Shown: in pieces, positions 1 to 64,000 of the stretch | How the letters are laid out: each line of letters starts with the position of its first letter | How positions within the stretch are numbered: the first letter of the stretch is position 1 | Source: a virus | Length of the DNA: 64,000 bases | Reading direction: 5' to 3' (one strand) | IMG/VR virus record: IMGVR_UViG_3300036715_001290 | Coordinates: 32,001-96,000 of that record | The notes under the pieces: generated by a model | Told to the model about the DNA's origin: nothing | Database searches by the model: none | The model's input: the letters and a program-made list of their open reading frames with translations, nothing else | Made by a program: the position numbers and the translations under genes

Positions 1-9
1 ACTGATGAT

Positions 10-1380
10 ATGTTACCGTTTGAAAAAGCAGGATATATGATAAGTATACCAACTGTTAAAATAAGTGCAACTGATGTTCGTGATGGTATAAAATCTGGAA
101 AAATTACATTAAAGAATATAAGCCAATATATGAATCCTAATATAACACAACAAACTTATGATTTACTTAAAGGTAAATTATCAGAAGGTGGTGGTTATGG
201 TCATATGCAACATATTTATGAAGATGCAAATTTAACATTTGGTGATATTAAAAAAATAATTGATTTAGGTTTAGGTGGTAAATTAAAATCCGTTACTGAA
301 AAAACTGACGGTCAAAATTTAATGATTACTGTTGTTAATAATGAAGTAAGAGCGGCTCGTAATAAATCACATATTAAAAATTTTGCAAAAGATTCATTAT
401 CTATTGATGGTTTATTTAAGATGTTTGCCGGCCGCGGTGATATATCAAATGCATTTTCATTTGCTATGAATGATATGGCGGCCGCATTAAATGCATTAAG
501 TAAAGCAGAAAAAGAAGATATCTTTAAAAATGGAAAAAGATTTTTATCATTTGAAGTAATATATCCAAAAACAACAAATGTTATTCCTTATGGAATGAGT
601 ATGTTAGTTTTTCATGGTATATATGAATATAATAAAGATGGTGATAGAATTTCAGAAGTTAAAACAGGTGCAGGAAAATTATATAAATTAATTCAAAATG
701 CAAACGCACATGTACAAAATACATTCACAATTAAACCAAAAGCTGACATTCATTTGAATGCTATAGAAAATGGACAAAATCTTAAAAAGGATTTATATAA
801 ACAATTATCAGCGATACAAGGTAAATGTGGAGCAAAGGATAGTGATAAACTATCAAAGTATTTTGAATTTAATTGGAGACATTATATTACATCATTAAAT
901 ATAAACGATGATAAAGTAAATGAGATTTTATTAAATCGTTGGTTATATGATGATAAATCAACATCATTAAATGATATTAAGAAAATGGTTGATGAAAAAC
1001 AATTTTCAGATATTAAGGCAACGGAAGGTGCTAAAGTCAAAACATTAAATAATACGTTTGTTGAACCAATACGTAATATGACTATGAATCTTGGTATTGC
1101 AATACTTAGTAATATGAAAAGTGTATTGACCGTTAACCCAAGTAAGGCAATTCAATCACTACAAGATGAAATAACAAGTACTATAGCGGCTATAAAGGCA
1201 TCTAAAGATGATAGCCTTATAAATAAGCTTGATATTGAATTAACAAAATTAAGAGGTGTAGGTAACATCGTATTACCAACCGAAGGAATTGTATTTACAT
1301 ATAAAGGCAATATTTATAAATTAACAGGAAGTTTCAACCCAATAAATCAAATATTAGGTATGTTGAAATATGCAAGATAA
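10..1380 (+). CDS. 5'-truncated multidomain protein: end of a cytidylyltransferase-like domain followed by a ligase-like (KxDG) nucleotidyltransferase domain
   Basis: ISATDVR resembles the C-terminal SxTxxR motif of HxGH nucleotidyltransferases. TEKTDGQN resembles ligase motif I (KxDG); SFEVI and EGIVF...YKLTG resemble later ligase motifs. The frame is open to the window edge. Confidence 0.5.
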   Translation: MLPFEKAGYMISIPTVKISATDVRDGIKSGKITLKNISQYMNPNITQQTYDLLKGKLSEGGGYGHMQHIYEDANLTFGDIKKIIDLGLGGKLKSVTEKTDGQNLMITVVNNEVRAARNKSHIKNFAKDSLSIDGLFKMFAGRGDISNAFSFAMNDMAAALNALSKAEKEDIFKNGKRFLSFEVIYPKTTNVIPYGMSMLVFHGIYEYNKDGDRISEVKTGAGKLYKLIQNANAHVQNTFTIKPKADIHLNAIENGQNLKKDLYKQLSAIQGKCGAKDSDKLSKYFEFNWRHYITSLNINDDKVNEILLNRWLYDDKSTSLNDIKKMVDEKQFSDIKATEGAKVKTLNNTFVEPIRNMTMNLGIAILSNMKSVLTVNPSKAIQSLQDEITSTIAAIKASKDDSLINKLDIELTKLRGVGNIVLPTEGIVFTYKGNIYKLTGSFNPINQILGMLKYAR

Positions 1381-1401
1381 TAAAAATAACATGAGGTTAC
1401 A

Positions 1402-2166
1402 ATGGATGTTAAATCCAATGCAATAAATAAAGATTTCGTTGCAAGACGAAATAAAAAAGCACCATCACCATTAGATATTAATTATAGTAATCTTAAAGAT
1501 GCTATTAATGGTAAATTATCTGAAGATATAACAGTTGGTGGTTATACGGGTATTCGCAAGCACTATAAAACTGGCGAAATGATTCAATTTAGAGATAAAG
1601 AATATGAAGAATGGTTTAATCCAAATTCAAATACAAAATATATTAATATAGCACCTGGGTATACAATAAATGACGGTGTATACACTGATAGATTTGCCGA
1701 TAATAAAATGTTCGAAACCTGTCCAGTTTGTAAAAAAACTATAAGAAAACAATTTGATTATAAAATGTTTACAAAAACAGGAATGTGTTTAGATTGTAAA
1801 GTACATGAAGAAAACCAAATAAAAGAATCAGGTGGTTTTGAAAAATATGTACAAAATAAAATATTAAATAATAAACTTTCATATATGAAAGATACAAAAG
1901 GTCAAGTAGAAACGCTTATAAGTGGATTGAATAAAAAAATGACATATGTCAATGAAGACGGTTCAATTGATACTTGGGATAATGGTTCATATGATTCACA
2001 AAAGGCATTTTTAGAGTTACAATTAGCTGATATTGAAAAACTTATAATAGGTTTGGAAAAAACATTATCAGGTGAAATAACCGAAGATGAATTAATGTTA
2101 ATATATGATGAAGTAAAAGCAAATGGTGCACCTGAAACTGCTAGCACTGAGGAAGTAAAAGAGTAA
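1402..2166 (+). CDS. Zn-finger (CxxC...CxxC) and coiled-coil protein directly upstream of TerL; function unknown (terminase small subunit candidate by position only)
   Basis: CPVC...CLDC motifs; stop overlaps the TerL start (TAATG); GAGG upstream. Confidence 0.5.
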   Translation: MDVKSNAINKDFVARRNKKAPSPLDINYSNLKDAINGKLSEDITVGGYTGIRKHYKTGEMIQFRDKEYEEWFNPNSNTKYINIAPGYTINDGVYTDRFADNKMFETCPVCKKTIRKQFDYKMFTKTGMCLDCKVHEENQIKESGGFEKYVQNKILNNKLSYMKDTKGQVETLISGLNKKMTYVNEDGSIDTWDNGSYDSQKAFLELQLADIEKLIIGLEKTLSGEITEDELMLIYDEVKANGAPETASTEEVKE

Positions 2167-3782
2167 TGGAACTCGATGACATTGTAGTTAAAAAACCTAC
2201 AATAAAAGAATTAATGGCTGAAGAATTTACACGATGTGGATTGGATTCAAAGTACTTTATTAAAAAATATTGTACAATAGTTCATCCTCAACGTGGTAAA
2301 ATTTTATTTGAAACATATCCTTATCAAGATGATTTACTTGATATATTTGAATCTAAACATAGAACGATTATATTAAAAGGTAGACAATTAGGTATATCAA
2401 CATTATCAGCAGGTTTTATTTTATGGCGTATGATTTTTAATGATGATTATAATGTTGTTATTGTTGCTACAAAACAAAAAGTAGCAAAAAATCTTGTTAA
2501 GAAGGTAAAGATTATGAATGATCTTTTACCATCTTGGATGCGAAGTGAATGTATAGAAAATAACATGTTAAGTGTTGTTTTATCAAATGGTTCGCGTATT
2601 ATTGCAGAAACAACGGCAGAAGACGTAGGTCGTTCTGAAGCTGCATCATTGGTTGTTATTGATGAATGTGCTCACATTAAACGTATGAGTGATATTTGGA
2701 CAGCATTACAACCTACACTTTCAACAGGTGGTGATTGTATTGCTTTAAGTTCACCTAATGGATATGGTAACTGGTTTCATAAAACATGGTGTGATGCTGA
2801 AGAAGGACGTAATAGTTTTCAAACTGTAGAACTTCCTTGGAGTGTTCATCCTGAACGTACTCAAAAATGGAGAGATGAACAGGAAATTGAACTTGGTCCA
2901 AGAAGAGCTGCACAAGAATGTGATGCTAAGTTCTTGTCATCAGGTAATACTGTTATTGCTCCTGATATTTTAGAATGGTATCAAAACAATACAGTAAAAC
3001 AACCTATTCGTAAAATTACACCAACTGTTAGTTATAGCTCAGATCTTAAAGATACTATTTGGATTTGGAAAGATCCTGATTTTGATGCAAAGTATATTAT
3101 AAGTGGTGACGTTGCTCGTGGTGATGGTGATGATTATAGTACATTTCATATTATAGATACAAAAACATATGAACAAGTTGCTGAATTTGAAGGTAAATTA
3201 CCACCAAATAATTTCGGTGATTTAATATTAGAATATGCTGTAAAATATAATGATGCATATGTTATTGTTGAAAATGCAAACATTGGTATGGGTACATGTC
3301 AACGTTTAATTGATAGAGGATGTAGGAATCTTCATTATACAAAAGAATCTGATAAAAGAGGATTTGTTAATGAAAAGACAAAATTTTCATCGGCTATTAA
3401 AAAGAGTGATGTACCTGGGTTTACAATGTCATTAGCTACACGCCCATTAGTTATAAGTCAAATGGAAGAAATTATAAGATTAAAGCAAATTATAATAAAT
3501 TCACAAAGAACAATAACCCAATTACGTACATTTGTATACTTAAATAATAAACCACAAGCTGCATATGGTTATAATGATGATATTGTTATGGCATTATGTA
3601 TTGCTATTTTTGGTAGGGATGTTGCATTAATTAATATATCACGAAATGATTCAATGGTTACCGCAATGTTAGGTGCTATACATGTTAGCAGGTCAGAACA
3701 AAATACACATGGTAATATAATAACCAATCCTTGGCAATATGGAACTGGTAGACAAGCAATAAATTTAACGGAGTTTTTATAA
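2166..3782 (+). CDS. terL: Terminase large subunit (T4 gp17-like)
   Basis: YPYQ adenine-binding motif, LKGRQLGIST Walker A, VVIDECAH Walker B, SSPNG coupling motif, nuclease motifs GDVARGDGDDYS and NDDIVMA. Confidence 0.95.
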   Translation: MELDDIVVKKPTIKELMAEEFTRCGLDSKYFIKKYCTIVHPQRGKILFETYPYQDDLLDIFESKHRTIILKGRQLGISTLSAGFILWRMIFNDDYNVVIVATKQKVAKNLVKKVKIMNDLLPSWMRSECIENNMLSVVLSNGSRIIAETTAEDVGRSEAASLVVIDECAHIKRMSDIWTALQPTLSTGGDCIALSSPNGYGNWFHKTWCDAEEGRNSFQTVELPWSVHPERTQKWRDEQEIELGPRRAAQECDAKFLSSGNTVIAPDILEWYQNNTVKQPIRKITPTVSYSSDLKDTIWIWKDPDFDAKYIISGDVARGDGDDYSTFHIIDTKTYEQVAEFEGKLPPNNFGDLILEYAVKYNDAYVIVENANIGMGTCQRLIDRGCRNLHYTKESDKRGFVNEKTKFSSAIKKSDVPGFTMSLATRPLVISQMEEIIRLKQIIINSQRTITQLRTFVYLNNKPQAAYGYNDDIVMALCIAIFGRDVALINISRNDSMVTAMLGAIHVSRSEQNTHGNIITNPWQYGTGRQAINLTEFL

Positions 3783-3783
3783 A

Positions 3784-4281
3784 ATGAAATTATTGGAAGT
3801 ATCATTAATACAAAAGGCAGAACAATTTGCTAGAGAAGTACATACTGGACAGTTTAGAAAATCATCGATGAAACCTTACATTGTTCATCCATTATTAGTT
3901 TATAAACTAACAAAACATTTTGGTTTTGGTAAGAATGAACAAATAATTGCATTATTACATGATACATATGAAGATGGTGCAGATCCAAAAGCAATTGCCG
4001 ATTATATTGGTAAAACATTTGGTAGTAATATATTGTCTATTGTTTTACTATTATCACATGATAAATCGGTTGAATATAATACCTATTTATTAGCATTAGC
4101 AAAAAAATCACCATTTGCATTGAATGTTAAATTATGTGATATGATTGCAAATTTATCAGATGCACCAACACAAAGTCAATATAATAAATATAAGTCAGGA
4201 TTCATGAATTTGAAATCTAACAATATTTATATACAGGACAACTTACTAAAGACATTAAACAAGATTTTCAAATTAGGATAA
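3784..4281 (+). CDS. Stand-alone RelA/SpoT-type HD hydrolase (small alarmone hydrolase / Mesh1-like)
   Basis: H.GQFRK...PYIVHP, LLHDTYED and VKLCD...NL match the RSH hydrolase motifs; no synthetase domain. Confidence 0.85.
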   Translation: MKLLEVSLIQKAEQFAREVHTGQFRKSSMKPYIVHPLLVYKLTKHFGFGKNEQIIALLHDTYEDGADPKAIADYIGKTFGSNILSIVLLLSHDKSVEYNTYLLALAKKSPFALNVKLCDMIANLSDAPTQSQYNKYKSGFMNLKSNNIYIQDNLLKTLNKIFKLG

Positions 4282-4284
4282 TAC

Positions 4285-6090
4285 ATGAGTGTATTCAGCT
4301 CTATAAATAAACTTTTCAGTACCGACCTTATTATACGAAACTATAAGGGCGTAAACATGAAACCTATGGATGTTTACAACCCTAAAGTAGTTGGTAATAT
4401 GGCTAATAACTATATGGGTTCAAGATATCAAAATCTTTACTCAACATTAGCTATGGTTAATTCACAAAACCAAGGTATGCCAATTCATACTATGAGACTT
4501 ATGATGTTTAGAGATTATGAATTAATGGACCAAGATCCAATACTTCACTCTGCATTAGACTTATATTCTGAAGAATGTGCAATACGTAATGAATTTGGTG
4601 AAATAGTAAAAATAAAATGTGAAGATGAAGAAATTAATGAAGTACTTCATAATTTATTTTATAATGTATTAAATGTTAATTTTAATCTTAGATCATGGGT
4701 AAGATCATTTGTTAAGTATGGTGATTTCTTTATGAAATTAAACATAGTCGATAAATTAGGAATAGTTGATACCGTAACAATGTCACCATATGACGTAACT
4801 CGAGTTGAAGAAGTTAATAAATCAACTGGTAAAATAGATACTAAATATGCTATTGAAGGTTATAAATTCCGTGGTGAATTACAACCATATGAAATGGCTC
4901 ATTTTAGATTACAAAGTGATATTAACTTTTTACCTTATGGTAAATCCGCAATTGAAGGAGCACGTCGTGTTTGGAAACAATTAAACCTTGCTGAAGATGC
5001 AATGTTAATTCATCGTATTATTAGAGCTCCACAAAAAAGAGTATTTAGTATTGAGGTTGGTAACTTAAATGCAAATGAAGTTGACCCATACATGAAGAAC
5101 ATGATTAATAGTATGAAAAAAGTACCATTAATCGATGAACAAACTGGTGATTATAACTTAAAATATAATATACAAAATATTACTGAAGATTTTTATCTTC
5201 CTGTTAGAAATGGTGAAAGTGGTAATAAAATTGATACACTTGAAGCATTAGGTAATGAAACTATTGAAGATATTGAATATTTTAAGAATAAAATGTTTGC
5301 GGCATTACGTATACCTAAAGCATGGTTAGGTTTTGAAGAATCCGTTGGTTCTAAATCATTGCTTTCGGCTGAAGATGTTCGATTTGCTAGAACTATTGAA
5401 AATATGCAAGCAGTTATTGTTGGTGAATTAACAAAAATAGCAAAAATACATTTATTTGCTCAAGGATATAATGAAGATGATTTAGAATCATTTACCATTA
5501 GCTTAAATAGCCCATCTATAGTATATGAACAAGAAAAATTAGAATTATGGAAAGGCCGAATTGAATTAGCCGATAGTATACGTGCAGGTAAAATGTTATC
5601 TGAAAAATGGATATATGAAAACATATATCAAATGACATCTAATGAAATAGAATCACAAAAAGAAGAAGTACTTAATGATGCTCATAGAGATCATAGACTT
5701 ACTCAAATTGTTGAACAAGGAAATGATCCTAATGTTTCAGGTGAACATGCAACAGATACAACATCGAGAATAGTAAATAAACCCGATGATGTACAATACG
5801 CAGGTCCTACAGGCCGTGGGGGCGGTGTAGCATCACCTCAACTTAATCAAGGTGGAAAACCACAACCAGAAGGTGCACCCGTACAAAGAGGTTCTAATTA
5901 TGGTACTGATAAATCTACATTTGGTAGAGATGCATTAGGAAAGAATAAAGCTCCTGCAGGATTAGATAAATCTACAGGTTTAGACTTTAAAAACAATTCA
6001 CCTTTAGCTACTGAAGATGAATTTACCGAATTACACTTGACAGAAGAAGATGAAATTAAATTTGATGATAAAATGATAGATTTAATATGA
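4285..6090 (+). CDS. Portal protein (T4 gp20-like)
   Basis: KQLNLAEDAMLIHRIIRAPQKRVFSIEVGN, EDFYLPVR...IDTL and DIEYFKNKMFAALRIPK are gp20-type signatures. Confidence 0.95.
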   Translation: MSVFSSINKLFSTDLIIRNYKGVNMKPMDVYNPKVVGNMANNYMGSRYQNLYSTLAMVNSQNQGMPIHTMRLMMFRDYELMDQDPILHSALDLYSEECAIRNEFGEIVKIKCEDEEINEVLHNLFYNVLNVNFNLRSWVRSFVKYGDFFMKLNIVDKLGIVDTVTMSPYDVTRVEEVNKSTGKIDTKYAIEGYKFRGELQPYEMAHFRLQSDINFLPYGKSAIEGARRVWKQLNLAEDAMLIHRIIRAPQKRVFSIEVGNLNANEVDPYMKNMINSMKKVPLIDEQTGDYNLKYNIQNITEDFYLPVRNGESGNKIDTLEALGNETIEDIEYFKNKMFAALRIPKAWLGFEESVGSKSLLSAEDVRFARTIENMQAVIVGELTKIAKIHLFAQGYNEDDLESFTISLNSPSIVYEQEKLELWKGRIELADSIRAGKMLSEKWIYENIYQMTSNEIESQKEEVLNDAHRDHRLTQIVEQGNDPNVSGEHATDTTSRIVNKPDDVQYAGPTGRGGGVASPQLNQGGKPQPEGAPVQRGSNYGTDKSTFGRDALGKNKAPAGLDKSTGLDFKNNSPLATEDEFTELHLTEEDEIKFDDKMIDLI

Positions 6091-6148
6091 AAAATGATTG
6101 TTTTCTTAAATCTGTAATAATTATATTAAAAAAACGTTTGGAGATGTC

Positions 6149-7045
6149 TTGGTGAAAATCAAACACAATAAGTTAAAAAATACATACATATTATTTGAAT
6201 TACTTTCTCGTCAAATTGCGACCGATGCATTAAATGATATGCCGACGTCAAATGCAATTAATATTATAAAGAAACATTATTCAAAATCATCAGAATTGTT
6301 AAAAGAATATAATTTATACAAAAAATTATTAGAAACAAATTTTTCTGCCGAATCAAAAGCGCAAACTTATATTGATTTTGTTCTAAATGAAAGAAAGAAG
6401 CTAAATGCAGAATTACTTAGAACTGAAAAATACAATGTAGTAAATGAGATATCTAAACAATATGATATTAAAACACTATTTAATTCAAAAATAAGCAATT
6501 ATAAAGAATGTGCATCAATATATAAATTATTTGAATATGGTTGTTTAACCGAAGCTATACAAAATACTGAAGAATTAGTTGATTCTAGAGATAATATATT
6601 AAGTATAATAACAAATAAAAAAATTACAACTGAGACTTCAAACGTTGTTAATGAATTTATGTCACAAAGTAAAGACTTACGTGCATTATCATATAATATT
6701 TTGGTTGATAAATTCAATTCAAAATATGGCAAATCTTTAAACAAATCACAATGTGAAATACTTCGTACTTATTTATATAATGCTACCGATAGTATAGCAT
6801 TAAAAGAATACATTAATAAAAAAACCGAATCATATATTTTTAACATTAAAAAATTGTTAGAAATGCATGATGATAAAGTATTAAAAGCTAAACTGAGTGT
6901 TGTTTTGGAATCATTAGAAAAAATAACAAAACAACCAAAAATTAAAGAATCATATATTGTAGCTTTAATGGAAACATCCAATTTAATTGTTGAAATGAAA
7001 AAATCTCTTAAATTAAAACAAGTGGAAGTTGCCAATGATACCTAA
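6149..7045 (+). CDS. Helical head-assembly protein (prohead core-like)
   Basis: Lies between portal and protease; GGAG before a TTG start; several L/I-x-E sites. Confidence 0.45.
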   Translation: MVKIKHNKLKNTYILFELLSRQIATDALNDMPTSNAINIIKKHYSKSSELLKEYNLYKKLLETNFSAESKAQTYIDFVLNERKKLNAELLRTEKYNVVNEISKQYDIKTLFNSKISNYKECASIYKLFEYGCLTEAIQNTEELVDSRDNILSIITNKKITTETSNVVNEFMSQSKDLRALSYNILVDKFNSKYGKSLNKSQCEILRTYLYNATDSIALKEYINKKTESYIFNIKKLLEMHDDKVLKAKLSVVLESLEKITKQPKIKESYIVALMETSNLIVEMKKSLKLKQVEVANDT

Positions 7046-7208
7046 AAAAAATAAATCTTTAAAACGTCATGTTAAAACGTGTATAAAAGATCTACTTGAT
7101 GAAATGACTTCATCAGGAGCAGTTGGAGCATATTCTACTCCGTTTTTCATAAAACCAGATAAGACTAAAAAGAATAACATAGTACGTAGACGTATGACGG
7201 GTAAGTAA
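7035..7208 (+). CDS. Small 57-aa protein missing from the ORF track (MIPKKNKSLKRHVKTCIKDLLDEMTSSGAVGAYSTPFF...)
   Basis: Open from ATG 7035 to TAA 7208; fills the gap exactly and its stop overlaps the next ATG; contains an LLDE site. Confidence 0.7.
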   Translation: MIPKKNKSLKRHVKTCIKDLLDEMTSSGAVGAYSTPFFIKPDKTKKNNIVRRRMTGK

Positions 7209-7534
7209 TGGCTGAGGAAATTACAATTGATGAAAAAATAAGCAAGATGTATACAAACAGTAAATGTTCATATTGCGTTCTAAAATTAAATTTCAAAAAA
7301 TATAATCCGGATAATCCATTTTTTGATATAACCTTTAATAAGGGAGTAGATGGTCATCCAAAAACACAAATTTGTCAGTTTCCAGAAGGCGTTAAAACAA
7401 TTAATGATAGAGAAGCATACTTAAAAAAATTTAAGGATATGTTATATATTGAATTAATAGATTTATCAATTAAATATGATAATGAATTAAAGGAAAGATT
7501 AAAAGGAATAGAAACAAAATGTCTAACACAATAA
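7208..7534 (+). CDS. Hypothetical protein
   Basis: ORF coupled to its neighbours, phage-like codon usage. Confidence 0.6.
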   Translation: MAEEITIDEKISKMYTNSKCSYCVLKLNFKKYNPDNPFFDITFNKGVDGHPKTQICQFPEGVKTINDREAYLKKFKDMLYIELIDLSIKYDNELKERLKGIETKCLTQ

Positions 7535-7872
7535 AAATGATGAGCTTGCTTAAAGAAGCTCCAGAACGTAAAGCACCACTATTAAAGACAAGTTCTAATA
7601 TAAATTTTAAGAAACCTGAAGCTAATTGGTTATATGCCGATTGGATATCTGAAAAGAAACCAAACATGGGATTTAGTGTTGTAAAAGTTGGTGATAAAAC
7701 TATTTGTATAGCAGGTTCTGATTCAGGTAATAAAAAAGGTACAAGAGAAGATTATATTCATGACCAAAGTAGACGTCCAATTGGTATAGGTGTAACATTG
7801 GATTCTGCTAAAATAACAAATTTACACCCATTAGCACAATATGGTACATTACCATTGTTTGTATATAAATAA
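7519..7872 (+). CDS. Hypothetical protein, putative internal head protein
   Basis: N-terminal IKMMSLLKE-AP motif. Confidence 0.55.
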   Translation: MSNTIKMMSLLKEAPERKAPLLKTSSNINFKKPEANWLYADWISEKKPNMGFSVVKVGDKTICIAGSDSGNKKGTREDYIHDQSRRPIGIGVTLDSAKITNLHPLAQYGTLPLFVYK

Positions 7873-7883
7873 GAAAGTATATA

Positions 7884-8222
7884 ATGAAAATAATGAAATT
7901 ACTTGAAGCTAGCCCTATTGCTTTAACAGATGAGCAAAAAAATAAAATTAAAGCATTTGTAGATAAATTAAAAAAATATGGTGCAACAAAAGTAAAATAT
8001 GAAAAAGAATACCATGTAGTTATATGTGATTCATATAATGTATATTTTGGTAATAGTACATTTCGTCAACATGTATGTTCATGTTTTTCTAAAGAAGATG
8101 CAAACTATATAGCAGATGTCATAAATAAAAAATCAGCAGCCGCAAAGGAACCATCTTTAAAAGATAAAGCAACTATTAAATTAGATGATAGATTAACCTT
8201 TGATATGCATGATTTTGTATAA
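7884..8222 (+). CDS. Hypothetical protein, putative internal head protein
   Basis: N-terminal MKIMKLLE-AS motif. Confidence 0.55.
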   Translation: MKIMKLLEASPIALTDEQKNKIKAFVDKLKKYGATKVKYEKEYHVVICDSYNVYFGNSTFRQHVCSCFSKEDANYIADVINKKSAAAKEPSLKDKATIKLDDRLTFDMHDFV

Positions 8223-8230
8223 GGAATATA

Positions 8231-8866
8231 ATGGGTAATATAATTAAATATGATGCGGAACATCCTTTAATAGAAACAATAGGAACTATAACATATAAAG
8301 GCGATACTAAATTATTAACAGAATCAATGAGTACTGATGAACCTATATATGTAGATACATTATTGCAAATGGCTGATACTGAAAATGGTAATGGTAGGGA
8401 ATATCCTTATAATATTCTTAAACCATCAATAGATCGTTATGCAGCAAGATTTATTCCTAAAAGATCTTATGGTGAATTAGACCATCCTGATAGTGCAGAG
8501 CCTCCAGCATTACAACGTGCTTCTCATAGAATTGTAAAGATTTGGTGGGAAAATAAAATTGAATGTTACGGTCGTCTAAAGATTCTTAACACTCCCCTTG
8601 GAAAAATAGTAAAAATAATATTAGCCGAAGGAGGTGAAGTCGCAGTTTCCTCAAGAGGTGTAGGTTCTGTAGAAGAGTTAGGCTCTGGACTATATCGGGT
8701 TATGGATGATTTTGAAATGATATGTTGGGATATTGTTTCAAATCCATCAACAAAAGGTGCATGGGTACACGTGGTGAATGAAAATCAAAAAATTAATACA
8801 AATATCAATAAACAAAATACAAAGATTGATAATATCATTGGTGATATTTTATCATCATTAAATTAG
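8231..8866 (+). CDS. Prohead core protease (T4 gp21-like)
   Basis: NGNGREYP, GELDHP (catalytic His), VSSRGVGS (catalytic Ser), WDIVSNPS. Confidence 0.95.
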   Translation: MGNIIKYDAEHPLIETIGTITYKGDTKLLTESMSTDEPIYVDTLLQMADTENGNGREYPYNILKPSIDRYAARFIPKRSYGELDHPDSAEPPALQRASHRIVKIWWENKIECYGRLKILNTPLGKIVKIILAEGGEVAVSSRGVGSVEELGSGLYRVMDDFEMICWDIVSNPSTKGAWVHVVNENQKINTNINKQNTKIDNIIGDILSSLN

Positions 8867-8872
8867 GATTAT

Positions 8873-9331
8873 ATGAAATTAATAAATTTAATAAATGAAG
8901 ATTTGAAAGTTACATTAGATATTCCTAAAAATGATCCAAATTACTGGAATGGTAAAGGATTTTCAAATTATAGTACATCCGGAATTGAAACTATTGCAAA
9001 AGGCTTACATAATTATATAAATAAATTTTATAAAAAATATGCAGACAAAGATTTGGTTACTGACTTTAATGATATGCAATTAATGTTAAATGAAAAGGAT
9101 GATGTGATTAAAATAAAATTTGGCGTACAAATGTCATATAATATATTTAATCATGATGTACCATTACCGGTTAAAATATTTGTTAAATTATTAACTAAAC
9201 AAAATATACCATTTATTATTAAAAACGGTGAACATAAAAATTGGCGTGGTAAAGTAATTACCGAAAAATCAATTGATTTTATTACAATTAAAACTGACGA
9301 TTTCTTAAAAATTAAGACATCAAATTTATAA
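8873..9331 (+). CDS. Hypothetical protein, putative internal head protein
   Basis: N-terminal MKLINLINE-D motif; AGGA upstream. Confidence 0.55.
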   Translation: MKLINLINEDLKVTLDIPKNDPNYWNGKGFSNYSTSGIETIAKGLHNYINKFYKKYADKDLVTDFNDMQLMLNEKDDVIKIKFGVQMSYNIFNHDVPLPVKIFVKLLTKQNIPFIIKNGEHKNWRGKVITEKSIDFITIKTDDFLKIKTSNL

Positions 9332-9352
9332 TAACAAACAAAAGAGGTTCTA

Positions 9353-9568
9353 ATGGGTGCACATAATTATTCAAATGCCGGAGTTTTAGTAAAAAATGGC
9401 AATGTTGAAAAAGCACTATCTATATTCAAAAAAAGAATTAAAAATTGTGGTATCATGAACGAGTTAAAAGAAAGAACTCATTATATAAAACCATCGGCTA
9501 AAAAAAGAGCCGCTAAATTAACTATATTAAATAGAATTTCAAAAGAGAAAAAGACAGAAACACAATAA
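9353..9568 (+). CDS. rpsU: Phage-encoded ribosomal protein bS21
   Basis: V.VKNGNVEKALSIFKK...G.MNELKER.HYIKPS.KKR fits the bS21 pattern; 71 aa and basic. Confidence 0.9.
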   Translation: MGAHNYSNAGVLVKNGNVEKALSIFKKRIKNCGIMNELKERTHYIKPSAKKRAAKLTILNRISKEKKTETQ

Positions 9569-9603
9569 TTATTAATTATTGATAAACTATAAAGGATTTT
9601 TAA

Positions 9604-10152
9604 TTGATGAATGATAATATAATACAACCAACTGGTGATGATTGGAGCAAATGGGGTACATATGTTATAAATCAATTAAAGGAAAATCAAGAGTCTGTAA
9701 AGGATGTATCTAGTAAAATAAATGCAATTCATACTGATTTAGTTGATAGATTATCCGATAGTATTTCTCTAACTGAAAAGGACGTTGCTTCATCAATTCG
9801 TAACTTGGAAGAAAAAGTTGCAAAAATGATTGGTGAAATTGACTTTAAAATTAATACATCATTACAAAACATTCAAAATAAAAATGATAGAATGGTTGAT
9901 GAATTAAAACTTGAAGTTAAATCATTAAAAACGTTTGAAATGAGAGAAATGAACTCAACCATTAATAAGTTAACTGAACGTGTTAGTGGAATAGAATTAA
10001 GTTTAACAAAAGATATTAATAGCATTGATAAAGATGTTAATGGTCAAAAGAATTTTACTTTAGGTAAATCCGCTATTTGGGGTGCCATAATTACAATATC
10101 ATTAACATTATTAATGTCAGCTATAAATTTATTTGTTAAATTTGCAAAATAA
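9604..10152 (+). CDS. Coiled-coil protein with a C-terminal transmembrane helix (possible lysis or membrane protein)
   Basis: Long heptad region followed by hydrophobic AIWGAIITISLTLLMSAINLFV. Confidence 0.45.
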   Translation: MMNDNIIQPTGDDWSKWGTYVINQLKENQESVKDVSSKINAIHTDLVDRLSDSISLTEKDVASSIRNLEEKVAKMIGEIDFKINTSLQNIQNKNDRMVDELKLEVKSLKTFEMREMNSTINKLTERVSGIELSLTKDINSIDKDVNGQKNFTLGKSAIWGAIITISLTLLMSAINLFVKFAK

Positions 10153-10333
10153 ATATATAGAATAAATAGAATAAATAATTATTCTATATATTTATATAGA
10201 TACGAATCAAATCGAAAAATACATCATATATATGATGTCATACCAAAAATTAACTGCATTAAACTTCTAATAAGTTTAAAGATTAAATTCATTGTATTAA
10301 CATTATACAATTTTATTGAATTTAGGAGACCCT

Positions 10334-11440
10334 ATGAAAAACACGCTATTAAGAGATGCTATTGCTGATGCAAAGTTAGTGAAGAAACTAGCAATTGACC
10401 AAGCAAGAGAACGTCTTAACGAAGAATTAACTGGTAAAGTTAGAAAAATCGTATCTAAAAATTTGAATGAAGATGAAGATCTTGATTCTGAATTAAATAA
10501 AGATGATTTGGATGAAGCTTTTGAACCAGATGAAGATGACAATCTTGATGAAAATCTTAACGAAGATGACAATCTTGATGAAAATCTTAACGAAGGTGAC
10601 GAGCCTGACGAAGATAATCTTGATGAAGATTTAGATACAACAGATGATGACGAAGATGATCTTGATGATCTTGACGGAACATTTGATGATGAAAACGACA
10701 AGTTAGATGAAGGTACCGAACCTGATGCTGATGATGATATTACTGAAGGTGAAGATCATACTGAACCTGATGCTGATGATATTGATGAAGCATTGTTACC
10801 TGAAGATGAAGACTTTAGCGATCTTAACATCCCAGATGAAGATGAAACTAAAGATGATACTGATATTATGGCTGAACTTGATGCACTTGACCAAGACAAT
10901 GACGGAGACGTCGATGATGTAGATTCAACATTAGTTCCAGAATCTTCAGATGGTACTGGTGATGTAACGGCAGCTGCTGGTGATACTGAACCTGATGCAG
11001 ATGATCTTAAATCTAAATTAGAAGCTGTTGACAAACAACTTCAAGCAACGGTTAAAGAAAATATTAAATTGAAAAAAGCCCTTAAAATTCACGAGAATGC
11101 GGTAACGTATTTAAAGAAAGAATATGCTAAGGTTAACTTATTCAATAGCAAGCTTTATTACACAACCAAAGTATTAAAAGCTATTGGTCTTGATGAAGCA
11201 CAAAAACGTAATGTAATTGCAATGTATGATCGCGCTAATTCACTTCGTGAAGTTCGTTTGATACATGATACTGTTGTAAAGACATTAAACAAAATCAAAA
11301 CAAAAAATCTTTCAAAGATTGCTGAAAGCGCAGGCTCAAGTCGTTCAGTGAAAGTTGTTAATGGAAAGAAACGCGAAGTAATATTCGAAGATAAAAACCT
11401 TAACAGAATGAATCAATTAGCATTCAATGGTAAAAAATAA
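10334..11440 (+). CDS. Acidic prohead scaffold/core protein (gp22-like position)
   Basis: AGGAG before ATG 10334 (the track starts at TTG 10316); D/E-rich middle, coiled-coil C-terminus; directly upstream of the major capsid gene. Confidence 0.8.
   Translation: MKNTLLRDAIADAKLVKKLAIDQARERLNEELTGKVRKIVSKNLNEDEDLDSELNKDDLDEAFEPDEDDNLDENLNEDDNLDENLNEGDEPDEDNLDEDLDTTDDDEDDLDDLDGTFDDENDKLDEGTEPDADDDITEGEDHTEPDADDIDEALLPEDEDFSDLNIPDEDETKDDTDIMAELDALDQDNDGDVDDVDSTLVPESSDGTGDVTAAAGDTEPDADDLKSKLEAVDKQLQATVKENIKLKKALKIHENAVTYLKKEYAKVNLFNSKLYYTTKVLKAIGLDEAQKRNVIAMYDRANSLREVRLIHDTVVKTLNKIKTKNLSKIAESAGSSRSVKVVNGKKREVIFEDKNLNRMNQLAFNGKK
10532..10595 (+). repeat. 30-bp perfect tandem duplication in the scaffold gene (EDDNLDENLN x2)
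   Basis: GAAGATGACAATCTTGATGAAAATCTTAAC at 10532 and 10562. Confidence 0.9.
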
Positions 11441-11467
11441 TTAATTAAAATCACTTAGGAGTGAAAT

Positions 11468-13138
11468 ATGAAAAAAATAAAATATCAAAACTTGTTTGAA
11501 GGCCCAAGCTACGAAGAAAAGTTAGCTGTGTCTACTAAAGGACTTGTTGCGAAATGGCAAAAAACTGGACTTTTACGTGGTCTTAAGACTCAACGTGAAG
11601 TCTCTGCTATGAGCTTAGTTCTTGAAAATCAAGCAAAACAATTGGTTAAGGAATCTTCTTTAGTCAATGGCCCTGGTACTGAAGAGTGGAGTGGTATTGC
11701 ACTTCCATTAGTAAGACGTCTTATTGCTGATATCGCAGCACAAGAGTTCGTTTCAGTACAACCTATGGCTCAACCTAGCGGTCTTGTATTCTTCTTAGAC
11801 TTCAAGTACGGTAGCGGTGCTCAATTAGGCTTTACTCAAAACGCATCAATTTATGGTGGTGATAAAAATGCAGATGGTACTACAGGTTTATTCGGTCGTA
11901 CTAACTCAGCAACTGGTGGTCTTTACGGTGCTGGTCATTTTGCATATTCAATTAACAACTTCCAATCGGCTAGCTTAACAGCAACTGTAACAACTGGTAG
12001 TTGGATTGATGTTAACTTGTCAACTGCTTTAAGCGCATCAGCTGCTGTAAGTAACATTAAGAAATTAGCTGTTACCGCAGGTCCTGAAATTGACGTTTAT
12101 GCAGCACGTGCATTTAACCTTTCATCAGCAAACGCAACTAACGCGGCATTAGTATTCTATCACGACTATACAACTGTTAGTCAAAGTGGTGCTAATTATG
12201 TTGTAACATTTGTAGCCGACGCAACAGCAGCAACTGCTTTAGCAGCAGGTACAAACGCTTTAACACATGCATCTGCTTCAGCAGCATCAGCATGGACATT
12301 GGATTACGTAAAACAAACCACAGCTGATAACCGTGGTGATTTCGAAGATATTTCAGTTTCAGGTTCTTTTGTTGCTCTTGACATCCCTGAAGTTGACATT
12401 ATGATTAAATCTGAGACTGTAGTTGCTAAGACTCGTAAGATGAAGGCAGTATGGACTCAAGAAACCGTTCAAGATCTTCAAGCTTACCAAGCTGTTGATG
12501 CAGAAATGGAATTAACAAACATTCTTAATGAACACCTTGCTCAAGAAATTGACTTGGAAATCTTAGAAATGTTAATCCAAGCTGCTCCAACAATAGACTA
12601 TTGGTCAGCAAGAATCGGTTATGAGTACAATGCAGGTACAAAAACATTACAAAATAATGGTACCAATGCAATGGCTTATACACAACAAACATGGTTCCAA
12701 ACATTAGGTACAAAGATTACCAAGATGAGTAGCCGTATACATCAAAAAACATTACGTGGTGGTGCAAACTTCCTTGTATGTTCACCTGATGTTGCAACCA
12801 TCTTAGAATCTATCCCTGGTTATGCAACCGATGCAGCTGGTGATGAAAAAGAATTTGCTATGGGTATATCTCGTTCAAGTTCATTCAAATCACGCATCAA
12901 GATTTATAAGAACCCTTATTTCACAAATAACGTAATGTTACTTGGTTATAAAGGTACCAGTTTCTTCGAAAGTGGAGCTGCTTATTTACCTTACGTGCCT
13001 TTGATGAGCACACCTGTTATCTATGATCCTGTTACATTTACTCCACGTAAAGGTATCATGACAAGATATGCAAAGAAGGTTCTTCGTCCTGAGTTCTTCG
13101 GCTTAATTGGCGTAGAAGGTATCGACGTTGTATTCTAA
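11468..13138 (+). CDS. Major capsid protein (T4 gp23-like)
   Basis: LPLVRR, VSVQPMAQPSGLVF, AKTRKMKAVWT.E..QDL.A, EID.EIL, YLPYVPL, F.PRKGIMTRY; strong AGGAG and high-expression codon usage. Confidence 0.97.
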   Translation: MKKIKYQNLFEGPSYEEKLAVSTKGLVAKWQKTGLLRGLKTQREVSAMSLVLENQAKQLVKESSLVNGPGTEEWSGIALPLVRRLIADIAAQEFVSVQPMAQPSGLVFFLDFKYGSGAQLGFTQNASIYGGDKNADGTTGLFGRTNSATGGLYGAGHFAYSINNFQSASLTATVTTGSWIDVNLSTALSASAAVSNIKKLAVTAGPEIDVYAARAFNLSSANATNAALVFYHDYTTVSQSGANYVVTFVADATAATALAAGTNALTHASASAASAWTLDYVKQTTADNRGDFEDISVSGSFVALDIPEVDIMIKSETVVAKTRKMKAVWTQETVQDLQAYQAVDAEMELTNILNEHLAQEIDLEILEMLIQAAPTIDYWSARIGYEYNAGTKTLQNNGTNAMAYTQQTWFQTLGTKITKMSSRIHQKTLRGGANFLVCSPDVATILESIPGYATDAAGDEKEFAMGISRSSSFKSRIKIYKNPYFTNNVMLLGYKGTSFFESGAAYLPYVPLMSTPVIYDPVTFTPRKGIMTRYAKKVLRPEFFGLIGVEGIDVVF

Positions 13139-13159
13139 AATTTGTTGAAAGATAAATTT

Positions 13160-13195
13160 AATGGCTCAGATTAATCGTCTGGGCCATTTTTATTT
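13160..13195 (+). terminator. Intrinsic terminator after the major capsid gene
   Basis: AATGGCTCAGA-ttaatcg-TCTGGGCCATT stem followed by a T-rich tail. Confidence 0.85.
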
Positions 13196-13251
13196 CAACT
13201 AACTTGTAATAAATCCACATATGATATATTTATAATAAAAAAGGATTACAT

Positions 13252-13524
13252 ATGACAACTGCCGATTTACTTAAAGAGAATTTTGTTCATAATGATTGGC
13301 CTAGTGCTGTTTATGAAATGATTACTCCTTCAGATTCAACCGTATTTATTGCACCAACTCGAGAAGTTTTTGTTGGTACTGCTGGACAATTAGTAGTACG
13401 TCGACTTGATGGTGTTATAGTAACAATCCCATCATCTATTATTACAGATGGTACAAGTTTACCTATTAGATGTGATATGATTATGGCCGCAACAACTGCA
13501 CAAAATATTTTGGTATTATATTAA
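13252..13524 (+). CDS. Head spike base / capsid vertex decoration protein (RcGTA Rcc01079-like)
   Basis: YEMITPSDST...R.V.VGTAG.LVVR..DG..VT....G..LPIR...I.A.TTA matches my recollection of this ~85-aa family; directly after the capsid gene. Confidence 0.7.
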   Translation: MTTADLLKENFVHNDWPSAVYEMITPSDSTVFIAPTREVFVGTAGQLVVRRLDGVIVTIPSSIITDGTSLPIRCDMIMAATTAQNILVLY

Positions 13525-13525
13525 T

Positions 13526-13639
13526 ATGAGATTACGTTTAAGATGTTGACTTCGTGTTAATATGAATAAAATTAAATATAGATTTTTTAGACCTATATTA
13601 AGATTATTACATGATGCAACAAATATGATAAAAATATAA
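13526..13639 (+). pseudogene. Possible relic of a head-fibre gene (MRLRLRC*LRVN...)
   Basis: ATG 1 nt after the spike-base stop; in-frame TGA at 13547; pattern resembles an xGLGLG anchor peptide with each Gly codon altered. Confidence 0.3.
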
Positions 13640-13675
13640 TGGTTATAATATAAAAAATTAAATTAGGAATTAAAA

Positions 13676-15106
13676 ATGCCATATAGTATATACTCTAAAT
13701 ACATTGTTAACGGTGAAGGACAACCAGTAACAGGTTCTACAATTAAATTAGTCCCACAGGCTTTAACATATCCAACAGGTGCTATATCATTGGTTGATGA
13801 TCATTTGGTACACCCAGGTCACTATTATACAACCTCGGCTCCAGATGGTGAATATCAATTATGGATTAATGATGTATTATATGAAGAACATATATGGCAT
13901 GGTGAAAATAGAATAACACAAATATCAAATAAATTCAGTCCTGATTTAACATCATTTGTAGGTGGTATTAATAATATTGCTAATGGTCCATCATCATTTG
14001 CATTTGGTGGTGATGCAACTAGTGGCGGTATTAATGAAGCTAGCGGTTTATGTTCAACAACGTTTGGTGATAGTAATTTAGCAAGTGGTCAATTTTCATT
14101 TGCATTAGGAGTTAGTAATATATCTAGTGGTATTGCTAGTTTTGCATTAGGATTAGGTTCTATATCAAGTGGTAATTATTCATTTGCATTTGGCCCAGGC
14201 ACAATATCAAGCGGTTCATCGTCTATAGCAATTGGTAATTCCTCCGAGTCTCATGGTGATTTTTCTGTAGCTATAGGTCAAGGAAATTATGCAATAGGTG
14301 CATATAGTTTTTCGGCAGGTACATCTACATTTGCATCTGGAAGCGCTTCAACTGCATTTGGTAATAGTTCATATGCAACGGGTGATACTAGTTTTGTTTG
14401 TGGTGATTCAACAAATGCAAAAGGACATTGTTCATTTGCTGGAGGTAGTTCATCAAATACAAATGCTGATAATTGTTTTTCGTTTGGTGATAGTAATAAT
14501 GCAAATGGAATTAGTAGTGTAACAATGGGTACAAATAATAGCACTTATGGTATTAGTTCAGTTGCATTAAATAGTGGTAATAATGCAATAGGGGATATGT
14601 CAGTTGCTTTAGGTAACGGTACATCTGCTAATGGTGTATGTTCTATATCAAAAGGTGACAACTCAAGTACAATAATGTTTGGACAAGAAACTACATCAGA
14701 TGGTTCAAATGTAGGTCAATCAAGTACAGTCGATGTATCAGGTGAAATAGGTGGAAGTTTAATAAACAATACATATAAACTTCAATTAAATAGAACGGTT
14801 AATCAAACATTAACACCAACCGATATTCCATTACAAGGTGGAAAAACATATTTATTCGAAGCTCTTATAAGTACATTTTCAATAGACCCAGGCACTCAAT
14901 ATGCATATAAATTAACATGGGCTTGTACAAGTAGCACAATATTAGGAAGTGTAATTACTACACCTATTTATGCACCAGATAATAATCATATACCTGTTAT
15001 AAGTTTAGCTGGTAATAAACTTATTATAACATGCCCTAAAAAGACTACTGATATTGAAGGTTTGAAGTCATATGCACATTTAACTTTCACGGAATTAACA
15101 CATTAA
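13676..15106 (+). CDS. Fibre/adhesin with YadA-head-like (Hep/Hag) 14-residue repeats
   Basis: Repeated ASG..S.A.G....; first ~85 aa shared with the next gene. Confidence 0.75.
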   Translation: MPYSIYSKYIVNGEGQPVTGSTIKLVPQALTYPTGAISLVDDHLVHPGHYYTTSAPDGEYQLWINDVLYEEHIWHGENRITQISNKFSPDLTSFVGGINNIANGPSSFAFGGDATSGGINEASGLCSTTFGDSNLASGQFSFALGVSNISSGIASFALGLGSISSGNYSFAFGPGTISSGSSSIAIGNSSESHGDFSVAIGQGNYAIGAYSFSAGTSTFASGSASTAFGNSSYATGDTSFVCGDSTNAKGHCSFAGGSSSNTNADNCFSFGDSNNANGISSVTMGTNNSTYGISSVALNSGNNAIGDMSVALGNGTSANGVCSISKGDNSSTIMFGQETTSDGSNVGQSSTVDVSGEIGGSLINNTYKLQLNRTVNQTLTPTDIPLQGGKTYLFEALISTFSIDPGTQYAYKLTWACTSSTILGSVITTPIYAPDNNHIPVISLAGNKLIITCPKKTTDIEGLKSYAHLTFTELTH

Positions 15107-15154
15107 TAAATTATCTTATAATTATTTATAAAAGCAAACAAGGATTAAAAATAA

Positions 15155-18100
15155 ATGTCTGATAGCATATTTTCAAAGTATTTTCTAAACAGTGCAGGTG
15201 AACCTGTGCCTAATTTAACAGTCAAACTAGTTCCACAAGCAAACGTAGGATTTGTAGGATCTATAACGTTAATAGAAGATCAATCGCGCCCAGGTTATTA
15301 TTACACAACATCTGCACCAACAGGTGAATATAGATTATATGTTAATAATGTACAATATGAACAACATATATGGCATGGTGATGATAAATTAACAAAAGTT
15401 GCAAGTTATTTTGATACTGATAATAATGCTATAATAATAAACAATGTTAATTTACTAAATTATAGTAGTTCAGGTTATACTAATGTTGTTAGTAAAAATG
15501 GATTTTTATATAATACATCAACCGAAAAGTATTTAGTACCTCCTACAAACATACCATTAACATATTTATCAGCTTCACAAGCAATATCAAGTGGTAGTTT
15601 GCAAACTGATTTAACATATTTTATTACTGATAGAAATGTATATTTGACCGCAAATTCAACATCATCATTTTCTGATTTTGGTTATTATTTATATCAACAT
15701 GGTCAAAAATCATGGGCTGCTCAAAAATTAACAGGTTCTAAATTTGATAATTGTACTGTTTATCAAAGTGGAAGTAATGCTAATGTAAATTCTGTTTATG
15801 TTGGTACCGCTAGCTTATTTAGTGGTAGCGTAGCATCGGTATTTTCTACACCATATTATATAAATAATAAACGATGGATAGAATATTTCCATGATGATTA
15901 TAAAATAAATTATGTTCCTGATAATAGTACTATAGCAACTATAGAAGCTATAGCTAATAATATTAATAAACATCAATCAAATTTTACTTCATATGCAGTT
16001 AATGATCATATTGTTTTACAATCATCAACTGAAGGAACATTACATAATGGTTCTTTAACACATGTCACAAAAACATCCGCATCATTATGTACAAATCCAA
16101 CATTTACATCATCGGCGACAACAATTACTCGTATGAATCATGGTACAAGTGTACCTAATTTTGGTAGATTATTTGAATGTAAATATAATTTTACATTAGA
16201 TAATTTGTATTCATTATATGATCCATTATATGATAATATGGTTGAACAAGATTTTAATTTTCAAAATACACCATCAAATATTCCTATAAGATATAAATCA
16301 TATACACATTCAGAAGCGAAATATACTTTTGAAGGTGATGTTAGAAATTATTTTAGAGTAAATGAAATAACTCGTGCGCATAACTTCAAACCTGATATAT
16401 ATAGAAAAGTTGTTATCAGCAATATTGTTTATTTTAATGGTGAAACATTAATAACAGTTAATGAAGATGCAACGCTAGCATTAGGTGGTACCGATGATGT
16501 AACTAATGGTGGTGAACTTTTAACATTAAATCCTAATGGAAATACTATATTAAATTTTAACTGGGATAATACTAATGTTACAAATAATAAAATTGTAAAC
16601 GCCGTTGTTAAAACAAATTTTATTGATAGTCAAAGTTACATTAAAAATAATAATATTTTTGGTGGAATATTTGGAAATAATATATTATTCTCAAAATCAA
16701 ACATTGAGAAATTAAATACTATTGATGCAAATATACAAAATAATATATTTCAAGTTGGTTCAGGTTTATATAATCTTACTATAAGTGGTGGAAATAAACG
16801 TTCACATAATTATGTAAATTCAATAATATCAAATAATAATTTTATTTCATATAGTAAGTTGTCAAATTTATCATTAACAAATGGTGAATGGATAATTTAT
16901 AATACCTTTTATAATACATCATATACAAATTCAAACTTAAATGGTAATACAAACATATTAAATAATGTTTTTGTATATACTAAACTTGATAAATTTGATA
17001 TGTCAGATCGTTCTACGATTGTTAATAATGATATTAATCATTGTATATTTTATAATACATCATTATCATATGATTCATTTATAAGTACCAATTTATTTAA
17101 TAAAACAACATTTCTAAATAATAAAACCTCACATTGTTTTATTATAGATAATATAATACATTATTTATTATGGAAAAATGATAATTCCGATGATATTAAA
17201 TGGAGAGATCTTCAAACATATGGTGCAGGTTTAGGTTTATATGAAGGTGGATGTGGTCAATTATTATCTACATTTCAAAAGAAAAGTCAAGGATTAACTA
17301 TAGGAACATCTATACAATTTAATAGTAGGTTGAATCCTATAGTTGGTAGCATATCATTTGATTATAAAATGAATGATGTATACATGTATGATACATCAAT
17401 ATATGCATGTGGTAATACAGGTTCCATTATATTAACAGAAAATACAGGTACATCTTGGACTACACAATCTGGAATTTCAACGGCTAATTTTAATAGTTTA
17501 GCAGTATTAGGTGGTGATAGTAAAATTTATGTTGTTGGTGATAGTAACACAATAATGACATCAACCGATCATACTAATTGGAATAATGTTGGTATACCAG
17601 ATGTTAACAGTTACCCAAGTAAATTAAATAAAATAAAATTTATAAATAAAGGTACTGGTTTTATAGTAGGTGATGGTGTTATATATAAAACAATAAATAC
17701 AGGTTCTACTTGGATTGCAAAATCATGGCCATATCAAATAGTTAACTATAACCCAAGACCACCATTTAAAGAATTAAAAAGTGTATATTTCTTAAATGAT
17801 AATGTTGGTTGGGCATGTGGTGTTGAAGGTATAATAGTTAAAACAATTGATGGTGGTGAAACATGGACGTCTCAAACATCAGGTACTACAAAAACAATAA
17901 ATGATATAGTTTTTTATGATAGTTCACATGGTGTTGCCATTTGTAATGATGGTATGGTATTAACGACATCATATGGTGGAAATAATTGGTCTTCACAAAC
18001 ACTAACACCAGTTAGTAATTTAACAAGTCTTAGTCGCAATGTTGATGGATTTTATATCATTACTGGTGATAATGGAAATGTATATGTTTCTGAAGATGGA

Positions 18101-18547
18101 ATATCGTGGACATCATATATTGCTTCTATTTTTTCATTATATGGAGTGTATACATCAATAACAGATGCTTCGGTAGCTGTAGCAGTTGGTGATCATGGTA
18201 CTGTATTAATAAACACTGATGGTGGTGTTAATTGGTCTAGTTTATTTAGTAAACCAAATGAAATAATAATTGCACAAATAAGAAATAAATGTGCAATTGA
18301 TACTGTTATAATTGCTAAAGATTCTGATATACCTGAAAACTTAACGGGATATCCAACAATATCAATAGGTACATCAGATGATGATCAATTATATTTACAA
18401 ACTCAATTATATTCAAATCTATCGGATACTATAATAAACATACCATGGGTATTTAATGATGATTGTAAAACAATTAAAATAAAAATAGATGGTGGTACTA
18501 TTAACAGTGGTGGATTGTTAGTAACATTAAAAGGTATATACAAATAA
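15155..18547 (+). CDS. Large fibre/receptor-binding protein: Asn-rich beta-helix plus BNR/Ycf48-like beta-propeller
   Basis: T.DGG.TW / T.NTG.TW Asp-box-like repeats in the C-terminal third; N-terminus paralogous to 13676. Confidence 0.7.
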   Translation: MSDSIFSKYFLNSAGEPVPNLTVKLVPQANVGFVGSITLIEDQSRPGYYYTTSAPTGEYRLYVNNVQYEQHIWHGDDKLTKVASYFDTDNNAIIINNVNLLNYSSSGYTNVVSKNGFLYNTSTEKYLVPPTNIPLTYLSASQAISSGSLQTDLTYFITDRNVYLTANSTSSFSDFGYYLYQHGQKSWAAQKLTGSKFDNCTVYQSGSNANVNSVYVGTASLFSGSVASVFSTPYYINNKRWIEYFHDDYKINYVPDNSTIATIEAIANNINKHQSNFTSYAVNDHIVLQSSTEGTLHNGSLTHVTKTSASLCTNPTFTSSATTITRMNHGTSVPNFGRLFECKYNFTLDNLYSLYDPLYDNMVEQDFNFQNTPSNIPIRYKSYTHSEAKYTFEGDVRNYFRVNEITRAHNFKPDIYRKVVISNIVYFNGETLITVNEDATLALGGTDDVTNGGELLTLNPNGNTILNFNWDNTNVTNNKIVNAVVKTNFIDSQSYIKNNNIFGGIFGNNILFSKSNIEKLNTIDANIQNNIFQVGSGLYNLTISGGNKRSHNYVNSIISNNNFISYSKLSNLSLTNGEWIIYNTFYNTSYTNSNLNGNTNILNNVFVYTKLDKFDMSDRSTIVNNDINHCIFYNTSLSYDSFISTNLFNKTTFLNNKTSHCFIIDNIIHYLLWKNDNSDDIKWRDLQTYGAGLGLYEGGCGQLLSTFQKKSQGLTIGTSIQFNSRLNPIVGSISFDYKMNDVYMYDTSIYACGNTGSIILTENTGTSWTTQSGISTANFNSLAVLGGDSKIYVVGDSNTIMTSTDHTNWNNVGIPDVNSYPSKLNKIKFINKGTGFIVGDGVIYKTINTGSTWIAKSWPYQIVNYNPRPPFKELKSVYFLNDNVGWACGVEGIIVKTIDGGETWTSQTSGTTKTINDIVFYDSSHGVAICNDGMVLTTSYGGNNWSSQTLTPVSNLTSLSRNVDGFYIITGDNGNVYVSEDGISWTSYIASIFSLYGVYTSITDASVAVAVGDHGTVLINTDGGVNWSSLFSKPNEIIIAQIRNKCAIDTVIIAKDSDIPENLTGYPTISIGTSDDDQLYLQTQLYSNLSDTIINIPWVFNDDCKTIKIKIDGGTINSGGLLVTLKGIYK

Positions 18548-18555
18548 GGATTATA

Positions 18556-20103
18556 ATGAATAAATATTTTACTAAACAATATAAAAATACATTAGGTGAA
18601 CTGGTATTAGAAATAGCTAATATATCATCACTAAGAATAACATCGGGTGTTGATGCAATTGCAACTGGAACTGGTTCTGCTGCATTTGGATTATCCGTTT
18701 TATCATCAGGTACAGGAAGTTTTACATCAGGTCGTTTTAATACTGCTTCTGGTGATTTTTCATTTTCATCCGGTGAAGGTAATTTTGCATCTGGATTATA
18801 TTCAGTTGCTATGGGTAAAAATTCTAGAGCATCAGGTTCAAATTCAATTGCAATTGGTATAAATGCAACATCAAGTGGAGTATTTGGTGTCGCTATAGGT
18901 TCTAATGTAATAGCAGGTTCTTCAGCATTTGTTATGGGTATACAATCAATAGCAAGTGGTTATTATAGTATGGTTTATGGTATTAATTGTACATCAACAG
19001 GCACAGCTGCATTATCAATGGGTTCTGTATGTACGGCAAGTGGAAATAATAGTACATCTATAGGTATGTATAATGTTGCATCCGCTGATTATGCTCAGGC
19101 TTTTGGTAAGTATACTTTAGCAAGTGGTACTAATTCAACAACATTTGGTTATTTAACAACCGCAAGTGGCCAATATTCATTAGCTGCAGGTTTAAGTAGT
19201 ATAGCTTCAGGTTTAGGTTCAATTTCTATTGGTAATGGAAATATATCATCTGGAAATTATTCATTTGCAATAGGTACGGCTTGTGTTGCAACTGGTGGTA
19301 CGAGCGTTGCTATGGGTGTTAGTGCTATAGCATCTGGACTCAATTCCGTTGCTATTGGAAAAGAAGCAATTGCTAGTTCAACATCAGCAATTGCTTTAGG
19401 ATATTCAACAACCGCTAGCGCACAGGCCGCATTTGCTGTTGGTCAAGTTTGTGTTGCAAGTGGAATATATTCAATATCAATGGGATATGGTAATATTGCT
19501 AGTGGAAATTATGCTTTTGCAGCCGGTCAAAATAATACTGCTAGTGGGGCATATTCATATACATTTGGATTATATAATACGGCAAGTGGACAAAGTTCAA
19601 CGGCAATTGGTACATATTTAACAGCAAGTTCATATAATACATTTGTTATTGGTTATAATAACGTTGGTGGTGGAAATAATACAGTTTGGGTTGGTACTGA
19701 TTCATTATTTGAAATTGGTAATGGTTATGGTGGTCAAAAATCTAATGCAATGACTGTACTTAAAAATGGTAATGTTGGTATTGGTACAACTGCATCACAT
19801 TCAACTTTACATTTAAGTGGTTCCAAAGCAGAATCAATTGCTACATTAACTGGTACCGCAACAATAACCGCATTACATAGTAATATTATTGCTAGTTCAG
19901 GTGGAGGCCGTGTTGATTTAACATTACCAACAGCTGTTGGAATTGATGGTAGAATTTATAATGTAAAACGTGTTGGTGCAAATAACGTATATGTTTCAGC
20001 ATCCGCAGGACAAACTATTGATGGTACATCTGTACAAACATTATCAAGTGATTATACTAGAATTAAACTTATAGCAAGTGGTTCAAACTGGTATTTATTT
20101 TAA
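18556..20103 (+). CDS. Fibre/adhesin with long YadA-head-like repeats
   Basis: Many ASG.YS.A.G 14-mer repeats, then LFEIGNG...SNAMTVLKNGNVGIGT and a C-terminal TLP.AVG..GRIY..K...QTIDG domain. Confidence 0.75.
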   Translation: MNKYFTKQYKNTLGELVLEIANISSLRITSGVDAIATGTGSAAFGLSVLSSGTGSFTSGRFNTASGDFSFSSGEGNFASGLYSVAMGKNSRASGSNSIAIGINATSSGVFGVAIGSNVIAGSSAFVMGIQSIASGYYSMVYGINCTSTGTAALSMGSVCTASGNNSTSIGMYNVASADYAQAFGKYTLASGTNSTTFGYLTTASGQYSLAAGLSSIASGLGSISIGNGNISSGNYSFAIGTACVATGGTSVAMGVSAIASGLNSVAIGKEAIASSTSAIALGYSTTASAQAAFAVGQVCVASGIYSISMGYGNIASGNYAFAAGQNNTASGAYSYTFGLYNTASGQSSTAIGTYLTASSYNTFVIGYNNVGGGNNTVWVGTDSLFEIGNGYGGQKSNAMTVLKNGNVGIGTTASHSTLHLSGSKAESIATLTGTATITALHSNIIASSGGGRVDLTLPTAVGIDGRIYNVKRVGANNVYVSASAGQTIDGTSVQTLSSDYTRIKLIASGSNWYLF

Positions 20104-20134
20104 TTAGTTAATATTTATTAAAAAGAGGTAAACG

Positions 20135-20449
20135 ATGATTCTTACTAAAGCTATAGAATTTAATAATTCAAATGTTATATTAAATGTACATAATATTCAG
20201 AACATAAACATATCTGAAGATGGTGATGCTAGATTTTTTGTTATGGGATATGTTGATGAAACATCATTTAATAATAAAAAGGATGCATTTTTTGAAGATG
20301 TATTAAGTTGTAAAATAAATATAGAAAACCCAATAATGCAACAACTATATGATTTTTTACAAACAAATGATAAATATAAATTGGTTATAGAAACACCTGA
20401 AGTTCCTGTTGATGTTATAACACCTACAGATCCTCCAGTAAATAACTAA
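20135..20449 (+). CDS. Small protein, possible fibre chaperone
   Basis: Follows the fibre genes; GAGG upstream. Confidence 0.45.
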   Translation: MILTKAIEFNNSNVILNVHNIQNINISEDGDARFFVMGYVDETSFNNKKDAFFEDVLSCKINIENPIMQQLYDFLQTNDKYKLVIETPEVPVDVITPTDPPVNN

Positions 20450-20458
20450 GGATATATA

Positions 20459-20695
20459 ATGTTAAGTAAAGATACTATAATAAAAATTGCACATGAATGT
20501 GGAGTTGACCTTGATAAAGTTGGATATGACCAATTTGTTTTAGGATTAAAATCCGAAACTGAACATAAAAATATAGCTGATTTAATTACAAGTGATAAGT
20601 TAACACGATATGTAATTTATGGTATGATAGCGGCTGCACATTTTAAAGAAGATCCTAATTATTATCATAAATTATTAGCCGCAGGTTTATCATGA
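20459..20695 (+). CDS. DUF5661-like small phage protein
   Basis: G..SE.EH...IA.AH..EDPNYY.KL pattern. Confidence 0.6.
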   Translation: MLSKDTIIKIAHECGVDLDKVGYDQFVLGLKSETEHKNIADLITSDKLTRYVIYGMIAAAHFKEDPNYYHKLLAAGLS

Positions 20696-20960
20696 AAATG
20701 ATTGATTTATTAAATGAAATGCCTCATTTTATTTCACAAGGTAAAGGTATTGATTTAAGAATTGAAAAATATGATATATCGGATGAAGAAAAACGTAAGA
20801 TATTAATTGCATTTCAAAAAAATAATTTATATGGTTTTTCTGAAAAAACAATGTTTGGTATATTGTTAAACCTTTAGGTATGTTTAGAATTAATTCATCA
20901 AGAATACCACGTGGTGGTGTACAACTTCCTGATTATTGGGAAGCTTGGGTTCGTGTTTAA
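20692..20960 (+). pseudogene. Frameshift-interrupted gene, putative internal head protein
   Basis: ORF 20692-20877 starts MKMIDLLNE. The -1 frame is open 20844-20960 from an A6 run and reads NNVWYIVKPLGMFRINSSRIPRGGVQLPDYWEAWVRV. Confidence 0.55.
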
Positions 20961-20984
20961 TAAAAAATTAAAAGAAAATAAATA

Positions 20985-22139
20985 ATGTCAACAATATGGA
21001 CTGATACTTTAATTGATGTACCAAATAATACATCATTTGGATTTTATGATAATGATTCTGCTTTTGTTAATGATGCAAAAGCTAGCTCTAAATGGGTTGC
21101 AAGAAGATTAGGATATCCTATTTTGGATGTTGAATTAGACTGTACTATTTTATATTCTATATTTGAGGAATCTGTTAGTGAATATGGTAGATTAGTTAAT
21201 TCATATAACATTAGAGATAATATGTTAAGTGCATATGGGTCTCAAATAACAACAAGCAGTTTACAAGGTAAGAGAATAAAAAATCCACAAGGCCGATTAA
21301 TAACACTTTCAAATGAATATGGAAGTATGGTTGGTGTTGGTGGTGATGTAACATATTATTCCGGTTCATTAATTGCAAAAACAGGTCAACAAACATATGA
21401 TCTAAATCAATGGGCAACTGATAATGATATTAATTCAAATATTATAATAAAACAAATATTTAATAATCCTAAACCTGCATCAACACAATATTATGATCCT
21501 GAAAGTACATTATCTTCAGATTCAACAGGTATTGCGACATTTGGTGCATCTTATGGATATAACACCGCTTTAGGTGCAGGTACAATGTTTATGTTAAGAC
21601 CTGTTTTTGAAGATTTGTTAAGAATGCAAATGATTGAAATTGCTAATGATGTTCGTAAAAGTGGATATGGATTTACTTTAATAAACAATCAATTATCAAT
21701 ATTCCCAGTACCTTTGTATGATTTTAGACTTTGGTTTAGATATGTAAAAGCAAATGATGCTGAATCATTAGTTGATGAGTCGGTTGATAATCCAATTACG
21801 GATGCTTCAAATATTCCATTTAATAATTTAGTTTATTCATCAATAAATGATGGTGGTAAACAATGGATAAGAAATTACTTTTTAGCATTATCTAAAATAA
21901 CATTAGGTGGTTCAATTCGTGGTAAATATGCAAATATTCCAATATCAAATGAAAAAGAAATTCAATTTGGTAATACTTTACTTGAAGAAGGTAAAGATGA
22001 AAAGAAAACTCTTATTGATGAATTACGTGAAATGTTAGAAAAAAATACTAAACCTGAATTATTAAAAGCTAAAGTTGAAGAAGAGGAAGCATTAAATAAA
22101 ATATTAAAAGGATACCCAATGGGTATTTATATAGGTTAA
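20985..22139 (+). CDS. Neck/head-tail adaptor (gp13-like)
   Basis: RRLGYPILDVEL near the N-terminus; WIRNY.LALSK..LG..RGKY near the C-terminus. Confidence 0.8.
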   Translation: MSTIWTDTLIDVPNNTSFGFYDNDSAFVNDAKASSKWVARRLGYPILDVELDCTILYSIFEESVSEYGRLVNSYNIRDNMLSAYGSQITTSSLQGKRIKNPQGRLITLSNEYGSMVGVGGDVTYYSGSLIAKTGQQTYDLNQWATDNDINSNIIIKQIFNNPKPASTQYYDPESTLSSDSTGIATFGASYGYNTALGAGTMFMLRPVFEDLLRMQMIEIANDVRKSGYGFTLINNQLSIFPVPLYDFRLWFRYVKANDAESLVDESVDNPITDASNIPFNNLVYSSINDGGKQWIRNYFLALSKITLGGSIRGKYANIPISNEKEIQFGNTLLEEGKDEKKTLIDELREMLEKNTKPELLKAKVEEEEALNKILKGYPMGIYIG

Positions 22140-22141
22140 TA

Positions 22142-22594
22142 ATGTCACTATTCATACCACCAAGAGATTTTGAATTTTTCAAAGGTATTAATAAAGAATT
22201 GATAGGTAAAATAATTGATACTTATTTTACACTATATCAAGTAAATGTTGCTGTATCTGAAAATAATTTATATGGTGAAGATAAAAATAAAACATATTTC
22301 CCAGGTATAAAAATAAATGGTTTTATTAATAAACATGGTACTGATGCTGAAGAAACTGAATTGGGTACAAATGTAAAACAATTATTAGATTTAGGTGTAG
22401 CAATTGCTGATTTATTAGAACTTAAAGTATTACCTGAAGTTGGTGATATTGTAGAATGGAATAATAACTATTATGAAATTCATAATACAAATGAAAATCA
22501 CTTTATTGCAAATAGACCTGAATATAGTTACACTATGATGTTAAATTGTCACGTAACTAATGTTGGTTTTATCAATATAGGAACTCGTGAATAA
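22142..22594 (+). CDS. Neck/head-closure protein (gp14-like)
   Basis: NLYGED and PEVGDIV.W...YEI motifs; synteny. Confidence 0.7.
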   Translation: MSLFIPPRDFEFFKGINKELIGKIIDTYFTLYQVNVAVSENNLYGEDKNKTYFPGIKINGFINKHGTDAEETELGTNVKQLLDLGVAIADLLELKVLPEVGDIVEWNNNYYEIHNTNENHFIANRPEYSYTMMLNCHVTNVGFINIGTRE

Positions 22595-22602
22595 TTATAT
22601 AC

Positions 22603-22914
22603 ATGAAAACAACATTACGTGGTTGGATAACACCAACTGGACAATATTTAGAAGTTTTAAAGAATCATATAGATGATCTTAAAATTAAATTCCCAAAATT
22701 GGATGCTGAAAATGCAGTTGATTTTGGGTATGTACATATTGGTGTTGATGATCATGAATTATATTTAGAATTAATACCAGATATGCATAATAAGGTTATT
22801 AAGTTTTTCAAAAAAAATAATACAATGTTAAAGAATATAAAGTTTATAAACTTCCAATATTTTTCAAATATGAAGTATATTAAAACTAAAAGTATGAGTA
22901 TAGATGAATTATGA
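22603..22914 (+). CDS. Hypothetical protein
   Basis: GWITPTG...H motif; stop overlaps the next start. Confidence 0.55.
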   Translation: MKTTLRGWITPTGQYLEVLKNHIDDLKIKFPKLDAENAVDFGYVHIGVDDHELYLELIPDMHNKVIKFFKKNNTMLKNIKFINFQYFSNMKYIKTKSMSIDEL

Positions 22915-23624
22915 GTAATAGAATAGACCAAAAATTAACAGAAAAAGTACCTAATTACTCAATAACATTAGAAGATATTGATACTACTATTATAGAGTTT
23001 TTACAAAAAGTAATCAGACCTACATTTGAAGAAAACAATACTATAAACAATGTTCCTATTTTTATGGCATCACCTGAAAGATGGAAATCAATCCAACAAG
23101 ATGGTTTTATGCGAGATAAAAAAAATGGTAATATAATTTTACCTGCTATTGTAGTAAAACAAACATCAATATCTAAAAATCCAGATATCCAAGTTGATAG
23201 TATGGGTGGTTTATTACAAAAGATACGATTTTCAGTTATTAAAAAAACAAATAAATTTACACCTATATCAAAAAATGATAAAAGATTTGATAAAAAATAC
23301 GTGTATATTTATTTACCTGATTATGTTGATATTAATTATGAATTTATAATATGGACTGCTAAAGTTACTCATATGAATGCAATTTTAGAGAAATTTATAT
23401 TTTATGAGAAACGCTATTGGGGTGATGATAAAAATAAATTCTTAATGTCATATGATACTATGACAAATAATATAGAAATTAATAATGGTGATAACAGAAT
23501 CGTTAAAAATACATTTACAGGAACTGTAAAAGGTTACTTAATACCTAAAGAAATAAATAATCAATTAGCTATGAGTTTAGTCTCTAACGCTAAAGTTGTT
23601 ATAACCGCCGAAACCGAATTATGA
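22911..23624 (+). CDS. Tail terminator / sheath stabiliser (gp15-like)
   Basis: VPIF.ASPERW, ILPAI and PDYVDINYE.IIW...MN.I.E motifs; synteny. Confidence 0.65.
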   Translation: MSNRIDQKLTEKVPNYSITLEDIDTTIIEFLQKVIRPTFEENNTINNVPIFMASPERWKSIQQDGFMRDKKNGNIILPAIVVKQTSISKNPDIQVDSMGGLLQKIRFSVIKKTNKFTPISKNDKRFDKKYVYIYLPDYVDINYEFIIWTAKVTHMNAILEKFIFYEKRYWGDDKNKFLMSYDTMTNNIEINNGDNRIVKNTFTGTVKGYLIPKEINNQLAMSLVSNAKVVITAETEL

Positions 23625-23759
23625 AATAAGAGGTTATAACCTTAATAATACAACGGCCGTATATTTCATCGGTCGACCAATACAATGCCTTTAGACATCA
23701 TCCAAAGGACGGTTTACGGCATTATAATGTCATATTTTCAATATCAAGGAGTCAAAATA

Positions 23760-24062
23760 ATGAGCCTAATTAATAATAGCACAAAAAACACAGAAAACAC
23801 AGAATTAAAAGAAAATGAAGTTAAAGTTGCAACCGAAATGGTTGATGACATCAAATTCTTAATTAATTCTGGTTTACAATTAGAAACTGAGTGGAAAGAT
23901 GCAAAATTAAAAGAATACCATATTTCATTAGACATATCAAACATAGAAGAAAAGTTACTGGCATCATATAAACGTCGTGATTTACTAGCAGAACAATTAT
24001 CTAAACAATTTGGTAATGGTAACTTAAACTTAGAAACTGGAATTTATACAAAATCTATATAA
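23760..24062 (+). CDS. Small coiled-coil protein
   Basis: AAGGAG before ATG 23760 (more likely than the track start at 23685); ends ...FGNGNLNLETG. Confidence 0.6.
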   Translation: MSLINNSTKNTENTELKENEVKVATEMVDDIKFLINSGLQLETEWKDAKLKEYHISLDISNIEEKLLASYKRRDLLAEQLSKQFGNGNLNLETGIYTKSI

Positions 24063-24211
24063 TCTTTATTTTACTAAAAATACATTTTTTTATCTGGGAT
24101 TCTATTACAACCTAAATGTAACAAATAATTAAATTTGTAACAATTTTTACGGAGTCAACTCTGAGAAGTATAAAAGTCCAAAAATGTCCTTTTATACTAG
24201 AATAGAATTGT

Positions 24212-24243
24212 GGTTGCGATTCGCAACCGAGTCCTCCGGACTC
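24212..24243. other. Two adjacent GC-rich inverted repeats in an AT-rich intergenic region
   Basis: GGTTGCGA-T-TCGCAACC immediately followed by GAGTCC-TCC-GGACTC. Confidence 0.7.
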
Positions 24244-24332
24244 CCTGATAGAATATATATTTTTTTATATATAGCTTAATAATAAAGTGTAAATATATTT
24301 ACAGTATAATGATAATATCATACTATTAGATT

Positions 24333-24341
24333 ATATTTATA
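24333..24341 (+). promoter_or_regulatory. Putative phage promoter motif ATATTTAT(A), representative copy before the sheath gene
   Basis: The same motif occurs upstream of genes at 10188, 13226, 20111, 26759, 28611, 36202, 37572, 40459, 45844, 48557 and 50003. Confidence 0.6.
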
Positions 24342-24372
24342 ATAAAATTATTTAATTAAAGGAGGACTATAA

Positions 24373-26676
24373 ATGTCTGATAAACTAATGTCACCTGCTG
24401 TATTTACATCAGAGAATGATAAAACTTACTTACCTCAAGGTGTAGTTGATATTTCAACAGCATTTATAGGTACTACAAAATATGGTAAAGCATTTGTGCC
24501 AACCCAAGTTAAATCACCTCAAGAATTTGATAAATTATTCGCAGATGATAATATTTCATATACTGGTTATGCAGTAAAATCATATCTTAAAAATGCAGCT
24601 TCAGCCCTTGTTGTTAAAGTACTTGGTAATGAAACATCTTCATTAGCATGTTATACATTTGGTGGTGCCGCAAGTGCATCATTTGCTGCTACAAATCCTC
24701 AAGTTGTATTATTACCAACATATAATAGTTCAGCATCAGTAATGACAGGTTTATGTACTACATCATCAAATCAAACATGGGTTCTTACTTCAAGTGCAGG
24801 TAATGTAACCGTATCATTAGCAGATCCTACTTCACCAAATTACATTACAAAAGTATTTGGCCAATCACCTAATTCAAATTTTAACACACCACAAACAATA
24901 ACAGACCAATGGTATGTATATCAATTATACAATGTCGGTACTATAACAACAACTGGTAGTTTTAATTCAGGTACTTTAGGTATTAGTGCAGGATATACAA
25001 ATGCAACTACACCTTATATTACATCACAATTAAATAACGGTAATTCTATTCCATTATTTAAGTTCGGAACTATATTTGATGGTGATTCATCAAATACTTT
25101 AGTTAAAGTATCAATTTGTGATATTAAAAAACCAGCAAGTTCAACTGAATATGGTACATTTACTGTATTAGTACGTGATTTTACAGATACCGATCTTAAT
25201 CCAAATGTATTAGAATCCTTTACAGGTTGTACATTAGATCCTGAATCTATAAATTATGTTTGTGCTCGTATAGGTACACAAACTGAAACTATTAATAATG
25301 CAGGTAAAGTATTAATTGGCGGTGATTGGGAAAATAAATCTTCATATATTTATGTTATTCCTTCTCCACAATTAAAAGATGTACAAAATACAATTGTACC
25401 TTTTGGTCATTCTGCATATACATGGACTTTTATAAGTGGAAGTAACATGTCAAATGTACTTACATCAACATCTTCATTGTATACACAAATTCAAGGTACA
25501 TCTGATACATGGAATCCTCGTGTATATTTTGGTTTGAATTATAGTAATCCAGATGTTAACAATTTATCAGCTGCATTATTAACTAGTTCATTAGGTTCAA
25601 CCGTATATAATTTTAACTTAGATAACTATTCAGTTCATCCTAGTTCAAGTTATGCAACAGGTTCATTGTCAGGAAGTGGTGTTAATTCAGCATTCTTACA
25701 ATTTACAGTTGCATTCCAAGGTGGTTATGACGGTATGCCTTTTAATAGAGTTAGAAACACTGATGAAAATATTACTAGTGCAAATGCATTTGGTTATAAC
25801 TTAACTAATATGTCAAGCCCAGGTAGTACTCAATTCAAATTAGCATTGAATACTCTTCAAAATGCTGATGATTATGATATTAAAGAATATGTTCTCCCAG
25901 GTATTAATGACACAGATCATTTTGCTTTAACAACATATGCAAGAACAATATCATATTTAAGAGGTGGAGATTGTTTTGCTATAATTGACCCTTCAGGTTT
26001 ATCAGCATCTATAGATACTGCAATTGCAGCTACAACTTCAATTGATACAAACTATTCAGCAGGATATTATCCTTGGGTTAAAGTTATAGACCCATCAACA
26101 AGAAAACAACGTTGGTTACCAACCGCAGCTATTCTCCCAGGTGTGCTTGCATACAATGATAGAGTAGGTGGTGAATGGTGGGCACCAGCAGGTTATAATC
26201 GTGCAGGTATTGATAATGCTAAAGGTGTTAAAGATAGATTAACAAAAACAGACCGTGACGTATTATATAATAATAGATTAAATCCTATTATATATTCTAA
26301 AGGTAAGGTTGTTGTTTTTGGTCAAAAAACACAACAAAAGAAAGCATCACAATTAGATAGAATTAACATTAGACGTTTGCTTATAAAATTGAAAAAATTT
26401 GCAGCATCAACAAGTGTTTATTTAATGTTTGATCCTAACACAAAGGCTACGAGAGATTCATTCTTATCTATGGTTAATCCATTCTTAAGATCACTTGTTG
26501 AAAAACAAGGTTTATTTTCTTTCCAAGTTGTAATGGATGAAACAAACAATACACCTGATGTTATAGATAGAAATACTATCAAAGGTGCATTCTATATTAA
26601 ACCAACACCAGATTCTGAATATTTTGAGCTTGAGTTCAATATATTAGCAAATGGTGCTACATTTCCTAATCAATAA
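24373..26676 (+). CDS. Contractile tail sheath (gp18-like)
   Basis: SPAVFTSEND, AFIGTT.YG.AFVPT, YYPWVK, WWAPAG.NR, FGQKT, DRINIRRL, V.MDETNNTPDVIDRN. Confidence 0.95.
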   Translation: MSDKLMSPAVFTSENDKTYLPQGVVDISTAFIGTTKYGKAFVPTQVKSPQEFDKLFADDNISYTGYAVKSYLKNAASALVVKVLGNETSSLACYTFGGAASASFAATNPQVVLLPTYNSSASVMTGLCTTSSNQTWVLTSSAGNVTVSLADPTSPNYITKVFGQSPNSNFNTPQTITDQWYVYQLYNVGTITTTGSFNSGTLGISAGYTNATTPYITSQLNNGNSIPLFKFGTIFDGDSSNTLVKVSICDIKKPASSTEYGTFTVLVRDFTDTDLNPNVLESFTGCTLDPESINYVCARIGTQTETINNAGKVLIGGDWENKSSYIYVIPSPQLKDVQNTIVPFGHSAYTWTFISGSNMSNVLTSTSSLYTQIQGTSDTWNPRVYFGLNYSNPDVNNLSAALLTSSLGSTVYNFNLDNYSVHPSSSYATGSLSGSGVNSAFLQFTVAFQGGYDGMPFNRVRNTDENITSANAFGYNLTNMSSPGSTQFKLALNTLQNADDYDIKEYVLPGINDTDHFALTTYARTISYLRGGDCFAIIDPSGLSASIDTAIAATTSIDTNYSAGYYPWVKVIDPSTRKQRWLPTAAILPGVLAYNDRVGGEWWAPAGYNRAGIDNAKGVKDRLTKTDRDVLYNNRLNPIIYSKGKVVVFGQKTQQKKASQLDRINIRRLLIKLKKFAASTSVYLMFDPNTKATRDSFLSMVNPFLRSLVEKQGLFSFQVVMDETNNTPDVIDRNTIKGAFYIKPTPDSEYFELEFNILANGATFPNQ

Positions 26677-26699
26677 TTGAAAAAGATAAAATAAAAATG

Positions 26700-26741
26700 A
26701 TAAAATATGCTATAGTAAAAATATTATAGCATATTTTATTT
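26700..26741 (+). terminator. AT-rich hairpin / probable terminator after the sheath gene
   Basis: ATAAAATATGCTATA...TATAGCATATTTTAT inverted repeat. Confidence 0.65.
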
Positions 26742-26794
26742 ACTTTTTGTAATATCTTATATTTATAATAAAAAGAATATTAGGAGATAAATAA

Positions 26795-27286
26795 ATGGCA
26801 TTAGGAGTATCAATAGGCCAAGTAAATTTTCAAAATTACGAACCAAAAACTAAATTTCGTTTCATATTTTCGTTTGCTAATACTGGCATCCCTGAGTATA
26901 CTGTTAAAACAGGTGGTAGACCTAAGCTTAGTATGAGTGAGTATAAAGTAGACTATATTAATACTTATCGTTATTATGCAACAAAAGGAGAATGGGAACC
27001 TTTAGAAATAGTATTAATGGACCCTATTACACCAAGCGCAACCAGTGCGGTTATGGATTGGGTACGTTTATGTCAAGATTTTGAAGCTAAGATTGGTGGA
27101 TATAGTGATATTTATAAAAGAGATATTACATTATCAATGTTATCACCTGCTAATGAAGTAGTTGAAATTTGGACATTAACCGGTTGCTGGCCTAAAGCAA
27201 TGGACGGTGGTTCACTTGGATATGCAGATTTAGAAGGCGCTACAGTAGGTATTACATTACGTTTTGATAACGCAAAAACAGAATAA
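26795..27286 (+). CDS. Tail tube protein (gp19-like)
   Basis: EPK.KFRF, WEP..I.L.DPI.PS...AVMDW, YKRDI.L..L.P...VVE.W.L.GCWP. Confidence 0.9.
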   Translation: MALGVSIGQVNFQNYEPKTKFRFIFSFANTGIPEYTVKTGGRPKLSMSEYKVDYINTYRYYATKGEWEPLEIVLMDPITPSATSAVMDWVRLCQDFEAKIGGYSDIYKRDITLSMLSPANEVVEIWTLTGCWPKAMDGGSLGYADLEGATVGITLRFDNAKTE

Positions 27287-27290
27287 AAAT

Positions 27291-27498
27291 AAGATGCCTG
27301 CAAGTTTAAGCCCTTCGGGGGTCGCTTGTAGGCGTTCTTTTAATAAAATGGGTTCATGTTTAAGCTCTTAGGAGTTACATGTTCCCGATATTTAAGAAAC
27401 AGGCTGGATAAAACCATTCGGGGATCCCCGCCTTATAGAGTTTATGACTCTATGACATTGTCGAGGAACCAATAGTACTTAGGTGCTGGAGGTTCCCT
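27291..27498 (+). ncRNA. Putative structured RNA made of five consecutive hairpins
   Basis: GC-rich island; stems with G-U pairs on the + strand; cUUCGg loop and two cUUAGg loops. Confidence 0.6.
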
Positions 27499-27547
27499 AA
27501 CATGTTTAATTAGTTATTAATATACAAAAAATACAAAAGGAGTTATA

Positions 27548-28360
27548 ATGGCAGACACAATATTGCCTAATCCAACAAACACAGAGCAATCGGCATTTGA
27601 ATTAATAGATTTACCTTCAGGTGGATATTTTTATAAACCAGAATCACCTTTAGCTAGTGGTAAAATAAAATTAAGATACCCAACAACAAAACAAGAAGAT
27701 ATCTTATTATCTCAAAATTTATTACAACAAGGTATAGCTGTTGATGAATTTATTAAATCATTAATAATAGAATTGATTGATTATAATGAAATTTTATTAG
27801 CCGATGTACGCGGTTTAATGTATGCATCAAGAATTTTACTTTATGGTCCAAATTTTGATACTGAAATACAATGTCCATCATGTAAAAGAAAAACACCAAA
27901 ATCATTTGATTTATCATTAGTTGATTTCGTTGAAAAAGATTATGAAGGATTAGGTTTTCAACGTGGTGAGAATTTATTTTCATTTACAACATCAAATGGT
28001 ATTTCTATAAAATTTTCATTACCAACAAATGGTGATGAATTAAGAATTAAAGGATATGTAAATGCTATTGGTGGAGGTAGAAATAAAACAACTAATGAAT
28101 TATCACCATCCGTTAGATTATCATTTGCTATTAAAGAAATAATTGAACCTAATAGTAATGTTGTTATTAAAGGTCAACCTCAAATATATAAGTACTTAAC
28201 AAATACTTTTAGATCACAACAATCAAAAGAACTTCGTGATTATATTGAAAAAATATCACCTAACGTAAATATTAAAAGTACATTTGAATGTGATCATTGT
28301 ACGTATAGTGATGATAGGTTCTCAATACCTATAGACAAAAACTTTTTTTGGCCACAGTGA
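27548..28360 (+). CDS. Baseplate hub assembly / tail assembly chaperone (gp26-like)
   Basis: IDLPSGG.FY, T.KQEDIL, CPSC and CDHC Zn motifs, C-terminal FFWP. Confidence 0.8.
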   Translation: MADTILPNPTNTEQSAFELIDLPSGGYFYKPESPLASGKIKLRYPTTKQEDILLSQNLLQQGIAVDEFIKSLIIELIDYNEILLADVRGLMYASRILLYGPNFDTEIQCPSCKRKTPKSFDLSLVDFVEKDYEGLGFQRGENLFSFTTSNGISIKFSLPTNGDELRIKGYVNAIGGGRNKTTNELSPSVRLSFAIKEIIEPNSNVVIKGQPQIYKYLTNTFRSQQSKELRDYIEKISPNVNIKSTFECDHCTYSDDRFSIPIDKNFFWPQ

Positions 28361-28379
28361 GGGATATAAAGCCTCACTG

Positions 28380-28544
28380 ATGGACTTGATATTTACTCTT
28401 ATATATAATTCTAATGGTGGATTTACATTTAATGATGTATATAATATGCCAGTTTATATGAGAGATAATTTCCTTAGCCTTTTGAATAAACAAAAGGAAA
28501 AAGAAGAGGCAGCCATCGCCGCAGCTAAGGGAAAACAAAAATAA
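28380..28544 (+). CDS. gp51-like small ORF missing from the track (MDLIFTLIYNSNGGFTFNDVYNMPVYMRDNFLSLLNKQKEKEE...)
   Basis: F...D..NMP...R pattern. The frame is open from 28335, i.e. +1 relative to the upstream gene across a T7 run; no clear SD. Confidence 0.75.
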   Translation: MDLIFTLIYNSNGGFTFNDVYNMPVYMRDNFLSLLNKQKEKEEAAIAAAKGKQK

Positions 28545-28554
28545 TACTTAATTA

Positions 28555-28583
28555 AAAGGCCACTCAGAAATGTTGTGGCCTTT
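28555..28583 (+). terminator. Hairpin / probable terminator
   Basis: AAAGGCCAC...GTGGCCTTT. Confidence 0.7.
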
Positions 28584-28647
28584 AATGTTTAAGACAATTG
28601 TCAATTCATAATATTTATAAATAGACACATCAAACAAGGATATATAA

Positions 28648-28923
28648 ATGAAATTAACACAAGTTATACATAAAAGTCAATTAATAACTGAAGGATTATT
28701 GTCTAATTTTATTAGTAATCTTTTCTTTAAGGTTAATGGTAAAAGATTAGAAAAGGATTTAGCATCTTCCGATTTAGCATTGAAATATCCTGATGAAACT
28801 AAAAAGTTATTAGCATCAACAAAGAAATTACAAAGTGTTTTTGATACTTATAAAAATGAAATTGCAGCTGACCCAAAATTAGCAGAATTAGTAAGTAAGT
28901 TATCAAAAAAATGGGAAATATAA
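28648..28923 (+). CDS. Small protein before the tape measure gene, putative protease-processed virion protein
   Basis: MKLTQVIHKSQLITE-G N-terminus; AAGGA upstream. Confidence 0.55.
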   Translation: MKLTQVIHKSQLITEGLLSNFISNLFFKVNGKRLEKDLASSDLALKYPDETKKLLASTKKLQSVFDTYKNEIAADPKLAELVSKLSKKWEI

Positions 28924-28926
28924 TAA

Positions 28927-31203
28927 ATGGCCGCAACTACAGATCCACAAGAAATTAATGAGTTTGAAAAAAGCATAGGTGGGTTTACTGATACTTTAGT
29001 TAACTTAATGTCTGAACTTCATGATTCTTTTAATGAGGATACGTTTGAAGAGTTAGTTGAAACACAAAAAGAATTAGCTAATATGTTAAAAGAAGCAGGA
29101 CCTGCATTACATAGCCCAGGTGGTAAATCATCTAGTGCATTGGCAGTTGGTAGTATAGCAGAAATACAAATTGATATATTAAAAGCACAAAAAGAAATAG
29201 CAGATAAAATTGATTTATCAGGTATAGATAAATTCTTTGGTTTAATTGAAAAAATCCCAGGTGGTAAATTTTTACATAATCTTTTAGGATTAGATACTAT
29301 ATCAAATGATATAAAGAAAAATATAAGAGATGAATTTATAAATTCAATGAAAACTGTTAATGGTAAAGTACAAACCGATTTAGTTGGTGGTTTTAGCAAA
29401 GGTATATCAATAATAGGTTCAGGTATTAAAGGTGTTTTCAGTTCACTTATGTTAAATCCTTGGTTAATAGCTATAGGTGTATTAGGTGCCGCTTTTGTTT
29501 ATCTTGAAAAGAAACAAAGTGCTGCTAATGATTTCATGAAAACAACTGGACTTACATTAGGTAATATTAGTAGAACCCGTGGGGATGTTGAAGACTTAAC
29601 TATTAAATATGCAAAAATGGGTGTAAGTGGCGATGAAATATATGCATCAGCCGAAGGTTTATATAATGCATTTGGTAATATAAATTCGGCATCTAAAGAT
29701 ATGTTAGAATCTATGTTAACAATGAATGTACAATGGGGAATAACAACATCGGCAGCATCTTCATTTGCATCATCAATAAAATCATTTGGTAATATAGATG
29801 ATAAAAAAATTGGTGCATTAGGTCGTTCAATGGCAAAAGGTGTTGAGCTTATGGGTATGTCACCTGATGCCGTATTTAAGGATATGGAACAACATTCAGA
29901 AGCAATTGAAAAATATTTTTATAAATTTGGAACATCGGCAACAAAAGCAATGTTAGATATTTATAAAATGGGTGTTGGAATGGGACAAATGGAAAAATCT
30001 ATTAGTCATGTTCTAGATTTTGAACAATCAATTTCAGATGAAATGGAAGCATCGGCAATATTAAATCGTAATATTGATTTAGGTGCTGCACGTAGAGCCG
30101 CATTTGAAGGTGATACTGTAACCGCAATGAAAGAGATAACAAATCAATTAGGTAACCAATCCGATTTTAATAAATTAAACATATATCAAAGAGAAGCTTT
30201 AGCTAAAGCAACTGGAATGAGTGTTAAAGATATTAATGAAATGTACAAAAAACAGGATGCTATGAATAAAATGGATTCTGTTAAACGTGCACAATTGGAA
30301 GCTATTAATAAACAATTGGAAAATGCTAATAATTTAACAGGTGAAGAAGAATTAACCAATAAAAGAAATGAATTATCATTGGCATCATTAAAACATACAA
30401 TGGAAGGTTTATTAACTGTTATTGCTCAATTAATTGCACCTATAGCGGCTGGATTAGAATGGGTTATGAATGCATTCGATAGTATTACTGGTAGTGTTGG
30501 CGGTGCAACATCAATGTTAGGTGGTTTTGTTAGATCACTTAGTATACTTGGTGTTATAGCAGCTGCAACATTTGCAACTGTTTGGTTATATAGAAAAGCA
30601 GGTGGTGTATTTGGAATGTTATTTCCTAAAGGCTCTATAGAAGCACCTTTAGTTGAAACTGAAAGGGCAGTATCAGCTACACTCCCAGGTATAGGTAGAG
30701 CGATCGCAGGTTTTCTATCAGCATTAGCTAATCCTGAAATATGGTTAGGTATTGCTGCATTAGGTGCTATAATGGGAATATTAGTATTATCTGTTATTGG
30801 TTTAGCATATGCATTAAATTTAGCAGCACCTGGGTTTATAGCAATTGGTACTGCAATTCAATTATCATTAATTGGTTTGGGTGCATTCTTTGCGGAAATT
30901 ACAATTGAAAGAGCAGCTGCTCTTTGGGTTATGGTTCCTGCATTGTATGCATTAGCTGGTGCATTAGCTGCCGTTGGTGTTGCTAGCTTATTAATACCTA
31001 AAGATCTTATATCAAAAATATCAGTTAATCATGAAGTATCAAATAAACAAACTGAAACAAAAACCGAAGATTCTTTAGATACTAAAATTGGAAAGATATT
31101 AGATGAAAAATTTGATAAATTTCTAAATGCTTTAAATTCAATGGCGGTTAATATGGATGGACAAAAAGTCGGTCGTGTTATTGCCGCAGGTATTAAAAAA
31201 TAA
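28927..31203 (+). CDS. Tape measure protein
   Basis: Helical and Ala/Gly-rich; LDFEQSI..EMEAS..L.R.I.L..AR and QREALAKA.GM motifs; hydrophobic segments; ends V.MDG.KVG. Confidence 0.85.
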   Translation: MAATTDPQEINEFEKSIGGFTDTLVNLMSELHDSFNEDTFEELVETQKELANMLKEAGPALHSPGGKSSSALAVGSIAEIQIDILKAQKEIADKIDLSGIDKFFGLIEKIPGGKFLHNLLGLDTISNDIKKNIRDEFINSMKTVNGKVQTDLVGGFSKGISIIGSGIKGVFSSLMLNPWLIAIGVLGAAFVYLEKKQSAANDFMKTTGLTLGNISRTRGDVEDLTIKYAKMGVSGDEIYASAEGLYNAFGNINSASKDMLESMLTMNVQWGITTSAASSFASSIKSFGNIDDKKIGALGRSMAKGVELMGMSPDAVFKDMEQHSEAIEKYFYKFGTSATKAMLDIYKMGVGMGQMEKSISHVLDFEQSISDEMEASAILNRNIDLGAARRAAFEGDTVTAMKEITNQLGNQSDFNKLNIYQREALAKATGMSVKDINEMYKKQDAMNKMDSVKRAQLEAINKQLENANNLTGEEELTNKRNELSLASLKHTMEGLLTVIAQLIAPIAAGLEWVMNAFDSITGSVGGATSMLGGFVRSLSILGVIAAATFATVWLYRKAGGVFGMLFPKGSIEAPLVETERAVSATLPGIGRAIAGFLSALANPEIWLGIAALGAIMGILVLSVIGLAYALNLAAPGFIAIGTAIQLSLIGLGAFFAEITIERAAALWVMVPALYALAGALAAVGVASLLIPKDLISKISVNHEVSNKQTETKTEDSLDTKIGKILDEKFDKFLNALNSMAVNMDGQKVGRVIAAGIKK

Positions 31204-31210
31204 GGTATAA

Positions 31211-32707
31211 ATGAATACAGAATTAGGATATAAAAAAGTTACATTTAACTTAGGTAATAATGTTTCAAATTTATTATATAAACCTTATGTTATAACAAAT
31301 GTTGGTGTAACTAAACAAGGTTTTCAAATTTATCATGGTAGTGATTTATCAATTGATAAAGAAGTTAATAAAACTGCAGTTGATAAAGCTATGAAAATAT
31401 TATCAGGTGTTAGTTCAGCAACAGGAGCAGCATTATCATTATTAAATAGTAAATTCATATCAGGATTTATTCCTAATGGAGTATTATCAAATGGTGCATC
31501 ATTCTTAGGTGCATTAAATACAGCTACAAGTGTTGGTGGTGTTGCACTACGTGCAGGTAATAACCTAAAGAATATGAATTTAAGTAAAATGAATATTAGT
31601 AACGCTGCACAAAAATTGAATACTGCATTTGGTGCTATAGGTGGAGCTGTTACAAAAATTGGCGGATTATTAGGATATAATTTTAATCCACAATCATTTA
31701 GTTCATTACCAAGTAGTTTAGATGGTAGACCATCAGATGGATGGATAATATCTAATAACACTCCAGTATACATTTATTTGAAAGATAATAAAATATTATT
31801 TGCATCATCAGGTGGTGATACTGATAAAATGCCAAGTGATTTTTCACAGTTATTGTATACACCAAATAACACAATATATTACTATCCTATTGAATTAGCA
31901 TCATCAACAACATATGAAACTGATATTAATAATTATATTAATACGTTTTATGAATTGGCATATAGGAACAAATATAATCCATATCCTATAGCATCAACAT
32001 CAAGTATAGACCAAAATTCAGATTCAACTTCTTATGATGGAAATGCTCATGATATTTATGTAAAAATACAACGTATAGGTGACACAACAAAAGGTTCTGA
32101 ATATTTAATAAAAGGTTCAGTTACTAGTTTAGGTGATTCATCATCTGGACATTGGTCAGAACGAAAATATTTAGGAAGACCATTAGCTGCACAACGATTT
32201 ACAGGTTATTCAAGGGGTGTTAGTTTTGAATTAAAGTTATTTGCTGAAAATCATAGACATTTGGATAGAATAATAGAATTATTAAATATGTTACATTCAT
32301 TACATATGCCTACATCAATTAAATCAAATATAGGATTAGGATCACCATTTTTTAGATTTAGTTTAGGTGATATGTTTAATACTAACAACATATACAAATT
32401 AGATACATTAGATGTTAAAGTACCTGATAGTGCAATGTGGGATGTATTAAAAGATAGACAATATCCTTTAGTATATGAAGTACATATGTCATTAGGTTTA
32501 GTATTTGATTTTGATTATACAACAAATGTTAAATTTATGGATACTTATAAAAAATTAGCACCATTAACATATGATTATATATCAGAAACCCAAGACAAAA
32601 CTGATAATTCAGAAAGTCAAAATGATAATTCTGATATTGATGTTATAAATCAAAAAGCACAAGATAGTGAAGATGCACAATCATATTTACCTTCAAAAAT
32701 GAGATAA
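31211..32707 (+). CDS. Baseplate / tail-tube initiator-like protein
   Basis: D.SS..W....YLGRP....F.GYSR.VSF.L and P..R..LGD motifs; synteny after the tape measure gene. Confidence 0.6.
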   Translation: MNTELGYKKVTFNLGNNVSNLLYKPYVITNVGVTKQGFQIYHGSDLSIDKEVNKTAVDKAMKILSGVSSATGAALSLLNSKFISGFIPNGVLSNGASFLGALNTATSVGGVALRAGNNLKNMNLSKMNISNAAQKLNTAFGAIGGAVTKIGGLLGYNFNPQSFSSLPSSLDGRPSDGWIISNNTPVYIYLKDNKILFASSGGDTDKMPSDFSQLLYTPNNTIYYYPIELASSTTYETDINNYINTFYELAYRNKYNPYPIASTSSIDQNSDSTSYDGNAHDIYVKIQRIGDTTKGSEYLIKGSVTSLGDSSSGHWSERKYLGRPLAAQRFTGYSRGVSFELKLFAENHRHLDRIIELLNMLHSLHMPTSIKSNIGLGSPFFRFSLGDMFNTNNIYKLDTLDVKVPDSAMWDVLKDRQYPLVYEVHMSLGLVFDFDYTTNVKFMDTYKKLAPLTYDYISETQDKTDNSESQNDNSDIDVINQKAQDSEDAQSYLPSKMR

Positions 32708-32708
32708 G

Positions 32709-32999
32709 ATGAAAACATACAATAATATTAACATAATAAAGGATTCAAATAATAATTCATATTATGATGAACCTTTAATTCCAACAATACCAACAAATAG
32801 TGATGATATATTTTATAAATCTATCCCAGGTGATAGATTAGATATTTTATCAAAAAAATTTTATAATGATATGACATTATATATGATTATAGGTAGAGCT
32901 AATAATATTGTTGGAACTATATTTGTTGAAGTAGGAACTATATTAAGAATACCATCATTAAATTCAGTCAATTTATATTTACAAAATTTTAAGAAATAA
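32709..32999 (+). CDS. LysM-like baseplate wedge protein (gp53 / P2 gpX-like)
   Basis: GDRLD.LS.KFY.D..LY.II..AN......G..LRIP. Confidence 0.8.
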   Translation: MKTYNNINIIKDSNNNSYYDEPLIPTIPTNSDDIFYKSIPGDRLDILSKKFYNDMTLYMIIGRANNIVGTIFVEVGTILRIPSLNSVNLYLQNFKK

Positions 33000-33002
33000 A
33001 TA

Positions 33003-35882
33003 ATGAAACAACCAACATTTCCATACATATCAGGTATAGATTCTAATATTAGAAAAAGAATAAAGCAAATAATGATAGCTGATGTTCCAGATCTTAAACA
33101 TTGGTATCGTGTTACAAGTGGTATGTATAATAAAAATGGTCATAAACATTATCAATTAGCTCCATTATTAAATGATGATATAGCAAAAAATACACCAACT
33201 TCTTTTGCAAGTCAATATGATGCATTACAAGGTTTTGCTCCAATACCTGCATTGTTAAAAGTTACATCAAAATATATTGGTAAGTATGGTGGTTTAAGAG
33301 AAGTTAAATTAGATTGGATATGTTATACTAAATTACAATTTGATGAGTATATGACACCATTTGCAACACCTGGGCATATGCTATATGTAGATTGGGGTGA
33401 TGGTCCAGAATCATTATCAGTTAATCCACGTAATGTAGTAAAAGAAGCATTATCAAATCCAATAGATTTTCAATCAAAATTTTCAACGGTATGGGAAACT
33501 ATTAAAAAATATTCAACAACCTACAATCAAAAATATGATGGTTGTTTAGCTATAGTTACAAAATTTGAATGGTCATTACAAAGTGATATGTCATATTTAA
33601 TATCAGTTACAACAAAAACTATCGGTTCTTTAATGTCAGGTATTAGTGTATCAAATCAAAAAACATCGGATGTACCGAAAGAAGTAACTGGAATACGCGA
33701 TTTCTTTAAATCAATAAATGGTGATAGAGAAAAAGGATTAGAAAGTTTTTGTAATGACAATTATAAAAATAATGATAATATAAACGGCACTAATTTCAAA
33801 TTTGGAACACCATCAACTTCAACTACACCTGGGGGTGGTAATGTACAATCCAAAACAACAACAACACAAAATACTGATTTATGGATATGGGCTGGTAATG
33901 ATATTTTTATAAGTGAATTTTTATTAGAGTTAATTGTAAATAGGTATACGGCAGAATATAGAGGTGTATTATACTTAAATTCAACAACATCTAAATTGAG
34001 AAATTCTAAGTACTTATTATCGAGTGATTTATCAAAAGTATTAATACCAAATATTTGTATTACAAAAGAATTGGAAACATCCGATAGTAGAGTAACAAAT
34101 TATTCATATGTTAGAGAATTTACAAAAGATCCATTAGAAAATAATCCTGATTTGAAAAAATCATTATTAGGTGAACTAGGTGAAAATGCAGGTGATAATT
34201 CATATTCAGCAACAGATTCTGATAACGATCGTCTAAAGGCTATTAATAAGGATATGGCCGATTATGTTGCAAAAAATAATATAGCAACTGCAGGTTATGT
34301 TTCAAATTTTTATATTAACATGAATTTGGTTGTTAATGCATTTGATAATAAAGATAGTATTAATGATGCAATGACTGATATATTAAATAATATTAACAGT
34401 TGTTCTGGTAATATGTGGAATTTAGTTTATGTAAGTGATGAAGGTACATCAACTGCGCATATTATTGACTCAAATTTCTTTGATGTTGAAAATTTTAATA
34501 ACACAATATCAAATTTATATTTCTTTGACCCATATAATCCAAAATCAATAATACGTGAAATTTCATTAAGAGGTGATATTAATGATAGTATTGCATTAAC
34601 TAATTTTTATGGTGCTTTGGATGGGTCAGTTACTGTAAATTCACAATTCAGTCCAGCATTCAAATCATTATGGAATAATGAAGAATATGTTGATGAATTT
34701 ATGAAACAAATAAAAATAGATAAACCTAAAGATGCAAGTGTAAAACAACAAGATACAAATGATAAATCATGTCTTATAAATACATCAGAAAACTCATCAA
34801 TTGAAATTGGATTAAAATTAGCATTCTTACCAAGAATGTTATTAGAGAATGGTTCTATTAGTTTAATACCTGAAAAACAATTAAAATTAATTGCAGGTTG
34901 TGAAGTAAGTGGAATGAGAAGAATAATTAATTTTTATCAAGGTGGCGAAGCAGGTAATAATTCATTTTTAACACCTATTGAAATAGATGTTAAATTAGAA
35001 GGTATATCAGGATTTCAAATTGGTAATATATTTAGTACAACTGTATTACCAAATACTTATATTAAACGTGGCTATTTTCAAGTAACTGGAATTGATGATG
35101 ATGTTGATGAAAATGGTTGGGAGACAACATTAAAAGGTAGATATAGAATTGTTGGTGATAAATTTACAATACCTCCTCCACCAAAAGTAAATAATACATA
35201 TTCAAGTTCAACTACCAGTGATAGTTCAAATGATAAAATTGGAGCGTTACAAAATATAACACAAGCCGATATTGATGTTAGTCATGTTGATGAACTTAAA
35301 AAGGCATTGCTAAAAAATAATAAAGAAACCGCATTTGTTAAGACATATTATAAATATGCAAAAGATCTACAATCAAATTATAATATACCTATAGCATCAA
35401 TTTTAGCTATAGCTGCATATGAAAGTGCTTGGGGTGATTCATCATTAATGAAGAAATATAATAATATTGGTGGAATGCGTGCATCAAACAATACAACAAA
35501 AGGTAAAGTGTGGTTCGCCGCAACTAGACATAAGAATACACGGGATAATGCACCTGCGAGTGAATATAATGCAAGTTGGTGGCAAGTTAATAAAAATATA
35601 AAGGATGCCTTTAGTACAGTATACTCAACATTAAATAGTAGATTCAAAGATAATCCATTAGGTTTAGGTAATGATAAAATAGAATTGGCTAAAAAAGATC
35701 CTGTATATTTTTTAGATAATTTTATATTTCCAGATCCTGATTCACCAAAATTAAATAAGAGTAAACCATTATATGCTAAGATAAGTAGAAAATTAAATGG
35801 TAAAACATTTACAACTACACCATATTCTGATGTAGCTAAATCAATTTCAAAAATTATGAAAGATAATGGTTTGAGTGCATGA
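33003..35882 (+). CDS. Baseplate hub protein with a C-terminal GH73 glucosaminidase-like peptidoglycan hydrolase
   Basis: Hub-type L.GISG..IGN.F....LP...F.VT.I...V...GW.T; C-terminal IP...ILAIAAYESAWG.S.L....NNIGGM. Confidence 0.7.
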   Translation: MKQPTFPYISGIDSNIRKRIKQIMIADVPDLKHWYRVTSGMYNKNGHKHYQLAPLLNDDIAKNTPTSFASQYDALQGFAPIPALLKVTSKYIGKYGGLREVKLDWICYTKLQFDEYMTPFATPGHMLYVDWGDGPESLSVNPRNVVKEALSNPIDFQSKFSTVWETIKKYSTTYNQKYDGCLAIVTKFEWSLQSDMSYLISVTTKTIGSLMSGISVSNQKTSDVPKEVTGIRDFFKSINGDREKGLESFCNDNYKNNDNINGTNFKFGTPSTSTTPGGGNVQSKTTTTQNTDLWIWAGNDIFISEFLLELIVNRYTAEYRGVLYLNSTTSKLRNSKYLLSSDLSKVLIPNICITKELETSDSRVTNYSYVREFTKDPLENNPDLKKSLLGELGENAGDNSYSATDSDNDRLKAINKDMADYVAKNNIATAGYVSNFYINMNLVVNAFDNKDSINDAMTDILNNINSCSGNMWNLVYVSDEGTSTAHIIDSNFFDVENFNNTISNLYFFDPYNPKSIIREISLRGDINDSIALTNFYGALDGSVTVNSQFSPAFKSLWNNEEYVDEFMKQIKIDKPKDASVKQQDTNDKSCLINTSENSSIEIGLKLAFLPRMLLENGSISLIPEKQLKLIAGCEVSGMRRIINFYQGGEAGNNSFLTPIEIDVKLEGISGFQIGNIFSTTVLPNTYIKRGYFQVTGIDDDVDENGWETTLKGRYRIVGDKFTIPPPPKVNNTYSSSTTSDSSNDKIGALQNITQADIDVSHVDELKKALLKNNKETAFVKTYYKYAKDLQSNYNIPIASILAIAAYESAWGDSSLMKKYNNIGGMRASNNTTKGKVWFAATRHKNTRDNAPASEYNASWWQVNKNIKDAFSTVYSTLNSRFKDNPLGLGNDKIELAKKDPVYFLDNFIFPDPDSPKLNKSKPLYAKISRKLNGKTFTTTPYSDVAKSISKIMKDNGLSA

Positions 35883-36196
35883 AAGATCTAAATATAATTA
35901 CACTAACAAATGTACATCCTAATCCAACATCAGTTGATTATGATAATGGTTTTATGTATAGATATTTTTCAAAGTTAAATACTAAGACAAATAATTTAAT
36001 ATATGAGATAGATGAAAAGCAATATAAATCAGTATCAAATATTCCATATTATTATACTATAAAAGTAGTATGGTTAATAGTTGGATTAGTTGAATATGTT
36101 GCAACTAAGAATAATGATACTTTATTATATTATGATAATGAAATGCCCGGGTTGTATAAAAAATATGTAAAAACAGTTGTTGAATTTTTGAAATAA
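35879..36196 (+). CDS. Hypothetical baseplate-region protein
   Basis: P.PT..DY..G...RYF...EI; coupled to the hub gene. Confidence 0.55.
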   Translation: MKDLNIITLTNVHPNPTSVDYDNGFMYRYFSKLNTKTNNLIYEIDEKQYKSVSNIPYYYTIKVVWLIVGLVEYVATKNNDTLLYYDNEMPGLYKKYVKTVVEFLK

Positions 36197-36235
36197 CCTT
36201 TATATTTATTTTCAAAGGTTATATATTAAGCGGTT

Positions 36236-37567
36236 ATGATACTAAACACAATTGTCACAAATCACAATTTTACGGAAAAGTTAGAACAAATTAAAAACTC
36301 AAATCTTATATTTGTTCCAGTCTATAATAATGAACAATCTATTAGATATCTATGTAGACCAAATGTTATATTTATTTATATTATAGCTAATGGTGAAACA
36401 TTAACATTTCCATTTAACCATTCCGATTTAGATTCATTAGATTTATCAAACTTAGTTGTCTTAATAAAAGCACTAGAACAATCTACAAAAAATATAATAA
36501 CTATCAATAAAAAAGATCATGTAAAATGTTTGAATTTTACTAATTGTATTGATGTTAATATATTTGAATGGTCTTATGGTTTAGAGATAACTAATAATAA
36601 GAATCATTATACAAGTGCACATAATTATTTTAAGAATAATAATAAGCCATTTTTTGATTTTTCATTTTATGTACCTATAATTAAATTATATGAATACTAT
36701 ACATCAATACGAGATTATATTTTAGATTTTATAAAAAATCATAAACTTTATTTATCGGATAAAACATTCAAATTTATAAATGAAGAAATAAATGTTTTTA
36801 GTAAATTAGAATCTAATGGTTTATTTATTGACTATGATAAGTATAATAGAAAAGATACTTTATATGATAATCGTATATTTCCTGATTATTATTTATTTAA
36901 TAAATCATTTAGACCATCACCATCAAGTGGTTATGTTAATATGTCATCAATGAAAAAAGAATCAAATATCAGAGAATCTATAATTAGTAGATTTGAAGGT
37001 GGTAGATTAATTGAATTTGATTATAAAGCAGCCCATTTGTATTATTTAGGTAATGTAGTTGATTATGAATTTAAAGAGTACCCTTATCTTGAAGTTGCTA
37101 GAGATGTATTAAATACGAATGACGTATCGGCGGATGATATTGCAAAAATAAAAAAATTAACACAAACCGTATTATATGGTGATATAAAATTAGATTTACC
37201 ATTTTTCAATAAAGTTAATGAATTAAAAGCAGAATTAGTTGAAAGTAATGAAAGTAGTAAATTTATAGAATTACCAAAATCAGGTGTTAGAATATTTAAT
37301 GTAGATTCACGAAAAGTAATGTCATATTTTGTACATGGTATTGAAACCGAAACTAATACATATACAATGTCAAAAATACAATCATTTTTAGAAAAAAAAT
37401 CATATAAATCTAAGTTAATATTTTATATGTATGATTCATTTTTATTTGATATTCATCCTGATGAAAAAGATGTTATAAACGATTTAGAACGATTGATAAA
37501 TGGTAGAAGTATGCAAACTCATATTTCTGGCGGGTTAAATTGGTCAAAGCTAAGAAAAATAAAATAA
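36236..37567 (+). CDS. Divergent family A DNA polymerase-like protein
   Basis: IRE.I......LIEFDY.A.H (motif A), KK.....LYG (motif B), YMYDSFLFD (motif C). Confidence 0.7.
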   Translation: MILNTIVTNHNFTEKLEQIKNSNLIFVPVYNNEQSIRYLCRPNVIFIYIIANGETLTFPFNHSDLDSLDLSNLVVLIKALEQSTKNIITINKKDHVKCLNFTNCIDVNIFEWSYGLEITNNKNHYTSAHNYFKNNNKPFFDFSFYVPIIKLYEYYTSIRDYILDFIKNHKLYLSDKTFKFINEEINVFSKLESNGLFIDYDKYNRKDTLYDNRIFPDYYLFNKSFRPSPSSGYVNMSSMKKESNIRESIISRFEGGRLIEFDYKAAHLYYLGNVVDYEFKEYPYLEVARDVLNTNDVSADDIAKIKKLTQTVLYGDIKLDLPFFNKVNELKAELVESNESSKFIELPKSGVRIFNVDSRKVMSYFVHGIETETNTYTMSKIQSFLEKKSYKSKLIFYMYDSFLFDIHPDEKDVINDLERLINGRSMQTHISGGLNWSKLRKIK

Positions 37568-37606
37568 TGATATATTTATTTACATATAACATAATAAGGT
37601 TTACAA

Positions 37607-39808
37607 TTGAGTACATTAGATAAAATAAAACAAGCCGTATATGATTTTCTAAATGAATCTGACTACACCGATCTTCTTAATACAAGAATACGAAACCAAG
37701 AGACTGGTAGGGATATTAAAGTTAAGAGTGCATTAGGTTATGATCCTTCTCATCCTGTACATCAAGTAGCTGTAAATTTAATTAAAAAACGACAACCTAA
37801 ACAAGCAGCAAAAATTATAAATAAAGTTAAGTCAGATAATAAATCGGACAAAAACACTAATAAAACGGCCGATAATAAACCAACTGGTATTTCACATAAT
37901 TCACCACAAAAATCAAATTCATATAGCGATATTAAAATTGATGATGCAGGTAAGAAGCAAATATCTAATGCATTATCATTAGCTAAAAAGAATTTACAAA
38001 AATATTCTGATAAACCCGAAGTAAGAAATCAAATTAAAAGTTTTATAGAAGATTTTACTAAATGGTCAGAAAAACCTACAGCTGCAAATGCAAAGACTTT
38101 AGAAAAATATCAATTAACAAAAAGTAGGGATGCCGAAGCCGGTGAAAAATCTAAAATATATATAGGTTCTATTAAAGATAGGCAAGGTCGTAAAATATTT
38201 GGTGATAGTAATACCGCAACCGCAATTGCTGATATGTTTACACAAGCAGGTATTTTATCTAAAAATGCAAGAATTGAAAAAAAGCAATTAACACCAAATA
38301 AAGTATTTCCTAATTCCGTTAAACCTAAAGTAACTATATCTGAAAAACACGTTATGATAGGTAATACTAAAATAGCCAAACCACCTGTACATTCTAAAAA
38401 AGAATGGGAAGATTGGTATAGTACTAAAAAGAATAAAGATGGTAAAACATTTACAAAAGATGAAGTTAAAAGAAAAACTGAAGCTCGTTTAATTAAACAA
38501 AAACTTGATGAAGAACGATATAATAATTTTTTAGAAAATGTAAAAGATCCCGAGTTTAAGATTCTTGATGTAGGTGATGCATCAACTGATAAAGGTAGAC
38601 ATGAAGTTAAACAAAAAACATTAAATAGTCTTACATCTATAATAAATAATATATCTAAGAATGGTGACTTAACACCTGAGACTAAAAAACTAGTAAATCA
38701 AATTGATTCTATTAAAAAATTAAAACCAACTGATGTTGAAGAATTTAATAATCAAATGAACTCTTTGATTTTTAATATTGGAAATAATCCTCAAACTACA
38801 AAGTCAGTTGCTGATTTTGTTGAAATAGCTAGTTTTTTAAGACATATTAATATGGGTCATAATGTAATATTACCAGCATCATCTAATTTCAAATTAGCCG
38901 ATATGATTATTATTAATGATGGTAAGAAAAAAGGACCTACTCCATTAACAGTTGATTATATTAATGAAAAAGATAGTGATGGTTCATTAATTAGTAGCAC
39001 AAGTATTAAATATGGAGTTGGTGGTGCATCTGCTTCTAAATCTAAAATAGAATACTCAATATTCAAAAATGTTGGAAGTAATAATACACAATCGGATTTA
39101 TTAAAAATAAATGACCAATTTGTTAATTTATTTAATAAAGGTGAATATAAAGAATCTGATGCTTTAATTAAAAAACTATCAAATGATTATTCTGATATAT
39201 TAAAAAAGGATCCTGAATATAATAAAAGATTAAAGGATAATGACGGTTGGATAAAAAGAAATAATATTCCACCAAAATTAGTTGATGCATATAAACGATA
39301 TTTGATATTAGGATATATGATGCAATCAATTCATAATGAATTATTACAGGGACAATGTTTCAATAATGAAAAATTTACAGCAAATAAAAGTGGTGTAACT
39401 GTACATACTACTGATGGTGAACAAACTGTTAGTTATATGAAATTTAATCCTTCATTAAAACTACCAAATGGATATCCAACAAACACATTTCCAAGTAATA
39501 TGGTGAATGCACCTAATAAAAATTATCTTAAAGAATCTTTAAAGAAATTGAAAAAGATTTTAGAATCTAAAAATATAAAAGAATTAAAGGTTGGTGAACA
39601 CTATACATTATCCGATGATTTTATAATGGCCTTACGAGATGAACATCCTGAAATGGCGGTTGGTGCAAATTATGGTTGGTTAGTTTCTATTGATGGTGAT
39701 GATATGGTTACAATGAATATACCTAATAAAGGTATAGTGCCAGACCCAGATATAAAAGTACCAACTAAATATATAATTTATAAGGATAAACCAAACACTT
39801 TAATGTGA
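37607..39808 (+). CDS. Large Lys-rich hypothetical protein, possible internal virion protein
   Basis: FLNE site at the N-terminus and YLKE/KILE sites near the C-terminus; I.N.ETGR.IKVKSAL.Y...HP motif. Confidence 0.5.
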   Translation: MSTLDKIKQAVYDFLNESDYTDLLNTRIRNQETGRDIKVKSALGYDPSHPVHQVAVNLIKKRQPKQAAKIINKVKSDNKSDKNTNKTADNKPTGISHNSPQKSNSYSDIKIDDAGKKQISNALSLAKKNLQKYSDKPEVRNQIKSFIEDFTKWSEKPTAANAKTLEKYQLTKSRDAEAGEKSKIYIGSIKDRQGRKIFGDSNTATAIADMFTQAGILSKNARIEKKQLTPNKVFPNSVKPKVTISEKHVMIGNTKIAKPPVHSKKEWEDWYSTKKNKDGKTFTKDEVKRKTEARLIKQKLDEERYNNFLENVKDPEFKILDVGDASTDKGRHEVKQKTLNSLTSIINNISKNGDLTPETKKLVNQIDSIKKLKPTDVEEFNNQMNSLIFNIGNNPQTTKSVADFVEIASFLRHINMGHNVILPASSNFKLADMIIINDGKKKGPTPLTVDYINEKDSDGSLISSTSIKYGVGGASASKSKIEYSIFKNVGSNNTQSDLLKINDQFVNLFNKGEYKESDALIKKLSNDYSDILKKDPEYNKRLKDNDGWIKRNNIPPKLVDAYKRYLILGYMMQSIHNELLQGQCFNNEKFTANKSGVTVHTTDGEQTVSYMKFNPSLKLPNGYPTNTFPSNMVNAPNKNYLKESLKKLKKILESKNIKELKVGEHYTLSDDFIMALRDEHPEMAVGANYGWLVSIDGDDMVTMNIPNKGIVPDPDIKVPTKYIIYKDKPNTLM

Positions 39809-39818
39809 AAAGTAAAAA

Positions 39819-40226
39819 ATGAACATGCAGAATACTTACAAAACAAATAATACTTTACTATGTACAATATCTAGTGAAGATCAATATGAAACAATCAATA
39901 ATATTAATAGATATTATAATATTAGTAACAAGCGTATATTTATATTAACAATTGAAAAGAATGATGTTGAGTTTGTCTATACATATAATATAGATGGTGA
40001 AATTCAACATAACACTCATTTAGAAAATACATTTATGATTCATCGTAAAAAAGAATTTAATACTTTATTTACAATAAATGCTATAAATTTATTAGCAAAA
40101 GAAAAAGGTGTAGATTCTAAGGATTTCAAATTAGATTGGCAAAATTATAAAGATAGTTTAATAATATCAAAAGGTAATGTAATTATTTGTCTTAGAACAA
40201 AATTACATGACATTATAACATTATAG
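39819..40226 (+). CDS. Hypothetical protein
   Basis: LLCT, TYNI, HRKKE.NTL.TINA.N and W..Y motifs; intact ORF. Confidence 0.6.
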   Translation: MNMQNTYKTNNTLLCTISSEDQYETINNINRYYNISNKRIFILTIEKNDVEFVYTYNIDGEIQHNTHLENTFMIHRKKEFNTLFTINAINLLAKEKGVDSKDFKLDWQNYKDSLIISKGNVIICLRTKLHDIITL

Positions 40227-40234
40227 GAGATTAT

Positions 40235-40414
40235 ATGCCAGCAAAATCTAAAGCCCAAAAGAAATTTATGCAAATGGTTGCTGCTGTACAAAGTGGAAAT
40301 ATTCCAAAAAACAAAGTATCTAAAAAAATGCAAGATGTAGCTGCAGGAATGAAACACTCTGATGTAAAAAAATTTACTAAGACACCTGCTGATGATTTAC
40401 CAAATAAGACATAA
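40235..40414 (+). CDS. Small basic DUF3008-like protein missing from the track (MPAKSKAQKKFMQMVAAVQSG...)
   Basis: AGGAG before ATG 40235; 59 aa; MPAKSKAQ start. Confidence 0.75.
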   Translation: MPAKSKAQKKFMQMVAAVQSGNIPKNKVSKKMQDVAAGMKHSDVKKFTKTPADDLPNKT

Positions 40415-40551
40415 AAAAATAAAGATATTAAACACATAATAAAATTAAATACACATATATATTTATACAAATAACAAAACAATATAACTGTAATAACACT
40501 TATATTATAAAACATACTCAATATACACAAACATACTCAAGGAGAACTAAC

Positions 40552-41334
40552 ATGGCTACATCGTTAGACAAAATACGCGCAATGATTAAGGGAAACAAAA
40601 ATACCAACAAATGGTCACCACTCCCTGGCAATCACACCATCCGAATCGTTCCAAGCAAATTGGACCCTGAAAATCCATTTACACTTTTAAAGTTGTATTA
40701 TGGTATTAACGGTAAAACACTTCTTTCACCAACAACAGTAGGCGATCCTGATCCAATTTACGAATTGGCAAGAAAACTTTATGATGCAAAGACTGAAGAA
40801 AGTGAAGCAGCCGCAAAGAAAATTACACCTAAGCCAAGATTCTTTCTTCCTATTATCGTAAGAGAAGAGGAAAATAAAGGAGTTATGCTTTGGGGTGTTA
40901 GTAAGACAATGAAAGATGATCTTGCTAAAATTATTGAACAAAATTTAATTGAAGATGATACCGATATTGTTGACCCAGTATCTGGTATTGATTTAATTGT
41001 TGAGGTACTTTCACCTAAAGATGCAGGTAACAAGTTTGGTAAGACAACTGTTCGTGCAAAAAAGAAAAGTACTGCGTTATCAACTGATAAAGAGTTGGTA
41101 GAGAAATGGTTAACAGACCAACCAGATCCTAATTCATTATATGAAATGCCTTCATATGATGACCTTAAAAAGGAATTGGAAAAATATCTTAATTCAGGTT
41201 CAGAAGTTGATACCGTAGGTGCAAAGGTTGAAGTTGATGATGAAGATGAAGTTAGTGAAACTAAAGTTCAAACCTTAAAGAAAACTGGTGATGCTAACGC
41301 AAAAATCGATGAACTTTTCGGTAAGGAAAACTAA
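40552..41334 (+). CDS. Single-stranded DNA-binding protein (gp32-like)
   Basis: IRIVP, G.PDPI.E, D..DP..G.D, acidic tail ending IDELF; first gene of the replication block. Confidence 0.8.
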   Translation: MATSLDKIRAMIKGNKNTNKWSPLPGNHTIRIVPSKLDPENPFTLLKLYYGINGKTLLSPTTVGDPDPIYELARKLYDAKTEESEAAAKKITPKPRFFLPIIVREEENKGVMLWGVSKTMKDDLAKIIEQNLIEDDTDIVDPVSGIDLIVEVLSPKDAGNKFGKTTVRAKKKSTALSTDKELVEKWLTDQPDPNSLYEMPSYDDLKKELEKYLNSGSEVDTVGAKVEVDDEDEVSETKVQTLKKTGDANAKIDELFGKEN

Positions 41335-41339
41335 AACAT

Positions 41340-42479
41340 ATGGCTAAGAAAAAAGTAGAATCGAAAGTAGATAGAGAGGATTTAATTAATTCATTAGTTG
41401 AATCACTTAATAGCGAACATCGAGTTGCTTATTCCTTAATCAATGATGCCGAAATTAATCCAGCCACGATTAAAGGCTGGATTCCTACAGGTAATGAAAT
41501 AGTAGATTTAATGATTTCTAATACACGGCATGGTGGTTTACCATTAGGCCGTGTAACAGAAATTTCAGGTATGGAATCTTCAGGTAAATCTTTGTTTGTT
41601 GCTCATGCATTAGCAGAAGTACAAAAGCAAGGTGGTATTGCCGTTCTTATAGATACTGAATTTGCAATTTCAGCCGCATTCTTAGTTGCTATTGGTGTTG
41701 ACGTAGAAAAATTAATTTATATTCCTTGTAACATCCTTGAGGATGTACTTGGTCAAATTGAATTAATTATAAATAAATTACGTGAAGCTAAAAATGAAAA
41801 ACCTGCTCTTATTGTTGTTGACTCTATAATGGGTTCATCTACATCTATCGAAGCCGAAGGTGACTGGGGTAAGGATGGTTGGGCTACAGGTAAAGCTATC
41901 ATTTTATCAAAAGCAATGAGATTATTACCAGAAATGATTGCACAAGAAAACATCGCATTGGTTTTTACAAATCAATTGCGCGCAAATCTTGGTGCAATGT
42001 TTGGTGAGAAATGGACGACATCAGGTGGTAAAGCAATTCCATTTGCGGCATCATTACGTCTTAAGTTAAATAAATTAGCTAAGATTAAAAATGGTGCAGG
42101 GGCAGATGCCGATGTATTAGGTGTAAAAACTGGACTTGAGGTTTTCAAATCAAGATTAGGAAGTGCATTTCGTAAAATTGAATTTGACATTTATTTCGAT
42201 AGAGGAATGGATTCATCTTCATCATGGGTACAGGCTGCTGAGGAATCAGGTGCTATAGTAAAATCAAAAACAAAAACAACAATGTTTAGACTTTTTGATG
42301 ATGCTGACGAAAAGGTTATATTTAAGAAAACTGAATTTAGTGAAATATTAAAAGATCCTATTGTAAAAGAAAAGGTTTATAATATTATTGCTGATGCATT
42401 TATTATGACATACAAAGATAGGTCAACTATCGATGATATGGATAAATCAGGTTTCGTAGCAGACGAATCAGAAGATTAA
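41340..42479 (+). CDS. uvsX: RecA/UvsX recombinase
   Basis: GGLPLGRVTEISGMESSGKS, IDTE, IVVDS, FTNQLR, TSGGKAI.F.AS.R. Confidence 0.95.
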   Translation: MAKKKVESKVDREDLINSLVESLNSEHRVAYSLINDAEINPATIKGWIPTGNEIVDLMISNTRHGGLPLGRVTEISGMESSGKSLFVAHALAEVQKQGGIAVLIDTEFAISAAFLVAIGVDVEKLIYIPCNILEDVLGQIELIINKLREAKNEKPALIVVDSIMGSSTSIEAEGDWGKDGWATGKAIILSKAMRLLPEMIAQENIALVFTNQLRANLGAMFGEKWTTSGGKAIPFAASLRLKLNKLAKIKNGAGADADVLGVKTGLEVFKSRLGSAFRKIEFDIYFDRGMDSSSSWVQAAEESGAIVKSKTKTTMFRLFDDADEKVIFKKTEFSEILKDPIVKEKVYNIIADAFIMTYKDRSTIDDMDKSGFVADESED

Positions 42480-42500
42480 GTATAATCACTTAAAAATACG

Positions 42501-42531
42501 GAACGCGGTAATTGTACCGCGTTTCTATTTT
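42501..42531 (+). terminator. Intrinsic terminator after uvsX
   Basis: AACGCGGTA-attg-TACCGCGTT followed by TCTATTTT. Confidence 0.75.
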
Positions 42532-42610
42532 AATGCATATCTACATCATCCATACCTCTCCAATGACATTTAATTGTCACAATACACATTATAAAAAGAC
42601 CAAAAATTAT

Positions 42611-43654
42611 ATGAACGAAAACATGAAAAAAATGCTCGAGTTAGTTGAAAAAGAGCATATTGAAAGATTAAGCTATAATCAAAATAGTAAAATATTAATT
42701 TTAGACGGATTAAACAACTATATTAGAAATTGGGTTACTTCGGTTGAAATGAATGCTGATGGAAAACATGTTGGTGGAATAACAGGATTTCTTAAATCAT
42801 TAGGTTTAGCCATTAGAATGTTAGAACCTACCCGTGTTATTATTATATTTGATGGTAATGGTGGTTCAAAAAGAAGAAGAAAAATATATCCAGAGTATAA
42901 GGCAACACGTGGGCATGGTGTTAAATTAAATAGAAAATATAATTGGTCATCTGATTCTGAAGAAGATGAACAAAAGATAGCACAATTAAAAAGATTAGTT
43001 GCATATCTAAAATTGTTACCAATCACTATTATGATATATGATAATATTGAAGCCGATGATGCAATCGGTGAAGTTGTAAAATTATGTGAAGATAAAAGTA
43101 AAATTTATATAATGTCAACTGATAAAGATTTTTATCAATTAATAACCGATAATGTTAACATATGGCATCCTATACATAAAAAGATGTTAGATAAAAAATG
43201 GATAATGGAAAAATATGGTGTAGATACGAAAAATGTATTAATACAAAAAGCACTTATTGGTGATACTGGAGATAATATCCCAGGCATAGATGGGTTTGGT
43301 ATTAAAACAATAAATAAACATTTTCCAATATTAGCTGAAGATAGAAAAATATCAATAGAAGAATTTAAAGAATATGTTAAAGAATTAAGTAATACAAAAA
43401 AACCACCAAAGGTTATATTAACACTATTAGAACAATGGGATAAGTTCTTATTAAATATTAGACTTATGACATTATCTGAAGCTAACGTCTCATATGGAAC
43501 AAAAGTATCAATTGAGGAGACTCTAAATACTAAGACAAAACGTTGTAGTGAATCAAAGCTTAATGATCTTTTTTTACTTGACAAGATAAATTCAATGAAT
43601 GGATATGATTATTTCAAAAATAATTTTGTATTTATAAATACATTTTGTAATTAA
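42611..43654 (+). CDS. 5'-3' exonuclease / flap endonuclease (T4 RNase H-like)
   Basis: LILDGLN, FDG, YPEYKATR, EADDAI, STDKDFYQL, GDTGDNIPGIDGFG.KT; start probably ATG 42611. Confidence 0.92.
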   Translation: MNENMKKMLELVEKEHIERLSYNQNSKILILDGLNNYIRNWVTSVEMNADGKHVGGITGFLKSLGLAIRMLEPTRVIIIFDGNGGSKRRRKIYPEYKATRGHGVKLNRKYNWSSDSEEDEQKIAQLKRLVAYLKLLPITIMIYDNIEADDAIGEVVKLCEDKSKIYIMSTDKDFYQLITDNVNIWHPIHKKMLDKKWIMEKYGVDTKNVLIQKALIGDTGDNIPGIDGFGIKTINKHFPILAEDRKISIEEFKEYVKELSNTKKPPKVILTLLEQWDKFLLNIRLMTLSEANVSYGTKVSIEETLNTKTKRCSESKLNDLFLLDKINSMNGYDYFKNNFVFINTFCN

Positions 43655-43668
43655 GGTTCAAAAGGGTT

Positions 43669-45036
43669 ATGCAAGAAAATTTACAGTCATACGGAACTAG
43701 GTTCCAACAAAAAGTTATATATTTACTATTACATGATATAAAATTCATAACATCAATTTATGATTCATTATCAGAAGTATACTTCGAACTTGATACTCAT
43801 ATATTTTTAGTAAAAAAGATAATAGAATATTATGCTAAATATCATGATGTTCCTACACTCGATTTCTTTAAAGTTGAGTTTCAAGAATTAAATGTCAATT
43901 ATCAAAAAGAATTAGTTGATGAAATAAAAGAAATCTTTGCATTATCAGATAGCAAAGATTTTGAATATATTGATGCATCATTCGTTAAATTTTGTAAACA
44001 ACAAGCATTTAAGAATGCTTTATTAAAATCTATAGATCATGTTGAATCTGGTGATTTTTCTAATATTTTAGAAATAATTCGTAAAGCAAATAATGTTGGT
44101 GAAAATCGTGATATTGGTTTAAGCCTATTTGAAACTGATGTTAACATGGTACAAAATACTTTAGTACGACAAACAACAGGAACACCTTGGGATATTATCA
44201 ATAATATAACAAATGGTGGAATTGGTACTAAAGAATTATGGATTGTTGTAGCACCCGCAGGTGCAGGAAAAAGTTGGTTATTATGTTCATTAGGTACTGC
44301 ATTATTAAAAGCAGGTAAAAATGTATTACATTATACATTAGAACTTGAAGAAGGTTCAGTACTTCAAAGATATTATACACAATTAACTGATATTACAAGT
44401 GCAGATTTACAATTTAATATTGATAAAATTAAAGCACATATTGACCATATGAAAGATTCAGGTCATGGTAATTTATTAGTAAAAGAATATCCACCAAATA
44501 CAGTTACTATTGAAACATTAAATGCACATATTGAAAAGGTTACATCAAATCTATTTGTACCAGATGCAATCATAGTTGATTATGGTGATCTTTTAAGACC
44601 TTCACATAAATATACTGATAGACGTTTTGAATTATCAGGTATATTTACCGATCTTAGAGCATTATCATTTACAAAGAAAATTCCTGTTATAACTGCATCA
44701 CAAACAAACCGCTCTGGTTATTCAAGTGATATTGTTGGTGGTGACCAGATATCCGAAGATTTTGGTAAGGTTATGATTGGTGATTTTGTATTTTCAATGG
44801 CAAGAAAAATTGAAGATAAAATAAATAACACCGCTCGTATACATATTGTTAAAAATAGATTTGGTCCTGATGGTTTTGTATATCCTGCAAAATTTGACCC
44901 ATCTATCGGTGAGTTAAAAATATTTGATGCCGCATCTCCAGCAGGTCAAGTACTTAATAAGAGTATGTCATCAGAATCAAATGATAAGCTTACTAAAAAA
45001 ATATTAAAAGATACATATTTCAAAGGTAATAAATAG
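43669..45036 (+). CDS. Replicative DnaB-like helicase (gp41-like)
   Basis: APAGAGKS, YTLEL, IIVDYGDL, TASQTNR, KNRFG. Confidence 0.92.
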   Translation: MQENLQSYGTRFQQKVIYLLLHDIKFITSIYDSLSEVYFELDTHIFLVKKIIEYYAKYHDVPTLDFFKVEFQELNVNYQKELVDEIKEIFALSDSKDFEYIDASFVKFCKQQAFKNALLKSIDHVESGDFSNILEIIRKANNVGENRDIGLSLFETDVNMVQNTLVRQTTGTPWDIINNITNGGIGTKELWIVVAPAGAGKSWLLCSLGTALLKAGKNVLHYTLELEEGSVLQRYYTQLTDITSADLQFNIDKIKAHIDHMKDSGHGNLLVKEYPPNTVTIETLNAHIEKVTSNLFVPDAIIVDYGDLLRPSHKYTDRRFELSGIFTDLRALSFTKKIPVITASQTNRSGYSSDIVGGDQISEDFGKVMIGDFVFSMARKIEDKINNTARIHIVKNRFGPDGFVYPAKFDPSIGELKIFDAASPAGQVLNKSMSSESNDKLTKKILKDTYFKGNK

Positions 45037-45038
45037 TT

Positions 45039-45803
45039 ATGAAAAAGAAAAGGATAGTTTTTTGGAGCGGTGGATTGGATTCAACATATCTAATTCAAAA
45101 ATCTTTAGAAGAAGGATATCTTGTAACCGCATGTTATATTAATATTGAAAATAATACTAATAAAGTTGTACGAGAAAAAGAAGCAATTGAAAGATTATTA
45201 CCTCATTTTAATAAAAGTAAAAACTTTAATTATATTAATGAATTATTAAATGTTAATGTACATCCACAAGGTATAGTTTCATTTTATCAATTTCCAATAT
45301 TTATGCTAGGCATGATGTATTGTATGAATGAATATGATGAAATAGCATTGGCATATGTAATGAATGATGATTTTGTTTCATATCAAAATGAGGCAATAAA
45401 ATTGTTTAATGCTGCTAGGTTATTTTCAATAAGTGATCATAAATGTAAATTAGTATTTCCATTAATTAAAAAACATAAATTCAATATAATAGAATCATTA
45501 GATAATGATTTAATAAATTTAGTTACATTTTGTGAAAGTCAATATGCTAAGGATTTTTGTGGTACATGTACACCATGTAAAAAAATGAAAAGTGTTGATG
45601 AAAGATTATATAATACTTTACATGAAAAATATCATGATAACTTAGTTGTTAAAAATTTTACTGATAATGGTCATGGTGATGGTACTGAATGGGTTAATGA
45701 ACCAACGGAATCTGATGTTGAATTACTTAAAACTGTAATACATAAGAAAAATCACAGAAAAATCAAATCAAATAAAATGCCAACATCAAGTAAAAAAAGA
45801 TAG
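45039..45803 (+). CDS. QueC-like PP-loop ATPase (7-cyano-7-deazaguanine synthase family)
   Basis: WSGGLDST PP-loop and C-terminal Zn site C-x8-CGTCTPC. Confidence 0.75.
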   Translation: MKKKRIVFWSGGLDSTYLIQKSLEEGYLVTACYINIENNTNKVVREKEAIERLLPHFNKSKNFNYINELLNVNVHPQGIVSFYQFPIFMLGMMYCMNEYDEIALAYVMNDDFVSYQNEAIKLFNAARLFSISDHKCKLVFPLIKKHKFNIIESLDNDLINLVTFCESQYAKDFCGTCTPCKKMKSVDERLYNTLHEKYHDNLVVKNFTDNGHGDGTEWVNEPTESDVELLKTVIHKKNHRKIKSNKMPTSSKKR

Positions 45804-45876
45804 CGATAATGACAATGAATTACTTACAACATATTAACTGTTTATATTTATATTTTTTACATTATAAGGAAATTAT

Positions 45877-48000
45877 ATGACAGTTCAACCTATTGACTAT
45901 TTACAGGAAATTTCAAATTTTATATTTACGAGTAAATATGCTCGTTATGTTGATGAAAAAAAACAAAGAGAAACTTGGGAACAAGCAATAGATCGTAGCA
46001 TGAATATGCATCTAAAAAAATATTCATTTCTACCAAAGGAAGATTTGGATGAAATAGTATGGGCATTTTTACAAATGAAAATGTATAAAGTATGTTCATC
46101 TATGAGATCATTACAATTTGGTGGTGCTGCAATTGAAGCACATAATGCTAGAATATATAATTGTGCAGTACGCCATATAGATTCATTAAGATCATTTTCA
46201 GAAGTATTTTATTTATTACTTTGTGGTTGTGGTGTTGGTTTAGGTTTATCTGATTTATTTCTAAAGAGGTTACCTAATCTTGCAGGATCTGAAGATAAGA
46301 CAGGAACGGTATCGGTATATACTATTGATGATAGTATTGAAGGATGGGCAAATTCTGTTGAAGCATTATTAATGAGTTACTTTAAAAATACACCATTCAC
46401 TGGTAAAAAAATAGTTTTCGATTATTCAAAAATTCGTAAAAAAGGTGCAAAGTTAAAAACTGGTGGTGGTAAAGCACCTGGGTATGCAGGTCTTAAGAAA
46501 GCACATATTAAAATTAAAAAGATTTTAGATTTTATTATTGAAGAACAAGGTCAATATAGAATTAATAGTGTTAACTGTTATGATATATTAATGCATTGTG
46601 CAGATGCTGTTTTAAGTGGTGGTATTCGTAGAGCTGCAACATCAGTTATGTTTGCATTTGATGATTCAGGAATGATGAATGCAAAAATAAATGTTAAGGT
46701 ACATAAATATGGTTTATTTGAATTAGATACTAAGACAGGTAAATATGAAGGAAATGTTCATGTTAAAGATGAAACATATTTCAAATCACAAAGATATGAA
46801 GTACATTTAACCGAATGGGAATTGGGTAATCTTAAGGAAAATAATGAAGTAGGTTGGCATCATATTTATCCACAACGTGCACGTAGTAATAACAGTGTAT
46901 TATTTTTACGAGATAAAGTAACAAAGGAACAATTTACAGCAGCGGTACTTAATACAAAACAATGGGGTGAACCTGGGTTTGTGTTTGGTGATTTCTTAGA
47001 TATACTTTATAATCCTTGTTATGAAGTTGGTTTTAGACCTGTATTATCAAGTGGTGTCTGCGGTGTACAGTTTTGCAATTTAACTACTAAAAATGGTGCA
47101 TTAATTAAAACAGTTGAAGATTATTACACTGCATCAAAAGCAAGTGCTATCATTGGTACATTACAAGCAGGATATACTAATTTTCCATTTTTAGGACCTG
47201 CATCAAAAGAATTAACTGAAGATGAAGCATTATTAGGTTGTTCAATGACAGGTGTTATGGATAATCCTGATATTTTACTTAATCCTGAATATCAAAGAAA
47301 TGCCGCAAAAATAATAAAAGATACTAATAAATTATGGGCTAAGAAAATTGGTATTAATCAAGCTGCACGTGTTACTGTTGAAAAACCTGAAGGTACTTCA
47401 TCAATAGTTGTTAAATCAGCTAGTGGTATGGGTCCACATGAATCTCATAAATATATTCGTAGAGTTCAAATGAATAAAATGGATAATGTTTATAATCATT
47501 TCAAAAAATCAAACCCACATATGACAGAAGAATCCGTTTGGTCGGCTAATAAAACTGATGATGTTATATCGTTTCCTATTGTAGTACCTAAAACATCAAT
47601 GGTTAAAGCCGATTTAACAGCATTAAAACATTTAGAATATATTAAATCAACACAAATAAATTACATACTTGAAGGTGCAACAAAAAGAAATGTTAAAAAA
47701 ATATCAAATAATGTTAGTTGTACTGTAATTGTCGCTGATGATGAATGGAATGATGTTATTGATTATTTATATGATAACCGTAAGTATTTTTCAGCAGTAT
47801 CATTATTACCTAAAATGGGAAGTAAAATGTATCGTCAAGCACCTATGGAATCAATTGAAACATTAGAAGATGAAAAGATGTGGGATAAAATAGTTAAAAA
47901 TTATAAACATGTTGATTATTCAACAATGATTGAAAATTCAGATGAAACCAATATGATGGCTGAGGCAAGTTGTTATGGTGGTGCATGTAATATTGTTTAA
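45877..48000 (+). CDS. nrdJ: Class II (B12-dependent) ribonucleotide reductase
   Basis: RETWEQ, YNC, GCGVG, GGIRRAA, RARSNNS, GEPG, NPCYE, FCNLT, KPEGT and C-terminal CYGGAC. Confidence 0.9.
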   Translation: MTVQPIDYLQEISNFIFTSKYARYVDEKKQRETWEQAIDRSMNMHLKKYSFLPKEDLDEIVWAFLQMKMYKVCSSMRSLQFGGAAIEAHNARIYNCAVRHIDSLRSFSEVFYLLLCGCGVGLGLSDLFLKRLPNLAGSEDKTGTVSVYTIDDSIEGWANSVEALLMSYFKNTPFTGKKIVFDYSKIRKKGAKLKTGGGKAPGYAGLKKAHIKIKKILDFIIEEQGQYRINSVNCYDILMHCADAVLSGGIRRAATSVMFAFDDSGMMNAKINVKVHKYGLFELDTKTGKYEGNVHVKDETYFKSQRYEVHLTEWELGNLKENNEVGWHHIYPQRARSNNSVLFLRDKVTKEQFTAAVLNTKQWGEPGFVFGDFLDILYNPCYEVGFRPVLSSGVCGVQFCNLTTKNGALIKTVEDYYTASKASAIIGTLQAGYTNFPFLGPASKELTEDEALLGCSMTGVMDNPDILLNPEYQRNAAKIIKDTNKLWAKKIGINQAARVTVEKPEGTSSIVVKSASGMGPHESHKYIRRVQMNKMDNVYNHFKKSNPHMTEESVWSANKTDDVISFPIVVPKTSMVKADLTALKHLEYIKSTQINYILEGATKRNVKKISNNVSCTVIVADDEWNDVIDYLYDNRKYFSAVSLLPKMGSKMYRQAPMESIETLEDEKMWDKIVKNYKHVDYSTMIENSDETNMMAEASCYGGACNIV

Positions 48001-48019
48001 TTTTAGGAAAAACTAATAT

Positions 48020-48541
48020 ATGAAATTAATATGTTTATTAAATGAAAAAGAATCATATTGGTATTTAGGTTCAAATCCAACAGCCGATGCGGCCGTATTT
48101 AAGAAAGTTAATAATAATATATTATTATTATTGATTAAACGTAAAGGTGAAATTGAACATGGAAAGTGGGCACTCCCAGGTGGTTTTGTAGATACGCTTT
48201 CTAAAAAAGGTGAACCGTGGAAACAAGACAAAGAAACACCAAAACAAGCAATTATACGAGAATTAATAGAAGAAACAGGATTAAATATCTCAAATATTGC
48301 CAACATGTTGAAAAAAATAGGTACATATAAAGGACATAAAAGAGATCCAAGGGATAATGATAAAGGTTGGTCATTATCTAATGCATATGCAATATTATTA
48401 CCTAATGATTTTAATACATCAAATATAAATGCAAAAGATGATGCTAGTGAATTAAAGTGGTTTGATATTAAAAGTTTACCAAATTTGGCATTTGATCATA
48501 GTATTATTATAAAACATGCAATATCAAGAATATTTAGATGA
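48020..48541 (+). CDS. Nudix hydrolase, ADP-ribose pyrophosphatase (NrtR/NadM-Nudix)-like
   Basis: WALPGGFVD...ET...A..REL.EETGL Nudix box, RDPR, DDA...W....LP.LAFDH..II. Confidence 0.88.
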   Translation: MKLICLLNEKESYWYLGSNPTADAAVFKKVNNNILLLLIKRKGEIEHGKWALPGGFVDTLSKKGEPWKQDKETPKQAIIRELIEETGLNISNIANMLKKIGTYKGHKRDPRDNDKGWSLSNAYAILLPNDFNTSNINAKDDASELKWFDIKSLPNLAFDHSIIIKHAISRIFR

Positions 48542-48600
48542 AAATTATAATTACTTATATTTATTATTAAACACATTATTTCCCAAAAGAGGATATTATT

Positions 48601-49125
48601 ATGAAATTAAGTTCAGTTATAGCGGCTCCAGCCGTAATTCAAGAAGTCGCTAATGATTTTAAGAACATACCATTAAAAGGTAAAAAAACAAAAGTAGAAA
48701 TGTTTTGGGAATATAAATTATTACCTGCTACATTTGATATTGATTTTGGTTATAAAATTAATTTTGATAAAAAACAAGTAGATTATCATTTTGCATCAGC
48801 CGATGGTAAAATGGATACTGGTGGTATCTATTATGAAGTTGTTAAACCATATTTCTCAGAAAGAACCATTTTAACAAAAGCTAAAAATATTGGTATACCT
48901 GAATTTGTAGTTAAATATTGTAACTATGGTGGTGATAGTGATTTACATTCTATTAACATTAAACGTACATACGTATTTAACTTTTCACATACAATAACTT
49001 TTGAAGCAAAGGATTATAAAAAGACTTTTACAAAGGACCAAATAATGAAATTGGCTCAAGATTGGGTTAATAAAGCAGAGAATGTTTTATTTCCAGATAC
49101 CGATTTCTATAAAATAACAAAATAA
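48601..49125 (+). CDS. Hypothetical protein, putative internal head protein
   Basis: MKLSSVI...VIQE N-terminus. Confidence 0.5.
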   Translation: MKLSSVIAAPAVIQEVANDFKNIPLKGKKTKVEMFWEYKLLPATFDIDFGYKINFDKKQVDYHFASADGKMDTGGIYYEVVKPYFSERTILTKAKNIGIPEFVVKYCNYGGDSDLHSINIKRTYVFNFSHTITFEAKDYKKTFTKDQIMKLAQDWVNKAENVLFPDTDFYKITK

Positions 49126-49134
49126 GGAATCAAT

Positions 49135-49539
49135 ATGAAACTAAATAGCGTAATAAAAGAATATGGTATGAACAAAGATGTTCTTAAACCTGGGAAATCT
49201 TATAAAATAAAAACCGTAAAAAATGATTATGATTTATTTGTATTAGATGTAACGGTTGCTGGTCCTTGTTTGTACAAAGCAAATGAAGTTGCAGTTGTTG
49301 CTGATTTTTATGAAGTAACCGTAAGTGTATTTGATAAAGGTGGTCAAGAACAATTTTCACAAGAGACTGAGTTTGTAACACGAACAAAGTTAAAAGAAAC
49401 AAATGCAGGTGAAGTTGCAAAATTAATTGCAAATATAGCAGGTAATACTTTAAGTAAATTGGAAATGAATATTTCACGTACAGTTGATAATTTATTAACT
49501 ACAGATTTACCTAATAAAGCAAAGGCCGTTAAATTATGA
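49135..49539 (+). CDS. Hypothetical protein, putative internal head protein
   Basis: MKLNSVIKE N-terminus. Confidence 0.55.
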   Translation: MKLNSVIKEYGMNKDVLKPGKSYKIKTVKNDYDLFVLDVTVAGPCLYKANEVAVVADFYEVTVSVFDKGGQEQFSQETEFVTRTKLKETNAGEVAKLIANIAGNTLSKLEMNISRTVDNLLTTDLPNKAKAVKL

Positions 49540-49937
49540 AGTTAAATACACTCTTAAAAGAAGCACCTGTTGGTAAATTAACACCTTATAAAGGTAGTCA
49601 AATAACTGGTAATGATACATCTATAATGAAAGTTAAATCAGAATTGTTTTACGTTGGTGTTAAATTAAGTGTACCTTATACTGATGAAGCCGGTGATATA
49701 TATTATATATACTATGTTGAAATTCAAGATAAAGCTAAAAGTAAAACTGGTTGGTATATGCAAGAACGTTTGGTTGTAAAAATAACAAAAAAATATAAAG
49801 ACCAAAATGCATTAACTAAAAGAATAATAGAAATTGTATATGCTGAAATTAGAAAGCTTGAAAAATCTATTATTCCATTAGGTACACAATGTACAGAAAC
49901 TATAAAAGAACGTGTTAGTTTAATTAGTAATTCATAA
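49536..49937 (+). CDS. Hypothetical protein, putative internal head protein
   Basis: MKLNTLLKE-AP N-terminus. Confidence 0.55.
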   Translation: MKLNTLLKEAPVGKLTPYKGSQITGNDTSIMKVKSELFYVGVKLSVPYTDEAGDIYYIYYVEIQDKAKSKTGWYMQERLVVKITKKYKDQNALTKRIIEIVYAEIRKLEKSIIPLGTQCTETIKERVSLISNS

Positions 49938-49951
49938 TAACATTATTTTAT

Positions 49952-49995
49952 AAATCGCCTATAATAAAGACATTTGAAAGTATTATAGGCGATTT
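49952..49995 (+). terminator. Long inverted repeat closing the MKL-gene cassette
   Basis: AAATCGCCTATAATA-N14-TATTATAGGCGATTT. Confidence 0.65.
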
Positions 49996-50037
49996 GTAGT
50001 GTATATTTATAAACATATGATATAATAAAGGTTACAA

Positions 50038-51636
50038 ATGATTGACTGGAGACCATATTTTCCTTACGAATCTCCTCGTGAACAACAAATACAAGCATTA
50101 GATTTTATATTCAAATCATGGTTTGAAGATAAAAAGAAATTTGCTATACTTGATGCACCTACAGGTGTAGGTAAGTCGGCAATTGCAATGACTGTTGCTA
50201 ATTTTTTTAAAGATGATAGAAATAAAATTAATTCATCATTACGTGGTAGTTATGTAGTTACTACGGAAACAATTCTACAATCACAATATACAAATGAGTA
50301 CTCAGATAAACTTGCTAGCATTTGGTCTAAGAAAAGATATAAATGTGAAGGTAGAGGTGGTGTGACTTGTGATGTTGGTACTATTGTTAATAAGATGACA
50401 GGTGGTATATTTTGTAAATGTCAATATCTAAAAGATAAAGAAAGTTTTATTAAAAGTGATATATCACTAACCAATATGACATTTTTATTAAATCAATTTG
50501 AACATGGTAAAGCAAAGTTTGATACTATTAATCGTAATTGTATGATTATAGATGAAGCTCATAATGCAGAACGTATTATGACTGATTTTGCTACAATAGA
50601 ATTAAGTAAATATTATTTAGAATCTCATAATATAGCTTGGATAGTAAATAATAAACTTGATTATGATAAATTGATTGAATGGGCTCGTGATGTTGTATTT
50701 AAGAAATTAGCAATTAAAAAAGTTGCTATGAATGAACGTCTTGAGAGTTATGCAAAATTAAAAACAAATGTTGAAAATAATGCATCATATAAAAAACTTA
50801 TGGATGATTATATTAATATTGATAAGTTTGTATGTCATTTAGGAATGTTTTTCAAATTGTATGAAAAAAACAAATGGGTATTTTATACAAATGAAGACCA
50901 AACAAGTATATTCTTTAAACCATTATTTTCAAATGAGTTCATGAATATGCTTTATGATAAAGGTGAAAAAATATTATTAATGTCGGCAACTATTTTAGAT
51001 GATAAAATATTTACAAAAGCAAATGGTATTACTAATTATACATATATGACATTAACTTCACCATTTCCTAAAGAAAATAGACCTATACATCATTTAGATT
51101 GTGGTCAATTAAATATGAAGTCAATTTCTAAAACAATGCCTACAATAATTAGTACTATTGAATCATTATTAAGTTTACCTGAACATGCAAATCAAAAAGG
51201 TATTATTCATTGTAATTCATATTTAATATCAAAAGCAATTCAAGCAGGTGTTAAAAATAGACGTTTAATATTTCATAAAACTAGTGATAGAGCAGAAGCA
51301 TTAAAGAAACATCTATTAAGTGATGGTCCTACCGTTTTGGTATCACCATCATTAACCGAAGGTTTGGATTTGATTGATGATTTATCAAGATTTCAGATTA
51401 TAGTAAAAGTACCATTTCCATACTTAGGAGATCATTATATAAAAGCAAAAATGAATCTTATTGATGATTGGTACCAATGGCAAACTGTTAAATGTATAGT
51501 TCAATCTTCAGGACGTAGTGTAAGATCTGAAACTGATTATGCAACTACATATATTTTAGATGGTGATTTTAAGTGGTTTTATAAAAAAAATATTAGTATG
51601 TTCCCACTTTGGTGGAGAGAGGCATTAACAATTTAA
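50038..51636 (+). CDS. DinG/XPD-family SF2 helicase
   Basis: Q motif PREQQ, APTGVGKS, Cys cluster, DEAH, MSAT, EGLD, QSSGRSVR...DY. Confidence 0.88.
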   Translation: MIDWRPYFPYESPREQQIQALDFIFKSWFEDKKKFAILDAPTGVGKSAIAMTVANFFKDDRNKINSSLRGSYVVTTETILQSQYTNEYSDKLASIWSKKRYKCEGRGGVTCDVGTIVNKMTGGIFCKCQYLKDKESFIKSDISLTNMTFLLNQFEHGKAKFDTINRNCMIIDEAHNAERIMTDFATIELSKYYLESHNIAWIVNNKLDYDKLIEWARDVVFKKLAIKKVAMNERLESYAKLKTNVENNASYKKLMDDYINIDKFVCHLGMFFKLYEKNKWVFYTNEDQTSIFFKPLFSNEFMNMLYDKGEKILLMSATILDDKIFTKANGITNYTYMTLTSPFPKENRPIHHLDCGQLNMKSISKTMPTIISTIESLLSLPEHANQKGIIHCNSYLISKAIQAGVKNRRLIFHKTSDRAEALKKHLLSDGPTVLVSPSLTEGLDLIDDLSRFQIIVKVPFPYLGDHYIKAKMNLIDDWYQWQTVKCIVQSSGRSVRSETDYATTYILDGDFKWFYKKNISMFPLWWREALTI

Positions 51637-52814
51637 TGGAAAAAATATCATTCATTATAAGTAATTATAATACTGTTAATTATACTGCATTTTGTTATAA
51701 TAGCATTAGAGAAAATTTAGGATATGAACATGAAGTTGTATTAATTTCTGATGGTTCAACAGATGCTACTGAATTATATTTACAACAAATAAAAGAAGTA
51801 GACCCAAATGTTATAATTCATATAAATCAAAAAGAATCAATAGGTATAGCTCATTCATATAATATGGGTGTAAAATTAGCAACAAATGAAATTGTTTGTA
51901 TATTACATTCTGATATGTATGTTCCTAAAGGATTTGATGAAACTGTATTAAAATATTTAGGAACAAAATATGATTTCATTACTACGTATAGATGCGAACC
52001 ACCACTTTATGGTGAATCTATGGATAAGCATTTAGCATATTATGGTAATGATATTGAATCATTTATGAAAAATGATTATGATAAATGGAATGCAGATTTA
52101 TCAAAACGTGAAGGACAAACTCAAGCAAGAATGTGTTTTCCATTTATAACAACAAAAACTACATATTGGTCAGTTGGTGGTAATGATACATTATTTCTAA
52201 AATATATGGTTGATGATGATGATTTCTATTTAAGATTGGTTATGAATGAAGTAAGATATGCCCAAATAATGGATACTTCAGTTTATCATTTTTGTAGTAG
52301 GTCAACTAAATTCAAAGATGGTGTAAGTAATGAAGGTAGTTTAGAATGGAATACACAATATCAAAAATCAACACGTAATTTTATTAGAAAGTGGGGATAT
52401 TCCCAAGGATCCATTTATAATAATAAAATGGATATAGTTCCAATACCTACATATAATACTCATTTAATTTGTATGTCATTAACTTTAGAACAACTTGGTG
52501 CCGTTGAACCGTGGTTTAGATTTATTACATGTAATAAAGATATATATGATGAATATGTTAAATTGGAACAAAATAATACATTAATTAATTTAGATTCTAA
52601 ATTTACAACAGATGTATCAAATTCCGATGTATTAGTTGAGATTGAAAATCTAAATCCAGAAATGTTTAAGGTTTTTAATGTATTACAAAAAGTTATTTTC
52701 AATACCAAAATAGGTAAGCATAATATTAATGAGTTTGGTATTTTATTAACTATAAAAAATAAGATAGATCTTTCTGAGTCATTAATAGTCAATGATAGAT
52801 TATATCATTGTTGA
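51636..52814 (+). CDS. Glycosyltransferase family 2
   Basis: ISFIISNYN, ISDGSTD, N.GV..A, LHSD, GG.D..F....DDDD; start probably ATG 51636. Confidence 0.88.
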   Translation: MEKISFIISNYNTVNYTAFCYNSIRENLGYEHEVVLISDGSTDATELYLQQIKEVDPNVIIHINQKESIGIAHSYNMGVKLATNEIVCILHSDMYVPKGFDETVLKYLGTKYDFITTYRCEPPLYGESMDKHLAYYGNDIESFMKNDYDKWNADLSKREGQTQARMCFPFITTKTTYWSVGGNDTLFLKYMVDDDDFYLRLVMNEVRYAQIMDTSVYHFCSRSTKFKDGVSNEGSLEWNTQYQKSTRNFIRKWGYSQGSIYNNKMDIVPIPTYNTHLICMSLTLEQLGAVEPWFRFITCNKDIYDEYVKLEQNNTLINLDSKFTTDVSNSDVLVEIENLNPEMFKVFNVLQKVIFNTKIGKHNINEFGILLTIKNKIDLSESLIVNDRLYHC

Positions 52815-52839
52815 CATTTCAAAAATAAATAGTTATATT
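52811..52839 (+). promoter_or_regulatory. Sigma70-like promoter before the DNA polymerase gene
   Basis: TTGACA-N17-TATATT, 23 nt upstream of ATG 52863. Confidence 0.6.
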
Positions 52840-52862
52840 ACTATATAAATTAAAGGTTATTC

Positions 52863-55412
52863 ATGTATCAAAATATATATTACGATTATAAAACTAATAC
52901 AATGCATTTGTGGGATGATGAACAAGGCTACAAATCATTTAGATATAATCGTAAAGCATACATCCCAACTGATGATATGGATTCAAAATACATATCTATG
53001 TATGGTGATAGGTTAGATGAAATAATATTAAAAAAAGGAACTCAAGGAAATGATGAAATTAAGTTATTTGGTTCTGACTTAAAACCAGAAAATCAAGTAC
53101 TTATTGATTTATATTTGGATTTAGATACAAATGTTTTAGCTAAACATAAAGTAGTTTGTTTTGATATTGAAGTAGATACTACTTATACATTTCCAAAACC
53201 AGAGGATGCAAATAATACAATTATATCAGTAGCAAAATTTGATTATGTTACTAATAAGCATACATGTTATGTATTAGATCCTACAGGAACCTTAAGTGAT
53301 GAAGATGGTTATCAAACATTAAATGATAAACAATATGCAGCATCTATTAGGATTTTTGATAATGAAGTAGATTTAATGGCTGCATTTATTAATGAATTAG
53401 ATGCTACAATATTAACAGGTTGGTTTATTGATGAGTTTGATATTCCATATATAATAAATCGGCTATATAAAATAGCTCCTGAATTAGTTCCTCTTTTATC
53501 GCCTATTAAAAAGGTTGAGTATAAAGAATATCAAAAGAAATATGTAATTGCAGGTATATCGGTACTTGATTATTTAAGTCTTTATAAAAAGTTTACATTC
53601 TCACAAGAACCATCATATAGATTAGATTATATTGCTAAAAAAGAATTAGGTGTTGGTAAAGTTGAATATGAAGGAAGATTATCTGATTTATATAGAACCG
53701 ATATTAAGAAATTCATTAAATATAACATTACAGATAATCAACGTGTAGTTGATATTGATAAAAAAGTAAAGTTTATAGATAATACAATAGCAATTGCTCA
53801 AAAAGGTAAAATTCCATATGAAGATATTCATTCATCATCAAGATATATTGATGGTGCAATCATATCTTATCTTAAAAAGAAAAATATTATAGTAACAAAT
53901 AAACCAGAAAAAGATTTTTCAGCATCAACTGATAAATTTGAAGGTGCTCTTGTAAAGATGCCTATGGTTGGTTTATTTGAATGGATTTATGATTTAGATT
54001 TAACATCTCTTTATCCTTCAATTATTATGACATTAAATATTTCACCTGAAACTAAATTAATGAAAATTGAAAATTGGGATCATGTTAAATATGCAAGTGG
54101 TGAATCTCATATATGGAATGTTTATCATTTTGTTAAACAAAAATCGGCTCTTATACCTAATAATACATTAAAGGAATTGTTTTTATCTAAAGGATATCAT
54201 ATTTCTACAAATGGTATTGTGTATGAAAATAAGAATGTACGAAAAGGTATTATACCTGAAATTTTGGAAGTTTGGTTTACCGAACGTATTAAGTATAAAA
54301 ACCTAATGAAGAAATTTGCAAAAGAAGGCAATGCTGAAATGTATGACTTCTATGATAAATTACAATATGTACAAAAAGTACTACTTAATACCGTGTATGG
54401 TGTTTTAGGTATGCGCGGATTTAGATTTTATGATTTGGATAATGCAGTTGCTGTTACTAAAACAGGTCAACATATTATTATGTGGTCCCAGTTAAAAGGT
54501 AATGAATATAAAAATATAAAATTGAAAACAATAGATAAAGATTATTGCATCTATTCTGATACTGATTCTGCATTTTTTACGGCAGCTGATTTTGTTAAGG
54601 GTTTATCTGAAGAAGAAGCATTACAAAAAGTAATGAAAGTTTCAGATGCAACTCAAAAATATATAAATGATTCTTATAATGAATTTTGTTTAGAGTATAT
54701 GAATACATCTACTCATAGAATAGAAATTAAAAAAGAACTTATATGTCGTAGAGGTTTCTGGGAAGGTACTAAAAAACGTTATGGTCTAAAGGTTATAATC
54801 AGGGAAGGTATACCTGAAGAAAAATATATCTTTAAAGGTATAGAAATTGTTAAGTCATCATTTCCACCTGCATTCAAAACTGCATTGGAATTAGCGGCAA
54901 GATCTATATTAGATGGTGTTGATAAAAAAGATGTTGATAAAATTATATTAGATTTGGAAGATGGTATTGAGGGTTATGAAGCTAAAACATTAGCAAAGGT
55001 AACATCAATTACAGATATAAAAAAATATTGTAAAAACCCAAATGCACGTAATATTTATTATAAATCAATTTTATCAAATATTAATAAAGGTACTCCTGCA
55101 CACGTAAGAGCATCTATCTATTATAATAATTTAATGGATCATTTTGGTATTACTAATATTCCACATATTGGTAATGATGAAAAAGTAAAGTGGGTTTATC
55201 TAAAGGATAATCCATTGAAGTTACAGAATTTAGCATTTCGTGGTTATGATGACCCTCAAGAAATATTAGACTTTATTGAAACATTTTGTGATAAACAAAG
55301 AATGTATGAATCAGAAATGAAAACAAAAGTTGTTTCTATTTATCATGCATTAGGTTGGCGGCTACCAAATAAAAATAGCGAACAATTAGAATCATTTTTC
55401 AAATTCGATTAA
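52863..55412 (+). CDS. Family B DNA polymerase (gp43-like)
   Basis: FDIEV ExoI, FDIPY ExoII, YNITD ExoIII, DLTSLYPSII, K..LN..YG, YSDTDS, KKRY. Confidence 0.97.
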   Translation: MYQNIYYDYKTNTMHLWDDEQGYKSFRYNRKAYIPTDDMDSKYISMYGDRLDEIILKKGTQGNDEIKLFGSDLKPENQVLIDLYLDLDTNVLAKHKVVCFDIEVDTTYTFPKPEDANNTIISVAKFDYVTNKHTCYVLDPTGTLSDEDGYQTLNDKQYAASIRIFDNEVDLMAAFINELDATILTGWFIDEFDIPYIINRLYKIAPELVPLLSPIKKVEYKEYQKKYVIAGISVLDYLSLYKKFTFSQEPSYRLDYIAKKELGVGKVEYEGRLSDLYRTDIKKFIKYNITDNQRVVDIDKKVKFIDNTIAIAQKGKIPYEDIHSSSRYIDGAIISYLKKKNIIVTNKPEKDFSASTDKFEGALVKMPMVGLFEWIYDLDLTSLYPSIIMTLNISPETKLMKIENWDHVKYASGESHIWNVYHFVKQKSALIPNNTLKELFLSKGYHISTNGIVYENKNVRKGIIPEILEVWFTERIKYKNLMKKFAKEGNAEMYDFYDKLQYVQKVLLNTVYGVLGMRGFRFYDLDNAVAVTKTGQHIIMWSQLKGNEYKNIKLKTIDKDYCIYSDTDSAFFTAADFVKGLSEEEALQKVMKVSDATQKYINDSYNEFCLEYMNTSTHRIEIKKELICRRGFWEGTKKRYGLKVIIREGIPEEKYIFKGIEIVKSSFPPAFKTALELAARSILDGVDKKDVDKIILDLEDGIEGYEAKTLAKVTSITDIKKYCKNPNARNIYYKSILSNINKGTPAHVRASIYYNNLMDHFGITNIPHIGNDEKVKWVYLKDNPLKLQNLAFRGYDDPQEILDFIETFCDKQRMYESEMKTKVVSIYHALGWRLPNKNSEQLESFFKFD

Positions 55413-55431
55413 CATAATAAAAAGGTTATAT

Positions 55432-56217
55432 ATGAGTGATACTGCAGTAAAAACAGTAATAAGTAAAAAAGTTATTTCTTCATTTATGGAGAAATATAAT
55501 TTAATTAAAGAAGAAACCGATGCCGCAATTTGGTTGATTGAGAAGAACTCAATATCAACTAAATTTAGAACGGCCGCAGGAGATTTCTTTGGTCAAGTAA
55601 AATTTGATGATGTTGAGGATTTCGTTGATATTGAAGAATCAATTCAACTTCCAGTTTATGAATCATCGGAATTACAAAAATACATCAATGTATTAGGTGA
55701 TCATATTGATACGCAAATTATAACAAATGAAGATAATGTTGCATTCAAATTGAAAATGTCGGATGACAGTGGAAGTGTTGCATATACACTTGCTGACATG
55801 GCTGTTTTCACTAAAAAGACAATGAGTAAAGATGGTCAAATCAAATATGATTTTACATTTAACATTACACCTGAATTTAGAGCAAAGTTTCTAAATGCAT
55901 TAAATGCTATTGGTGAAACAAATCAACAAGGTTTGGCTAATAAATTTGTCATTAGCTCTAATGGTGATACTCGAGTATTAAAGTTTATCACAAATAATAA
56001 TGTTATATCTATTAACATTTTAGAAAATGATGTTGATGTTGATGGAACCGTTAATGCATATTTTAGAGCCGATTATCTTAAAAAGATTTTATCTGTTAAT
56101 AAAAACGCAACCGTTTTATTTTCAATTAAAGCTGGAAAATTTGCTGAAGTTGAATGTACCGATATTTTTGAAAATGTTACTATAACAAACAATTACTTTT
56201 TAACACAGGTAGTATAA
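55432..56217 (+). CDS. Sliding clamp (gp45-like)
   Basis: Size, alternating beta/alpha character, and position between polymerase and clamp loader. Confidence 0.65.
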   Translation: MSDTAVKTVISKKVISSFMEKYNLIKEETDAAIWLIEKNSISTKFRTAAGDFFGQVKFDDVEDFVDIEESIQLPVYESSELQKYINVLGDHIDTQIITNEDNVAFKLKMSDDSGSVAYTLADMAVFTKKTMSKDGQIKYDFTFNITPEFRAKFLNALNAIGETNQQGLANKFVISSNGDTRVLKFITNNNVISINILENDVDVDGTVNAYFRADYLKKILSVNKNATVLFSIKAGKFAEVECTDIFENVTITNNYFLTQVV

Positions 56218-56220
56218 TAA

Positions 56221-57153
56221 ATGGATGTACTTAACAAAGTATGGTTCGAGAAATATAGACCTAAGACATTAGATGAATTGATATTAAATGATGATATTCG
56301 TGAAAGACTTCAAAGTTTAATTGATAAGGATGAAATACAACATCTATTATTATTTGGTACTGCGGGAATAGGTAAAACTACTCTCGCAAAAATATTAGTT
56401 AATACGTTAAATTGTTCATATCTATATATTAATGCATCTGATGAAAATGGTGTAGATACTATTAGATATAAAATAAAATCATTTGTTTCAACCTATAGTG
56501 AAAATAAATTCAAAATAGTTATATTAGATGAAGCTGATTTTCTTACAATACAATTTCAAGCAATTTTACGTCCAGTAATGGAGGAATTTTCCGATGTTGC
56601 TAGATTTATTTTAACCTGTAATTATGAAGAAAGAATTATAGAACCTATTCGTTCAAGATGTACATCGATACAATTGAGTAGTTATTCTATTGTTGATGCC
56701 GCTAAATATATTATTAAAATACTTGATGCCGAAAATATTAAATATGATTTGAAAGACATTAAACCAATTATTACATCATATTTTCCAGATATGAGAAAGA
56801 TTGTTAATGAAATAGAATCACATTCTATTAATGGTGTATTTAAGTTACCTTCCGAAACGACAATGACATCTACATATGTAGAATCAATATTTGGTATACT
56901 TAAACGTAAAACAACAAATATAAATAAAGATTATGCAGAGATTAGAACTATTGTTGATGAAAATAAAATCAAAATATTTAATCCATTGTATACACAATTA
57001 TTCAAAAATATCAGTACATTATTTAACTCTGATATTGTACCTGATGCTATATTAGCAATTGCAGAATCACAATTTCAAGATACTTTAGTTTTTGATAAAG
57101 AGATTACTTTTATTGCATGTATAATAAAACTATTAACTATTAAAAAAGGATAA
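56221..57153 (+). CDS. Clamp loader AAA+ subunit (gp44 / RFC-small-like)
   Basis: WFEKYRP, G.AGIGKTT, NASDE.G, ILDEAD, SRC. Confidence 0.95.
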   Translation: MDVLNKVWFEKYRPKTLDELILNDDIRERLQSLIDKDEIQHLLLFGTAGIGKTTLAKILVNTLNCSYLYINASDENGVDTIRYKIKSFVSTYSENKFKIVILDEADFLTIQFQAILRPVMEEFSDVARFILTCNYEERIIEPIRSRCTSIQLSSYSIVDAAKYIIKILDAENIKYDLKDIKPIITSYFPDMRKIVNEIESHSINGVFKLPSETTMTSTYVESIFGILKRKTTNINKDYAEIRTIVDENKIKIFNPLYTQLFKNISTLFNSDIVPDAILAIAESQFQDTLVFDKEITFIACIIKLLTIKKG

Positions 57154-57156
57154 GTC

Positions 57157-57432
57157 ATGGGCCAACCAACTAAAATAAACCAACCTAAAATAGATCTTAA
57201 TTCATTAGAAACAATGGAATGTGAAGCATGTGGAGGAAGACTTTGGTCTGAATTATCATATATGAAAATTGTACCTGCCTTATTATCTAATACTGGTAAA
57301 CCTGGGTTAGTTCCAATCCCAGTTGTTGCATGTGCAAATTGTCTTCATGTTAATGAAACATTTAATCCAATTAAAGTAATTACCGTTGAACATGAAATGC
57401 CTGCACCACAATCAAGCCTATTAGTAAAATAA
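57157..57432 (+). CDS. Small Zn-ribbon protein
   Basis: CEACG...CANC. Confidence 0.65.
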   Translation: MGQPTKINQPKIDLNSLETMECEACGGRLWSELSYMKIVPALLSNTGKPGLVPIPVVACANCLHVNETFNPIKVITVEHEMPAPQSSLLVK

Positions 57433-57433
57433 T

Positions 57434-57865
57434 ATGACAAATAAATCGGTTGATTTGTTTTGGTTCTTATCACAAATTCTTAAGGATAAGAACCAAAATA
57501 TTTTTGATGAATTATCGGATGTTGATAAAAATAAATGGTCTACATTTATGATAGATAAATATCTATCAATGGACCCAATGTATACTATATTAATTTCGGA
57601 TTTTTCAAGATACTCATTGTCATTACCACGTGAAATTGTATATAAGTTTTATTCAAATTTAATACCAAAAAGAACAAATACCTTTATTAGATATATAAAA
57701 GGCTCAAAGAAAACACAAACACATTCTCCTGAATTTATTGAGAAATTACAAGCTATGTATGAGTGTTCAAAAAAAGATGCTTTACAATATGCAAATCTTT
57801 TTAGTAAAGATGAAGAAGCCGCATATATGTTAAAATTTGGTATTATTAAAAAGAAAGAAAAATAA
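57434..57865 (+). CDS. Clamp loader small subunit (gp62-like)
   Basis: FMI.KYLSM, Y.F....IPK.....YIK, Y.CS...A.QY. Confidence 0.7.
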   Translation: MTNKSVDLFWFLSQILKDKNQNIFDELSDVDKNKWSTFMIDKYLSMDPMYTILISDFSRYSLSLPREIVYKFYSNLIPKRTNTFIRYIKGSKKTQTHSPEFIEKLQAMYECSKKDALQYANLFSKDEEAAYMLKFGIIKKKEK

Positions 57866-58092
57866 TGTTTGGTTCTTTTGCTAAAACCTTTGATGCATAT
57901 GTTGAATATTGTAAAGCCAATAATATACCATTACCTAAGGTTAAATTAGTTAAACAAGATGATGTAACACCACAAAAGTTATCACCACCTGTTTGTTTAG
58001 TATATTATTTAGATTTTAAGTATAAAGGTAAATCAATGACAATAAATAATGAACAAAAATTTGATGATGAAAATAGTATAAAACAAATGTAA
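57865..58092 (+). CDS. Hypothetical protein
   Basis: TAATG-coupled ORF. Confidence 0.45.
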   Translation: MFGSFAKTFDAYVEYCKANNIPLPKVKLVKQDDVTPQKLSPPVCLVYYLDFKYKGKSMTINNEQKFDDENSIKQM

Positions 58093-58128
58093 GCACTATT
58101 TATACATAACAACATAAAGGAATTATAA

Positions 58129-59289
58129 ATGAAAACACAATTATGTATCGGCCCTATGAGTGACGAACTAATATTAGTTGCTGATAAACTTAGCAAAAAA
58201 TATGAAATTGATATTCCACTTATAGCAAGTAGAAATCAAGTTGATTATGATAATGGGTATGTATGTACTACATTAGAATTAAATGATAAATTAAACAAAT
58301 TAGATAATTCACATTTAAAGATGTGTAGAGATCATGCAGGTCCATTCTTAAAACAATCTGATAAAGGATTGAATATAATGGATGCAATGTCAGAAGTAAT
58401 GAAAACTATATTCAATGATATCATTAATGGTTTTACAACTATTCATATAGATCCTTCAGTAGGAACAAATATGTATGGAGAAGCAACATATGACCAATAT
58501 AATTTATTTAATGATGATAGTATTAATTATGGTTTAGAACCTAAACAAGCTGTTAATGTTATAATATCCAGAAGTAGATATCTTTTTGAATATGCTCAGA
58601 GTATTGCAAAATCATATAAAGTCGTATTAAATTATGAATTTGGTACTGAAGAACAAAATGGTAATTTACAAGATATTGAATTAATGAATTATTTTTTAAG
58701 TAAAATTAAAAATATATTTCGTGAAAATTTATCAGATTGGCCTGTTAATGATATTCATATAGTTTGTCAAACCGGAACATTAGTAAGTGGTGTTAGTAAT
58801 ATTGGTAAATATCCAACATTTACACAACATGAAAAGAGCGAATTACAGGATGTAATAAATTTAATTCATGCATACGGTTTTAAAGTAAAGGAACATAACT
58901 TAGATTATTTACCTGAGTATCTTTTACATGAACGTCATGAATTATGTATTGATGCAAGTAATGTTGCTCCAGAATTTGGTGTAACACAAACAAGAACATT
59001 ATTAAATTTATTTGGTAAGAATACTCAATTTATGGATTGTGTAACGGAATTAGTAAATAAAACAAACATGTGGAAAAAATGGTTACCTGCTGATGCAAAT
59101 GATATACAAAAGATTGAGGCTGCTTTACATTATGATTTTACAAATCCACAATTAAAATCATTATTAACAAAATTAAGTAAATCAACACCAAATTATTCTG
59201 AATATATTCAACATGATTTAGAAGTTGTTATGAACAAATATTTACATGCATTTAATCTAATTGAAAGCGATTTATGGAAAATAAAGTAA
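58129..59289 (+). CDS. GatZ/KbaZ-like TIM-barrel sugar-phosphate epimerase/aldolase
   Basis: ASRNQVD, RDHAGP, IHIDPS, YEFGTEE, V.QTGT, KEHNLDY, NVAPEFG. Confidence 0.75.
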   Translation: MKTQLCIGPMSDELILVADKLSKKYEIDIPLIASRNQVDYDNGYVCTTLELNDKLNKLDNSHLKMCRDHAGPFLKQSDKGLNIMDAMSEVMKTIFNDIINGFTTIHIDPSVGTNMYGEATYDQYNLFNDDSINYGLEPKQAVNVIISRSRYLFEYAQSIAKSYKVVLNYEFGTEEQNGNLQDIELMNYFLSKIKNIFRENLSDWPVNDIHIVCQTGTLVSGVSNIGKYPTFTQHEKSELQDVINLIHAYGFKVKEHNLDYLPEYLLHERHELCIDASNVAPEFGVTQTRTLLNLFGKNTQFMDCVTELVNKTNMWKKWLPADANDIQKIEAALHYDFTNPQLKSLLTKLSKSTPNYSEYIQHDLEVVMNKYLHAFNLIESDLWKIK

Positions 59290-59726
59290 TTGATAAACCT
59301 TGGGGTAGTGAAGAACTCTTATCATTAAATGATAAGTATTGTATGAAATTATTAAAGATGAATCCTGATGAAAGATGTTCATTACAATATCATCAACATA
59401 AACATGAAACTGTATATTGTATTAGTGGTATATTAATTGTATCACATGTACCTAACTTTGATGCAAATGATCTTAACAATACCATTACTATGTGGAATGA
59501 TGTTTTAAGTGGTAAGTTAAATAAAATTGTTGAATTATACCCAGGTGATTATATTGTTATTCCAGTTGGTATGATTCATCAAATGATAGTACCTGCTGAC
59601 CAACAACAAGCAACACAATATCTTGAAGCATCTACACCTGAGCTTGATGATGTAATTCGTTTGAAAGATGCTTATGGTAGAATTACTGATGATTTATTTA
59701 TTCCTTATTCAAATGAAAGAATTTAA
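59274..59726 (+). CDS. Cupin, mannose-6-phosphate isomerase type II-like
   Basis: KPWGSE, SLQYHQHKHET, PGD...IP.G.IH, EASTPELDDVIR..D.YGR. Confidence 0.85.
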   Translation: MENKVIDKPWGSEELLSLNDKYCMKLLKMNPDERCSLQYHQHKHETVYCISGILIVSHVPNFDANDLNNTITMWNDVLSGKLNKIVELYPGDYIVIPVGMIHQMIVPADQQQATQYLEASTPELDDVIRLKDAYGRITDDLFIPYSNERI

Positions 59727-59727
59727 T

Positions 59728-61470
59728 ATGAAATTTGAACACAAAGAACCTGTACGTTTGAATGTATTAATACCTTGTGCAGGTATAGGTAGTAGATTAT
59801 TAGATGAATCAAAAGCTATTAATAAAACATTAGTAACCGTTGGTTGTAAACCTGTATTATCACATATCATAGATACGTTAGAGTATACTCATACAAAAAT
59901 TACATATATTTTTGTGTTAGGATATAAAGGTGATTTAGTAAAACAATTTGTAGAAACTGTTTATCCAAATATTAATGCAAAGTTTGTATGGGTAAATAAA
60001 TATGAAGGAGAAGGTTCTGGATTAGGTGCATCAATTTTGGCAGCTAAATCAATATTACAAATACCATTAAATAATAGTAAAGGTGATGCAATATCACAAC
60101 CATTTTTATTTATTCCTAATGATGGTATATTTGATGAAAATGTTTTATCTTCAATAGTATCAAATGATCATTCATTTAGTTCACATGCGGTACTTGCATC
60201 ATATAATGTAATATTTACAGCGGCTGAACCTATCAATAATAAAAATAACCAATATAGAACAATTACCGATAAGCGTGGTTATGTTACAAATGTTGGACCA
60301 AAATCTGATACATTAGGAAAACCATATACCGGTATTTGTTATATTAAGGATGCATCTGTGTTTTGGTCATATATGGACAAATCAAAACAATGTATTGAAA
60401 CTGGTGAAGTTTATGCTATTAAAAAAATGATTAATGATTCAAACATAAAATTCTGTAAAAAGGAAATTGAATGGTATGACACTGGTAATCCTGAATCTTT
60501 ATTAAATGCAAGAGAGAAATTTGCAATTAAAGATGCAAATATATTACCTAAAGATGGTGAAGCAATTTGGTTTCCAGATCCTACACCGCTTGGTAAAGAA
60601 GAAGTTGTAAAATTTCATTTAGATACTGATTTTATTTCAAATAGAGTTAAGAGATCTAAATTGTTTGAAGATACTAATATGATACCAAAAATTAAAAGAT
60701 CTTCTGCTAATTTTTATGTATATGATAAAATAAAAGGTAAAGTATTTTCAGAAAAATTAAACTTATCAAATTTCAAAAAGTTAATATATAATTTAGATTC
60801 TTTTTGGAAAAATCCTTATGGGTTTACAATAAAATCTAAATGTAATGAAGCATTAAAAGATTTTTATAAAAATAAAACATATGATAGAGTTGACCAATTT
60901 TTCAATAGACATGAAATATTTGATGGTATTGATATTATTAATGGTGAAACTGTAGGTCCTATAAAAGAATTATTGGACAATGTTGATTGGAAATCATTTT
61001 ATGATAATAAAGTAATTGGAAATTTCCACGGAGATTTACATTTTGAAAATATTATTATGACTGAAGATAATGGATTTTATCTAATTGATATGAGACAAAA
61101 ATTCTCAGATATAACTGCTAATATCGATGTTACATCGGCAATGCTAGGTGATATCACATATGACTTAGCTAAGTTAAAACATGGTATGATTATAGGTCAT
61201 CATATGGTTGTTACTAATGGATTTGAAATAACAATTAATAAAAATACAGTCGACTTTTTTTACAAAAGAGACAGTCGATTAGTTGAAATTGAAAATGCAT
61301 TTGATAATTATATATTAAACAACTACGGTAAACAAATGTTAATTAATGTAAATATATTAACTGCATTAATATATCTTAACATTGCAACATTACACCACAA
61401 TCCTTATAGTTTATTCTTATTTTATTTAGGCAAATATATGCTGCATCAGTTGATGAATAATGCTTCTTGA
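59728..61470 (+). CDS. Fusion of an NTP-sugar transferase and an APH/choline-kinase-like phosphotransferase
   Basis: IPCAGIGSRL...K.L and WYDTG (nucleotidyltransferase); HGDLHFENI and LID (kinase). Confidence 0.85.
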   Translation: MKFEHKEPVRLNVLIPCAGIGSRLLDESKAINKTLVTVGCKPVLSHIIDTLEYTHTKITYIFVLGYKGDLVKQFVETVYPNINAKFVWVNKYEGEGSGLGASILAAKSILQIPLNNSKGDAISQPFLFIPNDGIFDENVLSSIVSNDHSFSSHAVLASYNVIFTAAEPINNKNNQYRTITDKRGYVTNVGPKSDTLGKPYTGICYIKDASVFWSYMDKSKQCIETGEVYAIKKMINDSNIKFCKKEIEWYDTGNPESLLNAREKFAIKDANILPKDGEAIWFPDPTPLGKEEVVKFHLDTDFISNRVKRSKLFEDTNMIPKIKRSSANFYVYDKIKGKVFSEKLNLSNFKKLIYNLDSFWKNPYGFTIKSKCNEALKDFYKNKTYDRVDQFFNRHEIFDGIDIINGETVGPIKELLDNVDWKSFYDNKVIGNFHGDLHFENIIMTEDNGFYLIDMRQKFSDITANIDVTSAMLGDITYDLAKLKHGMIIGHHMVVTNGFEITINKNTVDFFYKRDSRLVEIENAFDNYILNNYGKQMLINVNILTALIYLNIATLHHNPYSLFLFYLGKYMLHQLMNNAS

Positions 61471-62326
61471 TTATTGGAATTTAGGTCAAGGTTTAACCAA
61501 ACCAATAAAATTAGAAGATTTTAAGATGACGTCTTCTATAAGAAAAAGATATGCAACTACATTTATAAATAAAGATTATTTTGAATTAATAACAAAAGAA
61601 AGTATTGAAAAAATGACAGAACAAAAAAACAATGATAATATGAATGCAACTTCGGTTAATGCTAGCAATGTTGTATATGTTGATAATAAAAATTATGATA
61701 TGAAAGATAATATAAAAATAGATATAAAGGAAGTTGATTATAGATCGCGAGCTACATTTGATTTTTTCAAATGTCGTAAAGTTAAATCTCCATCAATAGG
61801 TACCCGTGGTTCAGCAGGTATTGATTTTTATGTACCTGAATTTACAGAAGATTTCAAACAATATGTAAAAGAACATAATACCGATAGGAATTATATTTTT
61901 CATGAAAAAGGTGATGGTGGTAATATTGTATTTTTTGAAGAAGGTGTTAATATGGATTTTAATGCAGAAGATGCAATATGTCTAAAACCACATTCTTCAA
62001 TTGTTATACCAACAGGTATTCATGTATTATTTCCAGAATCATTAGTTTTGGTTGCATTTAATAAAAGTGGTATTTCAACTAAAAAGAAATTAGTTACTGG
62101 TGCTTGTGTTTGTGATTCTGATTATCGCGGTGAAATTCATTTCAATATGATTAATACATCTAATACTTATCAGTTAATTAGACCTAATGAAAAATTGTTA
62201 CAATTTGTTTTATTGCAATATTTTGTTCCGGATTTTGCGGAAGCCAATTCATATGATGAATTATATTGTAATTTGAAACAAACTAGATTTGGTGGATTTG
62301 GTTCAACCAATGAGGAATCAAAATAA
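61460..62326 (+). CDS. dut: Trimeric dUTPase with an N-terminal extension
   Basis: SAGIDF, IPTGI, KSG, DSDYRGEI, GGFGST. Confidence 0.9.
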   Translation: MLLDYWNLGQGLTKPIKLEDFKMTSSIRKRYATTFINKDYFELITKESIEKMTEQKNNDNMNATSVNASNVVYVDNKNYDMKDNIKIDIKEVDYRSRATFDFFKCRKVKSPSIGTRGSAGIDFYVPEFTEDFKQYVKEHNTDRNYIFHEKGDGGNIVFFEEGVNMDFNAEDAICLKPHSSIVIPTGIHVLFPESLVLVAFNKSGISTKKKLVTGACVCDSDYRGEIHFNMINTSNTYQLIRPNEKLLQFVLLQYFVPDFAEANSYDELYCNLKQTRFGGFGSTNEESK

Positions 62327-62427
62327 AGCACTGACACTGCTATCAATATCATAAAAGATATGATATTATCAAAAACGGTAATTTTTAGTAAAAATAAAAT
62401 TGAAAAAATAGAAAGATATTGTGAATT

Positions 62428-63027
62428 ATGATAATCATTGTAGAAGGTCAAGACAGAGTGGGTAAGACGACCCAAATAGAATTACTACGAAATAGTTATG
62501 TACATTCATCACCTGTTGTAAAATATTCAAAAATAAAACCAAAATATAAACATAATCCTGAACATATATTTGAAAAATCAAAATTATTATATGAAGAAAT
62601 GTTTAATATGATATTTGATTCTGCTGCTGATGAAAGAGATCTTATATTAGATAGAGCTCATCTTGGTGAGTATGTATATTCAAAAAGATATCGTTCATAT
62701 TCAGGTAAATATGTTTTTGATTTAGAAAAACAATTTGTTAATGATGTTGATTTATGGGTAGATAATATATATCTTATAATATTAATTAATTCGGATCTTG
62801 AAGAATTGTATAAAAGAGATGATTGTCTTTCTCATAGTAATGCAATTGAGGCTATGGCAACTGATAAGATTAGATTTATGAAAGCATATAAAAAATCAAC
62901 AATTCCAAATAAATGTATTATTGATTGTAACGGATTAACATCTGATGTTGTACATAAAAAAATATTAGAGTTCTTAAAGCTTAAACCTATAGTTGAAGAA
63001 AAAATGTCAGATTATGAATACGAATAA
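62428..63027 (+). CDS. Thymidylate-kinase-like dNMP kinase
   Basis: IIVEGQDRVGKTT, ILDRAHLGEYVY...YR. Confidence 0.85.
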   Translation: MIIIVEGQDRVGKTTQIELLRNSYVHSSPVVKYSKIKPKYKHNPEHIFEKSKLLYEEMFNMIFDSAADERDLILDRAHLGEYVYSKRYRSYSGKYVFDLEKQFVNDVDLWVDNIYLIILINSDLEELYKRDDCLSHSNAIEAMATDKIRFMKAYKKSTIPNKCIIDCNGLTSDVVHKKILEFLKLKPIVEEKMSDYEYE

Positions 63028-63568
63028 TATAAAAACATTAGTATTAGATGTTGATGGTGTATTTACTGATGGTACATTTACATATTCAGCTGAAGGTAAA
63101 ATACAAAAAGTATTTGGACCTGATGATACCGATGCAATGAAAATAGCATCTAAGTTTTTTACTATACATATATTTTCTGCGGATCATCGTGGGTTTGATA
63201 TTACTAAGAAACGTTTTGATGATGTTGGATTTGGTAATTGTTTATTCAATGTACAAGGTGGAGCTAATAGAGCTAGATATTTAATAAAACATTATGGTGA
63301 TTTATCATCCGTTGCTTATGTAGGTGATTCATTCTCAGATTTACCTGCATTATCAGTTGTTGGATATCCATTTATGATGGACTGTCTAAAAAATGATATT
63401 AAGAGTTCCCTACATGATATAAAAGAAAATATGTCTTGGTTTTATAATGCTCCCTCATTATTTCCAAAAACATTAATTGGTGGACAAAGAGCAGTCTCAA
63501 AGATTATCAATGAAATATTGGTACATCAGTATGATACGTCACTATACGACGAAATAATGAATAATTAG
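63014..63568 (+). CDS. KdsC-like HAD phosphatase
   Basis: LDVDGVFTDG, K.F...D, AYVGDSFSD, GG..AV. Confidence 0.85.
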   Translation: MNTNNIKTLVLDVDGVFTDGTFTYSAEGKIQKVFGPDDTDAMKIASKFFTIHIFSADHRGFDITKKRFDDVGFGNCLFNVQGGANRARYLIKHYGDLSSVAYVGDSFSDLPALSVVGYPFMMDCLKNDIKSSLHDIKENMSWFYNAPSLFPKTLIGGQRAVSKIINEILVHQYDTSLYDEIMNN

Positions 63569-63651
63569 AAGCCCGTGGAAGCGTTCTAATGACATCGAAT
63601 TAACGGACCGAACAAATATACGGTCCATTTATTACACAAAATATAACAAAA

Positions 63652-64000
63652 ATGAATATTGCAATAGGAAAAATAGGTAAAAGTATAATATTTGATTCCA
63701 CCAAGTGGGGTTTAATAGGTGGCGATGAAATGGCACCAATATTATATTCATTCTTAGCTGAGAAATATCCACAACATAAATTTTACATATTAGGTCAAAC
63801 TGATATAGATTATGTTAGACCAAAGGCAGCTTTAGGAAAACATCAAACATCAAGGGCTGGAAAAACATATACTTTTGAATATCCAAAATTACCTGATAAT
63901 TTAATTAGTGTAGAATCTATGATTGATAAAAGTGTATTACCAACTGCTAAAGAACGCGCCGCTGGAGATCCAACAAATGATCCTGCATTTCAACATAGAT
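63652..64000 (+). CDS. 3'-truncated ORF, possible GT-B glycosyltransferase (MNIAIGKIGKSIIFDSTKWGLIGGDEMAPILYSFLAEKYPQHKFYILG...)
   Basis: Open from ATG 63652 to the window end; beta-strand/GG/helix/beta-strand start typical of GT-B folds; context. Confidence 0.45.
   Translation, partial: MNIAIGKIGKSIIFDSTKWGLIGGDEMAPILYSFLAEKYPQHKFYILGQTDIDYVRPKAALGKHQTSRAGKTYTFEYPKLPDNLISVESMIDKSVLPTAKERAAGDPTNDPAFQHR

Follow-up and report, generated by a model that had tools for sequence, protein, structure and literature searches.

Because a Pro-Gly dipeptide cannot shed the CCNGG word that its codons create, the 64,000-nucleotide stretch analyzed here (the window), which belongs to the 140,489 bp record of an uncultured T4-like phage estimated to be 70% complete, raises the question of why every such word in it adjoins a further C or G. 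The window contains 29 CCNGG matches at 28 sites, CCCGGG being counted twice (CCCAGG x15, CCTGGG x9, CCCTGG x3 and CCCGGG x1; Table 1), and a 5' C or 3' G flanks 28/28; their coordinates are exactly those given in the first-pass annotation. When the reading frames were checked against the open reading frames, all 28 sites proved to be in-frame Pro-Gly, which bears out the first-pass annotation both on the flanks of every Pro-Gly in the window and on the lack of CCNGG in other frames. The whole record yields 54 matches, distributed as C..H 30, D..G 23, C..G 1 and D..H 0 (D, not C; H, not G), so that avoidance of DCCNGGH, offered in that annotation as an alternative, is exact as a description.

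Table 1. Positions of the CCNGG sites, the other flank-rule sites and the genes discussed, in the window unless marked.
Feature	Position	Strand	Remark
CCTGGG	1654..1659	+	Pro(CCT)-Gly(GGG)
CCTGGG	3414..3419	+	Pro-Gly(GGG)
CCCTGG	11671..11676	+	C-ending preceding codon
CCCTGG	12814..12819	+	C-ending preceding codon
CCCAGG	13813..13818	+	C-ending preceding codon
CCCAGG	14194..14199	+	CCNGG site
CCCAGG	14887..14892	+	CCNGG site
CCCAGG	15289..15294	+	CCNGG site
CCCAGG	22300..22305	+	CCNGG site
CCCAGG	25818..25823	+	CCNGG site
CCCAGG	25896..25901	+	preceded by Leu CTC
CCCAGG	26136..26141	+	preceded by Leu CTC
CCCAGG	29115..29120	+	CCNGG site
CCCAGG	29256..29261	+	CCNGG site
CCCAGG	30684..30689	+	preceded by Leu CTC
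CCTGGG	30829..30834	+	CCNGG site
CCCAGG	32825..32830	+	CCNGG site
CCTGGG	33369..33374	+	CCNGG site
CCTGGG	33828..33833	+	CCNGG site
CCCGGG	36146..36151	+	Pro(CCC)-Gly(GGG); 2 overlapping CCNGG flanking each other
CCCTGG	40623..40628	+	preceded by Leu CTC
CCCAGG	43279..43284	+	CCNGG site
CCTGGG	46477..46482	+	CCNGG site
CCTGGG	46972..46977	+	CCNGG site
CCCAGG	48175..48180	+	preceded by Leu CTC
CCTGGG	49189..49194	+	CCNGG site
CCTGGG	57301..57306	+	CCNGG site
CCCAGG	59540..59545	+	CCNGG site
TTTAAA and ATCGAT flank rule	1..64000	.	24/24 TTTAAA and 6/6 ATCGAT with 5' C or 3' G
QueC-like PP-loop protein	45039..45803	+	PHROG 1550, E 1e-26; Pfam QueC weak, partial
Putative sugar-nucleotide genes	58129..61470	+	weak Pfam matches: weak GatZ/KbaZ-like protein, cupin/isomerase, 600-aa protein with nucleotidyltransferase signature
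dUTPase-family protein	61460..62326	+	288 aa; candidate for depleting dCTP/dUTP
dNMP/thymidylate-kinase-like protein	62428..63027	+
HAD-type phosphatase-like protein	62993..63568	+	weak match
GT-B glycosyltransferase (start)	63652..64000	+	437 aa; crosses window end (L001:50-1363)
C5-methyltransferase-like protein	L001:1363-2562		outside window, after glycosyltransferase
gp42-type dCMP hydroxymethylase	L001:2771-3520		outside window
dCMP deaminase	L001:3513-3914		outside window

The counts by flank were compared, as the annotation had proposed, with a codon-preserving null consisting of 300 synonymous-codon shuffles per mode (per gene and genome-wide). In the whole record DCCNGGH is expected 43.0 times with per-gene shuffles (sd 3.2, minimum 34) and 45.2 times with genome-wide shuffling, and it is observed 0 times, while flanked CCNGG is observed 54 times against 11-16 expected. 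The window alone gives 0 unflanked sites for 25.6 expected and 29 flanked matches for 5.4. The purge extends over the individual flank classes, with A..A (17.4 expected), A..T (13.7), A..C (4.6), T..A (4.4) and G..A (2.3) all falling to 0, the G..C class being without power at 0.27 expected; a purge of CCWGG is here indistinguishable from one of CCNGG, D..H sites with a central C or G being expected only 3.25 times. CCNNGG is common (n=92), as had been stated.

The means of escape is codon choice. All 44 in-frame Pro-Gly of the record use exactly one of two fixes, a C-ending preceding codon (24) or GGG for glycine (20), even though C-ending codons make up 5.7% of all codons and GGG 2.5% of Gly codons overall. 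The use of CTC in all five Leu-Pro-Gly of the window, pointed out in the first-pass annotation, extends to 6/6 genome-wide, against 1.5% of Leu codons. Since Pro-Gly cannot lose its CCNGG, rare synonymous codons have placed every copy of it in an exempt context, and the dipeptide itself is depleted (44 observed vs 72.5 expected).

The same rule governs two further palindromes. Across the record TTTAAA occurs 69 times against 254 expected under the codon-preserving null, with 7 observed vs 182 expected without a C flank and 62 vs 71 with one (observed/expected: D..H 7/182, C..H 19/23, D..G 36/45, C..G 7/3.7). By the base at -1 the ratios are C 69/75, A 21/171, G 10/46 and T 38/213, and the gradient runs from 0.85 for a C flank through 0.13 for a G flank only to 0.01 for A/T flanks; an effect of position -2 of TTTAAA was looked for and none was found. 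ATCGAT behaves alike (1 observed vs 12.7 expected without a C flank, 8 vs 10.3 with one), and of the 86 TTTAAA and 5 ATCGAT expected unflanked in the window, none is observed. Since ATCGAT and TTTAAA, the latter without any C of its own, obey the same flank rule, protection must come from the adjoining cytosine itself and not from a CCNNGG or GGG word. These data show the genome to be under strong selection, exerted on the DNA duplex, that removes CCNGG/CCWGG, TTTAAA and ATCGAT where neither strand has C at -1 and leaves sites with such a C at the expected frequency. The strong selection against CCNGG/CCWGG with escape through a protected flank, as first proposed, is supported; the rule is strand-symmetric, works through rare synonymous codons and even depletes Pro-Gly.

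The genes at and beyond the end of the window (Table 1) point to modified cytosine. In fold comparisons the top five matches of the GT-B glycosyltransferase are all T4 beta-glucosyltransferase (BGT), and a TS-family protein matches T4 dCMP hydroxymethylase in the PDB (E 4e-53) and is 41% identical to T4 gp42. We lean, with moderate confidence, towards restriction-site avoidance in which sites adjoining a glycosylated hydroxymethylcytosine, a modification predicted from gene content, are exempt. The selective agents would be restriction enzymes of the host with specificities like those of DraI, BstNI/EcoRII and ClaI, and the phage cytosines would be 5-hydroxymethylcytosine (hmC) bearing a sugar, whose synthesis would fall to the gp42-type hydroxymethylase together with the BGT-like glycosyltransferase and the sugar-nucleotide genes that the phage itself carries. 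Lying immediately 5' of a site, such a bulky base would occupy the major groove needed by the enzyme, and one blocked half-site would suffice for protection. Unflanked CCNGG and ATCGAT are purged despite their internal C, so that the nucleases still exerting selection would tolerate, or even need, a modified C within their site; in a variant for CCNGG, neighbouring hmC may not both be glycosylated, and the CCC run would shift the sugar-bearing C.

Some observations sit uneasily with sugar-bearing hmC: CCNGG and ATCGAT themselves contain cytosines expected to be modified, yet they are purged when unflanked; and a C flank brings no rescue of GAATTC (0/7.8) or GATCAA (1/16.7).

A single protective principle is more economical than the unlikely case in which the host nucleases, facing unmodified phage DNA, read DCCNGGH, DTTTAAAH and DATCGATH or cut poorly beside C:G. 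Cleavage rates of Type II enzymes are subject to flank effects, and a palindromic 7- or 8-mer fits the purge exactly; nevertheless, three unrelated enzymes would have to share one absolute not-C/not-G flank rule, with the asymmetry of an exempt 5' C and a purged 5' G common to all three motifs, and we know of no enzyme with D...H flank specificity. It seems very improbable that the cause lies outside restriction, whether in biased mutation or repair (Dcm/Vsr-like), in codon pairing or translation, or in artefacts of sequencing modified DNA. Pro-Gly is a translation-sensitive pair, and modified bases may cause systematic base-calling errors. Against these, the rule is strand-symmetric although ~90% of the genes lie on one strand and the genome is transcribed almost wholly from it, TTTAAA follows it in two reading frames, the changes sit at synonymous flanking positions with all frames left open, and general codon-junction biases amount to only 0.83-1.28 fold. 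In addition, CTNGG/CCNAG is enriched (253 vs 200), the opposite of a Vsr signature, and GAATTC is absent from the same genome (0 observed vs 28 expected in the record, 0 vs 13 in the window), a case of classical avoidance.

The two modifications put forward in the first-pass annotation are not supported. Methylation by a phage or host C5-methyltransferase of CCNNGG, or of another word that the extra C/G creates, blocking a CCNGG enzyme, is rather doubtful: all retained sites are CCNNGG, and the search of the rest of the record advocated there did turn up a C5-methyltransferase-like gene ~1 kb beyond the window end, with PC, ENxP, QxRxR and C-terminal motifs kept (DpdA, also sought, was not found). 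However, such methylation cannot account for TTTAAA and ATCGAT being exempted in just the same way, motif I of the protein reads PLIGG instead of FxGxG, its clade adjoins a BGT-like glycosyltransferase in gp42-bearing contigs, C5 is already taken in hmC, and DCCNGGH is plentiful in contigs with homologs of the gene. Overlapping methylation of the dcm or CpG kind also has a mark whose context reaches beyond the protected recognition sequence, but CCCNGG, CTTTAAA and CATCGAT fit no single methylation word, and the protective C is otherwise unconstrained, with any base at -2. An equivalent statement of the rule is that a G lies immediately 3' of the site, and a 7-deazaguanine derivative pairing with the flanking C would then be the shield. 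Modification of G in GGG had been suggested on account of a QueC-like gene, which is indeed present; yet its Pfam match is weak and partial, TGT/DpdA, QueD/PTPS and GTP cyclohydrolase I (FolE), like any other deazaguanine-pathway partners, were not found in the 140-kb record (70% complete by estimate), and what the phage does carry is a cytosine pathway that looks complete. We regard this reading as highly unlikely.

Support for the flank rule from other genomes is suggestive, not clean, and weak when aggregated. Among gp42-bearing contigs, exemption by a C flank appears at single motifs: CCNGG in G014 (24/21.5 vs 1/16.8 and 7/19.6), TCGA in G004, GATC in G009, ACGT in G007 and TTTAAA in G001-3, where a G flank also rescues in part. 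The aggregate rescue ratio is ~40 here, 2-4 in the other gp42-positive contigs and 0.7-2.4 in gp42-negative controls; in T4, one T4-like contig and RB69 the C-flank effect is only ~2-fold, at GATC. The gp42-negative lineage G005/G006 also shows some C-flank bias, at CCGG, TATATA and GGNCC, which counts in favour of intrinsic nuclease specificity and, like the partial rescue by a G flank in G001-3, against sugar-bearing hmC.

Shielding by a neighbouring modified cytosine, the reading that we prefer, has a published relative in the enzymology of T4 DNA. DraI and TaqI cleave glucosyl-hmC T4 DNA completely, and hmC T4gt DNA is partially cleaved by BstNI; telling against nucleases that tolerate an internal modified C, fully glucosylated T4 DNA is uncut by BstNI, and even hmC DNA is uncut by ClaI and ScrFI (PMC7653180). 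The AT-only cutters AseI, SspI and SwaI have only partial activity on T4 DNA, which was taken to suggest an "indirect inhibitory effect of 5gmC" (PMC7653180); for phiW-14, flanking hypermodified T was likewise suggested to influence cleavage (PMC6449724). In T4, as here, cutting would be impaired by a modified C that lies beyond the recognition site, but the evidence there is partial gel digestion without a positional rule (PMC7653180), whereas the present rule comes from composition, is resolved to the 5' position -1 and appears absolute. Against this reading, DraI digests T4 DNA "completely" in vitro, so that glucose by itself may be no shield.

The phage shares with T-even cytosine hypermodification a gp42 homolog, a GT-B glycosyltransferase whose best fold match is T4 BGT, and both a dNMP kinase and a dCMP deaminase; it differs in carrying sugar-nucleotide genes of its own that do not look like glucose genes, and a C5-methyltransferase-like partner. 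As in known restriction-site avoidance by phages, palindromes are under-represented relative to a codon-preserving null, strand-symmetrically and through synonymous changes; unlike it, avoidance in this phage is conditional on the flanking base, a C at -1 exempting a site fully, and the unavoidable Pro-Gly dicodon has been relocated into the exempt context genome-wide.

The first-pass annotation had claimed that all 28 Pro-Gly dicodons of the window place the CCNGG that they create inside CCCNGG or CCNGGG, and each of these 28 sites was recovered where it had been reported, bearing C on its 5' side or G on its 3' side. Over the whole record, the 54 CCNGG sites fall into the flank classes C..H (30), D..G (23), C..G (1) and D..H (0), where D stands for not C, H for not G and the two letters give the bases 5' and 3' of the site; the two strands are equivalent. 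The genome-wide count by flanking base proposed in that annotation was performed against a null in which synonymous codons were shuffled within genes (300 shuffles), preserving proteins and per-gene codon usage. Under this null 43.0 DCCNGGH sites were expected (sd 3.2; lowest of the 300 shuffles, 34) and none is present in the record, with an expectation of 15.8 for flanked sites; drawing instead on a genome-wide codon pool gave expectations of 45.2 and 11.4. Every unflanked class with a usable expectation is empty. Power is short only for G..C flanks and for central C/G (3.25 expected), so that CCWGG and CCNGG are not separable. These counts confirm the flank observation with very high significance.

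The total number of CCNGG sites stays at expectation (54 versus 57-59) because 44 of the 54 are in-frame Pro-Gly and not removable. These 44 dicodons reveal how the rule is satisfied: the preceding codon ends in C in 24 (such codons make up 5.7% of all codons) and Gly is encoded by GGG in 20 (2.5% of Gly codons), with no instance of both fixes and none of neither. Exactly one costly fix per site is the expected outcome if selection requires a minimum of one flank. The use of CTC in Leu-Pro-Gly reported for the window extends to 6/6 cases in the record, even though CTC accounts for 1.5% of Leu codons, and the Pro-Gly dipeptide is itself depleted (44 versus 72.5, sd 8.1, in residue shuffles). 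As a secondary signal, CCCAGG/CCTGGG is preferred over CCCTGG/CCAGGG by 39:8 genome-wide and, in frame, by 19:5 versus 1:17 (Fisher P 1.6e-6). An asymmetric enzyme was considered as its cause; a depletion of AGGG/CCCT outside CCWGG (110 versus 156) accounts for part of it. Words containing CAG/CTG are broadly depleted in the record (CAGA 558 versus 828, ACAGA 103 versus 231, ACAG 486 versus 679).

A k-mer scan of the record against the same codon shuffles, in which each purged word was then split by flank, revealed the same rule at TTTAAA and ATCGAT. TTTAAA is reduced to 69 occurrences from an expected 254, and the loss is borne by D-TTTAAA-H (7/182, observed/expected over the whole record), with the C..H (19/23) and D..G (36/45) classes both at expectation, again symmetrically between strands, and C..G at 7/3.7. 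For ATCGAT the corresponding values are 1/12.7 for D..H and 8/10.3 for flanked sites, and in the window 24/24 TTTAAA and 6/6 ATCGAT sites are C-flanked. Resolved by base, position -1 of TTTAAA presents C at 69/75, A at 21/171, G at 10/46 and T at 38/213; C at -2 is not enriched, and any base may precede the protective C. Position -1 is the sole position with an effect and C the sole protective base, with a G flank, which places a C on the opposite strand of the same base pair, giving slight relief (0.13 versus 0.01 for A/T flanks). General codon-junction biases are just 0.83-1.28 fold, indicating that the flank rule is not a codon-pair artefact. Furthermore, nearly all transcription of this genome uses a single strand, so that the symmetry of the rule between strands implies a cause acting on double-stranded DNA; since the rule extends to TTTAAA, which contains no C, the shield can be placed on the flanking base.

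Two further purged words are not rescued by a C flank. GAATTC is wholly absent from the record at any flank (0 versus 28 expected; C-flanked, 0/7.8), and GATCAA/TTGATC, an asymmetric word, is reduced 9-fold (8 versus 75; C-flanked, 1/16.7), losses that fit further restriction systems unblocked by a flanking C. Both words start with G, and their flanking C would therefore lie in a CpG. Total CpG shows no change, but the dinucleotide is displaced into CCG/CGG (823 versus 564, z +18) at the expense of DCGH (A/T-flank 713/876; G-flank, 275/372); CG itself seems to obey the C-flank rule. Together, the CpG shift and the unrescued G-initial motifs hint that C before G may be handled differently. Two words are over-represented in the record, the palindrome GTATAC (73 versus 33, often as AGTATACT, 17 versus 3.2) and AGATATC (42 versus 18), with regulation or protein binding as possible functions.

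The 140,489-bp record, of which the window covers bases 32001-96000, with a G+C content of 28%, a CheckV completeness given as 70% and approximately 90% of its genes on one strand, is that of an uncultured T4-like myovirus, with PHROG matches to a large terminase, a portal, a tail sheath, a ribonucleotide reductase and a family-B DNA polymerase; its host is probably AT-rich. Megablast and tblastn searches against the phage collection returned no close relatives of the window genes. The nearest named phage by DNA polymerase is Microcystis phage Mel-JY01 (39% identity), and in IMG/VR the terminase has relatives of no more than 48% identity, in which the CCNGG rule is not seen.

The genes starting at the window end are predicted, from their sequences, to form a cytosine-modification block. 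A thymidylate synthase (TS)-family protein of the gp42 type (249 aa) matches T4 dCMP hydroxymethylase (PDB 1b49) with an E-value of 4e-53 and is 41% identical to T4 gp42; its match to the RB69 homolog, which makes 5-hydroxy-dCMP (PMC13326640), is weak (E 2.5e-5). For the glycosyltransferase resembling T4 beta-glucosyltransferase (BGT), an AlphaFold model of moderate quality (pLDDT 71, pTM 0.76) retrieved T4 BGT at fold-match ranks 1-5 (E 5e-8), and a profile run against PDB sequences yielded a weak fucosyltransferase match alone, which did not strengthen the T4 BGT link. The predicted genes would hence provide both a dCMP hydroxymethylase and a DNA glycosyltransferase, as in T4-type hypermodification of 5-hydroxymethylcytosine (hmC). 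Between the two lies a methyltransferase-like gene whose clade, comprising homologs at loci L022-L038 of other contigs, shares the invariant motifs PLIGG, C-A-G-L-S, ENAP, PQxRxR and MGMPHDFE. PLIGG stands where the SAM motif FxGxG is usual, and PCAGLS is present in 10 of 11 aligned homologs, with the catalytic Cys kept. A homologous glycosyltransferase adjoins these homologs in most contigs carrying them, which also encode gp42; gp42 loci were located by an alignment-based search (a single-protein query returned none). In hmC the C5 position is already substituted. The conserved pairing of methyltransferase-like protein and glycosyltransferase may be a sign of a particular modification chemistry of unusual bulk. 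A search for TET/JBP gave no match in the record or in the control genomes, and is uninformative for that reason.

Predicted modification-related features of the record (L001, the stretch running on past the window end; GT, glycosyltransferase)
Feature	Position	Length	Remarks
QueC-like PP-loop protein (PHROG 1550)	window 45039-45803		weak match; no DpdA, QueD or FolE partner in 140 kb
dNMP/thymidylate-kinase-like protein, candidate for phosphorylating hm-dCMP	upstream of GT		family-level match
dUTPase-family protein, candidate for excluding dCTP	upstream of GT	288 aa	family-level match
HAD-type protein	upstream of GT		family-level match
Three proteins	upstream of GT		weak sugar-nucleotide signatures
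BGT-like GT	window start 63652; L001:50-1363	437 aa	weak sequence similarity to T4 BGT (phmmer E 1e-4)
C5-methyltransferase-like protein	L001:1363-2562, ~1 kb past window end	399 aa	between GT and gp42-type gene
gp42-type protein	L001:2771-3520	249 aa	
dCMP deaminase	after gp42-type gene		

The absence of DCCNGGH bears out the part of the first-pass interpretation that invoked selection against CCNGG with escape through flanking context, whereas neither of the concrete mechanisms that it offered is supported. Methylation of CCNNGG, protecting the overlapping CCNGG, would have a candidate enzyme in the predicted C5-methyltransferase-like gene near the window end, but it fails to account for TTTAAA and ATCGAT, which keep the same exemption and yet are not CCNNGG. 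Modification of guanine in GGG, through a 7-deazaguanine (DpdA) system, lacks genes other than the weak QueC-like match: the 140-kb, approximately 70% complete record has no match to PF01702 (DpdA/TGT), for which all control genomes were matched, and neither QueD (PF01242) nor GTP cyclohydrolase I/FolE (PF01227) is present in it.

Three host enzymes, each with an intrinsic D...H specificity, would be a possible but uneconomical explanation for the three exempted words. A mutational, translational or artefactual cause is contradicted by the strand symmetry, the synonymous nature of the changes and the intact reading frames, and by the enrichment, rather than depletion, of CTNGG/CCNAG (253 versus 200 expected). 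This enrichment and a CCNGG total at expectation also differ from the signature of Dcm/Vsr short-patch repair, in which CCWGG rises and CTWGG/CCWAG falls.

We infer instead that the flank pattern would stem from restriction avoidance of the ordinary kind filtered through a steric shield, namely glycosylated hmC at position -1 of the site. In its broader form, a tentative proposal to which we give somewhat less than even weight, a hypermodified C throws a protective "shadow", one base long, in the 3' direction, which blocks several unrelated restriction enzymes, and genomes purge sites only outside the shadow and recode unavoidable ones, such as Pro-Gly, into it. The weak point of the shield is that CCNGG and ATCGAT themselves contain cytosines. 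That local context decides which cytosines are modified was considered and rejected, as identical neighbours can surround a protective C and the first C of a site without such a flank. The relevant nucleases might tolerate a modified C within the site, as TaqI does and BstNI does in part; alternatively, adjacent hmC might be unable to both bear a sugar, in which case a CCC run would shift glycosylation from one C of the site to another.

In published digests, full glucosylation of T4 DNA did not prevent cleavage by DraI (TTTAAA) or TaqI; BstNI (CCWGG) partially cut the hmC DNA of T4gt, and EcoRI, ClaI and ScrFI were blocked (PMC7653180, Flodman et al.). With AseI, SspI and SwaI, whose sites contain no C, digestion of T4 DNA was just partial, which the authors take to suggest that glucosyl-hmC nearby acts indirectly (PMC7653180), and a flank effect of hypermodified T on cleavage has been suspected in phiW-14 (PMC6449724). 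Some enzymes thus still cut hypermodified DNA, and a modified base outside the site is able to inhibit cleavage. A limited literature search found no earlier account of a genome-wide, position-resolved flank signature; the case would be a variant of known restriction avoidance, joined here to base hypermodification.

Nineteen further genomes or contigs were put through the same codon shuffles, and clear single-motif C-flank exemptions were found in several gp42-bearing contigs. A second, unrelated contig encoding gp42, the glycosyltransferase and the methyltransferase-like protein (G014, carrying locus L118; 39.6% G+C) presents a partial CCNGG rule, with 24/21.5 at C flanks, 1/16.8 at G flanks and 7/19.6 at A/T flanks. 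The exempted word is TCGA in G004 (C-flank 11/12.8; other classes 3/14.6 and 5/41.7), GATC in G009 (ratios of 0.77 against 0.19 and 0.32), ACGT in G007 (1.33 against 0.24 and 0.54) and TTTAAA in G001-G003 (0.76-0.88 against 0.06-0.08 at A/T flanks), where a G flank helps too. T4, a complete T4-like contig and RB69 show an approximately 2-fold C-flank effect at GATC. Among gp42-negative genomes, the exemption is practically lacking in Mel-JY01: of the eight words purged there, seven hardly occur at any flank, and the eighth, GGNCC, is only partly depleted in every flank class. Some C-flank bias exists in the G005/G006 lineage, also gp42-negative, where it concerns CCGG, TATATA and GGNCC. In these two contigs (which carry loci L015 and L021) GATC is absent (0 versus ~330) and GGNCC almost gone, the remaining GGNCC being C-flanked (5/11.9 versus 0/42); since GGNCC is unavoidable in Gly-Pro, this dipeptide must be strongly depleted there.

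A pooled rescue index reaches approximately 40 in this genome, 2-4 in the other gp42-positive contigs and 0.7-2.4 in controls; considered as a separator of gp42-positive from gp42-negative genomes, it does not cleanly split the groups. Given this overlap and the mixed controls, the C-flank shield as a general rule is suggestive only. The present genome is the cleanest case by far.

Avoidance and base hypermodification are usually seen as alternative anti-restriction strategies, and here both are apparently joined at single-base resolution: modification covers what adjoins cytosine, and purging removes only what the shield misses, at the price of rare codons and fewer Pro-Gly. If confirmed, the signature would offer a sequence-only readout of the modified base and of the reach of its protection and, were the shadow general, the base that a phage modifies could be read from the flanks of its remaining restriction sites. 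Flank-blind counts of restriction sites would then misjudge avoidance and vulnerability, for instance in the choice of enzymes for modified phage DNA, and the flank rule would predict which host enzymes are still dangerous to hypermodified phages.

Follow-up and report, generated by a model that had tools for sequence, protein, structure and literature searches.

Introduction

[quoted passage not shown] Their capsid-targeting sequence (CTS), which is processed by the gp21 prohead protease, was reportedly described by Mullaney and Black in 1996. Targeting and processing have been reviewed (PMC9026906, PMC3012670, PMC12373910). The CTS reads MKTYQEFIAE, the internal proteins are highly basic, and a single cut beside the CTS leaves a protein in the head, from where it is injected (PMC8442874). 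Positions 4 and 7 of the CTS direct targeting, positions 8 and 10 direct processing (PMC9026906), and Ip1, Ip2 and Ip3 are unrelated to one another (PMC12373910). The T4 record further contains the gp24 propeptide MAKINELLRE and the sites MEGLIE (gp67), ..QLLIE9 (gp21) and ..FLTE65 (gp23). The T4 Alt ADP-ribosyltransferase, an enzyme of 682 aa, also travels in the head and is injected after trimming by gp21; its C-terminus is processed as well (PMC9026906). In the giant phages phiKZ, 201phi2-1 and SPN3US, gp21-related proteases process the ejection proteins at (A/S/G)-x-E sites (PMC5694885, PMC10052503).

The window analysed here is a stretch of 64,000 nucleotides (positions 32,001 to 96,000 of IMG/VR virus record IMGVR_UViG_3300036715_001290) from an uncultured phage that is distantly related to T4 (capsid protein E 1e-23 to gp23) and probably has a non-enterobacterial host. 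A leader peptide found on several of its proteins resembles the T4 CTS in its length of about ten residues, its M-K start, its end in a gp21-type (L/I)-x-E site, its occurrence on unrelated small proteins, most of them predicted to be basic, and its Φ-x-x-Φ-Φ-x-E spacing (Φ, hydrophobic residue), which is L3-x-x-L6-L7-x-E9 in the leader. With the form MKLxxLLxE, it differs in sequence from MKTYQEFIAE and is one residue shorter. The T4 gp24 propeptide is nearly identical to it. As in T4, a gp21-family protease is encoded beside the portal, scaffold and capsid genes and, as for the Ips, the candidate cargo genes form a cluster of rapidly evolving ORFans in an accessory island.

Other features set this phage apart. 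Unlike the T4 nuclease inhibitors, three of the candidate cargoes are recognisable hydrolases (Nudix, HD_4 and 2H). An enzyme cargo would be comparable to Alt, but these enzymes are single-domain hydrolases of 128-173 aa with intact catalytic domains and only one leader-proximal site. T4 has three tagged genes; this phage has 7 to 11, and its relatives have many more. The cargo had no match to Ip1, Ip2 or Ip3 in PHROG and Pfam, but such homology is not required for the mechanism since the T4 Ips are themselves mutually unrelated. The giant phages share a related protease and cleavage at Glu, and they process and eject many head-internal proteins. However, their propeptides are mostly long (~80 to over 100 residues) rather than one short common leader, and their P3 residue is small where it is hydrophobic here.

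Results

The initial annotation had listed ten otherwise unrelated ORFs that begin with a similar peptide, and all ten N-termini read as first quoted. They are MKLLE (3784), MSNTIKMMSLLKE (7519), MKIMKLLE (7884), MKLINLINE (8873), MKMIDLLNE (20692), MKLTQVIHKSQLITE (28648), MKLICLLNE (48020), MKLSSVIAAPAVIQE (48601), MKLNSVIKE (49135) and MKLNTLLKE (49536). An eleventh leader, MKLITLLKE, belongs to a gene beyond the window (genome 99517-99903, minus strand). The consensus is M-K-Φ-x-x-Φ-Φ-x-E, with nine residues and additional variants of 13 and 15 residues, on unrelated, mostly basic, small proteins. L3, L/V6, L/I7 and E9 are conserved in six of them, and the 15-residue variant MKL..VI....(L/V)I.E is common to 28648 and 48601. 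After removal of the first 16 residues, an all-pairs BLASTP comparison of the candidates gave no match better than E 0.37. The DNA upstream of the tagged genes is dissimilar and the codons within the leader vary; therefore, the common feature is the peptide and not a DNA repeat. No association of the tagged genes with a T4-type late promoter was found.

The similarity of the leaders is real and very unlikely to be due to chance. The strict pattern M-K-[LIM]-x-x-Φ-Φ-x-E (^MK[LIM]..[LIVM][LIVM].E), which was defined after seeing the data, occurs in 6 of 189 ORFs, whereas 0.02 (within-protein shuffles) or 0.12 (column permutation) are expected; a count of 6 was reached in none of 2000 trials by either procedure. 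At internal positions, its 8-mer occurs only twice in ~43,000. When all 189 ORFs were clustered by their residues 2-9 without a motif (BLOSUM62 score >=18), likewise only one cluster had more than three members; its seven members are 8873, 20692, 48020, 48601, 49135, 49536 and the minus-strand gene outside the window. The leaders of 3784, 7519 and 7884 match a loose form only, and the excess over shuffled sequences does not extend to this form: a hydrophobic-x-Glu within the first 16 residues is found 46 times against 36 expected, which is no enrichment in this genome. A pI above 8.5 was calculated for 9 of 11 predicted mature proteins compared with 37% of size-matched ORFs (p 0.003); between tagged and untagged ORFs of relatives, there was no excess of basic proteins (p 0.19).

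The head module has the gene order portal, protease, scaffold, capsid. The prohead maturation protease of the T4 gp21 family (Peptidase_S77; 8231..8866, plus strand, as are all window features given here) had been proposed before and is well supported by PF03420 (E 2e-19), phrog_207 (E 5e-41), the T4 gp21 structure 5jbl (E 1.8e-12) and an aligned His/Ser/Asp triad (H85, S140, D160/D167) that is invariant in 30 relatives. Its N-terminal PLIE15|T parallels QLLIE9|T of T4 gp21. An acid-rich scaffold-like protein (10334..11440; start maybe 10316 or 10334), which was recognised from its translation and from homologues at the equivalent place in relatives, contains 20 [LIVM]-x-E sites, or 5.4 per 100 aa, comparable to 7.8 per 100 aa in T4 gp22. 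The gp23-like major capsid protein (11468..13138; T4 gp23 structures E 1e-23) has a leader-like N-terminus ending in NLFE11 and a predicted maturation cleavage after QLVKE62. Mature T4 gp23 aligns with its N-terminus near residues 49-62, and 32 relatives invariably have Φ-Φ-x-E with a small residue behind it at the QLVKE62 column, 16 residues before ALPLVRR. Among the related sites that had been listed in addition to the ten leaders, the two in the capsid protein and the one at the protease N-terminus thus hold by conservation or by the T4 parallel, while KDLLDE in 7029 and YDFLNE in 37607 are at chance level.

Three tagged proteins surround the protease gene. The 117-aa protein with MSNTIKMMSLLKE (7519..7872) takes the position of T4 gene 67/68, and the 112-aa protein with MKIMKLLE (7884..8222) lies directly upstream of the protease in synteny with T4; both are probable prohead-core proteins. 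The 152-aa protein with the canonical leader MKLINLINE (8873..9331), a member of the leader cluster, lies directly downstream. Family searches gave no match for 7519 and 8873 and no significant match for 7884. Since T4 (20-67-68-21-22-23) has its prohead-core genes 67 and 68 at this place, all three are candidates for core proteins, and a role as core components that are later degraded is at least as likely as that of injected effectors. Their internal [LIVM]-x-E density is 0.9-2.0 per 100 aa. Further downstream, a 61-aa protein with MKMIDLLNE (20692..20877; strict pattern and cluster) is encoded upstream of a gene resembling a head-tail adaptor; its homologue in L170 has 47.7% identity and starts with MKKKIPLLESIIRN. 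A 91-aa protein with the 15-residue leader variant MKLTQVIHKSQLITE (28648..28923) is located in the tail/baseplate module.

Two tagged proteins had been recognised as nucleotide hydrolases, and both assignments were confirmed. The HD_4 phosphohydrolase with the short leader MKLLE (3784..4281; Pfam HD_4 E 2.8e-7, phrog_990 E 1e-26) is encoded between the large terminase and portal genes in a conserved terminase-HD-portal order. In all 27 of its 27 viral homologues, a leader of variable length ends in [LIV]-x-E directly before the first helix, and more distant homologues begin at this helix without a leader. The Nudix hydrolase with MKLICLLNE (48020..48541; PF00293 E 3e-15) has phage matches that include the Nudix (ADP-ribose pyrophosphatase) half of NadM-Nudix proteins. 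Its closest homologues carry the leaders MIKLKDLLIE or MIKLTE.., and more distant ones lack a leader and begin 2-5 residues before the conserved YWYxGxNPTxD. Relatives of both enzymes therefore occur with and without the peptide.

The tagged gene beyond the window encodes a third hydrolase, a 2H phosphodiesterase with two H-x-T/S-x motifs and a CNPase/LigT-like fold. H43 and H91 never vary among 63 sequences, and T45 and T93 hardly do. Its Pfam tRNA_lig_CPD match is weak (E 3e-4, below the cut-off); the top Foldseek matches of its AF2 model (pLDDT 95) are CNPase catalytic domains with a probability of 1.00 and TM 0.6-0.7. In this model, residues 1-13 are unstructured and lie outside the fold. 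Stand-alone members of the family mostly begin with MYTAxVLD, and a minority has leaders such as MINLKHMVEE, MLKLTDLLQE, MIKLKDIVTE or MKTYEAF... For the Nudix, HD and 2H enzymes, the predicted mature end falls within ~3 residues of the natural start of untagged homologues. Judging from these starts and from the model, the leader is dispensable for the fold and movable between proteins.

The Nudix gene is the first of four tagged genes that form a block between the ribonucleotide reductase and helicase genes; this block belongs to the replication module and not to the head module. It is followed by a 174-aa ORFan with the 15-residue leader MKLSSVIAAPAVIQE (48601..49125; in the leader cluster), which is the sole member of its family among 5.8 billion proteins, and by proteins of 134 aa (MKLNSVIKE, 49135..49539) and 133 aa (MKLNTLLKE, 49536..49937). 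The latter two share the strict pattern and the cluster, and searches against Pfam, PHROGs and Atlas returned nothing informative for them.

In related phages, 1229 ORFs in the surroundings of the protease and HD genes were examined, and 16.0% of them have an N-terminal Φ..ΦΦ.E compared with 1.6% in the internal control; in mixed viral contigs, the share is 4-7%. For the relatives, of which Flavobacterium phage immuto is a cultured example, a search yielded no virion proteome. The relatives contain 81 strictly tagged ORFs in 60 body families, most of them between the portal and capsid genes and some in tandem, such as six consecutive genes at 260-4250 of L188. The large terminase of the clade, which is not expected inside the head, has this Φ..ΦΦ.E spacing as well, in a conserved LKEIIxEEY at its N-terminus.

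Discussion

The shared N-terminus is best explained as a removable leader that, like the T4 CTS, directs proteins into the prohead. We give this reading a probability of about 0.6. The leader lies outside the folded domain and has been added to enzyme families whose other members are untagged. By analogy with T4, the hydrophobic positions 3 and 6, corresponding to CTS positions 4 and 7, would attach the protein to the scaffolding core while the prohead assembles. After closure of the shell, the protease would cut after the Glu, with positions 7 and 9 (T4 8 and 10) serving for recognition. Leader and scaffold fragments would then exit the head, and the mature proteins would remain with the DNA and enter the host at infection. 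The initial annotation had proposed a portable tag on packaged effectors, which is partly supported. The geometry, the protease, the capsid site, the tagged and untagged homologues and the clade-wide use agree with a portable CTS-like leader that works with a gp21-type protease. The proposed effector role has to be narrowed for 7519, 7884 and 8873, which flank the protease gene and may instead be core proteins that are degraded.

Alternatively, the leader could be an uncleaved amphipathic docking helix rather than a capsid address, with the portal or terminase, a chaperonin, the membrane, or a replication or nucleotide-metabolism complex as its partner. Because the terminase N-termini share the Φ..ΦΦ.E spacing, the pattern may mark a more general docking helix; the position of the four-gene block among replication genes and the mild N-terminal enrichment in mixed viral contigs (4-7% vs ~2% internal) point the same way. 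However, this would leave unexplained the constant Glu end of the motif at a domain boundary, the fixation of Φ-Φ-x-E at the maturation site of the capsid protein, the identical spacing in the T4 CTS, which has been dissected by experiment (PMC9026906), and the disorder of the leader outside the fold in the 2H model. We therefore regard a docking helix as unlikely.

Slightly less probable still is a protease-removable propeptide confined to prohead-core or assembly proteins, which would assemble or be parked inactive and then be degraded or released in the producing cell without delivery to the next host. The location of 7519, 7884 and 8873 exactly at the place of T4 core genes 67 and 68 fits this explanation, as do the many tagged ORFs of relatives between portal and capsid genes and the fact that T4 gp67, gp68 and gp22 also start with L-x-E sites and are degraded (PMC5694885). 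Nevertheless, no assembly role is obvious for the Nudix, HD and 2H enzymes, whose leaders precede intact catalytic domains with a single leader-proximal site, and T4 proteins cut once beside the CTS remain in the head and are injected (PMC8442874). Even in the three proteins near the protease, the [LIVM]-x-E density is low compared with 5.4 in the scaffold. A by-product of composition, through chance or translation-initiation selection on AT-rich Lys, Leu, Ile and Asn codons after the start, is very improbable: despite 28% G+C, Lys as the commonest second residue (39 of 189 ORFs), MKL as the commonest start and a loose motif that is not enriched, no more than 0.12 cases are expected under column permutation, which preserves the composition at each position, initiation does not explain Glu at position 9 or the hydrophobic pair at 6-7, codon choice differs between leaders, and homologues in other phages have different leader sequences with the same ending.

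If the leader is a prohead address, the cargo would comprise the Nudix hydrolase, a SpoT-type HD hydrolase, the 2H cyclic phosphodiesterase and fast-evolving ORFans. The enzymes could be active on arrival, ahead of any phage gene expression, and might destroy nucleotide alarm or immune signals or repair RNA ends, while the ORFans, like T4 Ip1-3, might block nucleases directed against modified DNA. These roles, including anti-defence, are speculation. A broader proposal is that, throughout an aquatic T4-like clade, dozens of interchangeable proteins enter the capsid by means of a leader code that is modular and tuned to the lineage. Among them would be nucleotide hydrolases that are injected to destroy alarm or immune nucleotides, or to repair cleaved RNA, ahead of any phage gene expression. 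We consider this tentative and rather doubtful as a whole. To our knowledge, pre-emptive enzymatic counter-defence by injected hydrolases has been described for no phage, and the phage enzymes known to us that cleave signalling nucleotides are early-expressed proteins.

Delivery of pre-made enzymes would leave signalling-based immunity no time to respond. Should the leader act as it does in T4, the N-termini would by themselves reveal the injected proteome of a large uncultured phage group, and with it a list of candidate proteins for host takeover and anti-defence. Together with its protease, the leader may also be useful for packaging proteins into phages of non-enterobacterial hosts, in the way that the CTS is used in T4.

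The N-terminal leader in the genome and in relatives

The ten N-termini that the initial annotation quoted as variants of one shared peptide are all present as written in the translated ORFs, named here by their start in the window. In the whole genome, an eleventh leader, MKLITLLKE, lies on a minus-strand gene 3.5 kb beyond the end of the window. The strict form of the leader (^MK[LIM]..[LIVM][LIVM].E), a pattern defined after seeing the data, matches 6 of 189 ORFs. This bears out the claim that the leader is commoner than in shuffled N-termini, since shuffling residues 2-30 within each protein gave an expectation of 0.02; a column permutation that kept the strong preference for lysine at position 2 gave 0.12. 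Six matches were reached in 0 of 2000 trials by either procedure, and the strict 8-mer occurs at only 2 of about 43,000 internal positions. Because the pattern was chosen post hoc, residues 2-9 of all ORFs were also clustered without any motif, and the sole cluster with more than three members comprised 8873, 20692, 48020, 48601, 49135, 49536 and the minus-strand gene. A 15-residue variant, MKL..VI....(L/V)I.E, is common to 28648 and 48601, the motif of 7519 is found at residues 7-13, and 7884 and 3784 have the ending of the leader only. A loose criterion, hydrophobic-x-Glu within the first 16 residues, is not enriched in this genome (46 compared with 36 expected), so that KDLLDE and YDFLNE, cited as related sites, carry no weight.

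In relatives, at the 106 loci surrounding a protease or HD gene, the pattern Φ..ΦΦ.E (Φ, hydrophobic) is present at the N-terminus of 16.0% of 1229 ORFs. Its frequency is 1.6% in windows inside those proteins and 4-7% for the ORFs of mixed viral contigs. Two dialects were distinguished in these relatives, M(I)KLKxLLxE with 40 occurrences (0.8 expected) and MKKSELRxIIKEE with 41 (0.1 expected). The 81 ORFs of both dialects represent 60 unrelated body families and are mostly located in the portal-capsid interval or in tandem runs, for example six consecutive genes at 260-4250 of locus L188. Further dialects occur in the cultured relative, Flavobacterium phage vB_FspM_immuto (host, Flavobacterium sp. 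LMO8), in which MENFDLKKFLVEN.. heads four to five proteins and MKKQILSEQF.RMQ.LAGIITES heads two; MKKSxLxxIIKE.. and MIKLIDLLTES are also among its leader families.

The large terminase has the same Φ..ΦΦ.E spacing at its N-terminus, which is conserved as (S)LKEIIxEEYxxC at the relatives' loci L167, L172, L177, L180 and L181 and reads TIKELMAEEF in the window (2166-3782, plus strand). This counts against a capsid address, and because of it the pattern may represent a broader docking helix. The location of 28648, with a baseplate-hub gene on one side and a tail-module gene for a 758-aa product on the other, also counts against a capsid address. The terminase gene itself shows two oddities in relatives: it is split by a 281-aa ORF (15211-16056) at L188 14363-17250, and it encodes 917 aa instead of the usual ~530 at L167 7245-9998. 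Both suggest mobile insertions, either a homing endonuclease or an intein.

Portability of the leader

BLASTP between the candidates without their first 16 residues yielded no pair better than E 0.37. A repeated DNA element as the source of the leaders is ruled out by upstream regions and leader codon usage that differ among the candidates; together with the dissimilar bodies, these differences indicate that the shared item is a peptide under selection. Judged from homologous sequences, the leader is an add-on that moves between proteins.

ORF 48020 encodes a Nudix protein (PF00293, E 3e-15). Its nearest homologues start with MIKLKDLLIE.. or MIKLTE..., and remoter ones with MTNSYYYKG.. or MTADEGFWYVG.., 2-5 residues upstream of the conserved YWYxGxNPTxD. 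Homologues from cells are shorter by ~30 residues. Among the phage matches is the Nudix half (ADP-ribose pyrophosphatase) of NadM-Nudix proteins. No protease gene was found in five Nudix-bearing contigs, a result without weight since these fragments are 17-64% complete. Leaders resembling the capsid targeting sequence (CTS) of T4, for example MRSYEFIVE and MRATEFITE, occur on other Nudix homologues (L091-L107), and the closest Nudix-type domain (40% identity) lies mid-protein, around residue 1400, in ~3000-aa proteins of two viral contigs (L088 2216-11311, L089 5891-14947).

ORF 3784 (3784-4281, plus strand) encodes an HD protein (Pfam HD_4, E 2.8e-7). All 27 viral homologues carry a 4-13-residue leader whose final [LIV]-x-E abuts the first helix, such as MKINE/LS, MISIIKE/LS, MYNKIIKKIINE/LS and MIKLTLLIE/G, and remoter homologues start at the first helix without a leader. 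The gene retains its place in the terminase-portal interval in relatives, and its leader tends toward the local dialect (MIKL.. in L188, MKK.. in L167, MKL.. in the window's phage).

The eleventh candidate (G000:C1:99517-99903 of the phage contig, equivalent to window coordinate 67517-67903 and L191:3517-3903; minus strand) is one of the few minus-strand genes of the genome and adjoins a dCMP deaminase and an exonuclease gene. Most stand-alone members of its family (948 representatives) start with MYTAxVLD and have no leader; a minority start with MINLKHMVEE, MLKLTDLLQE, MIKLKDIVTE, MKHIKIFEDYLNE or even MKTYEAF... In the AF2 model (pLDDT 95), residues 1-13 are unstructured. Two histidines are invariant, each in an H-x-T motif, and the structures that match best are of the catalytic domain of CNPase (probability 1.00, TM 0.6-0.7), which identifies the protein as a 2H cyclic phosphodiesterase of the CNPase/tRNA-ligase CPD type. 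In larger relatives, this domain is fused to CCA-adding enzyme and Acb1/LigT-like domains. Three homologous proteins of 1172-2235 aa (P0142, P0148, P0238), which combine a CCA-adding/poly(A) polymerase head with Acb1/LigT-like 2H and CPD-type 2H domains, look like RNA-end repair machines. By an approximate count, ~13% of neighbouring ORFs are tag-like at loci with a leader on the 2H gene and ~9% at loci without. Across the Nudix, HD and 2H families, the predicted mature end lies at most ~3 residues from the natural start of untagged homologues.

Head module and prohead protease

The window's phage is a distant T4-like phage with 28% G+C and nearly all genes on one strand; the window covers bases 32001-96000 of its single contig of 140,489 bp. 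Its capsid protein (11468-13138) shares 51% identity with the vB_FspM_immuto counterpart and 46% with that of a Microcystis phage, and matches T4 gp23 structures with E 1e-23. Megablast with the window's first 25 kb gave no match, and hence no near-identical entry, among phage records. The head module extends from the terminase and HD genes through the portal (4285-6090), a conserved 298-aa protein (6149-7045, plus strand), small ORFs starting at 7208, 7519 and 7884, the protease (8231-8866), ORF 8873, a homologue of ribosomal protein S21 (9353-9568, plus strand; phrog_21469, E 8e-12), ORF 9604 and an acid-rich scaffold-like protein (10334-11440) to the capsid gene, mirroring the T4 gene order 20-67-68-21-22-23. 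The 298-aa protein (MVKIKHNKLKNTYILFELL..) is next after the portal in every relative examined, has a very conserved N-terminus (MKIKHSKFKNTGLIYELL..) and is without family assignment. The S21 homologue has the same place in relatives (L172 20157-20426, L177 13920-14138), and its N-terminus, MGAHNYSNAG, is similar to the MGKHNYNNG of a 124-aa ORF at genome 114071-114445.

The presence of a homologue of gp21, the T4 prohead protease, was verified: 8231-8866 encodes a Peptidase_S77 (PF03420, E 2e-19; phrog_207, E 5e-41; T4 gp21 structure 5jbl, E 1.8e-12), with H85, S140 and D160/D167 invariant in 30 relatives. Its N-terminal PLIE15/T resembles QLLIE9/T of T4 gp21. In the capsid protein, residues 49-62 mark the region to which the N-terminus of mature T4 gp23 aligns. 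The proposed capsid site QLVKE62 is upheld by its column, which holds Φ-Φ-x-E and a small residue in all 32 aligned relatives, ahead of a variable linker and, beyond it, the conserved EEWxGxALPLVRR; the capsid N-termini are also leader-like (M...ΦΦxE; NLFE11 in the window). In the scaffold-like protein, [LIVM]-x-E sites number 20, a density of 5.4 per 100 residues compared with 7.8 in T4 gp22. The protease and these sites would fit cutting after Φ-x-E, as in T4. A complex prediction of the protease with residues 1-35 of 49536 scored 0.00 and weighs neither way.

Relation to the internal proteins of T4

The T4 CTS is MKTYQEFIAE; after one gp21 cut, the protein behind it remains in the head (PMC8442874). 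Suppressor analysis assigned targeting mainly to positions 4 and 7 and processing to positions 8 and 10 (PMC9026906). The CTS spacing Φ-x-x-Φ-Φ-x-E equals L3, L/V6, L/I7 and E9 of the window's leaders, offset by one residue. In T4, an Asp in place of the leader Glu prevents processing while targeting still occurs. The T4 record also lists the gp24 propeptide MAKINELLRE, close to leaders such as MKLINLINE and MKMIDLLNE, as well as gp67 MEGLIE, gp68 MLLIPE, gp21 MNEPQLLIE and gp23 ...SFLTE65. Related T-even phages have at least ten different internal proteins, recognised via the signal sequence, and each of Ip1-3 is an inhibitor of GmrSD-type nucleases (PMC12373910).

The predicted mature proteins have a pI above 8.5 in 9 of 11 cases, compared with 37% of size-matched ORFs (p 0.003), and T4 internal proteins are likewise highly basic; the excess was not replicated between tagged and untagged ORFs of relatives (p 0.19). 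ORF 48601, an ORFan without a relative among 5.8 billion proteins, matches the rapid turnover of ip genes in T4, as do 49135 and 49536, for which the Protein Atlas returned only unnamed clusters with low TM scores and no informative relatives. With the 11 candidates as queries, BLASTP hit no ORF of the 80 protease loci or of vB_FspM_immuto at E 1e-3, and a later search of the relatives' loci found one homologue of 20692, in L170. The block 48020-49937, between a ribonucleotide reductase and a helicase gene, resembles an accessory island by placement, without bearing on late expression. A scan for the late promoter TATAAATA is not informative on timing, with 32 plus-strand and 58 minus-strand copies; a gene start lies within 60 nt of only 6 of those on the plus strand.

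The mechanism proposed for the leaders is the T4 CTS/gp21 system, which is already known. By analogy with it, the leader is probably a capsid address removed by the protease (probability about 0.6); that pre-made hydrolases would be injected with the DNA is rather doubtful. What is new relative to T4 is that a T4-like clade, itself very distant, has a leader of different sequence, that far more genes carry it, and that recognisable hydrolases from three superfamilies are among the proteins it heads.

What the first reader, a model, noticed from the sequence alone, without database searches (positions are those of the whole stretch)
27291..27498. GC-rich array of five RNA hairpins between the tail tube and chaperone genes
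Seen: H1 GAUGCCUGCAAG...CCC-UUCG-GGG...CUUGUAGGCGUU; H2 GGG-UU-CAUGU..AGCUC-UUAG-GAGUU-ACAUG-UU-CCC; H3 AGGC[UGG-AUAAAA-CCA][GGGG-AU-CCCC]GCCU; H4 AUAGAGU-UUAUG-ACUCUAU; H5 GGAACC-AA-UAGUAC-UUAG-GUGCUG-GA-GGUUCC. Several G-U pairs work only on the + strand, internal loops recur, and three loops are C-UUNG-G. This is far more structure than one terminator needs, and it is not tRNA-like. Inference: an undescribed phage ncRNA or a set of processed ~40-nt RNAs (protein decoy or anti-defence sponge), or a processing element that sets tube versus chaperone/TMP stoichiometry.
Basis: partly seen in the sequence, partly recalled or inferred. Interest (0 to 1): 0.72.

Follow-up and report, generated by a model that had tools for sequence, protein, structure and literature searches.

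The report
Duplicated terminator hairpins after tail-tube gene
The gap after the tail-tube gene of an uncultured T4-like phage holds four diverged tandem copies of one RNA hairpin, most likely an enlarged terminator and mRNA-protecting spacer rather than a new RNA gene, though it is oddly variable between strains.

Summary
The 261-nt spacer between the tube gene (gp19-like) and the baseplate-hub gene (gp26-like, PF12322) folds on the + strand into five hairpins (-80.3 kcal/mol, z -5.2). The minus strand gives -56.8. It is the most structured intergenic region in the 140-kb record.

New here: H1, H2, H3 and H5 are paralogues, from two rounds of tandem duplication of one ~38-nt hairpin. Seven of 15 pair columns carry changes on both sides. 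H1 keeps a U-tract, so it is the terminator.

A late-promoter-like TATTAATA lies 25 nt before the hub ATG. H2-H5 therefore sit between terminator and next promoter and are reached only by read-through.

Fifty syntenic relatives have one terminator plus a TATTTATA-type motif in about 100 nt. None has this array. There is no Rfam hit, no other copy in the genome and no match in public scans.

Best reading: an amplified terminator and 3'-end barrier that keeps tube expression high and hub expression low. The ncRNA or sponge reading has no support of its own.

Unexplained: all 8 differences from a strain variant, and the only assembly bubble in 38.5 kb, fall in H1-H3.

The scan had already noted this same stretch from another window (e1-5785162).

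The parts
26760..26769 (+). Late-promoter-like motif TATTTATAAT ahead of the tube gene
   Evidence: Exact + strand matches lie 25-31 nt before the ATGs at 13252, 24373 and 26795. A one-mismatch form, TATTTATAAA, lies before 28648 (sequences).
26795..27286 (+). Tail tube gene (163 aa, T4 gp19 family), TAA stop
   Evidence: PF06841 and phrog_4542 hits. Full length compared with relatives of 159-167 aa.
27293..27336 (+). H1: hairpin with a 13-pair lower stem (4 G-U pairs) and a CCC-UUCG-GGG apex. Family copy 1, the terminator stem
   Evidence: -24.8 kcal/mol, z -4.6. Covariance-model match at 43.8 bits.
27335..27341 (+). U-rich tract UUCUUUU directly after H1
   Evidence: Read from the sequence. 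Relatives carry a stem plus U-run in this spacer.
27350..27386 (+). H2: family copy 2, with a C-UUAG-G loop, a UU/UU internal loop and a UUA bulge
   Evidence: -16.0 kcal/mol, z -5.0. Its 5' half is 77% identical to that of H1. Model match at 49 bits.
27399..27435 (+). H3: family copy 3, degenerate. The apex is CCA-UUCG-GGG here and CCC-UUCG-GGG in the L004 allele
   Evidence: -10.5 kcal/mol, z -0.8 alone. It aligns with H1 in family register. Model match at 44.2 bits.
27434..27454 (+). H4: small AU-rich hairpin of 9 pairs. Not a family member; it is built partly from the 3' tail of copy 3
   Evidence: -7.1 kcal/mol, z -4.7. The half-against-half alignment places its 5' arm opposite the 3' arm of H1.
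27464..27497 (+). H5: family copy 4, with a C-UUAG-G loop and an AA/GA internal loop
   Evidence: -16.9 kcal/mol, z -3.8. 64% identical to H2. Model match at 32.4 bits.
27310..27416 (.). Microdiversity hot spot. There are 8 variant sites (27310, 27321, 27322, 27324, 27335, 27381, 27402, 27416) between the window and contig L004
   Evidence: One search finds no differences in the other ~2.86 kb compared (about 2.4 kb of it coding). The contig break at 27380/27417 in SRR11723144 is shown.
27515..27522 (+). Late-promoter-like TATTAATA, 25 nt before the hub ATG. It has one mismatch to the phage's TATTTATA
   Evidence: The same variant occurs at the same place in relatives L042 and L048. Exact TATTTATA lies 20-37 nt before the hub ATG in 19 of 50 relatives.
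27539..27542 (+). Shine-Dalgarno GGAG of the hub gene
   Evidence: Read from the sequence.
27548..28360 (+). Baseplate-hub gene (270 aa, T4 gp26-like, PF12322)

Best explanation
The array is an amplified terminator spacer, not a separate RNA gene.

Origin: one ~38-nt hairpin, the intrinsic terminator of the tail-tube gene, duplicated in tandem twice. The first round gave an H1 type and an H2 type. The second round copied the pair to give H3 and H5. The result is four diverged copies, plus the small hairpin H4 built from the tail of copy 3.

Layout: the copies lie between the tube stop codon and the hub gene's own late promoter.

Proposed function: H1 still has its U-tract and ends most tube transcripts. 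Polymerases that read through transcribe H2-H5. These fold into a row of stable 3' stem-loops. They slow or stop the polymerase and block 3'-to-5' exonucleases. Tube mRNA stays abundant and little transcription leaks into the low-copy hub genes.

Shown: the hairpins, their common descent, kept pairing, position relative to terminator and promoter motifs, absence in relatives.
Inferred: termination, read-through, and the barrier or stabilising effect.
For: - Structure and strand bias.
- Common descent: the 5' halves of H1, H2 and H3 form a direct-repeat family (77% and 61% identity, spacing 54 and 49 nt). The 3' halves of H2 and H5 are 75% identical at a spacing of 111 nt.
- The two ~105-nt halves align with z 4.5; 1 of 1000 shuffles reaches the score.
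- The loops alternate UUCG, UUAG, UUCG, UUAG, as two rounds of duplication predict.
- Kept pairing: on the four copies plus three allelic rows, 78% of cells pair against 60.4 +/- 2.8 in shuffles (0 of 500). Seven of 15 pairs change on both sides. The covariation score is 0.44 against 0.18 (0 of 500). Slid controls pair at 24-45% (without H3).
- Ancestral layout: 40 of 50 syntenic relatives have one perfect stem plus U-run in a ~100-nt spacer. Nineteen have an exact TATTTATA 20-37 nt before the hub ATG.
- This phage uses the same one-terminator-plus-promoter layout after the 556-aa gene and after the sheath gene.
- H1 is followed by UUCUUUU, and TATTAATA lies 25 nt before the hub ATG.
- C(UUCG)G hairpins are common in intergenic regions of T4-type phages. 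Tuerk et al. 1988 report this, as summarised in PMC8948821 and PMC4371310.
Against: - There is no transcript data, so termination at H1 and read-through into H2-H5 are untested.
- Only H1 has a U-tract, so H2-H5 are not canonical terminators.
- Relatives manage with one terminator, so extra hairpins are not needed for tube-to-hub control.
- The L004 allele is 10 kcal/mol weaker. It has three pair-breaking changes, one compatible change and one pair-making change, so constraint on H2 and H3 is not strict.
- The covariation rests on four paralogues within one locus. Arm-to-arm template switching at imperfect palindromes could produce matched changes without selection.
- The promoter at 27515 is a motif match only.
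Confidence: 0.5

Rival explanations
1. Neutral by-product. The terminator hairpin was duplicated by slippage or unequal recombination at a spacer that is an insertion hot spot. Only H1 works. H2-H5 are drifting copies, and their matched arm changes come from template switching at imperfect palindromes rather than from selection.
For: - The tube-to-hub slot is plastic. Thirteen of the 55 syntenic relatives carry spacers of 200 nt or more there, with unrelated ORFs of 50-154 aa.
- Composite terminator/promoter cassettes are known to drive indels in T4-type phages (PMC2839356, PMC4122927).
- H3 is degenerate.
- The L004 allele loses 10 kcal/mol.
- The variant cluster in H1-H3 fits a local mutational hot spot.
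- The array is absent from all relatives.
Against: - Pairing is kept in 78% of cells across copies that are only 60-77% identical, with seven double-sided changes.
- G-U pairs are kept at several columns. Template switching would not produce these.
- The spacer is GC-rich (0.38 against a genome value of 0.28) and is the most stable intergenic fold in the genome. Drift in a 28% GC genome should erode that.
Confidence: 0.2
2. A functional multi-hairpin RNA, either whole or cut into ~40-nt pieces. It would be released from tube read-through transcripts and would bind a protein at its repeated C-UUNG-G loops, acting as a decoy or sponge, for example against a host defence.
For: - Four copies share invariant loop and closing-pair positions (C6, A14, U19, U20, G23, G24, G26).
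- Pairing is maintained.
- The only C(UUAG)G hairpins in the genome are here.
- The strain-level variant cluster could reflect diversifying selection.
Against: - No promoter-like motif lies ahead of H2.
- There is no Rfam match.
- There is no homologue in relatives, in the rest of the genome or in public scans.
- UUCG loops are reported to bind no proteins and to make no RNA contacts (PMC4371310).
- The variant changes do not spare the structure.
Confidence: 0.12
3. Endonuclease processing sites, of the phage T7 RNase III type. Cleavage would separate tube mRNA from hub mRNA and leave a protective 3' hairpin. Alternatively, the hairpins are operators for a translational repressor of the hub gene.
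For: - The hairpins have symmetric internal loops (H2 UU/UU, H5 AA/GA).
- They lie between a very abundant and a low-copy gene product.
- GGAG occurs in H2 and H5.
- The T7 precedent is from established knowledge and was not tested here.
Against: - The helices are short: about 17, 13 and 12 pairs in H1, H2 and H5. The usual RNase III substrate has about 20.
- The internal loops are not at homologous positions.
- The hub ribosome-binding site lies 43 nt beyond H5 and is unpaired.
- The hub gene appears to have its own promoter downstream of the array.
Confidence: 0.08
4. A DNA-level element. The imperfect palindromes would act as cruciforms or protein-binding sites, for example a replication or recombination hot spot or a packaging signal.
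For: - A perfect 12-nt palindrome, CGGGGATCCCCG, lies in H3.
- The strain variants cluster locally.
Against: - Folding is strongly strand-asymmetric, z -5.2 against -2.5.
- G-U pairs kept on the + strand would be A-C mismatches on the other strand.
- Relatives have no counterpart.
Confidence: 0.05

Closest known systems
Intrinsic (Rho-independent) terminators at late-gene boundaries of T4-like phages
   Same: - H1 is a GC-rich stem directly after a stop codon, followed by UUCUUUU.
- 40 of 50 syntenic relatives have a single terminator in this spacer.
- Elsewhere in this phage the same terminator-then-late-promoter layout is used.
   Different: - Three extra paralogous hairpins without U-tracts, plus H4, follow H1.
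- The H1 stem is irregular, with 4 G-U pairs and an internal loop.
- The spacer is 261 nt rather than about 100 nt.
C(UUCG)G hairpins of phage T4 intergenic regions (Tuerk et al. 1988, as cited in PMC8948821 and PMC4371310)
   Same: - H1 has CCC-UUCG-GGG, as does H3 in the L004 allele.
- The hairpins are intergenic, in a T4-like phage.
- Two relatives (L015, L021) have C(UUCG)G-looped terminators at the same boundary.
   Different: - H2 and H5 carry UUAG, which is not a UNCG loop.
- Here the hairpins are tandem paralogues at a single locus, not scattered single hairpins.
REP/BIME clusters of enterobacteria and the puf-operon intercistronic hairpins of Rhodobacter (mRNA 3'-end stabilisers; from established knowledge)
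   Same: - Several imperfect palindromes of about 35-40 nt lie in a transcribed gap after a highly expressed gene.
- The proposed role is the same: blocking 3' exonucleases and damping read-through to set subunit ratios.
   Different: - REPs are dispersed in many copies, often in alternating orientation, and are moved by RAYT transposases.
- This family has four copies, all direct, at one locus only.
PeSL composite promoter/terminator cassettes of T4-type phages (PMC2839356, PMC4122927)
   Same: - It is a terminator-plus-promoter spacer in a T4-like genome, at a slot where relatives gain and lose small genes.
- Recombination between such cassettes could give tandem copies.
   Different: - PeSLs pair a sigma-70-type early promoter with a stem-loop and recur throughout the hyperplastic regions.
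- Here the promoter motif is of the late type, the locus lies in the structural core, and no second copy exists.
Phage T7 RNase III processing hairpins (from established knowledge)
   Same: They are intercistronic hairpins with internal loops, and their cleavage leaves protective 3' stem-loops.
   Different: The helices here are shorter (12-17 pairs), and there is no evidence of cleavage.

Membership tests
Any Rfam family (release 15) | A covariance-model score at or above the gathering threshold | tested here: not met
   There were no hits at gathering thresholds over the whole window. With permissive filters on 27200-27620, the best E-values were 6-9 against unrelated families.
tRNA or tmRNA | A cloverleaf detected by ARAGORN | tested here: not met
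   ARAGORN finds none in the window. The genome's 40 tRNAs all lie at 109.5-128.4 kb of the record.
Intrinsic terminator (H1) | A stable GC-rich stem-loop immediately followed by a U-rich tract, downstream of a stop codon | tested here: met
   The stem folds at -24.8 kcal/mol. UUCUUUU lies at 27335-27341 and the stem begins 7 nt after the TAA stop. The simple consensus scanner missed it because of the irregular apex.
Intrinsic terminator (H1) | Transcripts actually end there | not testable with these tools
   No RNA data are available.
Intrinsic terminator (H2-H5) | A U-rich tract after the stem | tested here: not met
   The tails are GAUAUUUAAG after H2, ACAUUGUCGA after H4 and CUAACAUGUU after H5.
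T4-type C(UUCG)G hairpin | (X)2-8 CUUCGG (Y)2-8 with X complementary to Y, in an intergenic region (PMC8948821) | tested here: met
   H1 has CCC-UUCG-GGG. H3 meets the rule only in the L004 allele. H2 and H5 have UUAG and do not meet it.
REP/BIME | Many dispersed copies per genome | tested here: not met
   The covariance model finds only the four local copies in 140.9 kb. blastn-short finds no other copy.
REP/BIME | Imperfect palindromes of about 35-40 nt in transcribed extragenic DNA | tested here: met
   Four hairpins of 34-38 nt lie between two co-oriented late genes.
PeSL cassette | A sigma-70-type early promoter joined to a terminator stem-loop, recurring through the genome | tested here: not met
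   There is a single locus. The adjoining promoter motif is of the late TATTTATA type.
CRISPR array | Near-identical repeats separated by unique spacers of similar length | tested here: not met
   The copies are only 61-77% identical. They are separated by AT-rich linkers of 12-16 nt, apart from the H3-to-H5 gap, which holds H4.
Diversity-generating retroelement variable region | A template repeat elsewhere in the genome, with differences at adenines | tested here: not met
   There is no second copy in the 140-kb record. The variant sites are mostly G/A and include a deletion. The record is estimated to be about 70% complete, so absence is not absolute.
RNase III substrate (T7 type) | A helix of about 20 pairs with an internal loop at the cleavage site | tested here: inconclusive
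   H1 has about 17 pairs, H2 13 and H5 12. Cleavage is not testable here.

The most novel reading that the evidence does not exclude
The four paralogous hairpins form a working multi-site RNA. It would be released from tube read-through transcripts and would bind a host or phage protein at its conserved C-UUNG-G apices, for example as a decoy for a nuclease or an RNA-sensing defence. It would be under diversifying selection. That would explain why all strain-level variation in 3 kb, and the only assembly bubble in 38.5 kb, fall inside H1-H3.
Probability: 0.1. Interest if true: 0.7.

Novelty: new variant of a known kind. Interest (0 to 1): 0.33.

Why it matters
If the reading is right, this is a clear natural case of a terminator hairpin amplified in tandem, with each copy kept foldable. 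It would show how phages tune the large expression gap between an abundant tail-tube protein and low-copy hub proteins.

It also warns against calling every structured, GC-rich phage spacer a new ncRNA. Position relative to terminator and promoter motifs, and comparison with syntenic relatives, explain most of this one.

The open point is the variability. The array is the one hypervariable spot in an otherwise clonal 38-kb stretch. That could mark either a mutational hot spot at imperfect palindromes or selection on the RNA, and existing read sets could tell these apart.

Tried and rejected
- **Rfam:** both gathering and permissive thresholds gave nothing. ARAGORN found no tRNA.
- **Phage GenBank records:** distant blastn with tube, spacer and hub gave no match.
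- **Close relatives for covariation:** none exist. The nearest tube protein among 1.8 billion representatives is 45-46% identical. The nearest sheath is 43-47% identical. The first viral-contig scan with the tube protein found nothing, and the tube alignment was too divergent to scan with.
- **Public pattern scans:**
  - H5 and H2 patterns in viral contigs gave 0 hits.
  - The H1 stem pattern gave 19 hits, all in unrelated GC-rich contigs. By my estimate that is about the number expected by chance.
  - The H3/H4 junction gave 0 hits in metagenome contigs.
  - The H1 and H5 cores gave 0 hits in 185,579 species genomes.
- **Coding potential:**
  - The longest ORF in the spacer is 39 aa. It has no Shine-Dalgarno sequence and about 44% GC at third positions, in a 28% GC genome.
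  - A 25-aa ORF over H1 is frameshifted in L004.
  - All three L004 changes inside the 39-aa ORF alter the amino acid.
- **Relic of a small gene:** the spacer shows no similarity to the small ORFs that relatives carry at this slot.
- **TAG recoding by the phage's tRNA-CUA:** coding density is 0.879 under the standard code and 0.889 with TAG read as sense, so there is no sign of recoding.
- **Diversity-generating retroelement:** no template copy was found.
- **Gene conversion between the two units:** only 2 of the 8 variant sites fit (my reading).
- **Restriction-site avoidance:** the changes both create and destroy sites (my inspection).
- **Simple terminator scanner:** it missed H1 because of its irregular apex.
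- **Covariance-model search:** no further copies in the rest of the genome or in 83 related loci.

Full report
**Context**

- The window is bases 32001-96000 of a 140,489-nt IMG/VR virus record, estimated about 70% complete. Its GC content is 28%.
- The finding lies in the late structural block. Gene order is as follows:
  - sheath, 24373-26676;
  - tail tube, 26795-27286 (PF06841, T4 gp19);
  - a 261-nt spacer;
  - a PF12322 "T4 baseplate" gene, 27548-28360 (gp26-like);
  - a 54-aa ORF, a 91-aa ORF and a 758-aa ORF.

- Yes. The + strand of 27281-27510 folds at -80.3 kcal/mol. Shuffles give -55.5 +/- 4.7, so z is -5.2 and 0 of 200 shuffles do as well.
- The minus strand reaches only -56.8, z -2.5.
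- H1, H2, H4 and H5 are each significant alone. H3 is not, with z -0.8.
- In a 120-nt sliding fold of the whole record, this spacer ranks with the tRNA genes.
- Among the intergenic regions scored it has the lowest energy per base, -30.2 kcal per 100 nt. Outside the tRNA block it is the only one with GC above 0.32.
- Rfam and ARAGORN find nothing.

**What the hairpins are to each other**

- The repeat finder shows that the 5' halves of H1, H2 and H3 form one direct-repeat family. Identity to H1 is 77% and 61%, with spacing of 54 and 49 nt. The 3' halves of H2 and H5 are 75% identical at a spacing of 111 nt.
- The two ~105-nt halves of the array align globally with z 4.5; 1 of 1000 shuffles reaches the score.
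- The loops run UUCG, UUAG, UUCG, UUAG.
- This is what two rounds of tandem duplication of one ~38-nt hairpin would give. First a pair formed, then the pair was copied.
- H4 is not a family member. Its 5' arm aligns with the 3' arm of H1, so it looks rebuilt from the tail of copy 3.
- On a MAFFT alignment of the four copies plus the three allelic forms, one common structure of 15 pairs fits:
  - 78% of cells pair, against 60.4 +/- 2.8 in shuffles (0 of 500);
  - seven pairs change on both sides;
  - the covariation score is 0.44 against 0.18 (0 of 500);
  - sliding the partners drops pairing to 24-45%.
- Without H3 the result is 85% paired and six double-sided pairs.
- The copies are only 60-77% identical, so pairing has been kept while the sequence drifted.
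- Caveats: there are only four paralogues at one locus, and the allelic rows are near-duplicates. Template switching between the arms of imperfect palindromes could also give matched changes without selection.

**Where the array sits in the transcription map**

- The phage's late genes are preceded by TATTTATAAT 25-31 nt before the ATG, at 13227, 24334 and 26760. A one-mismatch form lies at 28612.
- Two other late boundaries have the plain layout of one perfect-stem terminator with a U-run, then this motif, then the ribosome-binding site. They are the boundary after the 556-aa ORF and the one after the sheath.
- I gathered 83 related loci through the sheath protein. I found the tube-to-hub junction in 55 of them.
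- The typical spacer is about 100 nt, with GC 0.14-0.28 and 1-3 hairpins.
- Forty of 50 relatives with scorable spacers have a strict terminator. Nineteen have an exact TATTTATA 20-37 nt before the hub ATG, and others have one-mismatch forms.
- In the window, H1 is followed by UUCUUUU, and TATTAATA lies at 27515-27522, 25 nt before the ATG. The same variant is seen in relatives L042 and L048.
- H2-H5 therefore lie between the terminator and the next promoter, with no promoter-like motif of their own. They can be transcribed only by read-through of H1.

**Uniqueness**

- No relative has the array. The window is the outlier in both GC and energy density.
- Longer spacers in relatives hold unrelated small ORFs of 50-154 aa. 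The window spacer shows no trace of any of them.
- A covariance model of the hairpin family finds only its four members in the 140.9 kb of this genome. It finds nothing in 606 kb of related loci.
- Pattern scans of viral, metagenome and species-genome collections give nothing beyond chance.
- The closest tube and sheath proteins anywhere are 43-47% identical. No close relatives exist for classical covariation analysis.

**Strain variation (unexplained)**

- Four near-identical Logan contigs cover the tube gene. Three are 100% identical to the window over 1.8-6.5 kb.
- L004 (SRR11723145, window 26168-29133) differs at 8 sites, all at 27310-27416 in H1-H3. There are no differences in the other ~2.86 kb compared, about 2.4 kb of it coding.
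- In SRR11723144 one contig ends at 27380 and the next starts at 27417. These positions flank variant sites 27381 and 27416.
- The two contig lengths plus 36 nt equal the single 38,583-nt contig of SRR11727740. The only assembly bubble in 38.5 kb therefore lies in H2-H3.
- The L004 allele folds 10 kcal/mol weaker, at -69.9. It has:
  - one compatible change (U-G to U-A in H1);
  - one pair-making change (A to C restores the family's conserved closing C-G in H3);
  - three pair-breaking changes;
  - three changes in loops.
- The array is thus a local hot spot of change, and constraint on individual pairs is loose.
- I cannot tell apart hypermutation at imperfect palindromes, import of a short diverged tract, and diversifying selection.

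**Mechanism**

- The most economical reading is an amplified terminator spacer.
- H1 ends most tube transcripts.
- H2-H5 fold on read-through RNA into stacked 3' stem-loops. These hinder the polymerase and 3' exonucleases. Tube mRNA stays high and little transcription leaks into the hub genes, which have their own late promoter.
- This works like REP/BIME clusters or the Rhodobacter puf intercistronic hairpins (established knowledge). It also fits the known abundance of C(UUCG)G hairpins in T4 intergenic regions (PMC8948821, PMC4371310).
- The duplication could have come from recombination between terminator/promoter cassettes, as described for PeSLs (PMC2839356, PMC4122927). The array fails the PeSL and REP membership tests, because it is a single locus with direct orientation and a late-type promoter motif.
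- Shown: structure, descent, kept pairing, position, uniqueness, strain variation.
- Inferred: termination, read-through, stabilisation.

**Verdict**

- The hairpins are real and + strand specific, and they are more than one terminator needs.
- They are four copies of the terminator hairpin itself, not a separate RNA gene with its own promoter or relatives.
- I rate this a new variant of a known kind, of modest interest. The hypervariability is the one feature that deserves follow-up with the existing read sets.

Noticed in passing
Genome record 109582-128437 (beyond the window's 3' end; loci L008, L009): There is a block of 40 tRNA genes, including a tRNA with anticodon CUA (an amber suppressor, labelled Pyl by ARAGORN) at 111072-111143. 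Reading TAG as sense barely changes coding density (0.879 against 0.889), so there is no sign of stop-codon recoding.
   Followed up: partly
window 24063-24372: The 310-nt spacer ahead of the sheath gene is also multi-hairpin (z -4.4). It includes two adjacent GC-rich hairpins at about 24210-24245, one with a C-UCCG-G loop, upstream of the late-promoter motif at 24334. They are not members of the hairpin family described here.
   Followed up: partly
window 28350-28660: The region after the hub gene is strongly structured (z -6.05). It overlaps a 54-aa ORF (28380-28544) and ends in a terminator-like hairpin at about 28556-28583. I did not test that.
   Followed up: no
Related loci L015, L021, L029, L048, L051, L062, L072, L076, L077, L079, L082, L087, L093 (tube-to-hub spacers): The slot between tube and hub genes is an insertion hot spot. 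Thirteen of the 55 syntenic relatives carry spacers of 200 nt or more there, holding unrelated ORFs of 50-154 aa. These include a 71-73-aa ORF rich in hydrophobic residues that is shared by four loci.
   Followed up: partly
L012:6383-7226 and L013:6372-8084: One relative has a T5orf172 (homing-endonuclease-like) gene on the opposite strand between sheath and tube. In that relative the tube position is called as two ORFs of 93 and 58 aa. Another relative has a 570-aa DUF7487 gene inserted between sheath and tube.
   Followed up: no
window 13227, 24334, 26760, 28612, 27515: A late-promoter-like motif, TATTTATA(AT), lies 25-31 nt before the ATG of late genes. It is shared with distant relatives as GTATTTATATATAC. 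It resembles the T4 late promoter TATAAATA.
   Followed up: partly
window ~10566 and ~49148: Independent assemblies from two samples end at the same two coordinates. This suggests repeats or polymorphic sites there.
   Followed up: no
window 30850-31000: The strongest 120-nt fold in the genome (-44.8 kcal/mol) lies inside the 758-aa ORF. It sits in a stretch of repeated GGTGCATTAGCTG-type codons that encodes a Gly/Ala-rich hydrophobic segment. It is probably a by-product of the coding repeat.
   Followed up: no

Follow-up and report, generated by a model that had tools for sequence, protein, structure and literature searches.

Directly behind the clamp-loader gene of an uncultured T4-like phage, sampled in sediment and microbial mat, genes for sugar-nucleotide synthesis are interleaved with genes for dNTP enzymes, which raises the question of what molecule receives the sugar. 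The window analysed here is a 64,000-nucleotide stretch (positions 32,001 to 96,000) of IMG/VR record IMGVR_UViG_3300036715_001290. Every gene that a first-pass annotation had listed after the clamp loader was found in its place on the plus strand (Table 1). These genes belong to a proposed DNA-hypermodification block of 9.4 kb (contig 90129–99516), the first two thirds of which lie in the window. An assembly chimera was ruled out, with both block ends covered or bridged by Logan contigs from four runs, and the block shows no differences in two 37-kb Logan contigs. In syntenic relatives the whole block is missing between the clamp-loader gene and a PD-(D/E)XK nuclease gene, and it thus behaves as a single unit. 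Since the same genes recur together in other loci, their grouping is more than chance.

Table 1 Features of the block and its surroundings (window positions; the prefix L001 marks coordinates in that locus).
Feature	Position	Strand	Evidence
GT2 before polymerase	51609-52814	+	PF00535, E 3e-18
GatZ/KbaZ-like class II aldolase-fold enzyme, 386 aa; proposed ketose-phosphate C4-epimerase	58129..59289	+	hhalign, AlphaFold2/Foldseek
PMI-type cupin, 150 aa; proposed ketose-P/aldose-P isomerase	59274..59726	+	PF01050, TIGR01479 GMP_PMI
Bifunctional sugar-1-P nucleotidyltransferase (N domain) and APH/choline-kinase-like sugar kinase (C domain)	59728..61470	+	TIGR03992, HGDLHFEN
dUTPase-family protein, 288 aa	61460..62326	+	PF00692, TIGR00576, phrog_135
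Thymidylate-kinase-like dNMP kinase, 199 aa; proposed 5hm-dCMP kinase	62428..63027	+	PF02223, TIGR00041, phrog_761
KdsC-type HAD phosphatase; proposed terminal-phosphate phosphatase of sugar bisphosphate	63014..63568	+	TIGR01670
p437, BGT-like GT-B glycosyltransferase, 437 aa	63652..64000, +965 bases beyond window; L001:5653-6966	+	fold match
C5-methyltransferase-like gene	L001:6966-8165, outside window, downstream of p437
71-aa ORF	outside window, between C5-methyltransferase-like and gp42-type genes
gp42-type dCMP hydroxymethylase	L001:8374-9123, outside window
dCMP deaminase	L001:9116-9517, outside window

The first-pass annotation had proposed looking downstream for a hydroxymethylase resembling thymidylate synthase (TS), and one of gp42 type lies ~2.4 kb past the window end. 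This TS homologue matches the T4 dCMP hydroxymethylase (E 4e-53), carries the motifs DFICT and MRSND..ND, and retains both the catalytic Cys and the Asp that specifies cytosine, with a second Asp rather than Asn at the position of ThyA residue 169. This second Asp assigns it to the 5-hydroxymethylcytosine (hmC) type rather than the 5-hydroxycytosine (5hoC) type by published criteria (PMC13326640, PMC8670742); the 5hoC-type enzyme of Rgz1 has MRSQN, and canonical ThyA has Asn. The gp42-type signature is common to 31/31 TS homologues in p437 loci. No second TS homologue and no ThyX were found in the record.

In the dUTPase-family protein, a trimeric-type dUTPase domain spans residues 160–288 (PF00692, E 3e-12; TIGR00576, E 2e-19), the only part matched by PDB dUTPases, and is preceded by a ~160-aa N-terminal extension with no assigned function. 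The protein could conceivably act as a dCTPase. A MazG-type dCTPase was not found in the record, which is ~70% complete, so full replacement of cytosine is not established. The thymidylate-kinase-like (TMK-like) kinase (PF02223, E 1.5e-7) also occurs in 5 of 80 p437 loci, and DLP3, RB69 and RL38J1 have TMK-like kinases in comparable clusters (PMC13326640, Table 1 therein). The C5-methyltransferase-like family keeps motifs IV (PC), VI (ENA), VIII (QxRxR), IX and X (QNVP), with a family-specific variant, PLIGG, as motif I. Its gene accompanies p437 in 77/80 loci; the enzyme is conserved and putatively active, yet the scheme proposed below gives it no role, which counts against that scheme.

The protein described at first pass as a possible GT-B enzyme, p437, proved to have a GT-B fold with T4 beta-glucosyltransferase (BGT) as its closest structural match. 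Its AlphaFold2 model (pLDDT 88) gave T4 BGT structures 1qkj and 1bgt as top Foldseek matches (E 5e-8), and VIA-align returned Z scores of 21.6 to 20.8 against four T4 BGT entries at 18–19% identity, compared with ≤19.4 against generic GT4 enzymes. Alignment with T4 b-gt by hhalign (probability 81%, E 1e-5) indicated remote profile homology. The gene order in relatives is gene 42 ... p437 – C5-methyltransferase-like gene – uvsX – gene 41, where p437, lying after gene 42 and before uvsX, takes the place that b-gt has in T4. A gp42-type enzyme is encoded beside the p437 family in 54/80 viral loci, and in Enterococcus Denvervirus phages a p437 homologue adjoins TS/hydroxymethylase, kinase and dUTPase genes. 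Directly upstream of p437, 17/80 loci carry the nucleotidyltransferase/kinase (NT/kinase) together with a KdsC-type HAD, an SIS isomerase and an RPE-family epimerase; the NT/kinase is absent nearby in 63/80, and many p437-family members must therefore use a host sugar nucleotide.

The NT/kinase reading frame is open from 59668, with the ATG at 59728 as its probable true start. Its nucleotidyltransferase domain contains a GxGSRL motif and matches TIGR03992 and glucose-1-phosphate cytidylyltransferases over residues 33–285. The C domain contains HGDLHFEN and shares 27% identity (E 3e-11) with gp39, the AfhE homologue that Morganella phage Rgz1 encodes in its arabinosylation cluster. The NT/kinase is thus a distant homologue of the AfhE-type enzyme of arabinosylating phages, the group to which the first-pass annotation had drawn a parallel. 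In the tree, the phage NT/kinase groups with copies located directly upstream of p437 in other phages (support 98/98) and falls outside the clade of GatZ-containing cassettes (95/87); it sits on a long branch (1.85), which makes the placement less sure than these support values suggest.

The GatZ-like protein has a weak Pfam match below the cut-off (E 1.7e-3) and 1720 homologues, many of them with PF08013. Its AlphaFold2 model (pLDDT 79) gave the GatZ-family structures 3txv and 2fiq as top Foldseek matches, and hhalign aligned it with E. coli GatZ (probability 96%, E 2.6e-9), placing D68, H69, E174 and H256 opposite GatZ Asp87, His88, Glu171 and His257, residues of described function (PMC11907403). 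It thus keeps the residues that serve Zn binding and catalysis in GatZ, an enzyme that, like KbaZ, epimerises fructose-6-phosphate (F6P) to tagatose-6-phosphate (T6P) (PMC11907403). The cupin scores above the cut-off for PF01050 (33.4 bits) and shows both metal motifs, SLQYHQHKHE and PVGMIH. The HAD, whose frame is open from a TTG at 62993 and which likely starts at the ATG at 63014, matches TIGR01670 (E 3e-11) and the KDN-9-P phosphatase model (E 7e-10) and contains a DVDGV motif; it is not homologous to the Rgz1-cluster HAD.

GatZ-like, cupin, NT/kinase and HAD genes form a recurrent cassette, co-occurring in 62–68/80 viral and 56–63/80 bacterial loci (GatZ-like gene with cupin, 62/80 and 63/80; KdsC-type HAD with the cassette, 44–56/80). 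In bacteria the cassette is found in polysaccharide loci, surrounded by genes for GT2 enzymes, flippases and ABC transporters, and is joined by a methyltransferase gene and one for a conserved 274-aa protein of no assigned function. In large phages it sits in islands where carbamoyltransferase, radical-SAM and unknown genes abound and gp42 and p437 are lacking, and two complete megaphages have the cassette with the gp42-type enzyme absent. The cassette is thus usually unrelated to hmC. Across the 160 viral loci sampled, GatZ/cupin never occurs together with p437 or gp42, and the link from cassette to hmC therefore rests on one genome. In place of GatZ and cupin, the phages with an NT/kinase directly upstream of p437 encode HxlB-like (E 1e-33) and AlsE-like (E 5e-32) enzymes. 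As they pair the NT/kinase with an RPE-type epimerase and an SIS isomerase, the front end of the pathway appears to have been swapped in this phage.

The computational evidence, which comprises the identity, synteny and co-occurrence of the genes, the catalytic motifs and fold matches of their products and the tree position, suggests with a probability of about 0.68 that the block puts a self-made sugar on hmC in the phage's own DNA by means of the gp42-type enzyme, the sugar arm and p437. Very probably, hmC replaces cytosine and is decorated with a rare sugar made by the phage, and the sugar route is hitherto undescribed for DNA modification. The gp42-type enzyme, BGT-like p437 and AfhE-type NT/kinase thereby support the first-pass proposal that an unusual NDP-sugar, made via a GatZ-like step, is transferred to a modified base. 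The scheme that follows is inferential for all substrates, for the sugar and its nucleotide carrier, for whether the kinase or the phosphatase step comes first, and for hmC DNA as the acceptor. In the nucleotide arm, the gp42-type enzyme would convert dCMP to 5hm-dCMP, which the TMK-like kinase would phosphorylate towards a polymerisable form, while the dUTPase-family protein and dCMP deaminase would trim competing pools and feed dTMP synthesis. In the sugar arm, modelled on the pathways for arabinose (AfhE/AfhF) and heptose (GmhA/HldE/GmhB), C4 of a ketose phosphate would be epimerised by the GatZ-like enzyme, in the simplest case turning F6P into T6P, and the cupin would convert the product to an aldose-6-phosphate (talose-6-phosphate by analogy with mannose, or possibly galactose-6-phosphate), giving a talo- or galacto-hexose. 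The kinase domain would then add the anomeric phosphate, the KdsC-type phosphatase would remove the terminal one, the nucleotidyltransferase domain would form the NDP-sugar, and p437 would move the sugar onto hmC in replicated DNA.

The same DNA glycosylation might use sugar chemistry other than the F6P/T6P/talose route, a doubtful reading but one deserving real weight, in which the GatZ-like enzyme takes a phosphorylated pentulose or heptulose as its substrate, or is a chain-building aldolase, and the sugar is a different hexose, a pentose or a heptose. Its fold is common to class II aldolases and to uronate and tagatose epimerases, Ile replaces GatZ Glu44 in its subfamily, whose proteins are ~40 aa shorter than GatZ, the 274-aa protein and methyltransferase of bacterial cassettes imply that the product of those cassettes may be more elaborate, and arabinose and heptose share the kinase/phosphatase/nucleotidyltransferase logic (PMC13326640). 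However, F6P/T6P C4-epimerisation is the sole demonstrated GatZ/KbaZ activity (PMC11907403), the PMI-type cupin belongs to a phosphohexose class, and the HxlB-like and AlsE-like enzymes that it and GatZ replace resemble hexulose-6-phosphate enzymes.

It is unlikely that two neighbouring systems are present, with p437 glucosylating hmC from host UDP-glucose as in T4 and the cassette's NDP-sugar serving the host envelope, the virion or products of nearby GT4/GT4/GT2 genes. The occurrence of the cassette in bacterial surface-polysaccharide loci and in phage islands free of gp42 and p437, the many p437 loci without a nearby NT/kinase, and four further glycosyltransferase genes within 12 kb speak for such a division; the virion or surface-glycan alternative raised at first pass may still apply to the sugar cassette as such. 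Yet in the tree the NT/kinase falls with the copies adjacent to p437 and not in the polysaccharide/megaphage clade, and the sugar genes are interleaved with those for dUTPase and dNMP kinase and end 83 bases before p437. Relatives that keep GT4/GT4/GT2 miss the whole block as one piece. The GT2 gene before the polymerase, noted at first pass, is present, but a part in DNA glycosylation is not borne out: it and the downstream GT4/GT4/GT2 are kept in syntenic relatives lacking the whole hmC block, and they probably form a separate glycan module. Palindromes containing C are strongly avoided in the genome (observed versus expected: GAATTC, 0 vs 49; CATG, 327 vs 593; GATC, 235 vs 419; CCGG, 52 vs 106), which is unexpected for DNA long fully protected and counts against glycosylated hmC. 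This avoidance, the conserved motifs and p437 association of the C5-methyltransferase-like gene and the failure to find a dCTPase in the record would fit a phage in which cytosine is partly or not replaced, 5-methylcytosine is the main mark, and the gp42-like enzyme and p437 have another or minor role. We consider this highly improbable: the gp42-type signature is strictly conserved, the block holds a dedicated dNMP kinase and dCMP deaminase as in T4, a methyltransferase needs neither a hydroxymethylase nor a BGT-like partner, and with PLIGG as motif I even its use of SAM is unproven.

Glycosylated hmC invites comparison with T4, whose hmC system comprises gene 42 dCMP hydroxymethylase, gene 1 dNMP kinase, gene 56 dCTPase, the cd deaminase and alpha- and beta-glucosyltransferases. 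The phage resembles T4 in its gp42-type enzyme with the same active-site residues, a dCMP deaminase alongside, a GT-B enzyme nearest to BGT in structure and placed in the b-gt slot in relatives, and a block adjoining polymerase and clamp-loader genes. Unlike T4, which takes host UDP-glucose, it is proposed to make its sugar donor; its kinase is TMK-like, not gp1-like, and a MazG-type dCTPase was not found in the record. In addition, p437 is 86 aa longer than T4 BGT, and a C5-methyltransferase-like partner occurs only on the p437 side. The arabinosyl-5hoC systems of RB69, DLP3, HY126 and relatives, which use the AfhE/AfhF pathway (PMC13326640), likewise have a single cluster adjoining the polymerase that unites an AfhE-type NT/kinase, a TMK-like kinase and a TS homologue with GT-B transferases, an isomerase for ketose/aldose conversion and a phosphatase of the HAD type. 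The phage and these systems differ in the base (hmC type with Asp at ThyA-169 versus 5hoC with Asn), the isomerase (cupin versus SIS arabinose-5-phosphate isomerase, with an added GatZ-type epimerase in the phage), the phosphatase (KdsC-type, unrelated in sequence to the arabinosyl-cluster HAD) and the transferase (BGT-like versus BshA-like GT4).

Uncultured T4-like phages (IMG/VR loci L087-L101 and L152), for which no published description was found in the literature, carry HAD – SIS (HxlB-like) – RPE/AlsE-like – NT/kinase – p437 – C5-methyltransferase-like genes. They share the NT/kinase clade, KdsC-type HAD, BGT-like transferase, and C5-methyltransferase-like and gp42-type genes with the phage, but have an RPE TIM barrel and SIS where it has a GatZ-type class II aldolase fold and cupin; a different sugar is expected. 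The C4-epimerases GatZ (of E. coli) and KbaZ have the fold and the Asp/His/Glu/His metal/catalytic set in common with the GatZ-like protein, whose subfamily is separate (~380 aa, phage member below the Pfam cut-off, Glu44 replaced by Ile) and always accompanies cupin, NT/kinase and HAD, not GatY or PTS genes. In the ADP/GDP-heptose pathway, comprising GmhA isomerase, HldE kinase/nucleotidyltransferase and GmhB HAD phosphatase, the kinase is ribokinase-like rather than APH-like as in the phage, and the isomerase and phosphatase subfamily also belong to unrelated families; the kinase/nucleotidyltransferase fusion and the four-step logic, from ketose phosphate through aldose phosphate, bisphosphate and aldose-1-phosphate to NDP-sugar, are nevertheless shared.

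The block, which runs from a GatZ-like gene to a dCMP deaminase gene past the window end, is best described as a probable phage system for the glycosylation of 5-hydroxymethylcytosine (hmC) with a phage-made sugar donor, which is probably neither glucose nor arabinose. The source is a single IMG/VR virus record of 140,489 bases (~70% complete, 28% G+C), of which the window covers bases 32001-96000, with T4-like replication genes upstream of the block; its closest cultured polymerase, that of Microcystis phage Mel-JY01, is only 39% identical, and blastn with the stretch found nothing among 50,697 phage records. The stretch is present in four metagenome runs from sediment and microbial mat. Two 37-kb Logan contigs show zero differences across a 17-kb span around it, and contigs from the other two runs bridge both block ends, so an assembly chimera can be dismissed. 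There were no RNA runs containing the stretch among the sequencing runs listed, and a scan for promoters and terminators between 57000 and 64000 gave no usable signal, with 51 promoter-like sites compared to 63 in shuffles.

Coordinates of the block and its surroundings (window positions, or positions in L001, which is contig 90000-109999 of the same record)
Feature	Position	Strand	Remarks
SF2 helicase	50038-51636		T4-like replication gene
GT2	51609-52814		before polymerase
Family B polymerase	52863-55412		T4-like replication gene
261-aa ORF	55432-56217		sliding-clamp position, no Pfam match
gp44-like clamp loader	56221-57153		T4-like replication gene
gp62-like subunit	57434-57865		T4-like replication gene
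75-aa ORF	57865-58092		precedes block
Block	58129 to ~67516		extrapolated window coordinates
GatZ-like gene	58129 (start)	+	first gene of block
NT/kinase	59728 (probable start)	+	600-aa ORF
dUTPase-family protein, first ~160 of 288 residues	61460-61940	+	no solved structure or Pfam family matches, yet within phrog_135 profile
p437	63652 (start)	+	437 aa, BGT-like GT-B protein
C5MT-like gene	L001:6966-8165		399 aa, next after p437
71-aa ORF			after C5MT-like gene
TS homologue	L001:8374-9123		249 aa, after 71-aa ORF
dCMP deaminase			after TS homologue
128-aa ORF	L001:9518-9904	-	closes block, opposite orientation

At least eight syntenic IMG/VR relatives have the clamp loader followed directly by genes for a PD-(D/E)XK nuclease, GT4, GT4 and GT2, which come after the block in this phage, and they lack the thymidylate synthase (TS) homologue and p437 at this place. 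One relative, a 113-kb contig, has no TS homologue or p437 at all, and another has a canonical-looking ThyA elsewhere. The block is therefore a ~9.4-kb insertion. The first-pass annotation had read from sequence alone a candidate DNA glycosylation system here. All of the genes it named were found, closely packed on the + strand, and its cluster stands as a real one, correctly read; its inclusion of the GT2 before the polymerase is not supported, since relatives keep this gene without the block. Because the relatives retain the GT2 and the downstream GT4/GT4/GT2 genes without a TS homologue or p437, we set aside these enzymes as DNA-glycan extenders resembling the second and third arabinosyltransferases of DLP3; they probably form a separate system.

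The base is predicted from the TS homologue. The first-pass annotation had advised a look downstream for a thymidylate-synthase-like hydroxymethylase or hydroxylase, and a gp42-type homologue indeed lies past the window end. It matches T4 dCMP hydroxymethylase (phmmer, PDB 1b49, E 4.1e-53, residues 23-245 on 13-231), with DFICT and FFNDFAW aligned to DFMCT and FRNDYAW of T4. Both residues used to judge the active site (PMC8670742, PMC13326640) are present, namely the catalytic Cys (T4 Cys148) and, where ThyA has Asn177, an Asp (T4 Asp179) that makes the enzyme specific for cytosine. 5-Hydroxycytosine was considered as the base and rejected: 5-hydroxy-dCMP synthases of the RB69 gp48/DLP3 gp80 type have Asn at ThyA position 169 (PMC13326640), and the enzyme from the arabinosylation cluster of Morganella phage Rgz1 reads MRSQN at this motif, whereas the TS homologue reads MRSND, with Asp at E. 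coli ThyA position 169, as in T4. Since the enzyme is of the T4 type with Asp169, 5hmC is the predicted base of the phage DNA. No other TS homologue occurs in the record, and neither ThyX nor any match to MazG, PRA-PH or dUTPase_2 was found in it at ~70% completeness. The dUTPase domain of the dUTPase-family protein comprises residues 160-288.

The suspected GT-B protein, p437, indeed adopts a GT-B fold with two Rossmann domains in its model (pLDDT 88). The best structural match is 1j39 (VIA-align Z 21.6, rmsd 3.8, 316 residues aligned), and the top four matches are all T4 beta-glucosyltransferase (BGT; Z 21.6 to 20.8, 311-319 residues, 18-19% identity). Generic GT4 enzymes come next, at Z 19.4 or less, and the scores are 17 for the glycosyltransferase of phage HY126 and 16.3 for T4 AGT. 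Comparison of the family profile with T4 b-gt using hhalign gave a probability of 81% (E 1.2e-5) for an alignment over the C-terminal domain only. No Pfam family matched p437 at E 0.01, and its 69 homologues are unnamed or labelled only "hypothetical protein". Among 80 IMG/VR loci with a p437 relative, a C5-methyltransferase-like (C5MT-like) gene lies downstream in 77, a gp42-type gene is found in 54, each with the hmC signature, and dCMP deaminase in 36. The order in nearer relatives is gene 42-like ... p437 - C5MT - uvsX - gene 41-like, and that of T4 is 42 - b-gt - segA - uvsX - 40 - 41, so p437 occupies the place that b-gt has in T4. On the basis of this slot and the gp42-type neighbour in 54/80 loci, we propose p437 as a candidate glycosyltransferase for 5hmC in double-stranded DNA. 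The p437 and C5MT genes are also paired in Pseudoalteromonas phage vB_Psh_XG4, and Enterococcus Denvervirus phages have a p437 homologue within a cluster of kinase, TS-hydroxymethylase, dUTPase and glycosyltransferase genes. Enterococcus phage Planchet (locus L169, 45289-60407), a siphovirus of Firmicutes, shows the order nucleotide kinase - TS/hydroxymethylase - dUTPase - PNK - GT - p437-like GT - RNase H - GT, and the BGT-like family therefore reaches beyond T4-like phages. It is a large family outside Pfam, named in few records only.

The sugar arm of the block begins with the GatZ-like protein, which scores 17.5 bits against PF08013, below the cut-off of 26.7, but many of its 1720 homologues carry this domain, so that it counts as an outlying branch of the broader family (PF08013/IPR012062). 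A phmmer search against PDB sequences gave no match; the best Foldseek matches of its AlphaFold2 model were the GatZ-family structures 3txv and 2fiq, and hhalign with E. coli GatZ gave a probability of 96%. Asp87, His88, Glu171 and His257 of GatZ, the proposed catalytic Asp and Zn ligands (PMC11907403), align with D68, H69, E174 and H256, which are invariant or nearly so in 22 homologues. The family-specific Glu44 is replaced by an invariant Ile32, and Cys20 and Lys279 fall beyond the aligned range. The cupin belongs with the type II phosphomannose isomerases (PMI; PF01050, 33.4 bits, cut-off 23.6), with metal motifs HxH..E and PxGxxH readable in its sequence; against PDB sequences it gave only marginal JmjC and quercetinase matches (phmmer). 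The HAD phosphatase has DVDGV at the DxDG nucleophile motif and matches TIGR01670 at E 3e-11, its 43 bits lying so far under the cut-off of 107 that it is a KdsC/YrbI-type relative, not an equivalog.

The NT/kinase is a fusion of an N-terminal sugar-1-phosphate nucleotidyltransferase (TIGR03992, E 3e-12, residues 33-285, with CAGIGSRL for GxG(T/S)R) and a C-terminal kinase domain with the HGDxxxxN signature of APH/choline-kinase-like enzymes. The kinase domain and gp39 of phage Rgz1 share 27% identity over 175 residues (E 3e-11), as well as HGDxxxxN and a downstream Asp. Rgz1 gp39 lies in an RB69-type cluster of arabinose-5-P isomerase, HAD and TS-homologue genes, which makes gp39 a homologue of AfhE, an enzyme of arabinosylating phages, whose AfhE/AfhF route consists of an isomerase, a kinase yielding a bisphosphate, a HAD phosphatase and a nucleotidyltransferase (PMC13326640). 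Arabinose phosphate is nevertheless an unlikely substrate, because the block has no SIS arabinose-5-P isomerase and a different front end.

In 17 of the 80 p437 loci, an NT/kinase gene lies directly upstream of p437, preceded by genes for a KdsC-type HAD, a SIS protein with 6-phospho-3-hexuloisomerase as its nearest match (E 1e-33) and an epimerase of the RPE family, for which ribulose-5-P and allulose-6-P 3-epimerase score alike. A maximum-likelihood tree placed the NT/kinase of this phage with these p437-linked copies (98/98) and the NT/kinases of GatZ cassettes in a separate clade (95/87), although its long branch somewhat weakens the placement. In the most economical reading, descent within hmC phages accounts for the back end (kinase/NT, phosphatase and transferase), and the RPE-type epimerase and SIS isomerase of the front end were exchanged for the GatZ-type epimerase and cupin. 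Two sister hmC phages (L088:6696-10004 and L152:6661-10004) show the order KdsC-type HAD - HxlB-like SIS - RPE/AlsE-like epimerase - NT/kinase directly before the BGT-like gene, which predicts another sugar on hmC, possibly of the allose/altrose type or a pentose. This comparison suggests a general rule in which the sugar is changed by swapping the two enzymes of the front end over a constant back end.

The GatZ-like gene occurs with the cupin, NT/kinase and HAD genes in 62-68 of 80 viral loci. For bacteria the corresponding figure is 56-63 of 80 loci; these come from a set of at least 574 species, among them Prochlorococcus, Pelagibacteraceae, Campylobacter concisus, Legionella and Chlorobium. 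This spread over phages and bacteria marks the cassette as a general NDP-sugar pathway. The bacterial order (L173-L252) is HAD - GatZ-like - unknown 274-aa protein - cupin - NT/kinase - methyltransferase. The neighbours there (GT2 and GT90-like transferases, a methyltransferase, an NAD-dependent epimerase, ABC and MurJ-type exporters, and asparagine synthase) identify these, by gene content, as surface-polysaccharide loci. Phage cassettes are accompanied by carbamoyltransferase, radical-SAM, shikimate-dehydrogenase-like and DUF6071 genes. Large phage glycan islands (L006-L085, e.g. L009, L020, L033 and L046) have a core of cupin - NT/kinase - shikimate-DH-like - GatZ-like - carbamoyltransferase, along with DUF6071, as many as three radical-SAM/SPASM genes and several paralogous unknown proteins (~247, 281 and 271 aa); some of these islands lie in phages of 385-452 kb that lack hmC genes. 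A protein of 363 aa encoded after GatZ in many phage cassettes was rejected as a p437 relative (hhalign probability 0.3%). Two complete megaphages with the cassette (452 and 385 kb) have no gp42-type enzyme, and among the 160 viral loci sampled only this genome joins the front end to hmC genes. Our literature searches found no published account of the four-gene NDP-sugar cassette and nothing on GatZ combined with phage DNA modification.

The C5MT-like protein (PF00145, E 8e-22) retains PCAGLS, GENAP, QRRPR and QNVP in 19 homologues, and motifs IV (PC), VI (ENV), VIII (QxRxR), IX and X (GNxVP) are all present. At the SAM-binding motif I (FxGxG), the family has [IV]PLIGG throughout, and the Pfam match begins at profile position 41. 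Members of the family are also present in the cyanophage S-TIM5 group and Bacillus phage G, there unaccompanied by p437. Complex prediction gave no support for a p437 and C5MT-like pair, a result that counts neither way. Against a maximal-order Markov expectation for the whole contig, GAATTC (0 observed/49 expected), TTTAAA (69/212), CATG (327/593), GATC (235/419), CTAG (128/220) and CCGG (52/106) are strongly avoided, and there is an excess of GTATAC and GTAC. CCWGG occurs about as often as expected (27 vs 25.6) and gives no hint of a Dcm-like target. The deviations in palindrome counts suggest restriction pressure, past or present, despite the predicted hypermodification.

In the proposed mechanism, the GatZ-like enzyme would epimerise fructose-6-P at C4 to tagatose-6-P, a reaction demonstrated for the E. 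coli enzymes GatZ and KbaZ (PMC11907403). The PMI-type cupin would then yield an aldose-6-P; enzymes of the PMI type produce the 2,3-cis aldose, which here would be talose-6-P, and galactose-6-P is a possible alternative product. The kinase domain would phosphorylate C1, the KdsC-type HAD would remove the terminal phosphate and the NT domain would form the NDP-sugar. In parallel, the gp42-like enzyme, the TMK-like kinase and the polymerase would place hmC in DNA for glycosylation by p437, with the dUTPase-family protein and the deaminase managing dUTP and dCMP pools. Apart from the activity shown in E. coli, we infer all of these steps.

The most far-reaching reading joins two claims: that the phage DNA carries a sugar not seen before on any nucleobase (e.g. 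as talosyl-hmC), made by a C4-epimerase and cupin taken over from the synthesis of bacterial polysaccharides, and that the C5MT-fold protein is a working part of cytosine hypermodification, possibly placing a second mark on hmC or residual C rather than acting as an ordinary methylase. We give this joint reading a probability of roughly one in five. Against the proposed mechanism itself, GatZ/cupin genes are joined to hmC genes in one genome only, and the cassette usually belongs to polysaccharide synthesis. The conserved C5MT-like protein, which has no role in that mechanism, also counts against it. Avoidance of C-containing palindromes argues against long-standing complete cytosine protection; it fits recent acquisition of the block, as suggested by the insertion, or incomplete substitution.

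Glycosylated cytosines protect phage DNA against restriction enzymes and CRISPR nucleases and define the targets of type IV restriction. The BGT-like family, its constant C5MT-like neighbour and the widespread four-gene NDP-sugar cassette are candidates for experiment, and the enzymes could serve for labelling hmC with non-glucose sugars. In T4, the glucose donor is host-derived. The phage-made donors that we found described in the literature supply arabinose to 5-hydroxycytosine and galactose or glucose to the same base. The block predicts a third route, in which a C4-epimerase and a cupin would feed an AfhE-like kinase/NT and a BGT-like transferase acting on hmC.
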